Of a stretch of DNA of 64,000 nt, positions 1 to 64,000 are shown one piece after another (positions within the stretch are counted from its first letter, which is position 1; the number at the start of each line of letters is the position of its first letter). A program made the translations under genes and the position numbers. Location of the stretch: the NCBI GenBank assembly GCA_951406725.2, contig OX597827.1, positions 24,428,001 to 24,492,000 on the forward strand, given 5' to 3'. Source of the DNA: Octopus vulgaris (lineage: Eukaryota). The notes beneath the pieces are model-generated. The model saw only the letters and a program-made list of their open reading frames with translations. It was not told the origin of the DNA and did not search any database.

Positions 1-550
1 GAGCCTGGAATGGCTCAAGAAGGAAACATTTCTTCTTCCTGTTTTCTAGGTTCAATCCCACTGCATGCTAACTCGAGGAAGTGTCTTCTACTATGGCGTT
101 GGGTTGACTAAAGCATTGTGAATGAATCTGGTAGACAGAAACTTAAAGAAGCCTGTCATGTGTGCCTGTGTTCCTTTGTGTCTATGTTTGTTCCCCCACT
201 ACTGCTTTACAACCGGCATTGGTGTGTTTACATCCCTGTAGCTTAGCGGTTCAGCAAAAGAAACTGATAGAATAAGTACCAAGCTTAAAAAAATATAAAA
301 GTACTGGCATTGATTTATTTGACAAAAATTCCTCAAGGCAGTGCCCCAGCATAGCCACAGTCTAATGACTGAAACCAGTAGAAGAGAGGGATAAAAGATA
401 TATATATATATATATATACTCTTTATCTTTTATTAAACTTTTAATACTTTTGATATTTATATAAAAAAAAAATTAATAAATAAATAAATTAATAAATAAA
501 TAAAATAATATATAAATATAAAAATATACATACATATATATATATATATA

Positions 551-1913
551 TCATCATCATCATCATCATCATCATTATTTAACGTCCGCTTTCCATGCTA
601 GCATGGGTTGGACGGTTCAACTGGGGTCTGGGGAGCCCGAAAGCTGCACCAGTCCAGTCAGATCTGGCAGTGTTTCTACAGCTGGATGCCCTTCCTAACG
701 CCAACCACTCCGAGAGTGTAGTGGGTGATTTTATGTGCCACCGACACAGGTGCCAGACGAGGCTGGCAAACGGCCACGCTCGGATGGTGTTTTTTTTTAT
801 GTGCCACCGACACAGGTGCCAGACGAGGCTGGCAGACGGCCACGCTCGGATGGTGTTTTTATGTGCCACCGACACAGGTGCCAGATGAGGCTGGCAAACG
901 GCCACGATCGGATGGTGTTTGTTACGTGCCCACAGCACGGAGGCCAGTCGATGCGGTACTGGCTACGGCCACGTTCGGATGGTTTTCTTGTGTGCCACGT
1001 GCCACCGGCACTGGTACCACAAAGATACAAATTCCATTGATGTTCATCTATTTTGATTTGTTTTGATTTTCACTTGCCTCAACAGGTCTTCACAAGTGTC
1101 ACAAGAAGGAAGGTATGCACAGGTGGACTGACTACGTCCCAGGTAGGGGCCACAGGTTATGGCCTGACTAGTCTTGCCGGGTCTTCGGATGGTGTTTTTA
1201 TGTGCCACCGACACAGGTGCCAGATGAGGCTGGCGAACGGCCACGATCGGATGGTGTTTGTTACGTGCCCACAGCACGGAGGCCAGTCGGTGCGGTACTG
1301 GCTACGGCCACGTTCGGATGGTTTTCTTGTGTGCCACCGGCACTGGTACCACAAAGATACAATTCCATTAATGTTCATCTATTTTGATTTGATTTGATTT
1401 TCACTTGCCTCAACAGGTCTTCACAAGTGTCACAAGAAGGAAGGTATGCACAGGTGGACTGACTAGTCTTGCCGAGTCTTCGGAAGGTGTTTTTATGTGC
1501 CACCGACACAGGTGCCAGATGAGGCTGGCGAACGGCCATGATCGGATGGTGTTTGTTACGTGCCCACAGCACGGAGGCCGGTCGATGCGGAACTGGCTAC
1601 GGCCACGTTCGGATGGTTCTCTTGTGTGCCACCGGCACTGGTACCACAAAGATACAGATTCCATTGATGTTCATCTATTTTGATTTGTTTTGATTTTGAT
1701 TTTGATTTTCACTTGCCTCAACAGGTCTTCACAAGTGTCTCATGAAGGAAGGTATGCACAGGTGGACTGACTACGTCCCACGTAGGGGCCATGGGTTATG
1801 GCCTGACTAGTCTTGCCGGGTCTTCGGATGGTGTTTTTATGTGCCACCGACACAGGTGCTAGATGAGGCTGGCGAACGGCCACGATCGGATGGTGTTTGT
1901 CATGCGCCCACAG

Positions 1914-1917
<4 letters not shown>
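551..1917 (-). mobile_element. RTE 3' UTR-derived element with a higher-order tandem amplification (about 300-340 bp units)
   Basis: GTCTTGCCGGGTCTT (the last codons of the RTE ORF, as at 59074-59088) recurs at about 1171, 1466 (one mismatch) and 1810; same terminal module and (GAT)n tail. Confidence 0.8.
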
Positions 1918-1958
<41 letters not shown>

Positions 1959-2689
1959 ATATATATATTTAAAATTTATAAGTTTAAATTATTTAAATAA
2001 TTTTTAAATTTTTAACTTTTAGGTTTTTAAATTAATTTTATGTATTGGCTTATGTTTTTCACTGTTTGATTTGCCTAATAGTGGTTTTATCTCTAATTTA
2101 ATATAATATATATATATATCGTCGTTCACCCGCGACATCACTTCCGCTGCTGTCTCTCTGGCCTGGCTCTTTCAAGGTAATCGACGACATTCTTTTTGCT
2201 CCGCTCGTCGTTCCTAAAAATTTCTGCGTTCGCTATACTTTTTTTCGTTCGGCGTTAACAGCCCTTCTTATCTTGTTTTTCCTTGTCCTGTTTTTTACTG
2301 TTTATAATTTGTACTGTCGTTACTGTCCTGTTTTTGTTACCATTTTTTACCCCTCTGCGAAAAGATCTCAGAATTTTAATTGATTTGCTTTTCGCAGGAA
2401 GGAAAGTTTCTTGTCGAAGATACGTCTCGCTTTTATCCTTCGAAACGTAGAGTAGATGAAACCTTTAGCGACTGAAGAAGGGGTTTTTTCTTTGTGTTAA
2501 TTGTCCTGTACTCTATTTTTTTGCTGTTTTTAAAAAAATGTCCAGTTCCTTTGGTTTGTGTCTATGTTTTCGTTTCTCATTGTGTTCGACGTCCTTTTGG
2601 TGTCCTGTACTCATATATGCGTGTATATGTACATGTAGAGGTAAGTACCTACATATATGTTTATATATATGCATATGTTTATTTATTTA

Positions 2690-3018
<329 letters not shown>

Positions 3019-4065
3019 TAATGGTCTTGATATTAATACAGCAGTATTAATTTATTGAAGAATTTTACCAAAGAGAAATGATTTGGAGAATGTGTAGTGA
3101 AACTGTGATTACCATATTAGGAAATAAAGTGGTTGTCTTTGGTCTTAATTAAATGTAAATAGAAGCTCACCCACTAAAAGCATCCAGCCTCAATAATTAA
3201 TATAATTATGGTGAGAAGATAATAGTAATAGGTTCCTGGTTTTGCTATATCTGTTTTAGAAAATTAAAGATTGGAATTGTTGCTATCAGATTTATCAAAA
3301 TGGAAGCAGAGATTTATTTCCCTTTAACCAAATTCTTCATCAGCTTTTGCATTTTTACTGCTGCCTGCAAAATTCGGCAGACACACAAGTGAGTTCATGA
3401 GTATATAGTGATCTGGGCTTAGTAGATATTGATTTCCTTTGCAATCTGACTGATTAGTAAGCCTTCCTTTACTAACATCCTATAAATTCCTACAGGCAAT
3501 GCAGTGCAGTTAGTTACCCACCAACACACTGCTACCATTTCCTCACACACACACACACACACATTACAGCACTTCCCTACCACCAAACTTACCAATCTAA
3601 GGACTGCCGCCAATCAGTCGGCACTGCTTCTCTTCTCTACTCTGTGTAATAAAAAGGGAGAGATAACATTACAGTGTGTCTTACATTCTCTAAATCCATC
3701 CTTTGCCCTCCACTCCATTCCAAATTCCTCCAGCTAAAAGCAATTACCGAAACGAGTTGATCCAAGGAATTTCTGATTTGATCTTTTATGTATTCCTGTC
3801 ATTGGATTGTGGCCATGCTGGGGCACTGCCTTGACAGGTTTAGTCAAAAATATCAACCCCAGCACTTATTATTATTTTGAGTCTGGTACTTGTTCTATTA
3901 TTCTCTTTTGTGAAACTGCTAAGTTACAGGGACATAACCAAACCAACATCAGTTGTTAAACAGCGATTGTGTGTGTGTATGTGTGATGGTGCAAGCACAA
4001 ACACACATAAATACGATGAGCTTCTTTCAGTTTCCATTTACCAAATCCACTGACAAAGCTTAGGT

Positions 4066-5099
4066 TGTTTGATCAGGTTTGACTTGAGACTGACTCAGGG
4101 TTGACTCAAGGTTGACTCAAGGCTGACTCAGGGTAGATCAACAAAAGTAACAGTAGCAACTGAAGTGGAAACCAACCTGAGGTTGTAGAAAAAGACGCCC
4201 TGGGCACCACTTTGAGAAAATGTCTTCATCCTTAGTCCCAGGCCAACCATAGCCACACATATATGACTCCTTGCTCTTCCTCAAAGTTTAAACCCTAATT
4301 CTGAACCTGGCATCACATTTTTATCTCTGCAAGACCATCTGATCATTGTTTAATTAAGGCAGATCTTCACACCTTTTTAAAATCTAGAGGTGAGGAGTAG
4401 TGCTATGACCACATTCAGGACATCTGAGATGAGTAAAAAAGAAAGGAGGAATTCATTTTCAAACTAGACCAGGAGTGTACCCCACTAAAGGTACCCAAGG
4501 ATCCGGTAAGGGCTAAAACTAGGGGATAGATGAGTGAATAAATGTTTCTTCTTGAAATTAATCAGGCAGGGCAAAATCTCTGCTAATTCTTACCTCTAGC
4601 TGTTGGTGTGCTTCTGGGGTCAGTGCTGCAGCATGGCACCTTGGGCAAGTGTCTTCTGTCAATAACCTTGGGCCAACCAAAGCCTTGTAAGTGGATTTGG
4701 TAAAGGGGAAACTGAAAAAAACCTGTTGTGTGTGGGTGTGTGTGTTTGTCCCCTGCCATACTTGATAGCTGGTGTTGGAGTGTTTACATCCCTGTAACTT
4801 TGCAGTTCGGCAAAAGTGACTGACAGAATAAGTACCAAACTTTAAAAAAAAAATATGTACTGGGGTTGATTCATTCAATGAGAAATTCTTCAAGGCACTG
4901 CTCCAGCATGGCCACAGTCTAATGGATTGAACAAGCAAAAAATATAAGATAAAGCCATTGATAAAGCCTTTGCCAAACCATTGAGCTGTTTGATCAGGTT
5001 TGACTTGAGACTGACTCAGGGTTGACTCAAGGTTGACTCAAGGCTGACTCAGGGTAGATCAACAAAAGTAACAGTAGCAGTTGAAGTGGAAACCAACCT
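4066..5099. repeat. Direct duplication of about 113 bp (4066-4178 and 4987-5099), each copy with four TGACTCA in 11-bp units
   Basis: The two copies differ at two adjacent bases; offset 921 bp. Confidence 0.9.
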
Positions 5100-5192
5100 T
5101 TAACCTGTCTCGGATTCTCCATACACTTTCTTTGTCTACCACTGAGTAACTAATAAAAACATGTGTCTTTGCTCTTGCACGGACCGTCTCCT
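5098..5192 (-). CDS. ARM-TIR gene internal exon G, start of TIR domain (K-ETVRARAKTHVFISYSVVDKESVWRIRDRLK)
   Basis: TTCTTTACAG acceptor; AAG|GTTGGT donor; 95 nt, phase 1 to 0. HVFISYS followed by an amphipathic helix matches TIR betaA-alphaA. Confidence 0.88.
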
Positions 5193-6061
5193 CTGTAAAG
5201 AAGAAAGAAAAAAAACAGGAATTTCATTTTGGGATTGAATTTTCACTTTTTTAAAAATTTTGGAAATAATTTTTGTTTACAAAATAAAATGTCAGCAAAT
5301 GGATTTCAAGGAGAATAATTTGAATAAAGGTCCTCCTTTTCAAGTCAGACAGACTCAGAAGTCTGTTAGTTTTTTTTTTTTTTGGCGCATATATTTCCCT
5401 GCTTAGATGTGACACTGGTCTGTCACAGAATCACCCATTTTTCCTGAGGAGACTGGAGCTGGGTGAAATGAAGTGTTTTGCTCAAGAACACAATTCAGGA
5501 ATCAAAACCACAACCTCACAATCATGGTTCCAACACCCAAACCACCAAGCCATGTATCTCCATGAGAATATGTAAAATATATTTAAAATAGATTTTTAAA
5601 TAGAATTGGGAATTTTAAAAAGATTTATAAATATTTAGCAATAATTATTACTTTGAAACAGAATGTTAATCCTTTTGATATCAAGCCCCCAGAAATGGCC
5701 CCTAATTATCTGTTACGAACTGCCTGTTTAAGAATAATCTAAATCAATGGTTCTCAACTGGGGTCCATATGTCCCTTAGAATTTTGAAATTTAAACAGAG
5801 TTTTTAATTAATTTTCTGTAGAATTATAAATTTAGACAAAATTATGAATATCAAACAGAATTATAAACTTGAAACAGAATTTTTAGTTTTAGACAGGCTT
5901 CTGAATTTTAAATAGAATTTTGAATTTTCTATAGAATTATAAATAACAAGATTTTAACCGTCCAAATAAAATTCAATACTTTGAATATTGTTATCTATTT
6001 TGTTTTTTTGAAAAAAAGCATTAAACAGAAACGAAAGTGAGAAAGAAATGAAACATCTTAC

Positions 6062-6317
6062 TGTCAACCTCCGTTACTTGTGTTGCTCCATTTAACAACC
6101 ACAGCACCCCTTTAACATTTGCACTGACTAGTTTGTCTTTGTTGTCTTTGAGAGATTCCAGTAGTGTCACCAACGCTTGTTCATCATTTATTAACCTTTC
6201 GCGTACATTTTCGTCAAACATTAACGTCCACAGAATCCTTGCAGCTGAGCATTGTTCGCGGACGTCATCAAATTGTAACATACGACTTAGCATTGATAAT
6301 ATTCCACCATCCACAAT
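6062..6317 (-). CDS. ARM-TIR gene internal exon F (IVDGGILSMLSRMLQFDDVREQCSAARILWTLMFDENVRERLINDEQALVTLLESLKDNKDKLVSANVKGVLWLLNGATQVTEVD)
   Basis: TTCTTAG acceptor; ACA|GTAAGA donor; 256 nt, phase 0 to 1; two armadillo-like repeats. Confidence 0.9.
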
Positions 6318-6726
6318 CTAAGAATTAAAAAAAAAAAACAATATATACAACTGTAAAAAAAAGTGGTAAAGAAGAAAGAACACCAGTGACATCTAGGATT
6401 TTATCTTTCATTATTAATTGCTTCAGTCTGTAGTCATTCTGGGGCAGTGCCTTGAAAATTTTGGTCAAATGAATCAACCCCAGTAGTTTTATTTGCTAAA
6501 GCTTGGCACTTATTCTATCAGTCTCTTTTGCCAAACTGCTAAGTTACTACTGTTTATGTAAACACACCAGCACTGGTTGTCAAGCAGTGGTGGGGGACAA
6601 ACATTGGCAAACAGAAACACACACACACATGTATATATACATACATACACACAAATGCACATATATGCATACACACACACACACACATATATTTACATAC
6701 ATACACACAAATACACATATATGCAT

Positions 6727-6779
<53 letters not shown>

Positions 6780-8178
6780 CATACACACAAATACACATAT
6801 ATGCATACACACACACTCATACATATATATATATATATACACACACACACTCATACATATATATATACATACACACAAATACACATACATATTAGGAAGG
6901 GCATTCATCGGTAAAAACCTTGCCAAAACAGACATAGAAGCCTGGTGCAGGCTCCTGCCTGGTGAGATCTTGTCAAACCGTCCAACCCATGCCAGCATGG
7001 AAAGCAGGCGTTAAAGGATGATGATGATGATGATGTGTTTCTTTCAGTTTCCGTCTACCAAATCCACTCACAAGGCTTTGGTCGGCTTGAGGCTATAGTA
7101 GAAGACACTTGCCCAAAGTGCCACGCAGTGGGAATGAACCTGAAACCATTTGATTTAGAAGCTTCTTAAATGCACAGCCAGGCCTATGCCCAGATGTTTC
7201 ATATATTCTACAGAATTTCAAGATATTCTGTAAAAGTTTTTTTTTTTCTAAGTAACAGAGTTGCAGAAAGAAACAAACAAATTATGGTATTTAGCTGTGA
7301 ACCTTCATATTCAGATTTCAAACCCTGCAGGGATCCTCTTTGTATTTATCTCTCCAGGGATCAATAGAATAAGTACTATTTGAGTACTATTTGGGGATAA
7401 GGGTCAACCTATTTGTTTCTGTTCTCCACAAAGATTATGTGCTATTTGAGGGCAGGAAAGGTGGGTCACTGCAACTGAGTAGGCCCCCAGCAAAAAAACA
7501 TGGGACCTAATGCTTCTGTTAGAAGTAATGATTTATGATAGAGGTTCCCAAACTTTATCAGGCTGCCACCCCCTTGACACTCAGGCCACATTCCTCAAGC
7601 CCCCACCCCAACAAACCATCCCAAACATAAACCTCTTTCTGAAGCAAATTCAAAGCATTTCACAAACATAATCTAACGAACCCATTATTTTATTGTTTTT
7701 ACATGAATTGTTACTCCATTATTACCCCCACTTTTCCTCAATGCCCCCCTTGGAACTTTTCACCCCCAGAGGAGCAATACTGCTCACTTTGGGAACCACT
7801 GATTTATGACTTCAAAGTACGCTGGACGAAATGCTCAGTGGTATTTCACCGGCAGCTATGTTCTGAGTTCAAATTCCGCTGAGGTCAAATTTGTCTTTTA
7901 TCCTTTTGGGGTTGATAAATTAAGTTCCAGTTGAACGAATAAAGCATTAGACAAAATACCTTATGGTAACTAAGCTGCATATCTTTAGGTTTTCAGTTCA
8001 AATCACATTAGGTCCAACATCCTTTACAGGGGTTCGTCAAGCTGAGTTCTAGTTCAGTTTCTGGGATTATATAATCAACACTAATATTCATGTCCCAAAT
8101 AGGAAGCGTCCTTGGGCTTGTATTAAAGATATCAATATTTACATCATGTTTGATATGGAAAATATTTAATCTCTTTAA

Positions 8179-8394
8179 CCGTTTAGCATTCAGATTCTTC
8201 TGTCAAATAGAATAATCCTTGTTCATTCCCATTGTCTTGAATTAATCCTGAATTACCTTGTGGCTTTGAGATTTCAATGATGAGATTGTCTATTTTTAGA
8301 ATGATACTGCAGGGTAGGTGTAAGAGGCCAGGCATAAAACATGAAACATGAAGAATATTTTGGGCTGGATACAGATGGTTTAAATGCTGAAGGG
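8179..8394. mobile_element. piggyBac-type MITE of a second family (other copies about 41160-41380, 43455-43655, 44600-44815, 44831-45046)
   Basis: TTAA flanks; TIRs close to CCCTTTAGCATT/AATGCTAAAGGG; shared internal sequence across five copies. Confidence 0.75.
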
Positions 8395-9060
8395 TTAAAG
8401 ATCATCATCATCATCATCATCATCATCATTGCCCCCCACCCTCCTCTTCATCATCATCAATGTTATCATCATTGCTATCATCATCATTACCATTGCCGTC
8501 ATCATTGTCATCACCATCATCATCATCATCGTCATCATCATCACCACCACCATCATCATCATCGTTTAACATCCGTTTTCTATCCTGGCATGGTTTGGAT
8601 GGCTTGACTGGAGTTTGCAAGCCAGAGAACTGCATCAGTCCCTAGTTATCTGTTTTGGCAAGGTTTCCATGGCTGGATGCCCTTCCGAATACCCACCACT
8701 TTACAGAGTGGACTGGGTGCTTTTTATGTGGCACCATCACCAGTGCTTCATATGTGACACAGGTGTTTTAATGTGACTCCAGCATGGATGCTTTTCACGT
8801 GGCACCTGCCCTCTGAGTTAGCAAGACAGAGACCTCTCAACTGAGAGAGGGAATGAAACTAAAAGATGAGAGTCTGCTAGGGGAACAGAGGTAGCCCTCT
8901 TTCTGTTGAGGAGATACATGGTGACTCCTATAGGACAAACAAAGAGAGGAAGGTAGAAGAGAGTTAGAGAGAGAGATGGAGAGACTGAGAAAGAGAAGTC
9001 TTAATCTCAAAGAAGCATAAGTTTAATTCCTTCAGAATAAAGAACAGAATATGATCTTAA

Positions 9061-9227
9061 CCCTTTCGTTACCAACCCGGCTGAAACCGACTCTGGCTCT
9101 GAGTACAAATGTCTTGTTTCCATAAGTTTTGAATTAAAATTTTCCACCAAATCTTAGTCACAATTTATGTTCCTAATACTAACTGAATGATAACTAAGTT
9201 ATTTTACTAAATTCAGTAACGAAAGGG
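9061..9227. mobile_element. piggyBac-type MITE
   Basis: TTAA duplications (9057-9060, 9228-9231) and perfect 12-bp TIRs CCCTTTCGTTAC/GTAACGAAAGGG. Confidence 0.85.
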
Positions 9228-9242
9228 TTAAAGTAAGTTCAC

Positions 9243-9376
9243 CTTTAATTTGTTGGAATCTGTGACAGCCAACTTTTCCAGGCCTTGCACAATCTCGTAT
9301 GGTGTGAAACCTTTGTATCGTCTTTTATTGCAGTCGAGAGCTTTATCAAGCCATTGGAGCATACACAAAATGCTCC
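9243..9376 (-). CDS. ARM-TIR gene internal exon E (G-SILCMLQWLDKALDCNKRRYKGFTPYEIVQGLEKLAVTDSNKLK)
   Basis: TTCCTCAG acceptor; AAG|GTGAAC donor; 134 nt, phase 1 to 0. Confidence 0.87.
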
Positions 9377-9713
9377 CTGAGGAAGAAATAAAAGTCGCGA
9401 CAATCTTTATAAAACAAGCAAACATAAAAAAAAAGAAACAACAAAATCAAGTACAAAATTAACATGAAATGTTTAAATGTAGGGGCAGACGTGGCATTCA
9501 TCATAGGCATAAGGTCAGGAATTTGTGTGGTAGGAGAAGGGTTGAGTAAATATACCTCAGCATATGACTGGTACTTACTTATGGACCCTCATACTCAGAA
9601 AAATGATGGGGAACATGCTCTAGCTGGATTTGAACTCAGAATGTAAAGAAACATTAATAAAATATTGCAAAGTATTTTGTCAGGTGCTCCACCAACTCTA
9701 CTATTCATTATCT

Positions 9714-10095
9714 TAGTAGTAGTAGTGACAGTAGTAGTAGTAGTAATAGTAGTGGTGATGGTGGTGGTTGTAGTAGTAGTAGTACTGGTGTTGGTGGTAG
9801 TAGTAGAAGTAGTATTAGTAGTGGTGGTTGTGGTGGTAGAAGAAGTAGTAGTGGTGGTGATCGTTGTAGTAGTAGTGGTGGTGGTGGTAGTAATAGTAGT
9901 AGTAGTGTTGGTGGTAGTAGTAGTAGTGGTGTTGGTGGTAGTAGTAGTGGTGGTAGTAGTAGTAGAAGTAGTAGTGGTAGTAGTAGTGGTTGTTGTAGTA
10001 GTAGTGGTGGTGGTAGTAGTAGAAGTAGTATAAGTTGTGGTGGTGGTGGTAGTAGCAGTGGTAGTAATAGTAGTAGTGGTGGTGGTGGTAGTAGT
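9714..10095. repeat. (GTA/GTG)n trinucleotide microsatellite
   Basis: Directly visible. Confidence 0.95.
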
Positions 10096-10494
10096 TAAGC
10101 AAGTGTGATACAAAGTGAATCAATAAGCTTACAAGTGAAGGATGTTCAACAGATAAGAAGTTATATTTTGGTTATTTATGAGGAAGACAGGGGGGGAGGG
10201 AGAGAGAGAGAGAAGGAGGGTGAAAGCATAAGGAAGGTGTGTGTGTGTGTGTATATATATGTATGTACATATGGCCCAGTGGTTAGGCTGTTGCATTCAT
10301 GATCGCTAGATCGTGGGTTCGATTCTCTGACTGGGTGGTGCATTGTATTCTTGAGCAAAACACTTCATTTCATCTTGCTCCAGTGCCCCTTTCAATCAGG
10401 GGGGAATGTTAGCCTGCTTGCCTTGCCAGCAGCATGATGTCATTTAAAGGCTAAAACAATGTACAATGTAACCAGTGATGTATCATGTGATCAT

Positions 10495-10537
<43 letters not shown>

Positions 10538-10578
10538 AGAATTCAAAAAAAAAAAAGACGAAGACAGGTGGTGTAGAC

Positions 10579-10620
<42 letters not shown>

Positions 10621-10950
10621 GTTTACGGAAACGTGAAACTCAGAGTAACAGGTTTTGTTGAATTTTCTGCTGCTTTAAATAAAGCATATTACTCTACCAC
10701 TGATATTTGAGTACTCTTTTTTCCACCTTGTTTCACATTTATGTGTTTACTCCGGTATATATATATATATATATATATATGCTAGATCAGTAGCCACTAC
10801 ACACATTTTTTTCTCTCCTTGTTTTTTCTGTGTAGAAGAGCGTAGGCTTGAAACGTAAAAGACTTTTTCAATTCCTGAGCATTATACTAATACATCTGTT
10901 TATTTTGTACACCCCCTGTCTTCGTCTTTTGCTTTTTTCGTGAATTTTCC

Positions 10951-11007
<57 letters not shown>

Positions 11008-11421
11008 CAATATGGAGCAAATAATTCATGAGAAAATAATTTGCAAAGATATCACTGACTCTATTATTATCTAGTGTAAAAATTTTAAAATTATGATAAC
11101 AGAATCAATAATATAGACGATTGCAGGCCCCCAAAATAAATATATATATAAGAAGTTGGACAAGGGAATAAGAAATTATATCATGAATTTCATAGCTTAT
11201 AGCTGTTTCTGTTACAAGGTTCAATGCACTCATCTCCCTATAGCTTCATTAGAGCTTCAAATACAAAATGCTGAAACAGCTGTAAGCTAAATAAAGTCCA
11301 TAAGTGTTTCTTCCTTTGTCATTCTAATTTCTTATTACTGCTCTGTCCGTGATTAACACTTCTTTCTGACACGTTTGTATACTGAGTTCTGGTACCAGGT
11401 GATTAGTATCACTATGTTTAA

Positions 11422-11423
<2 letters not shown>

Positions 11424-11470
<47 letters not shown>

Positions 11471-11520
11471 TAATAGTAATAATAACAATAATGATGATGA
11501 TAATGATAATAATAATGATG

Positions 11521-11557
<37 letters not shown>

Positions 11558-11670
11558 TGATGATAATAATGATGATAATAATAATACTAATAATAATAAT
11601 GATAATAATAATACTAATAATAATAATGATAATGAAAATAATGATAAAAATAACAACAACAACAACAACA
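11424..11670. repeat. (ATA/ATG)n microsatellite
   Basis: Directly visible. Confidence 0.95.
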
Positions 11671-11685
11671 ATATATATATATATA

Positions 11686-12047
11686 TTGTATTTCAGGATG
11701 GTCATTGTTCTTTTTTTTTTTTGCCAAATAAACACATGCACTGTATATTTGTTCTTCACTCATTTATTATTGTTCTTATTCTAACTCTTGTCCATTGTCC
11801 GGAAATCTTTTGTCACACACCAGTGACCTCTCCAGCGACACTTTCCATCTTTGTGTGTGCTCTTGCTCCGCTTAGTCCATTCTCAGATAATGGAAGAGGT
11901 CACAGACATGTGATGAAAGACTTCTGGACAATGGACATGAGTTAGAATAAGAACAGTAATAAATGAGTGAAGAACGAATAAATCGTGCATGTGTTTATTT
12001 GGAAAAGAACAAAAAAAAAAAAAGAAGACTATCCCTAAGTACAAAAT
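11686..12047. repeat. Inverted repeat (about 150-bp arms, about 60 bp spacer)
   Basis: CCAAATAAACACATGCAC...GTTCTTATTCTAACTC...GTGACCTCT pairs with AGAGGTCAC...GAGTTAGAATAAGAAC...GTGCATGTGTTTATTTGG. Confidence 0.85.
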
Positions 12048-12406
12048 CTGTTTCAACACACAGTTTCACATTATGAATCTTACAACACTAATTCATAAAT
12101 GGGTATATATATAATAAATGTGGCTAGATACAATATAACATCAAAAAGGAAGACTTCAGTTCTCACTAATAGTGACTGAGGGTCCATTGTAGCACCTACA
12201 TTGCTAGAAATAAGTGTCAAGACCCTTGTAGCCACAAACATAGCACAGGTCTATGTACTGATAGGGGAGTTAACTGCCCCATAGTAAGCGAGTGTGCTAA
12301 ATTGGCATGTCAGTTTCGCTTGAAATCAAAGCTCATCAGTATTACTACTACATTGCTTGTAGTTAAGTCAAATCCTCTTGTCAGTAGATAGATTATTACC
12401 ATAAGA

Positions 12407-12443
<37 letters not shown>

Positions 12444-12495
12444 ACACACACACAAAGAGAGAGATGGAGAAGAAATAATGAAAATGCAGCCTCAC

Positions 12496-12607
12496 CAGTT
12501 TCCTCAATTAATGTCTGGTTGTCTTCCTCTTCAACGATGTATGCCATAGTCATCATAGATAGGACCTTAAACATTTCATCTTTTGAAGAAATAAATGTCT
12601 GAATCAC
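12496..12607 (-). CDS. ARM-TIR gene internal exon D (VIQTFISSKDEMFKVLSMMTMAYIVEEEDNQTLIEET-G)
   Basis: TTTCAG acceptor; CTG|GTGAGG donor; 112 nt, phase 0 to 1. Confidence 0.88.
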
Positions 12608-12789
12608 CTGAAAGTTGATAATGAGCAGCAAATGTTTATGGGGGACATAATGATAATGATGATCATGACGATGATAATGATGAAGATGATGATAACAATA
12701 GTAATAATTATTATAATAATACCCTCCAAACTGCTGACCAATTACATGTCTAACAGCTATATCTAAAATACTAACATCCATCATTACTG

Positions 12790-14870
12790 ACAATATGTAC
12801 CACTTTCCTGACGGATAACAAGATATTCCCCCGTGAACAAAAAGGTTGTTAACATGGCTCCTATGGTTGTGGAGACCAACTTTTAATCAATAAAATGGTT
12901 CTTGAGGACTGACATGAACAATGCTAGAATCTTTTTATTGCATGGATTGATTACAAAAAATATACAAAAAACTGTTCAACAACCATTCCTCCATAGCTGG
13001 ATTGAGAAATTCTTGGATATGAATAAAATTTCTCCATTTACTGGTATTTTTATGTTGAATAGCATAAAGCAATAGGTAAGAACTCTTATCATCATCATTG
13101 TTCGACTGTGGTCGAGACAATAGAATTTACTATGTTACGCCAGACTTCATGGTCCATCATGGCATTATGGAGGTCCTGTTGCTGGATGCCTGTATCCCTG
13201 GAAATTACATCAAGGTAGGAGAGTGTGTGCCCTCTGGTATCATGAGCAGATGGCTTCCAGAGGAGAAGAGTAGAAATTACCTCGTTTTAAGCTCTACAAC
13301 AATGTCCAGCAAACTGGACTCTTCTCCCTTTCACAAGATGATACAGGTAGTAGTTTCCTATATATTTGTACTTTGGTTGGATGATGCTTCCATGAGAGAT
13401 TTTGAGCTCTCATAAGGAGGCGAGTGTAAATTCCATCCAATCGCCTCTCAAGCTTCTTTGATAATGTCCAGGTTTCTGAGCCATATAGTAGAATTGGTTT
13501 GACCGTGGCTTTGAAGATTTTAAGTTTGTAATCTCTACTTAGATTTGATGACCAGATCTTATGCATATCATTACAGGCTGACCAGGCCATACCCTTTTTA
13601 GTTAGAAAATCTTTTCCAGATGATGATATGTATAACAAGTTCTATGAACGCTGGTGACACAGATGTAAACTGCAGCATCTCTCAAAGTGATTCTCTGTTA
13701 CCATTACTCTTTTGAATGAGTTCTTTCTCTCCTAAGTAATCTGCTGATTAACCAATCATTGACAGGTCACATTTGTATCAAGAATCACTGGGGCCTTGTA
13801 GGATATTTGTCAAGCAATGCCTTACTTCTCCATCTATTTTGCAGCTCTGAGAGTCCCTTTTGTGTGGTTTGTGTTTTTACCAGTTTCGTCTATCACATTA
13901 AGTTCTTCTCTTTCATCAAGCTTCTCTTCACTCTCGTTCATATATACTCTGTACATGATACAGAATATATAAAGGACAACTCAATCACCTCCTTTACACA
14001 TGGATGATCCAAAACTTTATGAAAGATGGTCAACAACTGAAATGACTTTTAATTGTGGTAAACCAGTTCAGTTTGGAATGGTGTTTGACTTTCATAAATG
14101 TGCTAAAGCCACATTCTTTAAGTGAAAGACTCCTAAAAACAAACAATATAGAGATAGACAAGTCTACCGACATCAAGGATTTAAAATCTGGAAAAACATT
14201 ACCAATATTTAGGGGTATGTGAAAGGGATGGGCATCCAGCAAAAAAAAAACAAACAAAAAAAAACAGAAAGAATATTATTGTAGAACTAGAGCTACCCAA
14301 AAGAATAAACAGGATTGATGCAATCAATATCTTAGCTGTTGTGACCTTCAGCATAAAATGCAGCATAAAAGGGGCCATCTGTGGGATCAATAAAATTGAT
14401 AATTATACATGGTCCTCACAGTGCATCACTTATATAACTGAAAGGCAAATGTAGAAAGACTATACATCCTAGAAAAGGGTGGAGGACATGGACTGATGCA
14501 GCTGCAACTGTCTCTAAAGCTAGCAACCAAAGAGGGAGAGACCTGTCTAAAGAACGCCAGTGGCTGGATACTTAAACTTGTCTGCAAATTATGAAAGTTC
14601 CCAAAGAGAGTTCTCAGTATGAGAAGAAACAAAGAAGTATGCAAAGAAATTAAAAATGAACGAGACTGAGGAGAGACTTAATGAAAGAGATTAATGAAAG
14701 AGAAGAAGCAACTGTGATAAAGGAAACTGATAAAAACACAAACCAAATGGAATCTCAGAGCTGCAAAATAGATGGAGAAGGCATTGCTTGACAAATATCC
14801 TACAAGGACCAGTGATCCTTGATACAAATATGACCCACTCAGGATCTGTGTCTGCCCACCACAAACTGCC
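12790..14870. mobile_element. Decayed fragments of an older R4/Dong-like LINE in both orientations
   Basis: EQKG...GCGDQLLINKMVLED...AWIDYKK at about 12830-12960 (+); KANVERLYILEKGGGHGLMQL at about 14440-14510 (+); 13780-13920 is a diverged inverted copy of 14690-14835. Confidence 0.7.
13110..13630 (-). mobile_element. LINE (RTE-like) C-terminal fragment
   Basis: KGMAWSACNDMHKIW...KLKIFKATVKPILLYGSETWTLSKK resembles the RT thumb region of RTE-group LINEs. Confidence 0.75.
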
Positions 14871-14972
14871 AAGAAAGGATCATAAAAATGGTGCTGATCC
14901 TGCCTGCCAGACTATCACCCACCCCGAAAATTTCAGGCCTTGTGCCCATAGCAGAAAGGATTATTATTATTA

Positions 14973-15069
<97 letters not shown>

Positions 15070-15372
15070 AGCACGTTATCAAAGTGATGCTGGGGTACAA
15101 ATATATGAAGCCCAATATCTTGACTACCCATCTGATAAGGGTACACCAAGCACATGCATCACAACCATATGTACACAACATGGTGATCCAATATCATAAT
15201 AAATAGTTTAAGTATCCAGCCACTGGCGTTCTTTAGACAGGTCTCTCCCTCTTTGGTTGCTAGCTTTAGAGACAGTTGCAGCTGCATCAGTCCATGTCCT
15301 CCACCCTTTTCTAGGATGTACACTCTATCTACATTTGCCTTTCGGTTATATAAGTGATGCACTGTGAGGACC
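14411..15372. repeat. 168-bp inverted duplication (14411-14578 and 15205-15372)
   Basis: Four mismatches counted by eye in 168 bp. Confidence 0.9.
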
Positions 15373-16746
15373 TTGCAAGTAGGAATTAGTTAGAATTTTC
15401 TAACTCAAGCTGAACTCTGCTCCACAGCAGAAGTGTTAAGGCTGCTCTCCCCGATGAAGAGGGGTGGCCTGCAAGGGTCCTGTGCTGGTGTTATGTAAAC
15501 AGCACTTATGCTGGTCCTGTGTAAAAGCAACTGTGCAGTGCCACATTACGAGAACCCAACACACACTGTAAAGTGGTTGGCATTAGGAAAGGCCCTCAGC
15601 TGTTGAAAAACCAAGCCAAATCACACAAGAACCTGGTGTAGCCCCTCCAGCTTGCCAGCTCTGGTCAATCTGTCCAACCCATGCCAGCATGGAAAACAGA
15701 TGTTAAATGATTATCATTATCATTATTATAATTATTCATTGTTTAACATCCGCTTTTCCTGCTGGCATGGGTTGGATGGTTTGACTGAGGGCTGGTGAGC
15801 CAGAGGCTGCACTAGGCTCAATCTCATCTGACAAAGTTTCTGCAGCTGGATGCCCTTCCTAATGCCAACCACTCCGAGAGTGTAATAATAAGGCAGTGAG
15901 CTGGCAGAATCATTAGCACGCTGGTGACATTTTGTCCATTTTTATGTTCTGAGTTCGAATTGTGCTGAGGTCAACGTTGCTTTTTATCTTTTCAGGGTCG
16001 ATAAAATAAGTACCAGCCGAGCATCAGGGTTGATGTAATCAACTTATCCTGCCCGCCCGAAATTGCTGGCCTTGTGCCAAACTTTGCAATCATCATCATC
16101 ATCATCATTATTATTATTATTATTGGTATCGATATTATTTGTATTTTCAGTCTTTTTCTAATTTGTCTGAGTGGTGTCCCTCTTACCCATCACCCTTGAG
16201 GCAAATAGATGAATTCTTATCCTCCTCCTCCTCCTACGACTAAATATTAATATTTTTGTTTTTTATTTGCCCAGAAGGCAATGGATGGATTCCGAATGCA
16301 ATTTACATTATCATAAAGTAAAATAAACAAACCAAAAAAAGAAAAAAAAACAATAGCAAAACCAACAACAAAAAAAAACCCTGCATCAGTCTTTAATAGA
16401 AGCAGTTTTATTTATATTTTTTTTATTTTTATAGAATTATTTTTTTTGTTATTTCATTATTTTATTTTTATTCTTATTTCTTTATTCGTGCCAAGTTAAT
16501 AGAATAATGTGAGATTAAAGCACATTAAGGCAGACAATAGAAAATATGGTCATGTAGAAAAACAGGAATTGTAATATAGGTTTGTTGCATGTTTTAACAG
16601 AGTTTCCAGCTTCACTTCCACAGTTTAACAGTAGCAGCAGCAGCAGTAGTACTAGTAGTAGTAGTAATACTAGCAGTAGTATTTGTATTAAATAGTTGTA
16701 GCAGCAATTCTAATAACAGTAGTAGTGGTAATTGTTGCAGTTATGA

Positions 16747-16782
<36 letters not shown>

Positions 16783-16861
16783 AAATATTATCATCATCAT
16801 CATTATTATCATTATTAGCATTATTATTATTATTATTGAGTGAGAGAGCAGTGCATGCCAT

Positions 16862-18868
16862 ATTATTATTATTAATATTCAGTAGTTTTATTTTTATAGC
16901 GTGCTTTCACTTCACTACCGAGCGCAGCTCTGTGTGCCTTGGGTATGTGCTGTGATTTGTTGTGATGCTCTGATGGTTATTGTATGGAAAGCGTTCTGCG
17001 TAGGATGTGTGCAGTGCCTAGTAGTGCAATTTTCTGTATGTTTTTGTTATGTATTTGTCTGAATATTTTTTTATCATGCCTAATGCACCTACTATGATAG
17101 GAATTGTTTCTGTTTTTAGATTCCACATTCTGGTTACCTCTATTTCCAGGTCTTTGTATTTTGAGAGTTTCTCCATTTCTTTTAGAGACACGTTGTCATC
17201 AGCCGGTATTGATACATCAATTAGAAAGCATTTTTTTTCTTCATGATCTTTGACAACTATATCTGGTCTGTTGGCCTTAATTTCTATATCTGTGTGTATC
17301 GGCATATCCCAGAGTATGGTTGCTTTCTCGTTTTCTGTGACCTTTTCTGGTGTGCCTATACCATCTTTTTTCTGTTGTTATTCCATAATGTTGGTATAGC
17401 TTCCAATGTATGTAGGTTCCAACTCTGTCATGTCTGTGAATATATTCCTTCTTAGCCAGGACTGGGCAGCTAGAGATAATATAATTTATTGTTTCTTGTC
17501 CATCTCCACATATTCTGCAGTTACTTGTTATATTTCTTTTCATTACATGTTTTTGGTAATTTCTGGTGGGGAGGCTTTGGTCTTGTGCTGCAATTAAAAA
17601 TCCCTCTGTTTCTGCTTTGAGTCCTGAGCTTCTCAACCATTGCTGGGATTTTTCTTTGTCTATTTCTTTTGCGTTTAGTTTAGTCCAGTATTTACCATGA
17701 AGGGGCTTTTCTTGCCATCGTTTTATCATGGTTCGTTGCTGTTCTAGATTTAGTTTGGATTTCATTTGTTTTATAGCTTTTGTTGTTTTTTCTTCTTCTT
17801 CTTCTTCTTCTTCTTCTTCTTCTTCTTCTTCTTCTTCTTCTTCTTCTTCTTCTTCATATTTATTAGGTGGTATGATTTCTTGTTTGTATTTGTCAGCTTC
17901 CTTAAATACTGAGAACAGTTTTTTGTTTTGCTCGTGTTTTGCCGCTATTTGTATCAGTTTTCCTTCCTTCTGAAGTAGATATTTTTGCAGTCCTATGGTG
18001 GTCATTTTATAGTAGTTTTCCAGTTGTATAAGGCCTCTACCACCTTCTATACGTTGTATATATAGTCTTTCTATGTCAGATTTTGGGTGATGCATCCTAG
18101 ATCCTGTCATTATTTTTCTTGTTTTCCTATCTATTTTGGGCAGTTCATTTAGTGTCCAGTTAAGGATACTGTAGCTGTAACTTATAACTGGGACAGCTAA
18201 AGTGTTAATACCTATTATCTTGTTTTTAGCATTGAGCTCTGTTTTTAGTATTGATCTAACTCGTCTATAATATTCTTTTTTTATTTTCTCTTTCATTTGT
18301 GTGTGTTGTGTCTTATCTAGTTCATGGATTCCTAAGTATTTGTAAGTTTGGCTTTGGTCTAATTCTTTTATTTCATTGGTTTTATCTAGTGTGATGTTGC
18401 TACTCTTAACTAGTTTTCCTCTTTTCAGGGTTACTTTGGCGCATTTTTCTAATCCAAATTTCATATCTATTTCTTTGGTAAATCCATGAACTGTCTTTAA
18501 TAGTGTTTCCAGCTGTTTGTCATTTGCAGCGTATAGTTTTAGGTCATCTATATATAAAAGGTGGCTGATCGTTTTGCCATAACATTTATATCCGCATCCA
18601 GTTCTATTTAGCATATCAGATAGGGGTGACAGTGCCAAGCAGAAAAGGAGTGGAGAGAGCGTGTCTCCCTGGAATATTCCTCTTCTAATGGGGATGTATT
18701 TGGTTTTCATGAGTCCCTCTTTTGTTTGGAGCTGTAGCACTGTTTGCCATTTATTCATAGAGTGCCCTATGAATTTTATGATTGTTGGTGCTACTTTGTT
18801 AATGGCTAGTGTTTCGAGGATCCATGTATGGGGGATGCTATCAAACGCCTTTTTGTAGTCGATCCAGC
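16862..18868 (-). mobile_element. 5'-truncated non-LTR retrotransposon with RT and restriction-like endonuclease (R4/Dong-like), frameshifted
   Basis: Frame starts at WIDYKKAFDS, then GIFQGDTLSPLLF, LLYIDDLKLY, a degenerate zinc knuckle (CRICGDGQETINYIISSC) and RLE motifs RPDIVV...LIDVSIP...KLSKY...PIIVGALG. Frameshifts near 17350 and 17040; stop at 16977-16979; (TAA)n tail; 39-bp direct flanking repeat at 16823-16861 and 18869-18907. Confidence 0.93.
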
Positions 18869-19179
18869 ATTATTATTATTATTGAGTGAGAGAGCAGTGC
18901 ATGCCATCAAAGTGACACAGGGAAAGAATTATACAAAGCCCAGTATACCCATCATGACTACCTGTCTGATAAGCGTACACCAGGCACATGCATCACAACC
19001 ATATGTGCATGACATAGTGATCTCATTTAAAGATAAACAGTGCATGACCTTACAGGTAGGGGCCCAGTTAGAATTTTCTTCAGGTTGTGTAGCCCATCCT
19101 GCTCAAAAGGTCCCTGAATAAGGTTTATTTAGGAATGATGAATGGTTGTTGTTGTTCTTCTTCTACTACTTCTTCTTAT

Positions 19180-19218
19180 TAGCAGCAGTAGTTGTAGCAT
19201 TAGTAGTTGTATTAGTAA

Positions 19219-19293
<75 letters not shown>

Positions 19294-19540
19294 CAGTAGT
19301 AGTAGTAGTAGTAATAGTAGCAGTAGTAGTAGAAGTAGTAGTAGCAGTAGTAGTAGAAGAAGTAGTAGTTAGTAGTAGTAATAGTAGTAGTAGCAGTAGT
19401 TGTAGTAGAAGTAGTAGTAGTAGTAGTAGAAGCAGCAGCAGCAGCTGTAGCAGTAGTAGTAGTAATAGTAGTAGTAGCAGTAGTTGTAGAAGTAGTAGTA
19501 GTAATAGTAGTAGTAGTAGTAGTAATAGCAGTAGTAGTTA
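19180..19540. repeat. (AGT/AGC)n microsatellite
   Basis: Directly visible. Confidence 0.95.
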
Positions 19541-19841
19541 TAGTTCTGACTGTTGTAGAAGGGTGGTGACAGTGGCAGTGTTAGTTGTGGTGGTGGTTGA
19601 GACGATGGTTTGGTGGTAGTGGTGGTGGTGTTGTCGCAGTAACAATACTTAAACAGTATGGTGGAAATGTTAGTCGTGATGGTGGTTGTGGTTGCTATAG
19701 TAATGGTATAAAGATTCTGGCTGTAGTTTGATGGAAATAGTTACAGTAGCCATAAAGTGGTAGTTTAGACTAAAGTAGAGTGGTGGTTATCGTTATTGTA
19801 GTATAGGTTCTAGTCTCATCTGTTGTACAGTAATGTCTTTA

Positions 19842-20315
19842 CGAGGGGGTGGGGCTGGAAAGTTCCTGGCTTTGGGCAAAAGAAAATAGAGGAGGGTCAG
19901 TTATGATCTTGGAGTAAAGGTTGTTTGCCAACATAACATGGCAGTCATGGTTTAGGACGAATGTTGCTGTAATTTAGCCCCAGGAGACATCGTCTCCAGC
20001 TGGCTATACGACACGATCTGTGTCCTTATATTTTTGAACAAGGGAATCTAGCACCCCCACTCAGCTATTGTTTTGAGTTGAGTGGGGGTTGGCAAACAAT
20101 CTTTCCTCCAAAGTACTGTTGCTGAATGTCCCTCGTTGTGAGGTTTAAAAATAGTAATTTTCTAATTATGATTTATCAAACATTTCCCCTTCTCAGATTC
20201 TCAGATTGCTGTGGTCCTTTGGTTTTTCTAAGCCCTGTAAAAGAACTTGGAAGGTTGGGTCTCCAGCCAGGCCTTTCGGGATTCCCTTAAAGCCAGGAAC
20301 TTTTCAACACCCTCA
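19842..20315. mobile_element. Mariner-like non-autonomous element with a probable nested insert
   Basis: TA flanks and imperfect TIRs (GAGGG...GAAAGTTCCTGGCTTT / AAAGCCAGGAACTTTTCAACACCCTC). Confidence 0.65.
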
Positions 20316-20793
20316 TAGATTACACAAAACTGCAGTAGTGGTTGCTGTGGTGGAAGAGAAGCTGATCAAGCACAGGTATTGAACCTGGAACAGAGGATCT
20401 ACAGCACATACTCCTGTGAAGGCTCGTGGTTTAGTGGTTAGGGTGTTGGACTCATGATTATAAGATTGTGGCTTCAATTCCTGATTGTAAGATTGTGGTT
20501 TCAATTTATGCATTGTGTTCTTGAGCAAGACACTTCATTTCACATTGCTCCAGTCCACTCAGCTGGTCAAAATGAGTGACCCTGCAAGGGACTGGTGTCC
20601 CATCCAGGTGGGGAAGATACATGCCATGAAATTGGCTCATATGACTCCGGTATAACTCGAGAAGGTAAGCTTTACAGTTAGGCACTTTTAAGATCCTCTC
20701 CCATCTGCACTGTCTTCATTTTGAAAAAAAAAAATCTCACTTGGTTGACCCTCCTCCTGATGACGATGACGATGATGATGATGATTGTCATCG

Positions 20794-20828
<35 letters not shown>

Positions 20829-21985
20829 GTCACCATCACCTAACATGTTTCCCATGCTGGTATGAGTTAGATCAGTGATTCTCAACAAGGGTCCATAGCG
20901 ACCCTTGGTGGGTGGGGTGGGGCGGCCCATGTCAGATTTTGTTGCTAAAATTTTGGAGCCGTAAAATTATTTTTACTTCTACAATACACAAAACATTTCA
21001 ACAATTCTGTTTTTTATAAAATTCCTAAGAATATTTTTAATTATAAAAACATAACAAGAAGATTCCTTAAACATTGAATGGCTTTAGCGGTCTAGTTGAG
21101 CAAAACAGGAATCAAAGGGGTCCATAGACAAAAAGGAGTCAAGGACTACTGGGTTGGCAAGACCTGGAGACCCACAGGGTTGCCTTGAGTTCCACTGTCT
21201 GATTTGGGATGGTTTCTACAGCTGGGTGTGTCCTTCCTGATGCTAATCACTCTACAGACTGCACTTGGTGCTTTTTATGTGGCACCTGCACTAGTGAGGT
21301 TGCCAAGTACATGGAAGAACTAGAAAAAGGTAAAAAAGGGGGGGGGCAAAGGAAAGTGGTGGGGAAAGGGAAAAGACCCTTGACTGAATGGAGTAGGTTT
21401 GGGGGCATTTGAGAAGGGGTGGGGAGGTTGCTATTGTTTAGATCACTTTAACTCTTTGTTAACATATTTATACGGAGATATACTATGGACGGTGGGTCTT
21501 TTTCCCTTTATTTTAGAAGCAATAAAGAATAAATCAAAATGTCGTTTGTCATTGTTTAATTTGGTGTTTGGAACATGAAATTTTGGAGGGAGGTTTTAAT
21601 TTAGATAAACTTTAAAACAGGAAGCTCGTAACTTAGGAACAGAGGCAGTTACAATGGGTCGGTGTCAAAAAAAAAAAAAGAAAAAAAGGGGGCCCATTTC
21701 CTCTTCAGGCAAATTTTATCTGCTAATTGCATGGGAAATATCAGTAAACCAAAGTTTTTCAACAATCCCTTTCTTCTAAAGCAAACTAATAAAAAAACAA
21801 GCAAACAAAAATATCATGTTTCCTGTCAACATCTCTTGACATCTGTCAAGAACCCCCCCCCCCCGCACACACATACACACACACACATGCACACACACAC
21901 ACACACACAACATGTTTTCTTTTGTGAGAAATATAAAGAAGCTTCTTAAAACCTTCCACTAAGTGTAATGCTGTCATGAAATTTT

Positions 21986-22260
21986 ATCCATAGCACAATG
22001 ATGAGAGCTAATCCATAGAACTTCTATGAGAGTTAATCCACAGTACTATTATGCGAGCTAATCCATTGCACTATTATGAGAACTAACCCATAAAATTATT
22101 ATGAGAGCTAATCCATAACCATACTATGAGGACTAATCCATAGCAGCACTACTATGAGAGATAAATCATAGCTGTACTATGAGAGCTAATTTGTAGTGTT
22201 GCTATGGGAAATAATCTGTAACACTACTATGGGAGATAATCCATAGCACTATTATAAGAT
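21986..22260. repeat. Degenerate 25-bp minisatellite (ATCCATAGCACTATTATGAGAGCTA), about 11 copies
   Basis: 25-bp periodicity is directly visible. Confidence 0.8.
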
Positions 22261-22263
22261 ATA

Positions 22264-22486
22264 TATTTCTTTACTGCCCACAAGAGGCTAAACATAGAGG
22301 GGACAAACAAGGACAAAGGGATTAAGTTGATTACATCGACCCCAGTGTGAAACTGGTACTTTATTTATTGACCCTGAAAAGATGAAAGGCAAAGTTGACC
22401 TCGGCGGAATTTGAACTCAGAACGTAGCGGCAGACGAAATACCGTTAAGCATTTTGCCCGGCATGCTAACGTTTCTGCCAGCTCAC
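22264..22486 (-). mobile_element. tRNA-derived SINE with Meta-domain-like core (copies 15889-16090, 31299-31517, 39862-40305 tandem pair, 45345-45740, 52138-52379, 54833-55045)
   Basis: GAGCTGGCAGAAACGTTAGC head, GAGTTCAAATTCC B box and a GCCTTTCATC(C/T)TTTC(A/G)GGGTC(A/G)ATAAA core; 15-bp TSD CTATTATAAGATATA (22249-22263, 22487-22501). Confidence 0.8.
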
Positions 22487-23142
22487 CTATTATAAGATAT
22501 AGATGATAGAATTACTATGAAAGCTAATCTGATGTTAGACTGGTCCTTCCCAATCTTTTCACCACCAAGGTTTACTCAGCCATCACTCACAAGTCAGTGT
22601 GATAGATGTAGCATGCTTTTGGTAATTGTTTTGTGCTTCTGTTTTTGTTGTGATAAACAGACAGATATACTCTCTCAGTCCTTCCATCCTTGCCCCAGAG
22701 GAATATCAAGGACATGGCAGGCTGTCCCATCATGCGTCCAGTATTCCTTTCGGCTGAGTAGACTGCAGCTCAACGGGGAGTAAAAAAAAAAAACCATTCT
22801 GTCTGATTCAGGAATTGAACCCAAGACACACAGTGTGTCTAGGGTTACATTATTCAATGAGTTTCTTTCTTTCTTGATGATGATGTGATGATGACAGATA
22901 CAATCTCTAATGTCATGGATGGTGACAATGATGCTGCTGTCGCTGATGATAATGATGAGAATGAGGATGATGACAATGATGATGATGATGATGACGACGA
23001 CGACGATGACAATGATGATGATGATAATGATGATGACAATGATGATGATAATGATGTAAAATATGTTTACAGAATTAAAAAAACAAGTAAAACTCAAACA
23101 GAAAATAAAAGACAAGAGAAAAGGCTGCCCCACCCTCCACAT

Positions 23143-23177
<35 letters not shown>

Positions 23178-23202
23178 GCCAAAGAAAAGTAATGGCACAT
23201 AC

Positions 23203-23301
23203 CTCTGAAGTCTTCTGTTCTTTGAAATAATGTTTAATGGATGGATTCCTGGCAATGTTATGAAGGATGCTGAGTGAAGCTTTGATGATGTAATGAACAT
23301 T
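23203..23301 (-). CDS. ARM-TIR gene internal exon C (NVHYIIKASLSILHNIARNPSIKHYFKEQKTSE)
   Basis: TTTTTCCAG acceptor; GAG|GTATGT donor; 99 nt, phase 0 to 0; ARM helix-3-like SLSILHNIA. This frame is not in the ORF track. Confidence 0.88.
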
Positions 23302-24898
23302 CTGGAAAAAGAAAGAAAAATGGAATCTTTGACTTGTTTTAAGAGGTTTGACATTTTTTTAAGAACCATTCTGCGTCTTTACATGTGTGCAAAAGACTCT
23401 CAAAGATTCGGCTCCAAACTTTGACATACAAGAAAGAATGAAGATAAAGAATTCCTCAAATCTTCAGGAGCCTTTCAGCTGTGCTTTTGACATTCAACCT
23501 TTTCATTACCCTATTTCTGTTGAGGAACTCTGCTTTTATTACAAGTAATTTTCGAAAATAATGAAGGATTTAACTTTGCCATAATTAACCCTTCTGTTAT
23601 ATTTCTATTGAAATTCCTCTGCTTTGATTTCAAGTAATTCTGAAAATAATGAATTTTGAAAAAAAAGGAAAAAACTTGTTTCAGTCATTTGACTGCGGCC
23701 ATGCTGGAGCAACACCTTTAGTCGAACAAATCAACCCCAGGATTTATTCTTTGTAAGCCTGGTACTTATTCTATTGGACTCTTTTGCTGAACTACTGCTA
23801 AGTAACGGGGATGTAAACACACCAAACACTGGTTGTCAAGTGATGGTGGTGGTGGGGGGGACACAAACACAGACATAAAGACTCACAAACATATATACAT
23901 ATATATATATATATCATCATCGTTTAATGTTCGCTTTCCATGCTGGCATGGGTTGGACGATTTGACTGAGGTCTGGCGAACCAGAAGGCTGCACCAGACT
24001 CCAATCTGATCTGTGCCAGTAAGGCGACGCGGATAATGATCCCGCTTGAATGGTGTATTTTATGTGCCATCGGCACAGAGGCCGGCTTGTTGCTCTGGCA
24101 ACAGTCACACTCATATGGTACTCTTAGCGCTCCACTAGCACGGATGCCAGTCATTGAATTTGATTTCGATTTTGATTTCACTTGCCTCAACAGTTCTTCA
24201 CAAGCAGAGTTTAGTGTCCAACGAAGGAAAGTTATGCAGTGGTGCTTTTCCCTGGCATGAACCCAAACTGCGTCTCATCTATATATGGCAGGCTTCTTTC
24301 AGTTTCCATCTACCAAATCCACTCACAATACTTTGGTCAGTCAAAGGCAATAGCAGAAGACACTTTCGCAAGGTGCCATGCAGTGGTACTGAACACAGAA
24401 CCATGTGGTTGGGAAGCAAGCTTCCTACCACACACCCACGCCTGCACCTATAATGAAGAATTTTTGTAGAATATCTTTGTAATAAGCTAATGTTTGGAAC
24501 ACAAATCAGCAGAACCTTTTGATGGAAACTTTAATTTAAATCATTTTCTAAAAAAGTAAGTTTGTAGAACTAGGGATGGTCACAAATGAGCTGCTTATGA
24601 AAAAGATTAAGGGCATACAATTATAAAAGTGCTTTGTAAAATATTTACCAAACTTTACTACAGTTTTTTATTCTGACACTTTTAAAAGGTACTTTGATAG
24701 TTTTTCTTTCTTGTACCTCAGATCAGCCATTTGTAAAAGACTGCAACCAGACTAGATCAGCTTTTTATAACTTGTTGATCCACCAGTTATCAGAATTGAA
24801 CTGGCATAAAAATGGATCAAAACAATACCGGATTCTTGGAAATCCTTAGAGATGTGAAATGGCTGAAAACGAGTAAAAGAATAAAGGAAAGAAAAGAA

Positions 24899-25462
24899 TG
24901 TGTGTGTGTGTGTGTATGTGTGTGTGTGTGTGTTTGTGTGTATATGTGTGTGTATGTGTGTGTCTGTATGTGTGTGTGTGTATGTGTGTGTATGTGTGTG
25001 TATATGTGTGTTTGTGTGTGTGTATGTGTGTGTGTGTGTGTGTATATGTGTGTTTGTGTATGTGTGTGTGTATGTGTGTGTATGTGTGTGTATGTGTTTG
25101 TGTGTATGTGTGTGTATGTGTGTATGTGTGTGTGCCAGTGTTTCTTTGTCTTGACACTGAGTGACAGTTGCAAATGAATGTCATATATGTTTGGCCCTAG
25201 AGGGGAAATATTACCCTACTTGGAAACAGGTGAGGGTTAGCAACAGGAAGAGCATCCAGCTGTAGAAAAGCTGTCTCGGTTATAAATTCTGTTTTACCCA
25301 TGCAAGCATGGGAAAGTGGATCTTATAACAATGATGGTGGTAATTATATATTATATTCAATATATAGGTAAATTTATATCTATCCATACATCTATCTGTC
25401 TTTCTGTTTATTTATCTCTGTCTGTCTGTCTGCCTATCTGTCTGTCTGTTTGTCTATCTATG

Positions 25463-25531
<69 letters not shown>

Positions 25532-25536
25532 GTCTG

Positions 25537-25573
<37 letters not shown>

Positions 25574-25612
25574 TTATCTATCTGTCTATCTATCTGCCTC
25601 TCTCTCTCTCTC

Positions 25613-25645
<33 letters not shown>
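24899..25645. repeat. Two simple-repeat tracts: (TG/TATG)n at 24899-25135 and (TATC)n/(TA)n at 25385-25645
   Basis: Directly visible. Confidence 0.9.
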
Positions 25646-25648
<3 letters not shown>

Positions 25649-26154
25649 TAAGAAAATAGCAACACTCAATATATTTCTAGTAAAGAGCTATTAGTGGAAC
25701 AGGAAAGTTCAGTGCCTCGTTGTCCATGCAACCACATTGCACATCCATTGGAGCATGCTAGTTTCATTTCTTTCTCATCTTCCCAAGTCCTCTCTACTCA
25801 CTCTCCATGTCTCACTACCATGCAGCATTGCAATTCATACACAAGCATCATACAATCTATTTTTCACTCTGAATGAGAAACAGTTTCTTATCAATGAAAG
25901 CAATAGCTCACCGAACTTTCTCCAAACAATACTTTCAGAACATCCACCCCCATTGCTAATTAAGGTAACCTAGGAAACAAGCTATCTACAACCTATAGGG
26001 ATACCCCTGGGTATCTGAGGAAGTTTATTTACCGTATGTATGTATGTATGTATGTATGTATGTATGTATAATGTATGTATGTATGTATAATGTATGTATG
26101 TATGTATGTATGTATGTATGTATGTATGTATGTATGTATGTATGTATGTATGAA

Positions 26155-26520
26155 ATCAAAGCTGCAATTTAAGAACTGTGTCAAGTCCTCATTAAAGGCC
26201 TGTGATATGCAGGAGACTGACTGGAGAGTAATGCCTGTCATCGCCACAGATGGAGGAAGCAGGTTAAGGAGGGGTCGACACTTTTGAGAGAGCACGTATT
26301 CTGCATGAAGAACTTAAGCGTGTTGCTCGAAAGTGCACTGCTTGTGTAGTGAATGGAGGAAAGCTTGGTTTGCAATGTTTGCAGTCGTGTATGCTTGTCA
26401 AGAGCAGGGCTCATTAGCCACCAGCAGAGCCTCAAATGCAAAATATTAGTCCTAGAGCGCACAATGTTCCTGATGGTCAGCAATGGTCTTCCTCGGCCAC
26501 GAGTGGACAGCCATCATCAT
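26155..26520 (+). mobile_element. RTE/BovB-like LINE 3' fragment
   Basis: KLQFKNCVKSSLKACDM...W and a terminal C2H2-like motif CNVCSRVCLSRAGLISHQ, ending in a (CAT)n tail. Confidence 0.72.
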
Positions 26521-27878
26521 GTATATATGTATGGATATCCTTATGGATGTGTGCATGTATGTACAGATGTACATATGTATATGTGTATGTATGCAAACAT
26601 GCATATATGTGTGTGTGTGTGTGTGTGTGTGTAAGTATGAATGTACATATGTATGTAGGTATATATGTATGCATGACTGTAAGTATGTGTGCACATATGT
26701 ATGCTAATATGTGACACACATATAAATATACATGCGTGTGTATGTGTGTGTGCATATATGTGTGTTTGTACAGCTTCCTTAGAGTTTTTGTCAACCAAGT
26801 TCAGTGTCAAAGCTTTGCTCAGAGTGGGGTTACAGAAGAAGACAACTTACCCAAGGTACCCCACGGTGGAATGGAACCCAAAACTATGTAATCATGAAGT
26901 AAACTTCTTAACCAAAAGGCCATACTCAGAGATTAAATAAACTTATTTAATTATCCTTAATTTCTTTATAACTAATTGAATGATAAATAAATAAAGAGAT
27001 CTGCTGAAGCCAGGTTTTTGCTGTTCTGATTCTCAGTACTCAGTTACCAAAAGTTAAACAAACTGAGAGATTTTAATTAGAGTTGTTTAATTGTTCTACT
27101 TTTTTTTGGCACTAATTGGATGAGAAATAAATCTGTGACTGTAGCGGAAACCAAATTATTGCTGCTAACTTCCTCGGTATTCAGCCTGCTAAATTCAAAT
27201 ATTTTCGTCAGGGGACATAAGTGCAGTACTGATGACAGGATGTGAACTGGTGACCTCTTAGTCAACAGAAAAGATTTATTATAATTAAACAAATGGAAAA
27301 AAAAAACCCAAAATAAAAAAGTAAGACTAAAACTCCATCAACAATTCTAGTCTGGCTGGATAAGTGCCATTTAATGCAATTTTAACATTGCCAAACTATT
27401 GACTGTGTTTACACAATGAATAAGAGAGGATTTTTTTCTGTCAATATTGATGAATTTGTATCGAATTACTTAGAAATTGCCAAGTCTACAGGGGTTTCGT
27501 AATGCACACAACAAAATGAGGGCCTGTTAGTTATTTGGTTTAAGTGCATATGTGAAATTTCAGCCTGGAAATGATATTGGTTTGGTCCTAATCAGTATGG
27601 CATAACTTTGGAAATTCTTCAAGACAAGTTCTGTTCTATAGCAAATGTGACAAAATGATTTCCAACAGAAATCCAGTTGGGAAAATGGGTTCAAGTTTAG
27701 TTTTGGAGGTCATATGAAGGGTCTTCTGTTTATTAGTTGTTCTGCTTTAGTTATGGTTCTCAGTTGCTGAGTGGGTAGAGAATAATAAAATGATGATGAT
27801 GATAAGAGGAAAAGAAGGAGTATAGTGGTGATGATGATGAGAGTGATGATGATTTATATATCTGCATTCCATATCTGA

Positions 27879-27959
27879 GGCTCTGATGAAGATATAAGAT
27901 GTTTCTTAAGCACTCAATTATGAGTCTACTACATCTTACTGCAGAAATAGCTGTAAGCT
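27879..27959 (+). ncRNA. Minimal hammerhead ribozyme-like motif
   Basis: GGCU-CUGAUGA-[UAAGAUGU...ACAUCUUA]-GAAA-UAGCUG-UA|AGCU; the base of stem II is imperfect. Confidence 0.45.
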
Positions 27960-28015
27960 AATGCAGTTGACAAGATAATCACTTATTCTTTTGTCATCTC
28001 ATTTTCTTACATACA

Positions 28016-28131
<116 letters not shown>

Positions 28132-28667
28132 GGGTCATATTCTCAAGCAAATAGTCTGACATCATAGTACAAATAATTTACAAGCCAATAAAAGATGTCC
28201 TTGCAATCAGCCAATTGGTCAGAGTTAATGACCAATCATTAATGTGGACACATGCTGTGTGTGAATATGCTCTTTCTGATGGCCGATGAAAAACAAGGAC
28301 TTTTGTGAGTTGCATATTTGGTACTGCATCCTTTATGGATTTTGTAAGGGTAAAATGTTTAGAGAAAACCTATGCACTGTATACACTGGTGCTGTGTGTT
28401 CAGAGATGCCAATGGAGTTTAACAAATTCAAACCAATGTTTTCACTTTTTTGGGTATTGATGAAGAAGACCAAATGTTTGATATGATTATGCAGAGAAAA
28501 CAACATTTGAGGTGGATCTACATCAAAGTATTGGTGGGGATTTATCCTAGAAGCTTAATAAACTTTGGTCTATTGTGTAAGATAATCTCAAGCAGATTAG
28601 GAAAGCATAGAGAGAAGGGAAGTGGCTACCTGCGGATAAAGCAGAGTGTTAAACGATTTGCTGGTAC

Positions 28668-29620
28668 TGGTATCACAACTACAATTTCCATTGATTGTTT
28701 TGATTGACTACAGTTTCCATCGAAATCGATCAAAAAATCAATGGAAATTGTAGTTGTGATACCAGTGCCGGTGGCACATAAAAAGATCCATCCGAATGTG
28801 TCCGTTGCCAGCGCCGCCTCGACTGGCCTCCATGCCAGTGGCACGTAAAAAGCACCAACCGATCGTGGCCATTGCCAGCCTTTCCTGGCACCTGTGCCGG
28901 TGGCATGTAAAAAGCACCCACTACACTCACGGAGTGGTTGGCATTAGGAAGGGCATCCAGCTGTAGAAACACTGCCAGATTAGACTGGAGCCTGGTTCAG
29001 CCTCCTGGCTTCCCAGACCCTGGTCAAACCATCCAACCCATGCTAGCATGGAAAACGGACATTAAACGATGATGATGATGATGAAATGAATAAACACCTT
29101 TCTTAATTGAATTGCAATAGGCAATGAGAAATGGATAATTGATGTCAAAAATAAATGTAAAAAACTGTGTTTTTTTTTTGGTGTGTAAAAAGCACCATTT
29201 GAGTGTGGTCAATGCCAGTGCTGCCTGACTGCCCCCCCCCCCCATGCCGGTAGCGTATAAAAAGCACCATTCGAACATGGTCAGTGCCAGTGCTACCTGA
29301 CTGACCCCTGTGCTGGTGGCATGTAAAAGGCACCTTTTGAGCATGGTTGATGCCAGCGTCCCCTGAGTAGCTCCTGTGCCGATGGCACATAAAAAGCACC
29401 ATTCGAGCATGGTTGATGCTAATGCTACCTGATTGGCTCCTGTGCTGGTGGCATATAAAAAGCACCCACTACACTTTCAGAGTGGTTGGCGTTAGGAAGG
29501 GCATCCAGCTGTAGAAACCTTGCCAGATCAGATTGGAGCTTGGTGCAGCCTCCTGGCCTGCCAGTCCTCAGTCAAACCGTCCAACCCAGCATGGAAAGTG
29601 GACATTAAACAATGATGATG
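28668..29620 (+). mobile_element. Two adjacent RTE 3' UTR-type fragments (further copies near 23915-24240, 33422-33830, 37255-37660, 38850-39415, 43820-44080, 63270-63503)
   Basis: GGTTGGCRTTAGGAAGGGCATCCAGCTGTAGAAAC...CAACCCATGCTAGCATGGAAA...(GAT)n, with internal GTGGCAYRTAAAAAGCACC repeats. Confidence 0.75.
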
Positions 29621-29929
29621 AGTGGTTAGAGCATTTGGCTCATGACTTTAAGGCCATGTGTTCAATTCCCAGCAGTGCAGTGAGTCCTTGAGCAAGACAC
29701 TTTATTTGACATCAGCCCAGTTCACTTAGCTGGAAAAAGTGAGTTGTCCCTTTCAAAGGTGTCATCACATTCTGTGTCATATTGAATCTCCCTGAAAATT
29801 ATGTTAAGAGCACACATGTCTGTGGAGTGCTCAGCCACTTGCGCATTAATTTTGTGTGCAGGCTGTTCCATAGATCGGATTAACTGGAAACCTTGTTGTT
29901 GTAACCAATGGAGGGCCACACCAAATAAA

Positions 29930-30405
29930 AATCCAGTTCCAACAGCCAAGACAGATTTAAGGCCAAAGCATATTTTGCTGTGCCTTTGGTGGAATACAAT
30001 AAGTTTTATCCATTATAAATTATTGAAAAGGGCAAAAAGTAGAACCACAGAAATTTATTGTCAACAACTTGAATATGTTGATCAAGTTTTTCTCTAAAAA
30101 ACAACCAGCTCTATTCAACAGACGGTGAGTCATCCTACAACATAACAAACAATCCAAGGCCACCTCGTAACCCAAGGAATTCATGAGGCTGACAAGCACT
30201 TTCTCACACCCCACCATCCCCTTCATCACCAGACCGAGCGCCATCAGTTTTTCATTTATGCATTTGAATATTTTACAAGTGGAATAACATTCAGAAGAAG
30301 GAATGACGTCAAAATGGTATTCCAAATGTTTTTCTCTTCTAAAGAACCTGATATTTTTTGTCTGAAGAATCAGAAAACTAGTTTTTAGGTGGGAAAATGT
30401 TATTT
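29930..30405 (+). mobile_element. Decayed mariner transposase fragment
   Basis: KTDLRPKHILLCLWWN...IHYKLL...EIYCQQL resembles the mariner K.MLCVWW/YCQQL motifs. A probable 5' remnant lies at about 28130-28470. Confidence 0.65.
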
Positions 30406-30409
30406 GCAA

Positions 30410-30757
30410 CACATGCATACACACACATATATACACACATGCACACACATATACATACATGCATACATTTATACACACACATACATACATACACACACAC
30501 ATACATACATACACACACATACATACATACACACACATACATACATACACATACATACACACACATACATACACACACACACATACACACATACATACAC
30601 ACATACATACACACACATACATACACACACACATACACACACACACATACATACACACACACACATACACACACACACACACATACACACATACACAACA
30701 TACATACATACACACACATACATACACACATACATACACACAAACACATACATACAT
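30410..30757. repeat. (CA/CATA)n microsatellite
   Basis: Directly visible. Confidence 0.95.
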
Positions 30758-32365
30758 CAGCTTTTAAGCTAGTATATAGCTTTTGAGCAACTTTAAAACA
30801 GCTGAATGGTCAGATCTGCAAACAGATCTCTCACTTGTTTTGAAGAATTTGTTCCAACTGCTTCCCCCAGAGTCAGATACGAATGAAGATCATATTCGTC
30901 GCAAAAAATTATGCAAACAAAATTGCCGAAAACAATCGCAGTAATGAAAACATAGAAATCCCAAATTTCAAGATAATGGGTCTGGATTCAGCTTGGAATG
31001 TTTTTAATTTACTCAGAGTTAGCCTTTAGATTATAAAGATTGTTATCCTACAAGAAAATTTGTTGCAAAAAGTTACGTAAAAAAAAAAAAATCTCCGTTA
31101 ACAGTTGCTGTAATGAAAACTTGGGAATCCAAAATTTCAGGATTGTGGATTCGGATTTGACCTGGAATGTTTTGAATTTACTCATGGAGTCAGCCTGATT
31201 TGAAAATGGTATAATATGTTGGGATATGGCATCTAGGAGTAAAGTTGAAAAAGTGTGACTCACTGACACACTGACATTCACATTTATTATATTATATTAA
31301 GGTGGTGAGCTGACAGAATTGTTAGCATGCTGGGCAAAATGCTTAGTGGTATTTTGTCTGCTGTTAGGTTTTGAGTTCGAATTCCACCGAGGTCGACTTT
31401 GCCTTTCATCCTTTTGGGGTCAATAAAATTACTACCAGTTATGTATTGGGGTCGATGTAATCAACTTAATCCCTTCTCCCAAAGCTTGAGGCCTTGTGCT
31501 TCCAGTAGAAAGGATTTATCAAAGTTGAAAAAGTGTGACACACTGACATTCACATTTATTATATTAGATATGCTTAATTTTGGAGAAACTTAATTTCAAT
31601 TAAAGTGTATTTTATGTGTGTGTGTGTATGTAATAAAGAAAGCAAAAAATAAAACAAAAATGATAGTGTTCAGTATGTTGGTGACAGGAATTTCTGTGAA
31701 AGAGACATGATTAAACAAAGTTGTACATCATCTCCCTCCTTCTCTCACATACCCACTCTTTCTCTCTCTTTTAATTATTACTCCCACTGCCACCATTAAC
31801 ATTACTACTTTTAATAAGCATCATCAACTCTCCCTAAATTTCATTGTCGCTCTTTCTCTCCTCTTTTTCTTTCTCCCTTTCTCTCTGTCTGTCTTCGTTA
31901 CCGCCCTCATCGTCTCTATGCCTACTATTACTCTCACTCCATCATGAGTAATAGTAGGTGTGTAATTGAATAGTGAGAGAGGGGGTGTAAGTGTGACACA
32001 CTGACACACAGAAACTAGTTTTCACATTTATTATAATATATATATATATGAACTTCTCGGGTTCAGTGTCTTCTGGGGCCAAACAATGCCTTGCGAGTGG
32101 ATTTGGTAGACAAAAACTGAAAGAAGCCCATCATATATATGTGTGTGTGTGTGTGTCTGTGTGTCTGTACCTCCACAATTGCTTGACAACCAATGTTGGT
32201 GTGTTTATGCCCCTGTAACTTAGCGCTTCGGCAAAAGAGACTAATTGAATAAGTACTAGGCTTACAAATAAATCTTGAGTGTCGATTTATTTAACTAAAG
32301 GCAGTGTTCCAGCATGGCCATAGTCAAATGAGTGAAACAAATAGAAGATTGAAAGAATATACATA

Positions 32366-32762
32366 TGGTGTAGGAATGGCTGTGTGGTAAGTAGCTTGCT
32401 TACGAACCACATGGGTCTGGATTCAGTCCCACTGTGTGGTACTTTGGGCAAGTGTCTTCTACTATAGCCTCGGGCCGACTAAAGCCTTGTGAGTGGATTT
32501 GATAGATGGAAACTGAAAGAAGCCTGTTGTATATATGTATATGTGTGTGTGTGTGTGTGTTTGTGTGTTTGTCTCCCCAACATTGCTTGACAACTGATGC
32601 TGGTGTGTTTATGTCCCTGTAACTTAGCGGTTCGGCAAAAAAGACCGATAGAATAAGTACTAGGCTTACAAAGAATAAGTCCTGGGGTCGATTTGCTCGA
32701 CTAAAGGCAGTGCTCTAGCATGGCAACAGTCAAATGACTGAAACAAGTAAAAGAGTAAAGAG
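32366..32762 (+). mobile_element. Full-length tRNA-derived SINE with CORE-like domain (octopus OR2-like family)
   Basis: A box TGGCTGTGTGG, degenerate B box GATTCAGTCCC, CORE-like TTGGGCAAGTGTCTT, internal (TG)n and an AAAAGA tail. More than 10 copies in the window (e.g. 50-400, 4630-4950, 32053-32357, 34180-34587, 46330-46692, 55278-55697). The family name is from recall. Confidence 0.8.
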
Positions 32763-33582
32763 ATATATATACATACACATACCTATATATATATGTGTGT
32801 GTGTGTGTGTATATACACACACACACACACACACGCTTATATCTTCTCTTCTTTAGTTTTTCCATTTCTAACCCAACCGTTTGGTACGAAAGCAAGGGAA
32901 ATGTATCAACAGAACACTGCAAACTCAGCTAATTTTAGTTATTTGTTTTTTACTTCATTTTATTTTAGAAACCAAACCTTCAGCCCGTCTCCCACAACCA
33001 TCATATCCCACCCTTCCCCACCACCATTACCACCATCCTATGAAAAAAAAAAAAAAAGGAAATGACAAGAAATGGGGCAAAACAAAGACACAAAATAATG
33101 ATAAGACAAAGCAAACAAAAGCCGAGTTGTCCCTCAATCTATTTGCATTGTTTGTATGTTTACGTGATGTTTTGCAAGTTGTGTGATGTCTGCACAGTTA
33201 TGAGAATACCAAAGGAATTAGGATTTATGTTGTTGGCTTTGAAGAAATAAAAGACTAAACATTTATCTGACTAAAGATTGATGTAATCCTGTCTCTCGTA
33301 AAAGACAATAAGTAAATGGATTTCACTTGGTGTCAACGAAGACTGTTCCTTTTGTTTGATTAACCGAATTCCTGCCAGTGGAAATCTAAAATTTCAGATT
33401 CGAGGATGTCTTTGGTCAAGGTCATCATCATCATCATCAAATGTCCTTTTTCCATGCTGGTATGGGTTGGACGGTTCAAAAGAAGCTGGCAAACTAGAGA
33501 GCAGGGTCAGGCTCCAATTGGCAAGGTTTCTATTGCTGGATGCCTTTCCTAATGCCAACCACTTTACAGAGTGCTCCACTGG

Positions 33583-33829
33583 GTGCCTTTTATGTGGAAC
33601 CAGAATAGGTGCTTTTTATGTGGCACCAGCACAGGTGCTTTTTATGTGACACCAGAATAGGTGCTTTTTATGTGGCACCAGCACAGGTGCTTTTTATGTG
33701 ACACCAGAATAGGTGCTTTTTATGTGGCACCAGCACAGGTGCCTTTTATGTGACACCAGCATGGGTGCTTGTTATGTGGCACCAGCACAGGTGCTTTTTA
33801 TGTGACACCAGAATAGGTGCTTTTTATGT
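33583..33829. repeat. 26-bp minisatellite with alternating units (52-bp dimer) inside an RTE 3' UTR fragment
   Basis: GTGCTTTTTATGTGGCACCAGCACAG alternates with GTGCTTTTTATGTGACACCAGAATAG. Confidence 0.85.
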
Positions 33830-34686
33830 GTTTGATCATATTGTATCTATGACTTGAACATTTTCCCTCTCTCTCTCTCTCTCTCAGTGTCTTGCTATCA
33901 CATACTCAGACACACATACACACACACACATACGCACACATACACATACACACACACACACACATTCAAAGCCACATACACACAGACACATGCACACAGA
34001 CATGCGCACACAGATACAGACACACACACACACACACACACAGACACATGCACGCAGATACACACACACATTCACATTCATGTTGACTTTCACCAGAATC
34101 TGCAATAAAAATGTTTTGTTGTTTTTCTCTCCGCTCTGTGCCAGCAGGGTGCCACCCTCTTGTTGCATCTTTTATTTCTTACTTGTTTCTGTCATTAGAC
34201 TGTGGCCAGACTGGGGCAACACCTTGAAGAATTTTTACTTGAATGCATCTATCCTGATACTGTTTTTTTTTTAAAATCTCGTTCTTTAAAAAAATGCCAA
34301 GTACTTTAAGCCTGCTTCTTATTCTGTCAGTCTCTTTTGCTGAACTGCTAAGTTACAGGCATGTAAATACAACAACACCAATTGTCAAGTGTTGGTGGTG
34401 TACAAACACAGACTCACACACACATGATGGGCTTCTTTCAGTTTCCGTCTGCCAAATCCACTCACAAGGCTTTGGTTGGCCTGAGGCTAAAGTAGAAGAC
34501 ACTTGTCCAAGGTCCCACACAGTGGGACTGAACACAGAACCATGTGGTTGCGAAGCAAGCTCCTTACCACACAGCCATGCCTGTGCCTATATGCATACAT
34601 ATACATACATACAAACATATATATATTCATATATTACTCTATGTATATTTATACATACATACATTTATGTGTGTGTGTGTATATAT

Positions 34687-35068
34687 GGAAGCACTCAGTC
34701 GGTTACGACGACGAGGGTTCCGGTTGATCCGAATCAACGGAACAGCCTGCTCGTGAAATTAACATGTAAGTGGCTGAGCACTCCACAGACACGTGTACCC
34801 TTAACGTAGTTCTCAGGGATATTCAGCGTGACACAGAGAGTGACAAGGCCGGCCTTTTGAAATACAGGTACAACAGAAACAGGAAGTAAGAGTGAGAGAA
34901 AGTTGTGGTGAAAGAGTACAGCAGGGATCACCACCATCCCCTGCCGGAGCCTCGTGGAGCTTTAGGTGTTTTTGCTCAATAAACACTCACAACACCCGGT
35001 CTGGGAATCAAAACCGCGATCCTATGACCGCGAGTCCGCTGCCCTAACCACTGGGCCATTGCGCCTCC
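34687..35068 (-). mobile_element. Third tRNA-derived SINE family, full length (second copy 44125-44499; diverged copies about 29620-29905, 40550-40860, 59985-60290)
   Basis: A box TGGCCCAGTGG, B box GGTTTGATTCC; the two main copies are closely similar over about 370 bp. Confidence 0.8.
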
Positions 35069-35071
35069 GTG

Positions 35072-35122
<51 letters not shown>

Positions 35123-36137
35123 ATATACACACACACTAAACCATTTTTTATTTTCTCTCCCTGTTTATTTCTGTGTTCCTTTCTGTTGAAGAGCGTAGGC
35201 TCGAAACGCAAAAGACTTCCTCACTTTCCGAGTGTTAAACTAATACATCAGTTTGTTGTTTACACACCCATCTTTGTCTTTTGTTTTTTTGTAAATTCTC
35301 ACTAGTTATACACACACATAAATGTATGTATGTATAAAACAGAATAACTCAACAAAATATTTGTCAAATTCTGAAACTTTCTATGTTCAAACATTTTCGT
35401 TGATAACATGAGACCAAGAGATTAATGAGAAAGCTTCTTCCCTTTCAAGTCAATTTCTATGTAAAATATTGACAGAAAAAGAAAAAAATTGTTCTCTGCA
35501 GAAATTGGTGAAACCTCTACAAGGAAGAATGCTGTTAAGCAATGAGAATAAATGTCAAGTGTTCTTTGGGTATTCTAAATGGTTAGAACCGGAATTCTTA
35601 TGGGGTCCATTCAACATTCAACAGCATATGGTTACATGCCACTGTTTTACTTGTATCAGATTTTTAATCTCAAGTGGGAACAAGTTTGCTTCTTGAATCA
35701 AAGAGGAAGTCTCTTCATAGTTGCTTGACTTGCTAGAAATAACCACAAATATCTCTCACAAATCACATTCTACCATATCAAAATAAAATTTAAAAAAAAA
35801 TCTCACATTGTATTTAAATCAAAGGTCTGCTGGTTTAGGGTTGAGTTAGGACCAAACAATTAGTGAAGCCCTCATTGTCCACCCACGGTGGTAGAGGTGG
35901 AGGTGGCCGGGCTGGTGGTAGTAGGGTGGGGATAGTAGTTGTAGTTGTGGTTGTGGTGATATTCCTACTAGTGGTGGTCATGGTAGTAGTAGTTGTTGTG
36001 GTGCTGGTGGTAGTAATTCTTAGTCTTGTTATCCAGGTGGTGGAGGAGGAACAGACAAGGAGGAATTGGTCACTCCCCCTAGTGTTAAGTTAACCCTTTT
36101 TAGTGCCTTTGTATGGACCCTTCCAGTATACTTTTGT

Positions 36138-36495
36138 CTAACATATCACATCTCAAACATTTAATCACATATAAAGAAACATAATGCTTTTTCTTATACA
36201 TAGAATACGGATGCACAAAATCACAGAAGATGAAACAAAATTTCATTTAGACAAGCATATAGAAAAAAGCGAATACAGTCTGTCGCAATATAAAAAATTA
36301 ATACTTCAGTGTCTAAAAAAATTTTTTTACATTATTAAACCTAAAATAATAAATATATAAAAAATATAAAAGTACATATATAAGAAACATATAAATACAT
36401 AAGGTATAGATAAAGGTTCATCGATTAAGAATTTTTTACGATTAAAAGTTACTTTTTATGATAAAAGGAAATCTTTTAAGACAGGCTGGTGCCAA

Positions 36496-36527
<32 letters not shown>

Positions 36528-37010
36528 CATATTTACAGTCCCTGTGGCCATTTCAAGGGTTCATCAACATAGTTAATGCACAAGGGTGCATTACGGTAAT
36601 GACTCCTTCATTTTTTTTTTTTTTTTTTGCTTGGACACCGGCTTTTCTTAAAAGGTTTCCCTTAAGGTTTCCCTAATCTTAAAAAGTAACTTTTAATTGT
36701 AAAAAATTCTTAATCGATGAACTTTTATCTGTACCTTATGTATTTATATGTTTCTTATATATACGTATCTTTATATTTTTATATATATTTATTACTTTAG
36801 GTTTTATAATGTAAAACATTTTTTTAGATGCTGAAGTATTAATTTTTTAATTTTTATCTTGTGATAGACAGTACTCACTTTTTTTCTATATGCTTGTCTT
36901 AATGAAATATTGCTTCATCTTCTGTGATTTTGTGCATCCGTATTCTATGTATAAGAAAAAGCATTATGTTTCTTTATATATGATTAAATGTTTGAGATGT
37001 GATATGTTAG
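36138..37010. repeat. Long fold-back inverted repeat (about 380-400 bp arms, about 85 bp spacer)
   Basis: CTAACATATCACATCTCAAACATTTAATC... at 36138 is the reverse complement of ...GATTAAATGTTTGAGATGTGATATGTTAG ending at 37010; similarity continues inward to the poly-A and poly-T runs. Confidence 0.9.
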
Positions 37011-38447
37011 GTGGATGACCTAAATTTATTGTTTGTTCTACAACCAAAGTTTGTTAAACTCGTCTCATTTACTTGAGCACTTCTGTTGCAGTCCTATTAA
37101 CCCTCTTGTTCCTAATAAGAAACAATCACTATTATTATTAACCCATGCTAGCATGGAAAACGGATGCTAAACGATGATGATGATGATGATGATGATGATA
37201 CACACTCATAGAGGAATTTTAAAAAATTTTAGTTAGGAATTTTGGATTGGTCCTAGTGATGTAGGGCGACATGCCATGCCTGAGGAGACTATTGAGTCAA
37301 GTACATCAACATCAAAATCAAATCAATATGGAAATTGTAGTTGTGATATCCATGCCGGTAGTGCGTAAAAAGCACTATCTGAACGTGGCCAATGCCAGTT
37401 CCACTTTGACTGGCACCATAAAAAAGCACCATCCAATCATGATCGATGAAAGCTCTTTTGGCCCCTATGCTGGTGGCATGTAAAAAGCACCAATTGCACT
37501 CTCAGAGTGGTTGGCGTCAGGAAGGGCAACCAGCTGTAGAAACACTGCTAGGTCAGATTGGGGCCTGGTGCAAACTCTTGGCTTCCCAGACCCCAGTCGA
37601 ACTGTCCAACCTATGCCAGCATGGAAAACGGCCGTTAAACAATGATGATGATGATAATGATGATTGTAATTTTTGTGAACTACTTTATTGTAAAATTCCT
37701 AGAGAGTTCTGTTTATCCTAATGAGGAGGGCATTGTGGGGGTCATTGCTGAGATCTGCTTTGACTTGTAATCAGACTCTGGCAATGAATTCCTGAAATGG
37801 CCATAGATGCAGATGACATGTATGGAAGCGTGGAGTTATATTGAGTCAATTTCTTTATTAACCATGAGGTTGAGAAAAAGGGGGGATGATACGAGGACAA
37901 ACAGAACAAACATTGGGGTCAGGATATCAAATGAGACAAAACGTATGAATAAACAAACAATTAAAATATATACAATTAAACGAGAATGAGTGATTAACAA
38001 AAAATGAAGGAGTTCGCGGTTGACCCCACAAACCACATAGTCACACTGAAGACTTTGCTTTCTCCTTCTTTTGTTCTCGTTTAGACAGGTTCTTCCACTT
38101 GCAACATACTTGCTACAAACTTCCATCTTTTACGAAATGCGACAGGCATTTCTTCTCCAACCTTATTTTCCATTTCATGTGGAAAATGAAAAAGTCGATT
38201 AGCTCGAGACTGGAGATTTTGATGTTTGTTCTCTAATCAATGATTTTTGTCTCTGACTCAATTTCACTTAAGCACTTCTTTTTTGCAGTCCTAGATATAT
38301 TTTTTTGTTTCCATAAAAAGAAATGAAAATTATTTCTTGTCATATACATATATAATAAACAGAATGAGATAAGATCATTTATAAAGAGAAGGTCTGTATT
38401 TTGTATCTTCTCTACAATAATTATTACTTAAACATTTTTTCGCACCC

Positions 38448-38493
38448 TCTCTGATGAAGGGATATATAAAATATCCCAGAAACAGCTGTAAGA
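38448..38493 (+). ncRNA. Minimal hammerhead ribozyme motif
   Basis: UCU-CUGAUGA-A-GGGAUAU-AUAAA-AUAUCCC-A-GAAA-CAGCUG-UA|AGA: 7-bp stem II closed by an A.A mismatch, palindromic ACAGCUGU, 3-bp stem I. Confidence 0.55.
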
Positions 38494-39456
38494 CCTTCCC
38501 TTTATAAATGATCTGAAAACTATTCACAGCCTTGAATTTTTTTATCTCATTCTGTTAATTATTATATATATGCATGTTAATACATGATCCACATTGGACT
38601 CCTCATTCGTATCATTATTGAACCTAGAGTTTAACCATGGTCTGTCTATAGCTCTAACTCAGAGTTACCTGACACCTTAGGGTCATCTTGACTCCAACAT
38701 CTCTCATACTCTATACATACGAGGGTGAGTCAATAAGTAATACCATTTTGTTTAGGAAAGGTATAATTGATGTATCATACATCAAAATGAAGCTGGTCCT
38801 CTGTAGATCACATCCCTACTTCTCCACATAGTCACTGTTTCTCTCAATAGTACTCACAGGGTGGTTGGCGTTAGGAAGGGCATCCAGCTGTAGAAACACT
38901 GCCAGATCAGACTGGAGTCTGGTGCAGCCTCCTGGCTTCCCAGACCCCAGTCGAATCATCCAACCCATGCTAGCATGGAAAATGGACGTTAAACGATGAT
39001 GATTATATATATATACATATATATAATAGATATGCTTGAGAAGACTTGTTGAGTCGTTAAAACTGATATCATAGCTGTGGCCAGTGACCCCTGACTGGCT
39101 CCCATGCCAGTGGCACCATCTGAATGTGGCTGATGCCAGTATCCTCTGATCGGATCCCGTGCCGGTGGCATGTAAAAAGCACCATCTGAATGTGGCCAAT
39201 GCCAGTGCCCCATGACTGGTTCCTGTGCTGGTGGCACGTAAAAAGCACCCACTACACTCTCAGAGTGGTTGGCATTAGGAAGGGCATCTAGTTGTAGAAA
39301 CATTGCCAGATCAGATTGGAACCTGGTGCAGCCACTGGCTCTTCAGACCTCAGTCAAACCGTCCAACTCATGCCAGCATGGAAAATGGACGTTAAACTAT
39401 GATGGTGATGATGATATATATGTGTGTGTACACAGAAATTAAACAGAGAAAGAAAA

Positions 39457-39561
<105 letters not shown>

Positions 39562-39598
39562 TTGAGATGTAAAGAGAGTGAATAAGCATAAAACAAAC

Positions 39599-39679
39599 CT
39601 TGCTATGGATGGCGTTTAAATATGGTTTGTGACCACAGTTGCAGGTTAACAACCTCACTGCATCTGACTCAGCAAGACT
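39599..39679 (-). CDS. ARM-TIR gene internal exon B (SLAESDAVRLLTCNCGHKPYLNAIHSK)
   Basis: TTTTCAG acceptor; AAG|GTTTGT donor; 81 nt, phase 0 to 0; joins exons A and C in frame. Confidence 0.8.
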
Positions 39680-42600
39680 CTGAAAATAGTTGAGGAATCT
39701 CTTTAATGGATTGCCCAATAAGGAAAATAAGAAGTGGCAATATACAAGGTGGGCCACAATTCATGACTCACTTATATTAGTTATATTTCTTTATTATTGC
39801 TTATTGTTATTGCATTGTTTAAATTTAATTATTTTATTTCTTAAGAAACACATATTAATAAATATTCTTTTCTACTCTAAGCACAAGGCCTGAAATTTTT
39901 TGGGAGAGGACCAGCTGATTAGATTGACCCTCAGTATGCAACTGATACTTAATTTATCGACCCCGAAAGGATGAAAGGCAAAGTTGACCTTGGTAGAATT
40001 TGAACTCAGAACGTAAAGACAGATGAAATACCGCTAAGCATTTCACCTTGAGTGCTAACGTTTCTGCCAGCTCGCTGCCTTGCTTATTAAAAAATATTCT
40101 TTTCTACTCTAGGCACAAAGCTTGAAATTTTTGGGGAGGTGTCAGTTGATTAGATTGACTCCAGTATGCAACTGGTACTTAATTTATTGACCCCAAAAGG
40201 ATGAAAGGCAAAGTCGACATCGGAGGAATTTGAACTCAGAACGTAGCGGTAGATGAAATACCGCTAAGCATTTCGCCTGGCATGCTAATGTTTCTGCCAG
40301 CTGGCTTCTTTGTATATTAATAAATATTAATATATTAATAATTATAGCTAACAAGTGAGTCATGAATTCTGGCCCACTCTGTGTGTGTTCATATGTGCAC
40401 ATGTGTACTCCCCTGCCGCCCACCTGTACAGGTATTCATTACATATATCCATTACTTTCAACAGTAGTGGGTAATTTGAGGTTGTGTTACCAAGCAGAGG
40501 TTACTGAACCTGGAATGCTGTTGGCTGGTTGTAGTAATATTCATCATGATGGCTTCGTGGTTAGGACACTTGGCTCTCAATTGTTCGGTCATGAGTTCAA
40601 TTCCTAGTAGCACTTTGTGTCCTTGAGCAAGACACTTTATTTTATGGTGCCCCAGTCCACTCAGCTGGCAAGAATGGGTTGCATTTGTATTTCAAAAAGC
40701 CAGCCTCATCACATTCTGTGTCTCATTGAATCTTGCTGAAAACTACGTTAAAGGTATGTATGTCTTTGGAGTACTCAGCCACTTGCGTGTTGATTTCCCG
40801 AGCAGGCTGTTCAGTCGATTGGATCAACTGGAACACTCATTGTCGAAACCGGTGGAGTGCCAGTTTGATTGTTGTTGTTGTTTAGCCCAAGTCAGGTCTG
40901 GCATGGTAGATATATGATCGAAGACATTCCAGCAGTGACCATCACGTTTCAACAGATGAAATAAATCTGAGAGCAAGATATTTCCTGCAGAAACGAAGAT
41001 CGTGTAGAACCTCTCTCATAACACTGAGTTCTGTTGTTCTCTTGCAAGCAGCGAGCCATGCACGATGAAGCAGAACTTTGAATATAGACATTCCGGCCAT
41101 GACGGTTAAATCTATTATTCAAACACAGTATATCTGGGACTACATCACCCAATGTGTTCTAACAGGTTACTCTATCAAATGTAATGGCTATTTATGAAAA
41201 TTACTTCTAATTTATCAGGTATTATATTGTAGCTTAAAGATTTCAATGATGTGATTGTTTATTGTTTATTTCTACAATGGCATTGTAGGGCAGGTATGAG
41301 ATGCTAGATCTGGCTAATTTGAACAAAAACCAGGTAAAATATTTGGGCTGGATATATGTCCAGTTTAAATGCTAAAGAGTTAAAACAATAAAAGCTTGTG
41401 ATTCGGGAGGTACTTAGTTGCTATTTCAAGCAAGTCAAGGAATTGAACAATGGCACAGAAGCTTCCCTTTGGTACATATCCCCTGCCACTCTTGTTCACT
41501 TGATAACTGTCTTTTGACGTTGGAAGATGGAGAAAACCATTGTTTCCAGGAGATTCAAGGAATTATGGAAGGTATAAGAAAGTTCGATGACATCTTGGGA
41601 AAGATGCTCTGAGTCTGGCAGTACTCAAGACTTAATACTCTTCAAATGGAATAATGTTTGTCTTTGATGTGGATTGGTTCCATTGATAATGGTTTATTTG
41701 TTTCTTCTTTTCCATTCACTGATAAATGATATGGAGAAAATTGTAGACAGGCAAACAGTGATATGTGTGTGTATGTGTATAATAATGTCTTCCTATATCA
41801 TGTGATGTGTGTGTGTGAATATGTGTGTGCATGTGTGTGTTTGTGTGTATGTGTGTAAATACGAATATACACATTTGAGTTACGAATGTTTTTGAAATGT
41901 CATGAGAAAACTTAGTTTCTCAAGATAAATACTTGGAATTTTGGTTTCTCTCTGTGAGAATTTCTTGTTTTCATTGTAAACTTTCAGTAAAATTCCGTAT
42001 ATTTGAAATATTGCTGTGAAGAATAATTATTTCAAAATACTTTCTTCATGGCATGCCTCATGAAGTGTTGGCATTCAGTGATAGTGTGCCATTTGCAGAG
42101 ATTCCTCACTGTTATGCTGCGTTCACTATTTGTAAGGAACAGTTCTTGCTCAGTTTGTCTCTTTGACAGCTCCACCATCTTGGGTCAAGTGAAGACCAAG
42201 GTTGGGCATTTGGAATCTTGGGTGTCTGTCACTCACAGGTCTCAATCAGTTGAGCAAAGCAGATGGGGCTACATCAACCTTTGCATGCTACCAAGAGTCA
42301 ATGGTAGACCAGAAGAATTTGAACCCAGGGCCTAGGGACAACTTTTAGAAATCATGGGGTTTGTAGTGCCATGTTGAAGGCAGTGAAGGGCATTACCATA
42401 TGAAGTAAATTCAACAGACATGCCATCAAGAATGTGCTGAAATGGTGCACATCCTTTCTTGATGACCCTATAAACCTGCTAATATTTGGCATTCAACAAG
42501 TTCTGTCTGACCCATAAAAGTGTGGGAAAGTGGGCATTAAAGCGATTATATTCTAGTATGTTATAGACAGCCAAATGAACTGTGAAAATATAGACTGAAG

Positions 42601-43160
42601 TCCTTTACACAGAAGCATAATAATCAGGGAGTTTAATACCCTTTATTCACTCAACCATATTTATTCTGCAGATCCTTTTTTTTTTTTGAGTGGTAGAACC
42701 CTTTCCATGGTTCAATAGCACCTTGCCCTTCGGAGTCTTTAGTGGAATATTATTTGGTGCAAGAATCCATTCCAGACTTCCAGTCTGAAGATAATTGATG
42801 AGATTATCTTCCCTCTCCCCACTCTCTCCTTCCGTTCCTTCCAGCCATCTAAAGCAATGGTTCTCAACCGTGGCCCCCAGGGATGCATGTAGCCCTCAAG
42901 CATCCTTCTAGTGAACCCTGACAATCTTCTTTAATTGGCTTGTGTTTTACTTTTTTTTGGTGAGGCCCCTTAAAAAACCCAGTTTTTTGGATCTGACCCA
43001 GATACGAAAAAAAGGTTGAGAACGACTGATTTAAACCCTTCCCTGTCAAACTAATCCATAAGACAAAACCCAAGTGCAAAACTATTGAAAGGTTTCAGGC
43101 TATATTGATGAGAGATTCCCAAGAGTAAGAGAAATATCTGAAGAATGGAAACCAACTTAC

Positions 43161-43291
43161 CAGAGCTAACTGTGCACTGGCATCAGAGAAATTCCACATT
43201 GTGTTGTAGGCGTAATAAGTGGGGAACCAGATTTCATCGTTTTTAAAGATTCCGATTGTATTTAAAACTTTGAGCATCTTCATAGAAACAA
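43161..43291 (-). CDS. ARM-TIR gene internal exon A (xVSMKMLKVLNTIGIFKNDEIWFPTYYAYNTMWNFSDASAQLAL)
   Basis: Pyrimidine tract plus CCAG acceptor; CTG|GTAAGT donor; 131 nt, phase 1 to 0. Confidence 0.85.
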
Positions 43292-46200
43292 CTGGCAGAA
43301 GAACAAGCAAAAAAGGAAAGAGAATATTTAGTTTTACATGTCAACGACTGATTTTTAGTGTGTTAATCTGAATTAAACAAACGGCCAATAAATTATTTTT
43401 ATTGAAATTTAGATTAGAAATTACTAAATCAAAAAGATTCAGTGTTTCTGTTTTTAAGTCTTTGGCATTCATGTTACTCAGTCAATGTAATGTTTTTTAA
43501 TTAACATTGTTTTTAATTAGTCACACATTATCATGTATCTGTGAGATTTTGATGATGACATTGTGGGGCATGTGCAGAGGCCAAATCTGACTGGTTTGAC
43601 CATAAAACAATAGACTATTTGTGATGGATATGGCTAGTGTAAATGTTAAACAGTTAAATAGTATTAACATTTCCTCAAAAAGTGTTTTTACATTGAGTGA
43701 AATTTTTTAAACAGTTTGCAAAGATATATAGAAATGGTTGCAAGAAACAAGGGCATAAAAGAAGACAAATTTTGGATCAGTAACTCATAAGAAATTGAGA
43801 TTTTGATTTTTTTGTAAAAAAACAACATTCAAGTGTGGTTGTTGCCAGTGCCGCTGGACTAGCTCCTTTGCAGGTAGCACATAAAAAACACCTTTTGAGC
43901 ATGGCCATTGCCAGAACTGCCTGACTGGCCCTTGTGCTGGCGGCATGTAAAAGCACCCACTACACTCTTGAAGTGGTTGGTGTTAGGAAGGACATCCAGC
44001 TGTAGAAACATTGCCAGTCCTCAGTCAAACCGTCCAACCCATGCCAGCATGGAAAGCAGACATTAATTGACAATGATGATGACTAAGTGGTTGAAATGTG
44101 CAACTTTTAGCATCAGACAATCACGGCACTCTGTCGGCTACGACAACAAGGGTTCCAGTTGATCTGATCAGCGGAACAGCCTGCTCATGAAATTTATGTG
44201 TAAGTGGCTGAGCACTCCACAGACATGTGTATCCTTAACGTAGTTCTCAGGGAGATTCAGTGTGACACAGAGTGTGACAAGGCTGGCCCTTTGAAATACA
44301 GATGCAATAGAAACAGAAAGAGTGAGAGAAAGTTGTGGTGAAAGAGTACAGCAGGGTTCACCACCATCCCCTGCCGGAGCCTCCTGGAGCTTTAGGTGTT
44401 TTCGCTCAATAAACACTCACAACGCCCAGTCGGGGAATTGAAACCACGATCCTATGACTGTGAGTCCACTGCCCTAACCACTGGGCCATTGTACTTCCAC
44501 ATCAGACAATAATAGAATCAAAGCAAAAGTAAACAATATTCACAGGTGTAGGATTAAAAATGATCCTCAAGGCAGACAGTATAATTGTAGAAGTACCAAC
44601 CCTTTAGCATTCAAATGGAAGGCTTATTTATTTAAACTGTTTTGAATTAATCATGCATTATCTTGTAGCTTCAAGATTTTGATGATGTGACTGTTTATTT
44701 TTATAATGATAATGTGGGGTATGTGTAAAAGGTGGGATCTGGTCAGTTTGAACATAAAACAGGTGGGATACTTGGATATTTGGACCCTGGATATGGTTAC
44801 TTTAAATGCTAAAAGGATGTGTGTGTGTAACCCTTTAGCATTCAGGTTACTCTGTCAAATGGAATGCTTATTTATTCAAACTCTTATGAATTAATCATGC
44901 ATCATCTCACAGCTTCAAAATTTTGATGATGTGATTGCTTACTTTTAGAATGACATTGTAAGGTAGGAGTGAGAGGTTGGATCTGGTCAGTTTTAATGTA
45001 AAGCAGAATATTTTAGCTGGATGTGGCTGGTTTAAACGCTAAAGGGTTAATATAGCAATGAAGCTGTGCTGCTAGATTTTATTTAAAGGTGTTATCAGAA
45101 AGAAGGAGTTACATCCACGACTTTCACTGACCCTTGGACATTGGTGACCTTGATAAATTACAGTAAGTTAATGATCATAGGAAAAAAACATGGACAGAGA
45201 AGGTATTTCAGGGAATTGACACTTTGGTGAGGAACTGTTTGGGTTTTAGATAAGCAATAAAAAAAGGGGACAGATGTAAAATTATATGCTGAACTGTTGA
45301 AGTTGTTAAACCTGATATACAAGGTCCAAAAGAGTGCTAATAAACTGATTTCAAATTTTGGCACGAGGCCAGCAATTTCAAGGGTGGGGCTAAGTTGATT
45401 ACATCAAACCCCAGTGTTCAACTGGTACTAATTTTATTGACTTAAAGGATGGAGAGCAAAGTCGACCTTGGCGGAATTTTGAACTCAGAACGTAGCGGCA
45501 GACGAAATATCTATTTCTTTACTACCCACAAGGGGCTAAACACAGAGAGGACAAACAAGGACAGACATAGGTATTAAATTGATTACATCGACACCAGTGC
45601 GTAACTGGTACTTATTTAATCGACCCCGAAAGGATGAAGGATAAAGTCAACCTTGGCGGAATTTGAACTCAGTCTGTAGCTGCAAATGAAATACCGCTTA
45701 GCATTTTTCCCAGTGTGCTAATGGTTCTGCCAGCTTGCCGTTGTATAGAGTGCTATTAAATTAAGAAGTCAGAATTAGCTGGAGGAGATCTCTGGCAGCA
45801 AAGAGTAAGAAAAATGGTAGTTGATGGACACATGCAGCAAAATGTCTCAAAAGCCTGCAATCTTGGTCAAACTAAACCAGCTGTGATTGATGATGTCTAT
45901 CAAACAAAAAGGAAGAACAAAAGAATCCTAAGAATGAGTTTTTCATCAATTTAACAGTTTGTTCATGAATGAAATAATGGATTTTGTACATTGATGTAAC
46001 CATCATCATCCAATGTTTGCTTTCCATGATGGTATGGGTTGATCAGTTTGATATGAGCTGGCTAGGCCAGGAGTTGCACCTGGTTCCATGGTTGTTAAAA
46101 ATTCGGTTGAGAGGAACGAAAGGAAGAATTGACTTCTGAATATTATGAAAGAAAGTTAAATATGTTCAAAGAGTTCAGCAAGGAATCTTACTAAAAGATT

Positions 46201-46875
46201 GAAGTTTTGACAAATGCGACAAAAAGTAAGGCAACAGCCAAGTGTCCTCTTGTAGTTTCCTTATTAAAGAAATATTTTTGTGCTTGGAAAATAAAGAAGA
46301 TATGTGAGTCATGAAATAACAGCTTTTTCTTTTTTTTTGTGAGAATGATTTACTAACCACATGGTTCCGGGTTCAGTCCCACTGCATAGCACCTTGGGCA
46401 AGTGTCTTCTACTATAGCCTCGGGCTGACCAAAGCCTTGTGAGTGGATTTGGTAGATGGAAACTGAAAGAAGCCTGTTGTATATATGTGTGTGTGCGTGT
46501 GTTCATCCCCCCAACATCGCTTCACAACCAATGCTGGTATGTTTACACCCCTGTCACTTAGCGGTTTGGCAAAAGAGACTGATAAAATAAGTACTAGGCT
46601 TACAAAGAATAAGTCCTAGGGTTGATTTGTTCGACTAAAAAGCAGTGCTCCAGCATGGCCGCAGTCAAATGACTGAAACAAGTAAAAGAAAAGCATGAAA
46701 CTGTGTTTGATGACAAAGGACAGTTTGTCCACATTTTGTTGGATTCCTGTCAGTGACTGGCTTTATGAATGACCGGTCGGTAACTGCCCACAAGGCTGGA
46801 AAAAACTTGTTGCTATTGACCACAGTTGGCTTCAGACCAGCAAAGATACTAATTTTGGTGGGGTGGGCTGGGGTG

Positions 46876-46922
<47 letters not shown>

Positions 46923-47506
46923 CTTGCATGTAACTGTTGGCTGATGTCACCCAGAAGAATATTGTTTTGTGCAGCATTTACACACACATGTAAAAGAATG
47001 GCCAGAGTCTAATGACTGAAGCAAATAAAAGATAAAAAATAAATGATAAAAATAAAAGATAAAAAAAATAAAAGATAAAAGATAAAAATAAATGATAAAA
47101 ATAAAAGATAAAAAATAAAATATAAAAAATAAGATAAAAAATAAAAAAAAGATAAAAATTAAGATAAAAAATAGAAATAAAAGATAAAATAAAAGATAAA
47201 AATAAAGAAAAAATAAAAAAAAAATACAAGATAAAAAACAAGATAAAAATTAAAATAAAAAATAAAAAAGAAACGATAAAAATAAAAGATAAAAAAATAA
47301 AAGATAAAGGATGTTTTCTGATTAACTGGGATTGATAAAGTAATTTTTATATAAATAATGTAATCCCTAAATGGTATGAACCCCACCCCAAGGGCTGCAC
47401 ATTCACACTCAATACACAAACATACTATGTATACACTATAGACATGTTTATTATTGGCTGTAATAATGGGATTGATGTCACAGATTGTGAAACATCTGTG
47501 ACAGAG

Positions 47507-47595
47507 GAGCCTGTGGCACATTGGACAAAGATGAGCCTGTGGCACATTGGACAAAGAGGAACCTGTGGCACATTGGACAAAGAGGACCCTGTGGA
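47507..47595. repeat. 26-bp tandem repeat, about 3.4 copies
   Basis: GAGCCTGTGGCACATTGGACAAAGA(T/G) repeated. Confidence 0.85.
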
Positions 47596-49004
47596 AGCTT
47601 GTCATATATCACTAATTTACTCAAACAACTCAGGTTTCAACTTTGCCATTTATATCTTCAGGGGCAAGAAAGTTCAAAAAATATTAATTAAAGAGAGTGG
47701 GTAGATTTTATTTCATCTCTCCACCCATCCATCTAAGGCTAGAGCCCACAGTACCTTCTTCCATAGGGTCCTGTCAGAAGCCTTCATCATTATCCATTAC
47801 TGTTTGGGTTCCCAAGTGTGACCAACTAAAACTGAATATTATCCAATAGTCTCATTCCTGCCAACCAACAAGAAACCATTCCTACATTTCCAGCTGGTTG
47901 GCAGATTCTATCGTCGATCACAATTTGTGGCTTTGTGCTAATGTAATTCCTGCATGTACCATAATTCTCCTGTGAATTAATATCATCAAAGCTGTTCCCT
48001 TGACTGAACCCAAGAAACTAAAAGCATTTTAGCCTTTTCCAAATTCTGACATTATCTGTTATCTGTTAATCCTGGTTGAAGTGTTGTGTTTTTTTTTTCT
48101 TTGTTGTTCACAGGAAGTGGGGTTTGAACTCAAAACACACAGAACCAGAATAAGTACCACAAACCACACAGTCTAATGCTCTAACAATTTTGCCAATCCA
48201 CTATCTCGGACTAGTTCCCCAAAAGATAAATGGCAAAGTTGACTTTGACAAGGATTTGAACTTTGAACTCACAGAACCAGAACAACTATCAAAAACCACT
48301 CTGCCTGATGCTCTAACAATTCTGGCAATTCTCTCCTCTGGGTGGTACTTTATTTTTTGACCCTGAAAGAATGAAAGGTAAAGTTGACCTTGGTGGGATT
48401 TGAACCCAAAGCAAAGAGAGTTGGAACAAATACCACAAAGAGCATTCTATCCACCTTTCTGACAACTCCCTATTGACTGCCTTGTTTGAGTGGACAACTC
48501 TGACCTAAACGCTTGATGCTTTCTTCCTGCACGACAATACAATACAAGACGATGCCTCCATTGTCTGCTTCTACAATTTGTCTCTTTGTATTGTTCTGGT
48601 TATATTCTTCTTTTTATGGTTTCTGAAACATTCCATTCATTTCCTGTGGTGACAATGGTTGGCTGGATGGTTCCATGTTCAGTCCCACTATGTTGAACCT
48701 TGAACAAGTGTCTTCTACTATTACTTTGGGCCAGTAAGTGGATTTGATAGACAGAAACTGAAAGAATATTTATAGTTTGGAGTCTTCTGTCTGTTTGCAG
48801 GACACCAGCCATGCATTCTTTTGAAAAATTAAAAGTTTCAGCCCAAAGCTTGAGACCATACTCTCACCCAGTTCCCAATACACCCCCAGCAGCCCCACCC
48901 CACCACCATCTATATAGGTTTTGAGCTGTGCCTGACCTCTGTAAACACAAAGATTATAAACAAACGCATGTGTTAATGCATCTCCCCCTTTCCTCTTTCT
49001 TTTT

Positions 49005-49300
49005 ATACACATACATACATGCATACATGCATGCATGTATACATACATACATACATACATGCATACATGCATGCATGTATACATACATACATACATGCAT
49101 GCATACATGCATGCATGTATACATACATACATACATACATACATACATACATACATACATGCATACATACATGCATGCATGTATACATACATACACACAT
49201 ACATACATACATACATACATACATACATACATACATACATACATTCATACATACATACATACAATACATACATACATACATACATTCATACATACATACA
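49005..49300. repeat. (CATA/CATG)n microsatellite
   Basis: Directly visible. Confidence 0.95.
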
Positions 49301-50230
49301 TCATAGAGGTTAGCTACCCTGCAGATATAAATATCTCATTGAAAATCAAAGAAAAAGAGGATATCTATGGACAACTGCTTCGAAACCTCCAGCTTCTATA
49401 TTCAGACTATGAATTCATATTCATAGCAATAAGAATTGGAGCACTGGGTTTTGTTAGTAAATACTTAAAGGAGAATCTTGATAAACTGGGATTTTCAGAA
49501 AGAGAAACTGACCGGCTAATTCGTATAAGCGCAATCTGTGAGTGGAACAGTAAAAATATGCAAGTCTTTTCACAAGTTCCGAACGTGAATTTGTCTGTGT
49601 TAACTACATCCCAGAGATGGAGCCTCGTATCTTTGTTGGAAAGTGGTTCCCTCCTCAGTGGAACATTTACAATAATTAAAAAATAGAAGAGACATTCATA
49701 CATATGAAGAAAATTGGTGGAACATTCTCATCCGAACTTCTATCAAGTGCAAACATAAGTGTGGTATGATCATTTGTGATAGGAAAGCCATGTAGACCCA
49801 TAGAGGTTAGCTGCCCTTCAGGTGAGAACATTTCTTCCCAAATCATGAGATGGATAATATTTATGGACAACTGGAACCACTTCTCTTGGCATTCCTCCCA
49901 CACTTCCTACATCATCCCTTACCACTTTATTCTCACTGAACATTGCTTTTGCCCAACACTTTCTCATATCTGCCACTGTGAGTCCTACCACCAATTTCGT
50001 TTGTGATTCCCTATATCCATCCCTACATGCCTCAGATCTCAATCTCTGCCATTCAAACCCCAATTCATATCCTCATCTTATTTTTAAAAAATCTGTTTAT
50101 GTTTTTTTTTTTTTTTACTGTTGCTCTCTTTCAGCCCCCTTACAGAGACTGGCTAACACACACTTTGCAAATTCAATCTGTAAGTGGAACAGTAAAGATA
50201 TGCAAAACTTTTCTAAAGTTTAATGTGAAA
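49300..50230 (+). mobile_element. Fragments of RLE-endonuclease LINE 3' ends (R4/Dong-like)
   Basis: IIEVSYPADINISLKIKEKEDIYGQLLRNLQLLYSDY...IGALG and LQIQSVSGTVKICKTFLKF. Confidence 0.72.
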
Positions 50231-52845
50231 TAATTATTGCTGTTGTGTTCTAAATTCCAGTGATTGAACCAGCTCCTTCCTTATTGGAAGAGTTCCAACA
50301 AATAATGATCAAGTGTGAGGAAACACACACAGGTACATATACACCAATGGTTCCCAACTGGGGGTCCAGATGATTCTTGGGCGGGGGGTCCATATAAGAT
50401 TTTGTTGTTAAAATTGATGTACAATAACTTGATTGTACTTCTAAGATACACAAAACATGCTGACAACTTTTTAAAAATATAATTCGTTACAATATTTAAT
50501 TACGAAAACATAATGGGATCTTTTAAACATTGAATGGCTCTGGGGGTCCGATAAGTAAAATAAGGATAAAAAAGGGTGGGACATGGGTTGAAAATGGTTG
50601 AGAACTGTTTGTTATCACACAAACACACACACACACACACAAACACACACTCATGTACAGATGTATATATACTCCTTAAATGGTTATTCATGCTCTGTAT
50701 TGAATGCAACTGTGTATGCGTGTGTGTGTGTTTGTATGCATAGGTGTGTGTGTCTGTGTGCACAGGTGAGTGTGTGTGTATGCGTAGGTGTGTGTGTGTC
50801 TGTGTGCACATGTATGTGTGTGTATAGGTGTGTGTGTATAGGTGTGTGTGTGTATAGGTGTATGTGTGTATAGGTGTGTGTGTGTATAGGTGTGTGTGCA
50901 TAGGTGTGTGTGGGTGTGTGTGTGCGTGTGTATGTGGACAGCTGTGTGTGTGTGTGCACAGGAGTGTGTATGTGCACAGCTATGTGTGTGTGTGTGCACA
51001 GGCGTGTGTATGTGCACAGCTGTGTGTGTGTGTGTGTGTGTTCACGCGAATGCATGCAATACTTTGTTTCTGGCAAGAGAGGAAGTTTAAAGGAGTCCTA
51101 ACGACCTAACAATTATTTTTGGTGTGAGATATTTTCTGCCACATCATCACGATGCACAGCTTAACCTTGGCACCAATTTATTTCTATGTCCAACCTTCAA
51201 AATGTACTATTAATGCTTAGCTCAAAACATCAGAATTTCTCTTAACAACACCCACCCCCTCATTCTGCGATCTATTGCTTAATCAGTCATTAGACTGCCT
51301 GACAGCTCATATTCATCCATCGGTCATTCACTAGTTGCCTGTTAATGACCAAATTCACGCCAATTTATTCTGTGTATTTTGTATATTTCTGAGATAAGGA
51401 ATTTATATTATGTATACTGGTGGCCTCATTGTTGCTTTTACTACGTTTTGGCTTTCTTCTTGTGCCGTGTTTTGGACTTAGATGTTGTATCAGAATTTTG
51501 AACCTAACCCTTTATTTGGTTCTTAGGGGTACATTGTTCTCATTCCAATCTCTGCATGTCATGACATTTTGTTTTTTTAACCCTAAGCCAAACCTTAAAA
51601 ACGAAAGTACCCGGCTTAAAAAATAAGTACCGCGATCAATTTGTGTGACTAAATATTCCTCAAGGCAGTGCCCCAGCATGGCCGCAGTCTAATGATTGAA
51701 ACAAGCAAAAGCTGAAAGATTGCATCATGAAACACAGAAAGTGGAATCAGAACATTGTAGCCCCATGAATCAGATAAATGGTCGGGTAGTTGAACATAAG
51801 ACACCTGAAGAGGGCTGGAACAGACGACAGCCAAAACTTAGTGAAAGTAGCAATCAAGATGAGGGTAGTAGTCTAACTAATTCTAACTGTGTACATAAAT
51901 GTATATATTGTATATATTTTGCAGATATTGTACCATATTTTCTGGCAGACAAGTATGACTGTGTGGTCAGAAGTTTGCTTCCCAACCACAAGGTTCTGGG
52001 TTCAGTTCCATTCTTTGGCACTTTGGCCAAGTGTATTTAACAATAGCCTTGGGCTGACCAAAGCTTTGTAAGTGGATTTGGTAGATGGCAACTGAAACAA
52101 GCCTGTCACTTATATATATATGTATATACGTATATATATATTTCTTCATTGCCCACAAGGGGCTAAACATAGAGGGGACAAACAAGGACAGACAAAGAGA
52201 TTAAGTCGATTACATCGACCCCCAGTGTGTAGCTGGTACTTTATTTATCGACTCCGAAAGAATGAAAGGCAAAGTCGACCTTGGCGGAATTTGAACTCGG
52301 CAGACGAAATGTAACGGCAGACAAAATACCGCTAAGCATTTCGCCTGGCATGCTAACATTTCTGCCAGCTTGCTGCCTTAATATATGTATGTGTGTGTGT
52401 GTGTGTGTGAGTTTGTCCCCCACCAGTGCTTGACAACTGGTGCTGGTGTGTCTATGAACCTGTAACATAGTGGTTCAGCAAAAGAGATCGATTGAATATG
52501 TACCCGGCTTAAAAAATAACAAGTACCGGGATCAATTCGTGTGACTAAATATTCCTCAAAGTAGTGCCCCAGCATGGCCGCAGTCTAACGATTGAAACAA
52601 GTAAAAGATGAAAGATTGCGTCATATTTTCTGGAATACAAGTAGAGTTTTTCAAACCAAAATTTTCAGCTGAAAATGGTGGGATGACTTATGCTCCAAGA
52701 CAACTTTGGAGGACCAAAAATTCTATGTGAAATACAGCAGGATCTGGAAGGATGTCGATGATATTTGAATGTTTACATTACTTCTTCACACTGTATACTA
52801 CATCGACTTCTATACCAAAAAAATACAGTATACATAGCATTTATT

Positions 52846-52897
<52 letters not shown>

Positions 52898-53005
52898 GTG
52901 TGTGTGTGTATATATATCAAAGGGAAATGGAAATTAATAGAAATTTTCATTTCCAGTGGCCTAGCGTGTAAAAGTTTAGTCCAAAGACTATGAATTAGTC
53001 ATAAA

Positions 53006-53268
53006 ATACAGTGTACATTTAAACACATAAGGAATCCAATCGTGGGATTCAACATACTAGGAAGAACAGCTAAGTTCTATAACCACAAAATTAGGGATAA
53101 AATTCGACAGGAACGAAATGAAAATAAAAACATTTCATGGTAAAATGTTTTTATTTTTTCATTTCTTTCTTGTCGAATTTTATCCCTAATTTTGTGGTTA
53201 TAGAACCTAGCTGTTCTTTCTAGCATGTTGAATCCCATGAGTGGATTCCTTATGTGCTTAAATGTACA

Positions 53269-53274
<6 letters not shown>
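53006..53274. repeat. Near-perfect palindrome (about 130-bp arms, short loop); probable MITE
   Basis: ATACAGTGTACATTTAA...AAAAACATTT pairs with AAATGTTTTT...TTAAATGTACACTGTAT. Confidence 0.9.
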
Positions 53275-53309
<35 letters not shown>

Positions 53310-53314
53310 ATATA

Positions 53315-54826
53315 CAGGGTGTTCAAAAAGTCTCTCTGCAGTGAAATTTTTGAAGACACCATCAGCACTGAGAGATATTGCTCAAATATCGTCTCTCCAT
53401 TTGTGGGCCAACTCACTGAAAGTGAAAGTAATAACGCATACTTTCAGCGCGATGAAGCTACAGCACATACTTTGCGCATCACCATGGCGCTACTTTGAGA
53501 GTTTTTCGGTGAACGGATTATTTTGAAGGGACTTTGGCCACTAAGATCACCTAATTTAACACCACCAGACTTTTTTTTTCTGGGGAGCAAGTAAAGGATC
53601 AGTGTACAAGAATCGCCTTAAAACCATTAAGGAGTCAAAAGATGCAATCATAACCTTCACATGGTCCATACTGTGTCAGAATCTCAAAGAGATGTATTTC
53701 AAAACACGTGTAGAAGAGTCAACTTATGTATTGAAAAGGAAGGACGACACTTTCAACACCTCTTATAAAGTTTTTTTAAAGTCTTGTAAAGTCTAATATA
53801 TTCTTTTGTAGTATTATACCATCTTCATCCTCCTCCTCCTCCTGATCATCATCATCGTTTAACGTCCGTTTTCCATGCTAGCATGGGTTGGATGGTTCGA
53901 CCGGTGTCTGGGAAGCCAGGAGGCTGCACCGGGCTCCAGTCTGATCTGGCAGTGTTTCTACAGCTGGATGCCCTTCCTAACACCAACCACTCCGTGAGTG
54001 TAATGGGTGCTTTTTACGTGCCACCGGCACAGGTGCCAGGGGAGGCTGGCAGTGGCCATGATTGGTTGGTGCTTTTTATGTGCCACCAGCACAGGTATCA
54101 CAACTACAATTACCATTTGATATTTATTTTGATGTTGATGTACTTGACTCAATAGGTCTCCTCAAGCACAGGAGGTCGTTCTGCAATCCAAAGTACTTTG
54201 GATGTGCTGGGGCTATGCGAAACTGGTGCAGGAAACAGCCATGAACTTACATTATTTGTTGGGTCTTTGCAGTCACAGCATATCTCCAGAGATCTCGGTC
54301 TTTCGTTATTGCCTCTGTGAGGCCCAAAGTTCGAAGGTGAAGCTTGACTACCTCTTCCCATGTCTTCTTGGGTCTACCTCTCCCCCTGGGTACTGTTTGG
54401 GAGTAGCACTTCTTCACACATCTCTTCTCATCCATCCAAAGTACATGACCATACCAGCGCAAACCACATCCTCTTGCACACCACATCCGATGTTTCTTAT
54501 GTCCAGCATTTCTCTCAGGGTGCTTACACTCTGTCGTGAGTGCACACTAACATTACACATCTAGCGGATCATGTTAGCTTCATTTCTTTCAAGCCTATGC
54601 ATGTCTTCTGCAATCACAGCCCATGCTTCACTACCGTGAAGCATGGCAGTTCGCACACATGCATCATACAATCTACCTTTCACTCTGAGTGAGAGACCCT
54701 TTGTCACCAGCAGGGGTAAAAGCTTTCGAAACTTTGCCCAGGCTATTCGCATTCTAGTGGTACTTGGTCATAGATATTTATTTTGCAATAAAATACTTAC
54801 TGAAGGGAGACTTTTTGGACACCCTG
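53315..54826 (+). mobile_element. Tc1/mariner-superfamily DNA transposon remnant
   Basis: TA target duplications; TIR CAGGGTGT(T/C)CAAAAAGTCTC (19/20 match); transposase remnants YFQRDEATAHT and WPLRSPNLTPPDFF. Confidence 0.87.
53845..54755 (-). mobile_element. RTE-clade LINE 3' portion (ORF end, 3' UTR, (GAT)n tail) nested in a Tc1/mariner element
   Basis: RIAWAKFRKLLPLL...LYDACVRTAMLHGSEAW...LRWYGHV...GRGRPKKTW, followed by the GGAAGGGCATCCAGCTG module and a GAT tail. Confidence 0.88.
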
Positions 54827-55919
54827 TATTATAAGGTAGCAAGCTGGCAGAATTGTTAGTACGCCAGACGAAATGCTTAGCGGTATTTTGCCTGTTGCAA
54901 TGTTGTGAGTTCAAATTCTGCCGAGGTTGATTTTACCTTTCATCCTTTTGGAGTCGATAAATTAAGTACCAGTAAAACACTGGGGCCGATGTAATCGATT
55001 ACCCCCTCCCCCAAATTTCAGGCCTTGTGCCTATAAGTAGAAAGTATATATTATATATACTGTCTGTATTGCATATATTTTGTTCAAAAATTTCAATCAA
55101 CTGATCTCATGGAAGTTATCTCCCTTGCTGGCTAGTTTTAGATATCAACTCTCGCTTCCATCAGAGTAAGTTTGCTAATTACTTAGATTATCTCAGGTGA
55201 TCAAAGTTTTTTTCAACTCCTTTTCTATGTGGAGCTAAAACTGTTGACCTTAATTTTGTTGTTTTACAATCGTCTCTCTGTTTCAGTCATTGGATTGTGG
55301 CCATGCTGGGGCACCACCTTGAAAAATTTTTTAGTTGCATGAATTGATCCCAGTACTTATTCTATTGATCTCTCTTTTTGCTGAACTGCTAAGTTATGGG
55401 AATGTAAACAAACCAATACCAGTTGTTAAGTGGTGTGGTGGGACAAACAAAGACACAAAGACATGCACACACACACACACATATATGCATACATGTGTGT
55501 GCGTGTGTGTGTACGTATGTGTGTATATATATATGATGGGCTTCTTTCAGTTTCTGTCTACCAAATCCACTTACAAGGCTTTGACTGGCCAAAAGTTATA
55601 GCAGAAGACACTTGTCCAAGGTGCCACATAATATGACTGAACCTAGAGACATGAGTTTGCGAAGCAAACTTCTTATCACACAGCCATGCCTATGCCTACA
55701 ATGATAAATGTAACAATATCTAATAGAGTACAAACCACTTACATTAGAGTACCAAAGTATAGTCAGACACCCTTCCTGTTGCCAACCTCCACCTATTTCC
55801 AAGCAAGTAACATGTAACCCCATGGGTAGACATGATTTTCATGGAAGACTGGAAATGAACAAACTCATGTGTGGATGATAGGGAGTCATTGCATGATGTC
55901 AAGACACACACACACACAC

Positions 55920-56170
55920 ATCCTCGAAGCCCTTTTTCTGTCTACTTTGTGTCTGCTTGCCTTCCACTAGTTTGCTGTAAAACAGTCTCTTGGGGAGTCG
56001 TGCATCAGGCATTCAGATAAGGTGGCCTGCCCACCTGATTTGCACTCACCTGAACAGTGTGTAAATGTTTGGCAGATCATCTCGAGGGAGGACCTCCATA
56101 TCTGGGACCTTGTCTTGCCAGGTGATTTTCAGCAGCTTTCTCAAGCCTTTTAGCCTTCTGATGTGGTATC
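55920..56170 (-). mobile_element. RTE/BovB-like LINE fragment
   Basis: LRKLLKITWQDKVPDMEVL...RWAGHL..MPDARLPKRLFY, with in-frame stops. Confidence 0.75.
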
Positions 56171-56719
56171 TGTAAACCATGCACACACATTCATACACAA
56201 ACACACGTGATGAGCTTCTTTCAGTTTCCATCCATCAAATTTCTTCACCAGACTTTCCATACTATTAAATATCTTAGTTTCATTTTATCATTTATGTTTT
56301 ATATTTTATTTTATTATTTTATTTTATTATTTATGTTTATTATCTTTTTCATAGTGATTATACAACATAATCTCATTTAATCCTTATGCGACTGTGATTT
56401 ACTCTTGATCAAATTTATTTTTGCTGACTCTGTTTTAAATGTCATTGTACTCCAGCCGAAAGATATTTGTGATTCCAAGCAAACATTTGCTTTTAACCCT
56501 TTGAATGTGGAAAGTGGATACATCCACTCAAAATTTTATAACCATTTGCTGCGGAAAGCAGTTTTATTCCACAGCTTCAAAAAATCCTTTGCTGCGAGAA
56601 GCAGAGAGACTCCCTGTGGCCCTTTTTATAAAAGACAATTGTTTTCAGATTTTCTTAATTTCTTTTCACATATTTCATCAATTATCTCTTTATAGAGATA
56701 GATAGATAGTTAGATAGAA

Positions 56720-56805
<86 letters not shown>

Positions 56806-57984
56806 GAATACATTTAGTGGAGGATATGAAAACCGTATCCAGAGGAGGTACAGAAAACTTGAGAGACATTTTATTTTCAACATTTTTACAGGAAGTAAAA
56901 GAAAGAAAAACAAACATTAAAAGTATAAAAGAACAAATAATTAAAGAACCTCCCCCCCCCCCAACAATCTCACTAAGGAAACAGAAAAAGAAACAAAAAA
57001 TGGTATGGAATTACACAGCCAGCAACAGATGGTGGTGGTTGAGAGTTTCAGGTTGCACAGCCCAGAACAAATGGCAGGGTCAGCTGCACCTCATGGACAT
57101 GATAGCAAAGGCATGTCAGTGACACTTATTGCAACAGCTGCTCCACCTTGTGGTGAGTCATTTCTCAAATGTTTTGCAGAAGCCAAAAAATATCAATACT
57201 ATTTGCAGGTGAATAATTAACATCGTTACAGGAGTGACCATGAAATTTAATTACGCAGCCAAAGGATAAATGTTATGAAGGCAGTTTGGTTTCTCTTGAG
57301 GTTTTCTCTCTCAATCCTTGCCACTAACGAGACCCTAAACTGCTATGATTAGCGTATAAAACGGAGAAGAAGAAACAACAATGAGAATAAGCAGAGAAGA
57401 AATGTTCAGTCACTCAGTGCGAAGTTTTATCTCGATAACCTCAAGGTTACTTATTAGGATTTTCGATCGAAAACAACTGGTGATTTATTTAACAATGGGG
57501 CTGTATTTCATAAGCTCTTGCTAACAATACAACCATAATTGAGTAAATATTCACATCTTCTTAAAATATTAGTTTGTGTGAACAAGGAGAATTTATTAAT
57601 TAAGACCATTTAGAATATTAAAGCACTTCTTTGCTGATATAACGATTGAAAGTGGGCTTATCAAGAGTTAATATTGATTGAGTTTGCTGTCATTGTTATC
57701 TTTCAAGATTGTAAACACTCCACGATGAATGAACGCAATGAGTTTGTGTGATTCTACGCAGAGAAATTCCAAAAGCTCTATTTGGCAAATCAGTGAATCG
57801 GAAACCTTAAGAGATTTTTTTCTTTTTGATAAAGAAATTTCTCGAGTCAGAAGTAAATTGAGATAATGCTGTTGGGGAAAAGTTTAGCATGCACAAAACA
57901 ACAAACAACAAATACACAATATACAATGTGATACAAGAGATCTGGGCACATAGAAATAACTAGTTATATATAACTATTATATTA

Positions 57985-58388
<404 letters not shown>

Positions 58389-59395
58389 CATCATCATCAT
58401 CATCATCATCATCGTTTAGCGTCCGCTTTCCATGCTAGCATGGGTTGGACGGGTCAACTGGGGTCTGTGAAGCTGGAAGGCTTCGTCAGGCCCAGTCAGA
58501 TCTGGCAGTGTTTCTACGGCTGGATGCCCTTCCTAACGCCAACCACTCCGCGAGTGTAGTGGGTGTTTTTATGTGCCACCTGCACAGGTGCCAGACAGAG
58601 CTGGCGAACGGCCACGAACGGATGGTGCTTTTACGTGTCACGACGGCACTGGCCCGAACGGACGGGGGCCACGGGGCCAGCGATGCTGGCAATGGACACG
58701 AATGGTTGCCGGATGGTGCGGTTTTACGTGCCACCGACACGGGGCCACCGACAGACAGACAGAGCTGGCGAAACTGGCCAGCTGAGGCGAACGGACGGTG
58801 CTTTTACGTGCCACCGACACGTGTCACCACGGCGGACAGTGGCACGGGGGCCAGCCGAGGCTGGCAACGGACGCGAACGGATGGTGCTTTTACGTGCCAC
58901 ACGACACGGTTGCCAGACAGAGCTGCAACGCAACGGACGGCCACCGACACGAACGGACGGTGCTTTTACGTGTCACCGGCACGGGGCCAGGCGAGGCTGA
59001 CAGCGGACACGAACGGATGGGTCACTTAACCCCTGCTTTCTGATATATGATTTGATTTTGATTGTTCTCACTGGTCTTGCCGGGTCTTCTCACGCACAGC
59101 ATACTTCCATAGGTCTCGGTCTCTGGTCATTTCCTTGGTGAGACCTAGAGTTCGAAGGTCGTGCTTCACCACCTCGACCCAGGTTTTCCTGGGTCTACCT
59201 CTTCCACAGGTCCCCTCAACTGCCAGGGTGTGGCACTTTTTCACACACCTATCTTCATCCATTCTCACCACATGACCATACCAGCGCAATCGTCTCTCTT
59301 GCACACAACATCTGATTCCTCTTAGGTCCAACTTTTCTCTCAAGGTACTTACACTCTGTCGACTATGAACACTGACATTACACATCCAACGGAGC
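58389..59395 (-). mobile_element. RTE-clade LINE 3' portion with expanded 3' UTR tandem array
   Basis: [16 protein letters not shown]...[11 protein letters not shown]...GRGRPRKTW...KTRQDQ*, then repeats of GTGGCACGTAAAAGCACC, the GGAAGGGCATCCAGC module and a (GAT)n tail. Confidence 0.9.
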
Positions 59396-59551
59396 ATATG
59401 TATATACATATATATATATATATATATACATACATACATATATGCATGTATATATACATATATATATGTATATATATGTATGTATATATACATATATATG
59501 TATGTATGTATATATACATATATGTGTATGTATGTATATATATAAATGTAC

Positions 59552-59614
<63 letters not shown>

Positions 59615-60290
59615 CATATATATATATATATATGAATAAATATATTAAAGGTGCATGGCCAAGTGGTTAGGTGTGTTGCACTCCTGATTGTAAGATCATG
59701 GTTTCAATCCCCAGACTGGCTGGGCATTGTGTTCTTTTGCAAGTGAAGCCTCGTCACCAAACAACAGAGAGCCTAAGGTATTTTTCGATGTTATTATTAT
59801 TATTATTATTATTATTATCATTATTCAGGTCACTGCCTAGAATTGAACTTGGAATCTTGGGGTTAGTAGTCCGTGCTCTTAACTACTATGCTTTATGCCC
59901 ACGGGCATATGCCGTAGTGGTACTGGTTGTTGTTCTCTATACTATCATCAACTCTACTAAGTCAGACTTATGGTAACTGGAACTCTATTGTTTATGAGGA
60001 CAAGGGTTCCAGCTGATCCAATCAAAAAGAACAGTCTGCTCATGAAACTAACGTGCAAGTGGCTGAGTACTCCACAGACACGTGCACACTTAATGTAGTT
60101 CTCTGGGAGGTTCAGTGTGACACAGATTGTGATGAGACTGGCCCCATTGAATTACAGGTAGAACTCTTTTTTGCCCGCTGAATGGACTGGAGCAATGTGA
60201 AATGAAAAGTCTTGCTGAAGTACACGATGTATTGCCAGGAATTGAACTCATGCCCTCACGATAATGTGGTGAATACCCTAACCACTACAC

Positions 60291-60720
60291 CAGTTGTTCT
60301 CAACCGGGGTCTATATGGATTATTATTATTATTATTATTATTATGATATTTACCCTACATCAGAACAGCACAACTTGCTACAACCCAAAAAACCTGCTCT
60401 TGCCAGTTGGTCCATATAAGATTTTTGGGGTCCACATAGCAAAATAGTAAATTGGGGATCTGCAATAGTATTTTAAAGGCCCCTTTGAAAAAATTTTGCT
60501 TTAGATGTATGTATTGGTATGTATTGCCAAAAACAGCCGGGTTTTGTTGTAACATTTTACGTAGTTCAAGCTACACAAGTTAATGCCTGAAAAACTAAAT
60601 AGAAATTTTGAAACAATTATCTATAAAATTAGTTTTTAAACATCAAATGCCTATGGGGGTCCACCCGAATGATATAATAAACAAAGGAGTCCATAGCTAA
60701 AAAATGGTTGAGAACCCCTG
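60291..60720. mobile_element. hAT-type MITE inserted in a SINE (related copies 7540-7801, 20873-21150, 42855-43028, 50345-50609)
   Basis: TIRs CAGT(G/T)GTTCTCAACC / GGTTGAGAACCCCTG with degenerate 8-bp flanks. Confidence 0.72.
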
Positions 60721-61312
60721 CGCTAAGCAATGTGGCTTATGGTACATTTTGGATCAATATCATTGTGAGGCACCTTCAGCTACTTTGTCTTGCAAAGTCT
60801 CTGGTTGGCCAAAACCTTATGAATAAAATTTGCTAAGCAGATACGGCATAATATCTTGATGGACAGGTCACATCTATTTTTAGGTAAAATACTTAATTTG
60901 TTGCCAACTTTTACACAATCACCCGAACTTTCGGTGCTTTGAGCAATCCATTGCAACGATTTAGACCAGGTTTCTGGTTTGAAAATAATTTTTTTCCTTT
61001 CTTTCATGAAAAAGGTCAAGAGTGCTGCTTTCTTCTGAGATTATATATAGAGGACAGTCACTAACAATGAAGAAAATCTTCAAAGCTGAAGTCCACTTCT
61101 CAAAATTCTTGGGACCATTTTAGGCAATTTTGCTCACTCAAAACTCCCTGATACAATTCCTGAATATTTTTCTCCACAATGGCAACAGAGCTGCTGGTTT
61201 TAAGCTTATGAATCTTAAGCTCTCTTAATTGATTATTGATAACCTCAAAGGCTGTGATCAATTATTCAAGCAGTTACAAAGGTAGACATTCTGGGATATG
61301 TGTATACACATA

Positions 61313-61475
61313 GGGGCAGAAGTGGCTGTGTGGTAAGTAGCTTGCTTACCAATCACATGGTTCCAGGTTCAGTTCCACTGTGTGGCACCTTGAGCAAGTG
61401 TCTTCTACAATAGCCTCGGGCCCACCAAAGCCTTGTGAGTGGATTTGGTAGACAGAAACAGAAAGAAGCCTGTCG

Positions 61476-61526
<51 letters not shown>

Positions 61527-61726
61527 ATTTGTCCCATCACCCAACATCACTTGATAACCGATGTTGGAGTGTTTACATCCTTGTACCTTAACGGTTCAGC
61601 AAAAGAGACTGATAGAATAAGTACTAGGCCTACAAAGATTAAGTCCTGGGATCGATTTGTACGTCTAAAAGTGGTGCTCCAGCATGGCCACAGTCAAATG
61701 ACTGAAACAAGTAAAAGAATAAAAGA
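61313..61726 (+). mobile_element. Full-length CORE-like tRNA SINE
   Basis: Same head, core and tail as 32366-32762; B box GGTTCAGTTCC. Confidence 0.8.
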
Positions 61727-62254
61727 ACACACACACGTATGGCTGTGTGATGAAAAAGTTCATTTTGCAGCTGTGTAGTTTTGGGTTCAGTCCCAATACA
61801 TGGCACTTTGGCCAAACATCTTCTACTACAACCCTGAGCTGACTGAGGCTTTCTGAGTGAATTTAGTTCACAAAACTTACAGCGAAACTCATTGCATATC
61901 TACTTATCTATCTGCTTATCTCTCTCTCTCTCTCTCTCCCTCTATCTATCTGTCAACCTGTCTGTCTATCTATCTATCTATGTGTCTATCTTTCTATCTA
62001 TTTATCAATCTATCTATCTATCTGTATATATATATACACACACACATACATACAACTCATGCCAGCATGGAAAGCATATGGTAAATAATGATGATGTATG
62101 TATGGGCGTATGGTTTGGATTTCCTAAGAATATGCTCAGGGCTGACCTGAATGTAAACAATAATCACAACAGAGCAGTAATACAATTGATAAGTAAACAA
62201 AATATAGTGACAAGTAAACAAAACAACAAAAGCTACACAAAGATAGACAGAGAC

Positions 62255-62299
<45 letters not shown>

Positions 62300-62339
62300 A
62301 TTATTATTATATATATATATATATATATATATGTGTATG

Positions 62340-62395
<56 letters not shown>

Positions 62396-62396
<1 letters not shown>

Positions 62397-63190
62397 TAGC
62401 AGCATAGCCCGGCGTTGCCCGGGTATGTAAGAGCCCCTAGTAGGCAACGACTAATCCCAATCTAGTCCTTTCCCTAGAGTTGACCGTGGGCGAAGCTCTG
62501 TTCGCCCAACTGTAACCCAGCGACTTGTAGCGTTTGGCCTTGGGATTTATTGATGGACATTGTGAAGCAGAGTTTAACAGGAAACTGAGAACGCCTGAAG
62601 TGGATTGGTAGGTCAGCGCCCGACGGTTGAAGGTGCATGTGTGGAATGAAGACGTCCTCTCCCTTCCCACAACCGGTAAGTATTGTGGCTGTTATTAAAT
62701 GTGGTGGCAAATGTTTCACAACCAGACGTGTGCCGTTGTACTGTTTAGGTGGAACCAAATTCCTGATGAGCATAATGGGCGCACCGACTTTAAACTTCAG
62801 GATGTGTGGAGGCAGGCCTGGCGGTTCAAGTGAATTCTGGAATTCAACAGGATAATCGGCAAGCTCGGCGGGGTCTGCTGTCCTATCAATAGATTTGTAT
62901 ACGTGGACATCACCAGGAATAGCTTCAAGTAGCTGGATATTGATGGAGTTGAGAGTTAAAAGGGTCGAGTTGCATCCCCTAGACAGTCTGTGGTTTGTGT
63001 TTCTGATTCTCAACCCCATGTCAAATTTATCCATTTTTTCCAGAATTGGGGGAACTTTTCAAAATTTTTGCTGCGTTAGTTTTGAATTATGACATTGGGC
63101 TATGTGTGTGTCAAGTTTCATCAGAATCAGTTGAAAGCTGTGGTCAGGGTGAGGGTACAACCCGACAGACACACAGACAGACAAACTGCC

Positions 63191-63200
<10 letters not shown>
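62396..63200 (-). mobile_element. Internally deleted Helitron with PIF1-like helicase C-terminal fragment
   Basis: ORF 63034-62474 contains EFQNSLEPPGLPPHILKFKVGAPIMLIRNL...NGTRL...QFPVKLCFTMSINKSQGQTL...HGQL. The 3' hairpin CCCGGGCAACGCCGGG (62423-62408) is followed by terminal CTAG (62399-62396) and T. Confidence 0.92.
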
Positions 63201-63235
<35 letters not shown>

Positions 63236-63712
63236 CACACACACACACATATACACATATACATATATGTCAAGCAGCATGTGGTCAATGCCACTGCTGC
63301 CTGACTGGCTTCCATGCCAGTGGTATGTAGAAAGCACCCACTACACTCTCAGAGTGGTTGGCATTAGGGAGGGCATCCAGCTGTAGAAACACTGCCAGAT
63401 CAGATTGGAGCCTGGTACAGCCTTCTGGCTTGCCAGTCCTCAAACCGTCCAACTCATGCCAGCATGGAAAGCGGAGGTTAAAGGATGGCAACGACAATGA
63501 TGATATACATATATACATATGTATATATATATATATATATATGTAAATGGATGAATGAATTATCCTTTGTTTACCGTTAACATGGAAAATTCAATAAACA
63601 GTTCATGCAAGTAACAAGGATGTAGCGGCCTATTCAAAGGTAGAAACTCCGGTTAATGTACAGTAATTTGTGTAGTATAAATAAATATTCAGATGCTATT
63701 CAAATTCTTTTA

Positions 63713-63795
63713 CTTTCGACATATGTTTCGAAGACAACATTGGTTTTATTCTAAAGGAATAAACGGTGTAAAATGCAATCTTCTCATCAGGATAG
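63713..63795 (-). ncRNA. Minimal type I hammerhead ribozyme motif (Penelope-type)
   Basis: CUAUC-CUGAUGA-GAAGA[long loop]UCUUC-GAAA-CAUAUG-UC|GAAAG: complete core, G10.1-C11.1 pair, palindromic ACAUAUGU stem III, GUC triplet, stem I with 4 of 5 pairs. Confidence 0.65.
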
Positions 63796-64000
63796 AAAGA
63801 GAGCCTATCTCAACAACAAGACATTATAACACTTACGATGACTGCATTATCAGTTTATCATTTATGCAGTCATCGAAATTGTTATAGCATCTGCGTTCAA
63901 CTCCATTTATTTACTTATATATATATAAGGCGCAGGAGTGGCTGTATGGTAAGTAGCTTGCTAACCAACCACATGGTTTCGAGTTCAGTCCCATTGCGTG

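What the first reader, a model, noticed from the sequence alone, without database searches (positions are those of the whole stretch)
5098..43291. Hidden ARM-repeat + TIR protein gene spread over more than 38 kb (SARM1-like parts, no SAM between them)
Seen: seven small exons splice in frame to about 302 aa of armadillo-like helices, running through a short linker into HVFISYS. Established: SARM1 is an ARM-SAM-SAM-TIR NADase whose ARM domain autoinhibits the TIR and senses NMN/NAD+, and invertebrates also carry poorly characterised ARM-TIR proteins. Inference: this is not canonical SARM1, because no SAM lies between ARM and TIR. It is a candidate ligand-gated TIR NADase or immune/neuronal signalling protein in a cephalopod. 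The catalytic glutamate region is not in the exons found, so activity cannot be judged here.
Basis: partly seen in the sequence, partly recalled or inferred. Interest (0 to 1): 0.72.

Follow-up and report, generated by a model that had tools for sequence, protein, structure and literature searches.

The report
Octopus ARM-TIR-SAM protein, SARM1 parts reordered
These seven exons are the middle of an already catalogued octopus gene whose protein carries the same three modules as the nerve-death enzyme SARM1 in a different order; it belongs to an old, untested family that likely cuts NAD+ when its copies cluster, and the octopus copy has a change that would likely weaken that activity.

Summary
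In detail: seven minus-strand GT-AG exons (908 nt, 302 aa) join in frame. They are exons 3-9 of a 14-exon, 206.6-kb gene for a 664-aa protein identical to RefSeq XP_029644698.1. The order is ARM (seven repeats), TIR, then one SAM domain. The putative catalytic Glu480 is present; its codon is split by an intron whose joint is seen in 3 of 4 runs laid. It is not SARM1: the O. bimaculoides orthologue is in uncharacterised TIR clade 10 of a published atlas, and that species has a separate true SARM1. Likely orthologues reach lamprey and lungfish. Most likely it is an assembly-gated NAD+-cleaving switch. In octopods the BB-loop Gly has become Pro (2 of 193 sequences), matching by eye SARM1's crippling G601P, so this copy may be weak or regulatory. 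The scan had already reported this gene's tail, and this family in sea urchin and oyster. No functional study was found.

The parts
1..64000 (-). The whole window lies inside the 14-exon ARM-TIR-SAM gene (G000 C14:24379195-24585751). Exons 1-2 lie beyond the window's end. Exons 10-14 (rest of TIR, Glu480, SAM, stop) lie 32.9-48.8 kb before its start.
   Evidence: tblastn of P0001 on 264 kb; exon table and 664-aa translation
43161..43291 (-). Exon 3, 131 nt, aa 130-173, second ARM repeat with the conserved W151/Y155/Y156/N159/W162/N163/D166 helix
   Evidence: 77.1 bits
39599..39679 (-). Exon 4, 81 nt, aa 174-200, ARM
   Evidence: 32.0 bits
23203..23301 (-). Exon 5, 99 nt, aa 201-233, ARM helix with K207/H214/N215
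   Evidence: 51.7 bits
12496..12607 (-). Exon 6, 112 nt, aa 234-271, ARM
   Evidence: 43.5 bits
9243..9376 (-). Exon 7, 134 nt, aa 271-315, ARM
   Evidence: 56.4 bits
6062..6317 (-). Exon 8, 256 nt, aa 316-401, last two ARM repeats and start of the linker
   Evidence: 73.3 bits
5098..5192 (-). Exon 9, 95 nt, aa 401-432, linker and TIR strand betaA (HVFISYS) with helix alphaA; carries V418 where the family has Trp
   Evidence: 20.5 bits

Best explanation
This is a real 14-exon octopus gene for an ARM-TIR-SAM protein, not SARM1, that likely works as an assembly switch: a ligand likely binds the armadillo groove, the SAM domain likely holds copies together, and the clustered TIR domains would then cut NAD+, probably more weakly in octopods than in other animals. 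Shown: gene structure, domain order, folds, family and clade, the residues present or changed. Inferred: ligand binding, SAM self-assembly, ARM autoinhibition, NAD+ cleavage and its damping by Pro447. The ligand is unknown; a protein or peptide is as likely as a nucleotide.
For: Gene; the exon 10/11 joint that completes the Glu480 codon is seen in 3 of 4 runs laid. Folds: AlphaFold mean pLDDT 79 gives an ARM solenoid plus TIR. The C-terminal domain (pLDDT 91) is a SAM fold: best Z 9.8, rmsd 1.8, 67 aligned, to SARM1 SAM1, tied with DGK-delta and PHC3, and 26 of 35 members hit Pfam SAM_3 at E<=0.05. ARM-TIR-SAM order holds in 169 of 193 homologues. Catalytic site: Glu at 480 in 188 of 193, S415 188, Y416 187, D441 183. 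The closest solved TIR by profile is the NADase Cat1 (E 4.9e-9), whose active-site S7, D33, S68 and E74 (PMC12162218) align with S415, D441, S474 and E480. ARM groove: 22 of 57 polar or aromatic positions on the groove helices are at least 85% conserved, against 5 of 74 on the other helices (46 sequences). Enzymatic TIRs need self-association (PMC8635717).
Against: The Glu is weak evidence, because the octopus Toll-like receptor TIRs have W-C-x-F-E at the same place. The Trp four residues before the Glu in Cat1, RPS4 and SARM1 is Asn in 127 of 193 and Ser in 33 including octopus. Octopus departs from the family at 8 of 59 conserved TIR positions, against 0-2 in nine other molluscs. These include W418V (Trp in 171 of 193) and G447P (Gly in 168, Pro only in Octopus and Argonauta). 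G447 matches SARM1 G601 by eye, and G601P reduces activity and multimerisation (PMC8266388). By structure the best TIR matches include non-enzymatic ones (Hydra TRR-2 Z 17.5, IL-1RAcPb 16.0, MyD88 15.7, against SARM1 TIR 15.2). No clade 10 TIR has been characterised (PMC13142454).
Confidence: 0.5

Rival explanations
1. The family cleaves NAD+, but the octopod copy has become a pseudo-enzyme. It would keep its ARM sensor and SAM, co-assemble with the consensus-type paralogue on C4 or other partners, and act as a regulator or brake.
For: G447P, W418V, T449N and N476S are shared by Octopus and Argonauta. All 9 sequences of the cuttlefish-containing cluster that cover the BB loop keep Gly447. The C4 paralogue reads SYQW, GSTL and SPNCRT-ESEY, the family consensus. 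The ARM departs at only 5 of 70 conserved positions.
Against: Glu480, Ser415, Tyr416 and Asp441 are kept, and the Octopus and Argonauta TIR motifs are nearly identical. Gly446 next to Pro447 may take over the loop role. The G601 equivalence is a by-eye alignment with a one-residue gap.
Confidence: 0.25
2. The whole family is a non-enzymatic cytosolic adaptor. The ARM binds a protein, and the TIR and SAM nucleate a MyD88/TIRAP-type scaffold for immune or stress signalling.
For: The family lacks the alphaC Trp. The Glu also occurs in octopus TLR TIRs. Top TIR fold matches include TRR-2, IL-1RAcPb and MyD88. The ARM resembles peptide-binding solenoids such as Vac8, APC and designed ArmRPs. Surveys list ARM-TIR among putative adaptors (PMC9334734).
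Against: The family sits in clade 10, apart from the clade 1 adaptors, and includes a slime mould, choanoflagellates, a green alga and a cryptist. The betaA, BB and alphaC pocket residues are over 94% conserved across 193 sequences. The best sequence-profile match is an NADase.
Confidence: 0.15
3. It is a functional double of SARM1: an NMN/NAD+ ratio sensor through the ARM, driving axon degeneration.
For: It has the same three modules. Its SAM is top-tied with SARM1 SAM1. Atlas features rank SARM1 clusters at 0.94, behind the family's own clusters at 0.98. Conserved aromatic and basic residues (K103, W110, W151, W162, K207) line the first ARM helices.
Against: O. bimaculoides has a separate ARM-SAM-SAM-TIR clade 8 SARM1. 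The ARM fits SARM1's no better than generic solenoids (7nal Z 17.6, rmsd 8.4, against Z 19-20, rmsd about 6). SARM1's BB-loop and EE-loop motifs (PMC7075850) are absent. No expression data point to neurons.
Confidence: 0.08

Closest known systems
TIR clade 10 of the eukaryotic TIR atlas (PMC13142454; section 5 read, Supplementary Table 1 rows searched)
   Same: The O. bimaculoides isoform X2 of this very gene (EP00106_P001990) is listed as Clade_10 with TIR 392-521 and SAM_3 578-611. All 11 rows found with two family motifs are Clade_10, including lamprey, oyster, Capitella, Physarum, choanoflagellates, a green alga and a cryptist.
   Different: The atlas only catalogues the clade and says it is uncharacterised. 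In the parts I read it gives no mechanism and does not discuss the octopod changes.
SARM1 / dSarm / C. elegans TIR-1 (clade 8 NAD+ hydrolase)
   Same: It has ARM, SAM and TIR modules; Glu480 corresponds to E642, Tyr416 to Y568 and Asp441 to D594 (by eye against the 6O0Q sequence). The SAM fold is top-tied with SARM1 SAM1.
   Different: Order is ARM-TIR-SAM, not ARM-SAM-SAM-TIR, with a single SAM. It is in a different TIR clade, has no E(R/K)LEAG or H(D/E)YQ motif and no W638 equivalent, and has Pro where SARM1 has G601. SARM1 exists separately in O. bimaculoides.
Invertebrate 'ARM-TIR' class (oyster survey PMC4346834, one figure-legend passage; Aplysia survey PMC9334734, passages) and ecTIR-DC families (Gerdol 2017, PMID 28109746, not held)
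   Same: ARM fold plus TIR in molluscs; 11 such genes are counted in Aplysia.
   Different: These are domain-count classes without function. The C-terminal SAM falls below Pfam cut-offs and is not part of the class name. Which ecTIR-DC number applies could not be checked.
Cat1 (CRISPR-associated TIR-CARF NADase; PDB 9MUD; PMC12162218, passages)
   Same: Closest solved TIR by sequence profile (E 4.9e-9); S7, D33, S68 and E74 align with S415, D441, S474 and E480.
   Different: Bacterial, with a CARF sensor for cyclic oligoadenylate and no ARM or SAM. It has Trp70 where this family has Asn or Ser. Its K121/Y122 were outside the aligned stretch.

Membership tests
SARM1 | Domain order ARM-SAM-SAM-TIR with C-terminal TIR | tested here: not met
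   ARM 73-392, TIR 409-540, one SAM 590-663; ARM-TIR linker median 23 aa in 169 homologues
SARM1 | TIR of clade 8 / group 24 | tested here: not met
   The orthologue is Clade_10 in the atlas table, and a separate Clade_8 SARM1 is listed for the same species
SARM1 | BB-loop E(R/K)LEAG and EE-loop H(D/E)YQ motifs (PMC7075850) | tested here: not met
   BB loop reads DVDCMGPS; no H(D/E)YQ in the TIR
SARM1 | Catalytic Glu (E642) | tested here: met
   Glu480, codon GAA; aligned with the Cat1 and RPS4 Glu by HMMER and with E642 by eye
SARM1 | ARM pocket for NMN/NAD+ (W103, R110, R157; PMC11874154) | tested here: inconclusive
   No residue-level structural alignment was available. The ARM fits SARM1 no better than generic solenoids. 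Conserved aromatic and basic residues exist on the groove helices.
SARM1 | Octameric SAM ring and ARM-TIR autoinhibition | not testable with these tools
   Needs cryo-EM or biochemistry
TIR clade 10 ARM-TIR-SAM family | TIR placed in clade 10 | tested here: met
   Supplementary Table 1 row 2585, the O. bimaculoides isoform of this gene
TIR clade 10 ARM-TIR-SAM family | N-terminal ARM solenoid and C-terminal SAM-fold domain | tested here: met
TIR clade 10 ARM-TIR-SAM family | Signature motifs SY, WxD, YK-x-S-x-x-CRxE and DGWLG (read from my own alignment of 193) | tested here: met
   departures at W418, G447, T449 and N476
Enzymatic (NAD+-cleaving) TIR domains | Pocket Ser/Tyr in betaA, Asp before the BB loop, Glu in alphaC | tested here: met
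   S415, Y416, D441, E480
Enzymatic (NAD+-cleaving) TIR domains | Trp four residues before the Glu (W638 in SARM1, W70 in Cat1); usual, but I did not establish that it is required | tested here: not met
   Ser476 in octopus; Asn in 127 of 193
Enzymatic (NAD+-cleaving) TIR domains | BB-loop Gly needed for the BE assembly interface (G601 in SARM1) | tested here: not met
   Pro447 in Octopus and Argonauta, Gly in 168 of 193 relatives; Gly446 is adjacent; equivalence by eye and through the RPS4/Cat1 alignment
Enzymatic (NAD+-cleaving) TIR domains | Measured NAD+ cleavage dependent on self-association | not testable with these tools
   Needs an assay
ecTIR-DC families (Gerdol 2017) | Assignment to a numbered family | not tested
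   Paper not held

The most novel reading that the evidence does not exclude
Animals have a second, old family of autoinhibited NAD+-cleaving switches, built from SARM1's three modules in a different order. It is shared with slime moulds and algae and kept as one orthologue up to lamprey and lungfish. In octopods this orthologue has evolved a natural equivalent of SARM1's G601P off-mutation and now restrains its active paralogue.
Probability: 0.25. Interest if true: 0.75.

Novelty: new member of a known kind. Interest (0 to 1): 0.45.

Why it matters
[quoted passage not shown] If this family cleaves NAD+, it adds a widespread NAD+-based signalling or cell-death switch. It would also show that SARM1's sensor-scaffold-enzyme logic exists in a second arrangement, and it would reach into vertebrates (lamprey, lungfish). 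The octopus, cuttlefish and paralogue comparison is a ready natural mutagenesis of the BB loop. The sequence itself is already catalogued and the scan has met the gene and family before, which limits the surprise.

Tried and rejected
Artefact or chance splicing: rejected. Canonical SARM1: rejected. Complex prediction of two copies of the SAM domain gave no answer (score 0.02 against a mark of 0.32, alignment not used, controls not folded). The run search listed no holder on record as RNA: 20 of 24 rows hold exon 8, and their kind is guessed or unknown. In run X1 the two downstream exons lay on separate contigs and no joint was listed. A degenerate pattern for the SARM1 alphaC motif (recalled, from no call) found 0 matches in G000, and the TIR_2 scan (23 matches of 35 candidates) showed no recognisable SARM1 exon. 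Neither shows absence, and SARM1 was not located in this assembly. Foldseek on the SAM model gave no match at E<=0.001; the listed rows were all SAM-containing chains. The first exon of isoform X2 was not found by a six-residue look-up. A look-up of earlier findings by sequence returned nothing. Literature searches found no functional study of an ARM-TIR-SAM protein; subscription papers are mostly not searched, and two wanted papers were not held. The first whole-gene translation used a wrong exon 2 start and was corrected (then 32). The first FastTree had a weakly resolved base.
Full report
1. Observation. The window is G000 C14:24428001-24492000 of a 2.8-Gb genome. A splice-site scan recovered seven minus-strand exons: 43291-43161, 39679-39599, 23301-23203, 12607-12496, 9376-9243, 6317-6062 and 5192-5098. 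They total 908 nt with matching phases and give 302 aa without a stop, ending past HVFISYS. A profile from 43 non-cephalopod homologues picks exactly these 7 of 2089 open segments, colinearly, at 20.5-77.1 bits. The next scores 5.9 and the reversed window's best is 2.4.

2. The whole gene. Exon 8 retrieved two proteins, from O. bimaculoides (P0001, 664 aa) and Argonauta. tblastn on 264 kb around the window gave 14 exons over 206.6 kb, all introns GT-AG, encoding 664 aa with six differences from P0001. The product is identical to O. sinensis XP_029644698.1 and contains an O. vulgaris entry as its last 626 aa, so the gene is annotated, as 'uncharacterized'. The Glu480 codon is split G|AA by intron 10. 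That 1239-nt intron is skipped exactly in contigs of 3 of the 4 runs laid, whose kind is guessed as RNA. Two of these contigs are 2890 and 3505 nt long; in the longer one about 1530 nt precede exon 10, enough for the 1296 nt of upstream coding sequence (inference).

3. Anatomy. AlphaFold2 on a 44-row alignment (pLDDT 79, pTM 0.67) shows a disordered N-terminus, about seven ARM repeats (73-392), a flexible linker, a TIR (409-540), a disordered spacer and a helical C-terminal domain. The ARM matches Vac8, APC and designed armadillo proteins at Z 19-20, rmsd about 6, and SARM1's ARM at Z 17.6, rmsd 8.4, so it shows no special likeness to SARM1. The C-terminal domain is below Pfam cut-offs. Modelled alone (pLDDT 91) it is a SAM fold, best Z 9.8 to SARM1 SAM1 and tied with DGK-delta and PHC3. 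Its profile hits SAM structures, and 26 of 35 members hit SAM_3. The order is ARM-TIR-SAM.

4. Family. The representative library holds 442 clusters at E<=1e-30; the best 150 of 5043 hits were returned. Pooled with 48 hits they make 193 sequences, chosen by likeness to P0001. With family-derived profiles, 169 of 193 read ARM-TIR-SAM. Named members come from molluscs, an annelid, nemerteans, a brachiopod, rotifers, echinoderms, a hemichordate, amphioxus, a tunicate, lampreys and lungfish. A tree of the 45 named rows (of 184 with enough coverage) groups the octopus protein with other lophotrochozoans, ambulacrarians, amphioxus, lamprey and lungfish. Support is moderate (UFBoot 93, SH-aLRT 82) and the root is a midpoint, so one bilaterian orthologue is likely but not shown. 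A paralogue lies on C4 at 176.27-176.32 Mb. In the TIR atlas (PMC13142454; section 5 and supplementary table rows read) the O. bimaculoides isoform of this gene is Clade_10, as are all 11 rows found with family motifs, among them Physarum, choanoflagellates, a green alga and a cryptist. The paper calls clade 10 uncharacterised. The same table lists a separate clade 8 ARM-SAM-SAM-TIR SARM1 for that octopus. The lead to clade 10 came from an earlier scan note and was checked here.

5. Catalytic site, for. Glu480 is kept in 188 of 193, with S415 (188), Y416 (187) and D441 (183). The best solved match to a 21-row TIR profile is the filament NADase Cat1 (E 4.9e-9), ahead of RPS4 and SARM1. Cat1's S7, D33, S68 and E74 (PMC12162218, passages) align with S415, D441, S474 and E480.

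6. Catalytic site, against. Octopus TLR TIRs also have Glu there. The Trp four residues before the Glu in Cat1, RPS4 and SARM1 is Asn (127) or Ser (33) in this family. By fold, scaffold TIRs match as well as SARM1's. Octopus departs from the family at 8 of 59 conserved TIR positions; nine other molluscs tested leave-one-out depart at 0-2, a cephalopod of the cuttlefish cluster at 7 and the annelid at 9. W418 is replaced in all cephalopod rows that cover it. G447 is Pro only in Octopus and Argonauta (2 of 193), while all 9 cuttlefish-cluster sequences covering it keep Gly. Counting back from strand betaC on the 6O0Q sequence, G447 falls on SARM1 G601, with one gap. G601P disrupts the BE interface and lowers activity and multimerisation (PMC8635717 section 9; PMC8266388 passages). 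Gly446 may compensate. The C4 paralogue reads as consensus at these sites (its splice joints were not checked base by base).

7. Sensor. Among 46 close homologues, 22 of 57 polar or aromatic positions on the groove-forming ARM helices are at least 85% conserved, against 5 of 74 on the other helices. W151, W162, N163, D166, K207, N215, E298 and W345 are invariant. That marks a binding surface (inference). Trp/Asn ladders are the usual peptide-binding pattern of armadillo proteins (recalled). SARM1 binds NMN through W103, R110 and R157 (PMC11874154 passages), and equivalence to those could not be tested.

8. Mechanism. Most likely (0.5) the ARM senses a ligand and restrains the adjacent TIR, the SAM pre-assembles copies, and released TIRs polymerise and cut NAD+, more weakly in octopods. 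Rivals are an octopod pseudo-enzyme or brake (0.25), a non-enzymatic adaptor family (0.15) and a true SARM1 double sensing NMN (0.08). All functional steps are inferred.

9. Prior knowledge. ARM-TIR proteins are counted in oyster (PMC4346834, one legend passage) and Aplysia (PMC9334734, passages). A TIR-SAM transcript was reported in amphioxus (PMC2575513, passages). ecTIR-DC families are cited in PMC6321704 and PMC6836662 (passages); the source paper was not held. SARM1's group motifs are from PMC7075850 (section 35). Eight searches found no functional study. The scan had already reported this gene's tail and the family in two other genomes; that is not independent support.

10. Verdict. A real, catalogued, functionally untested gene; not SARM1; a plausible assembly-gated NADase family with an octopod BB-loop change worth testing. 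Interest 0.45.

Noticed in passing
window 17277-18869, minus strand (intron 5): A 530-aa open frame of a reverse transcriptase (RVT_1 E 8.9e-20, weak zf-RVT), likely a truncated non-LTR retrotransposon, with an in-frame poly-Glu microsatellite.
   Followed up: partly
G000 C4:176274968-176317900 (L045, L048, L052, L053, L055): ARM-TIR-SAM paralogue whose ARM lies largely in one long exon (465-aa open frame), unlike the seven-intron ARM here. It appears to share the intron inside the catalytic Glu codon and keeps the consensus TIR residues.
   Followed up: partly
G000 C18:7600880-7601056 (L031, L058): A third TIR exon with family-like motifs (SYQW, CWMDIGQMGGG); the rest of the gene was not worked out.
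   Followed up: no
G000 C3:22.89-23.16 Mb (L022-L026, L028, L029): Tandem cluster of at least seven intronless TIR-containing frames of about 690-710 aa, likely Toll-like receptors.
   Followed up: no
proteins P0057, P0035 (lungfish XP_043933463.1, lamprey XP_032809682.1): Likely vertebrate orthologues with intact TIR motifs. No other jawed vertebrate appeared among the named hits, but most of the 193 hits were not named.
   Followed up: partly
window, introns throughout: About 14% of the window is tandem repeat, with many short dispersed repeats; the tail of another reverse-transcriptase-like frame lies near 13297-13641 on the minus strand.
   Followed up: no
exons 1-2, beyond the window's end: RefSeq lists three N-terminal isoforms (664, 647, 626 aa) that differ only in the disordered leader.
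   Followed up: partly
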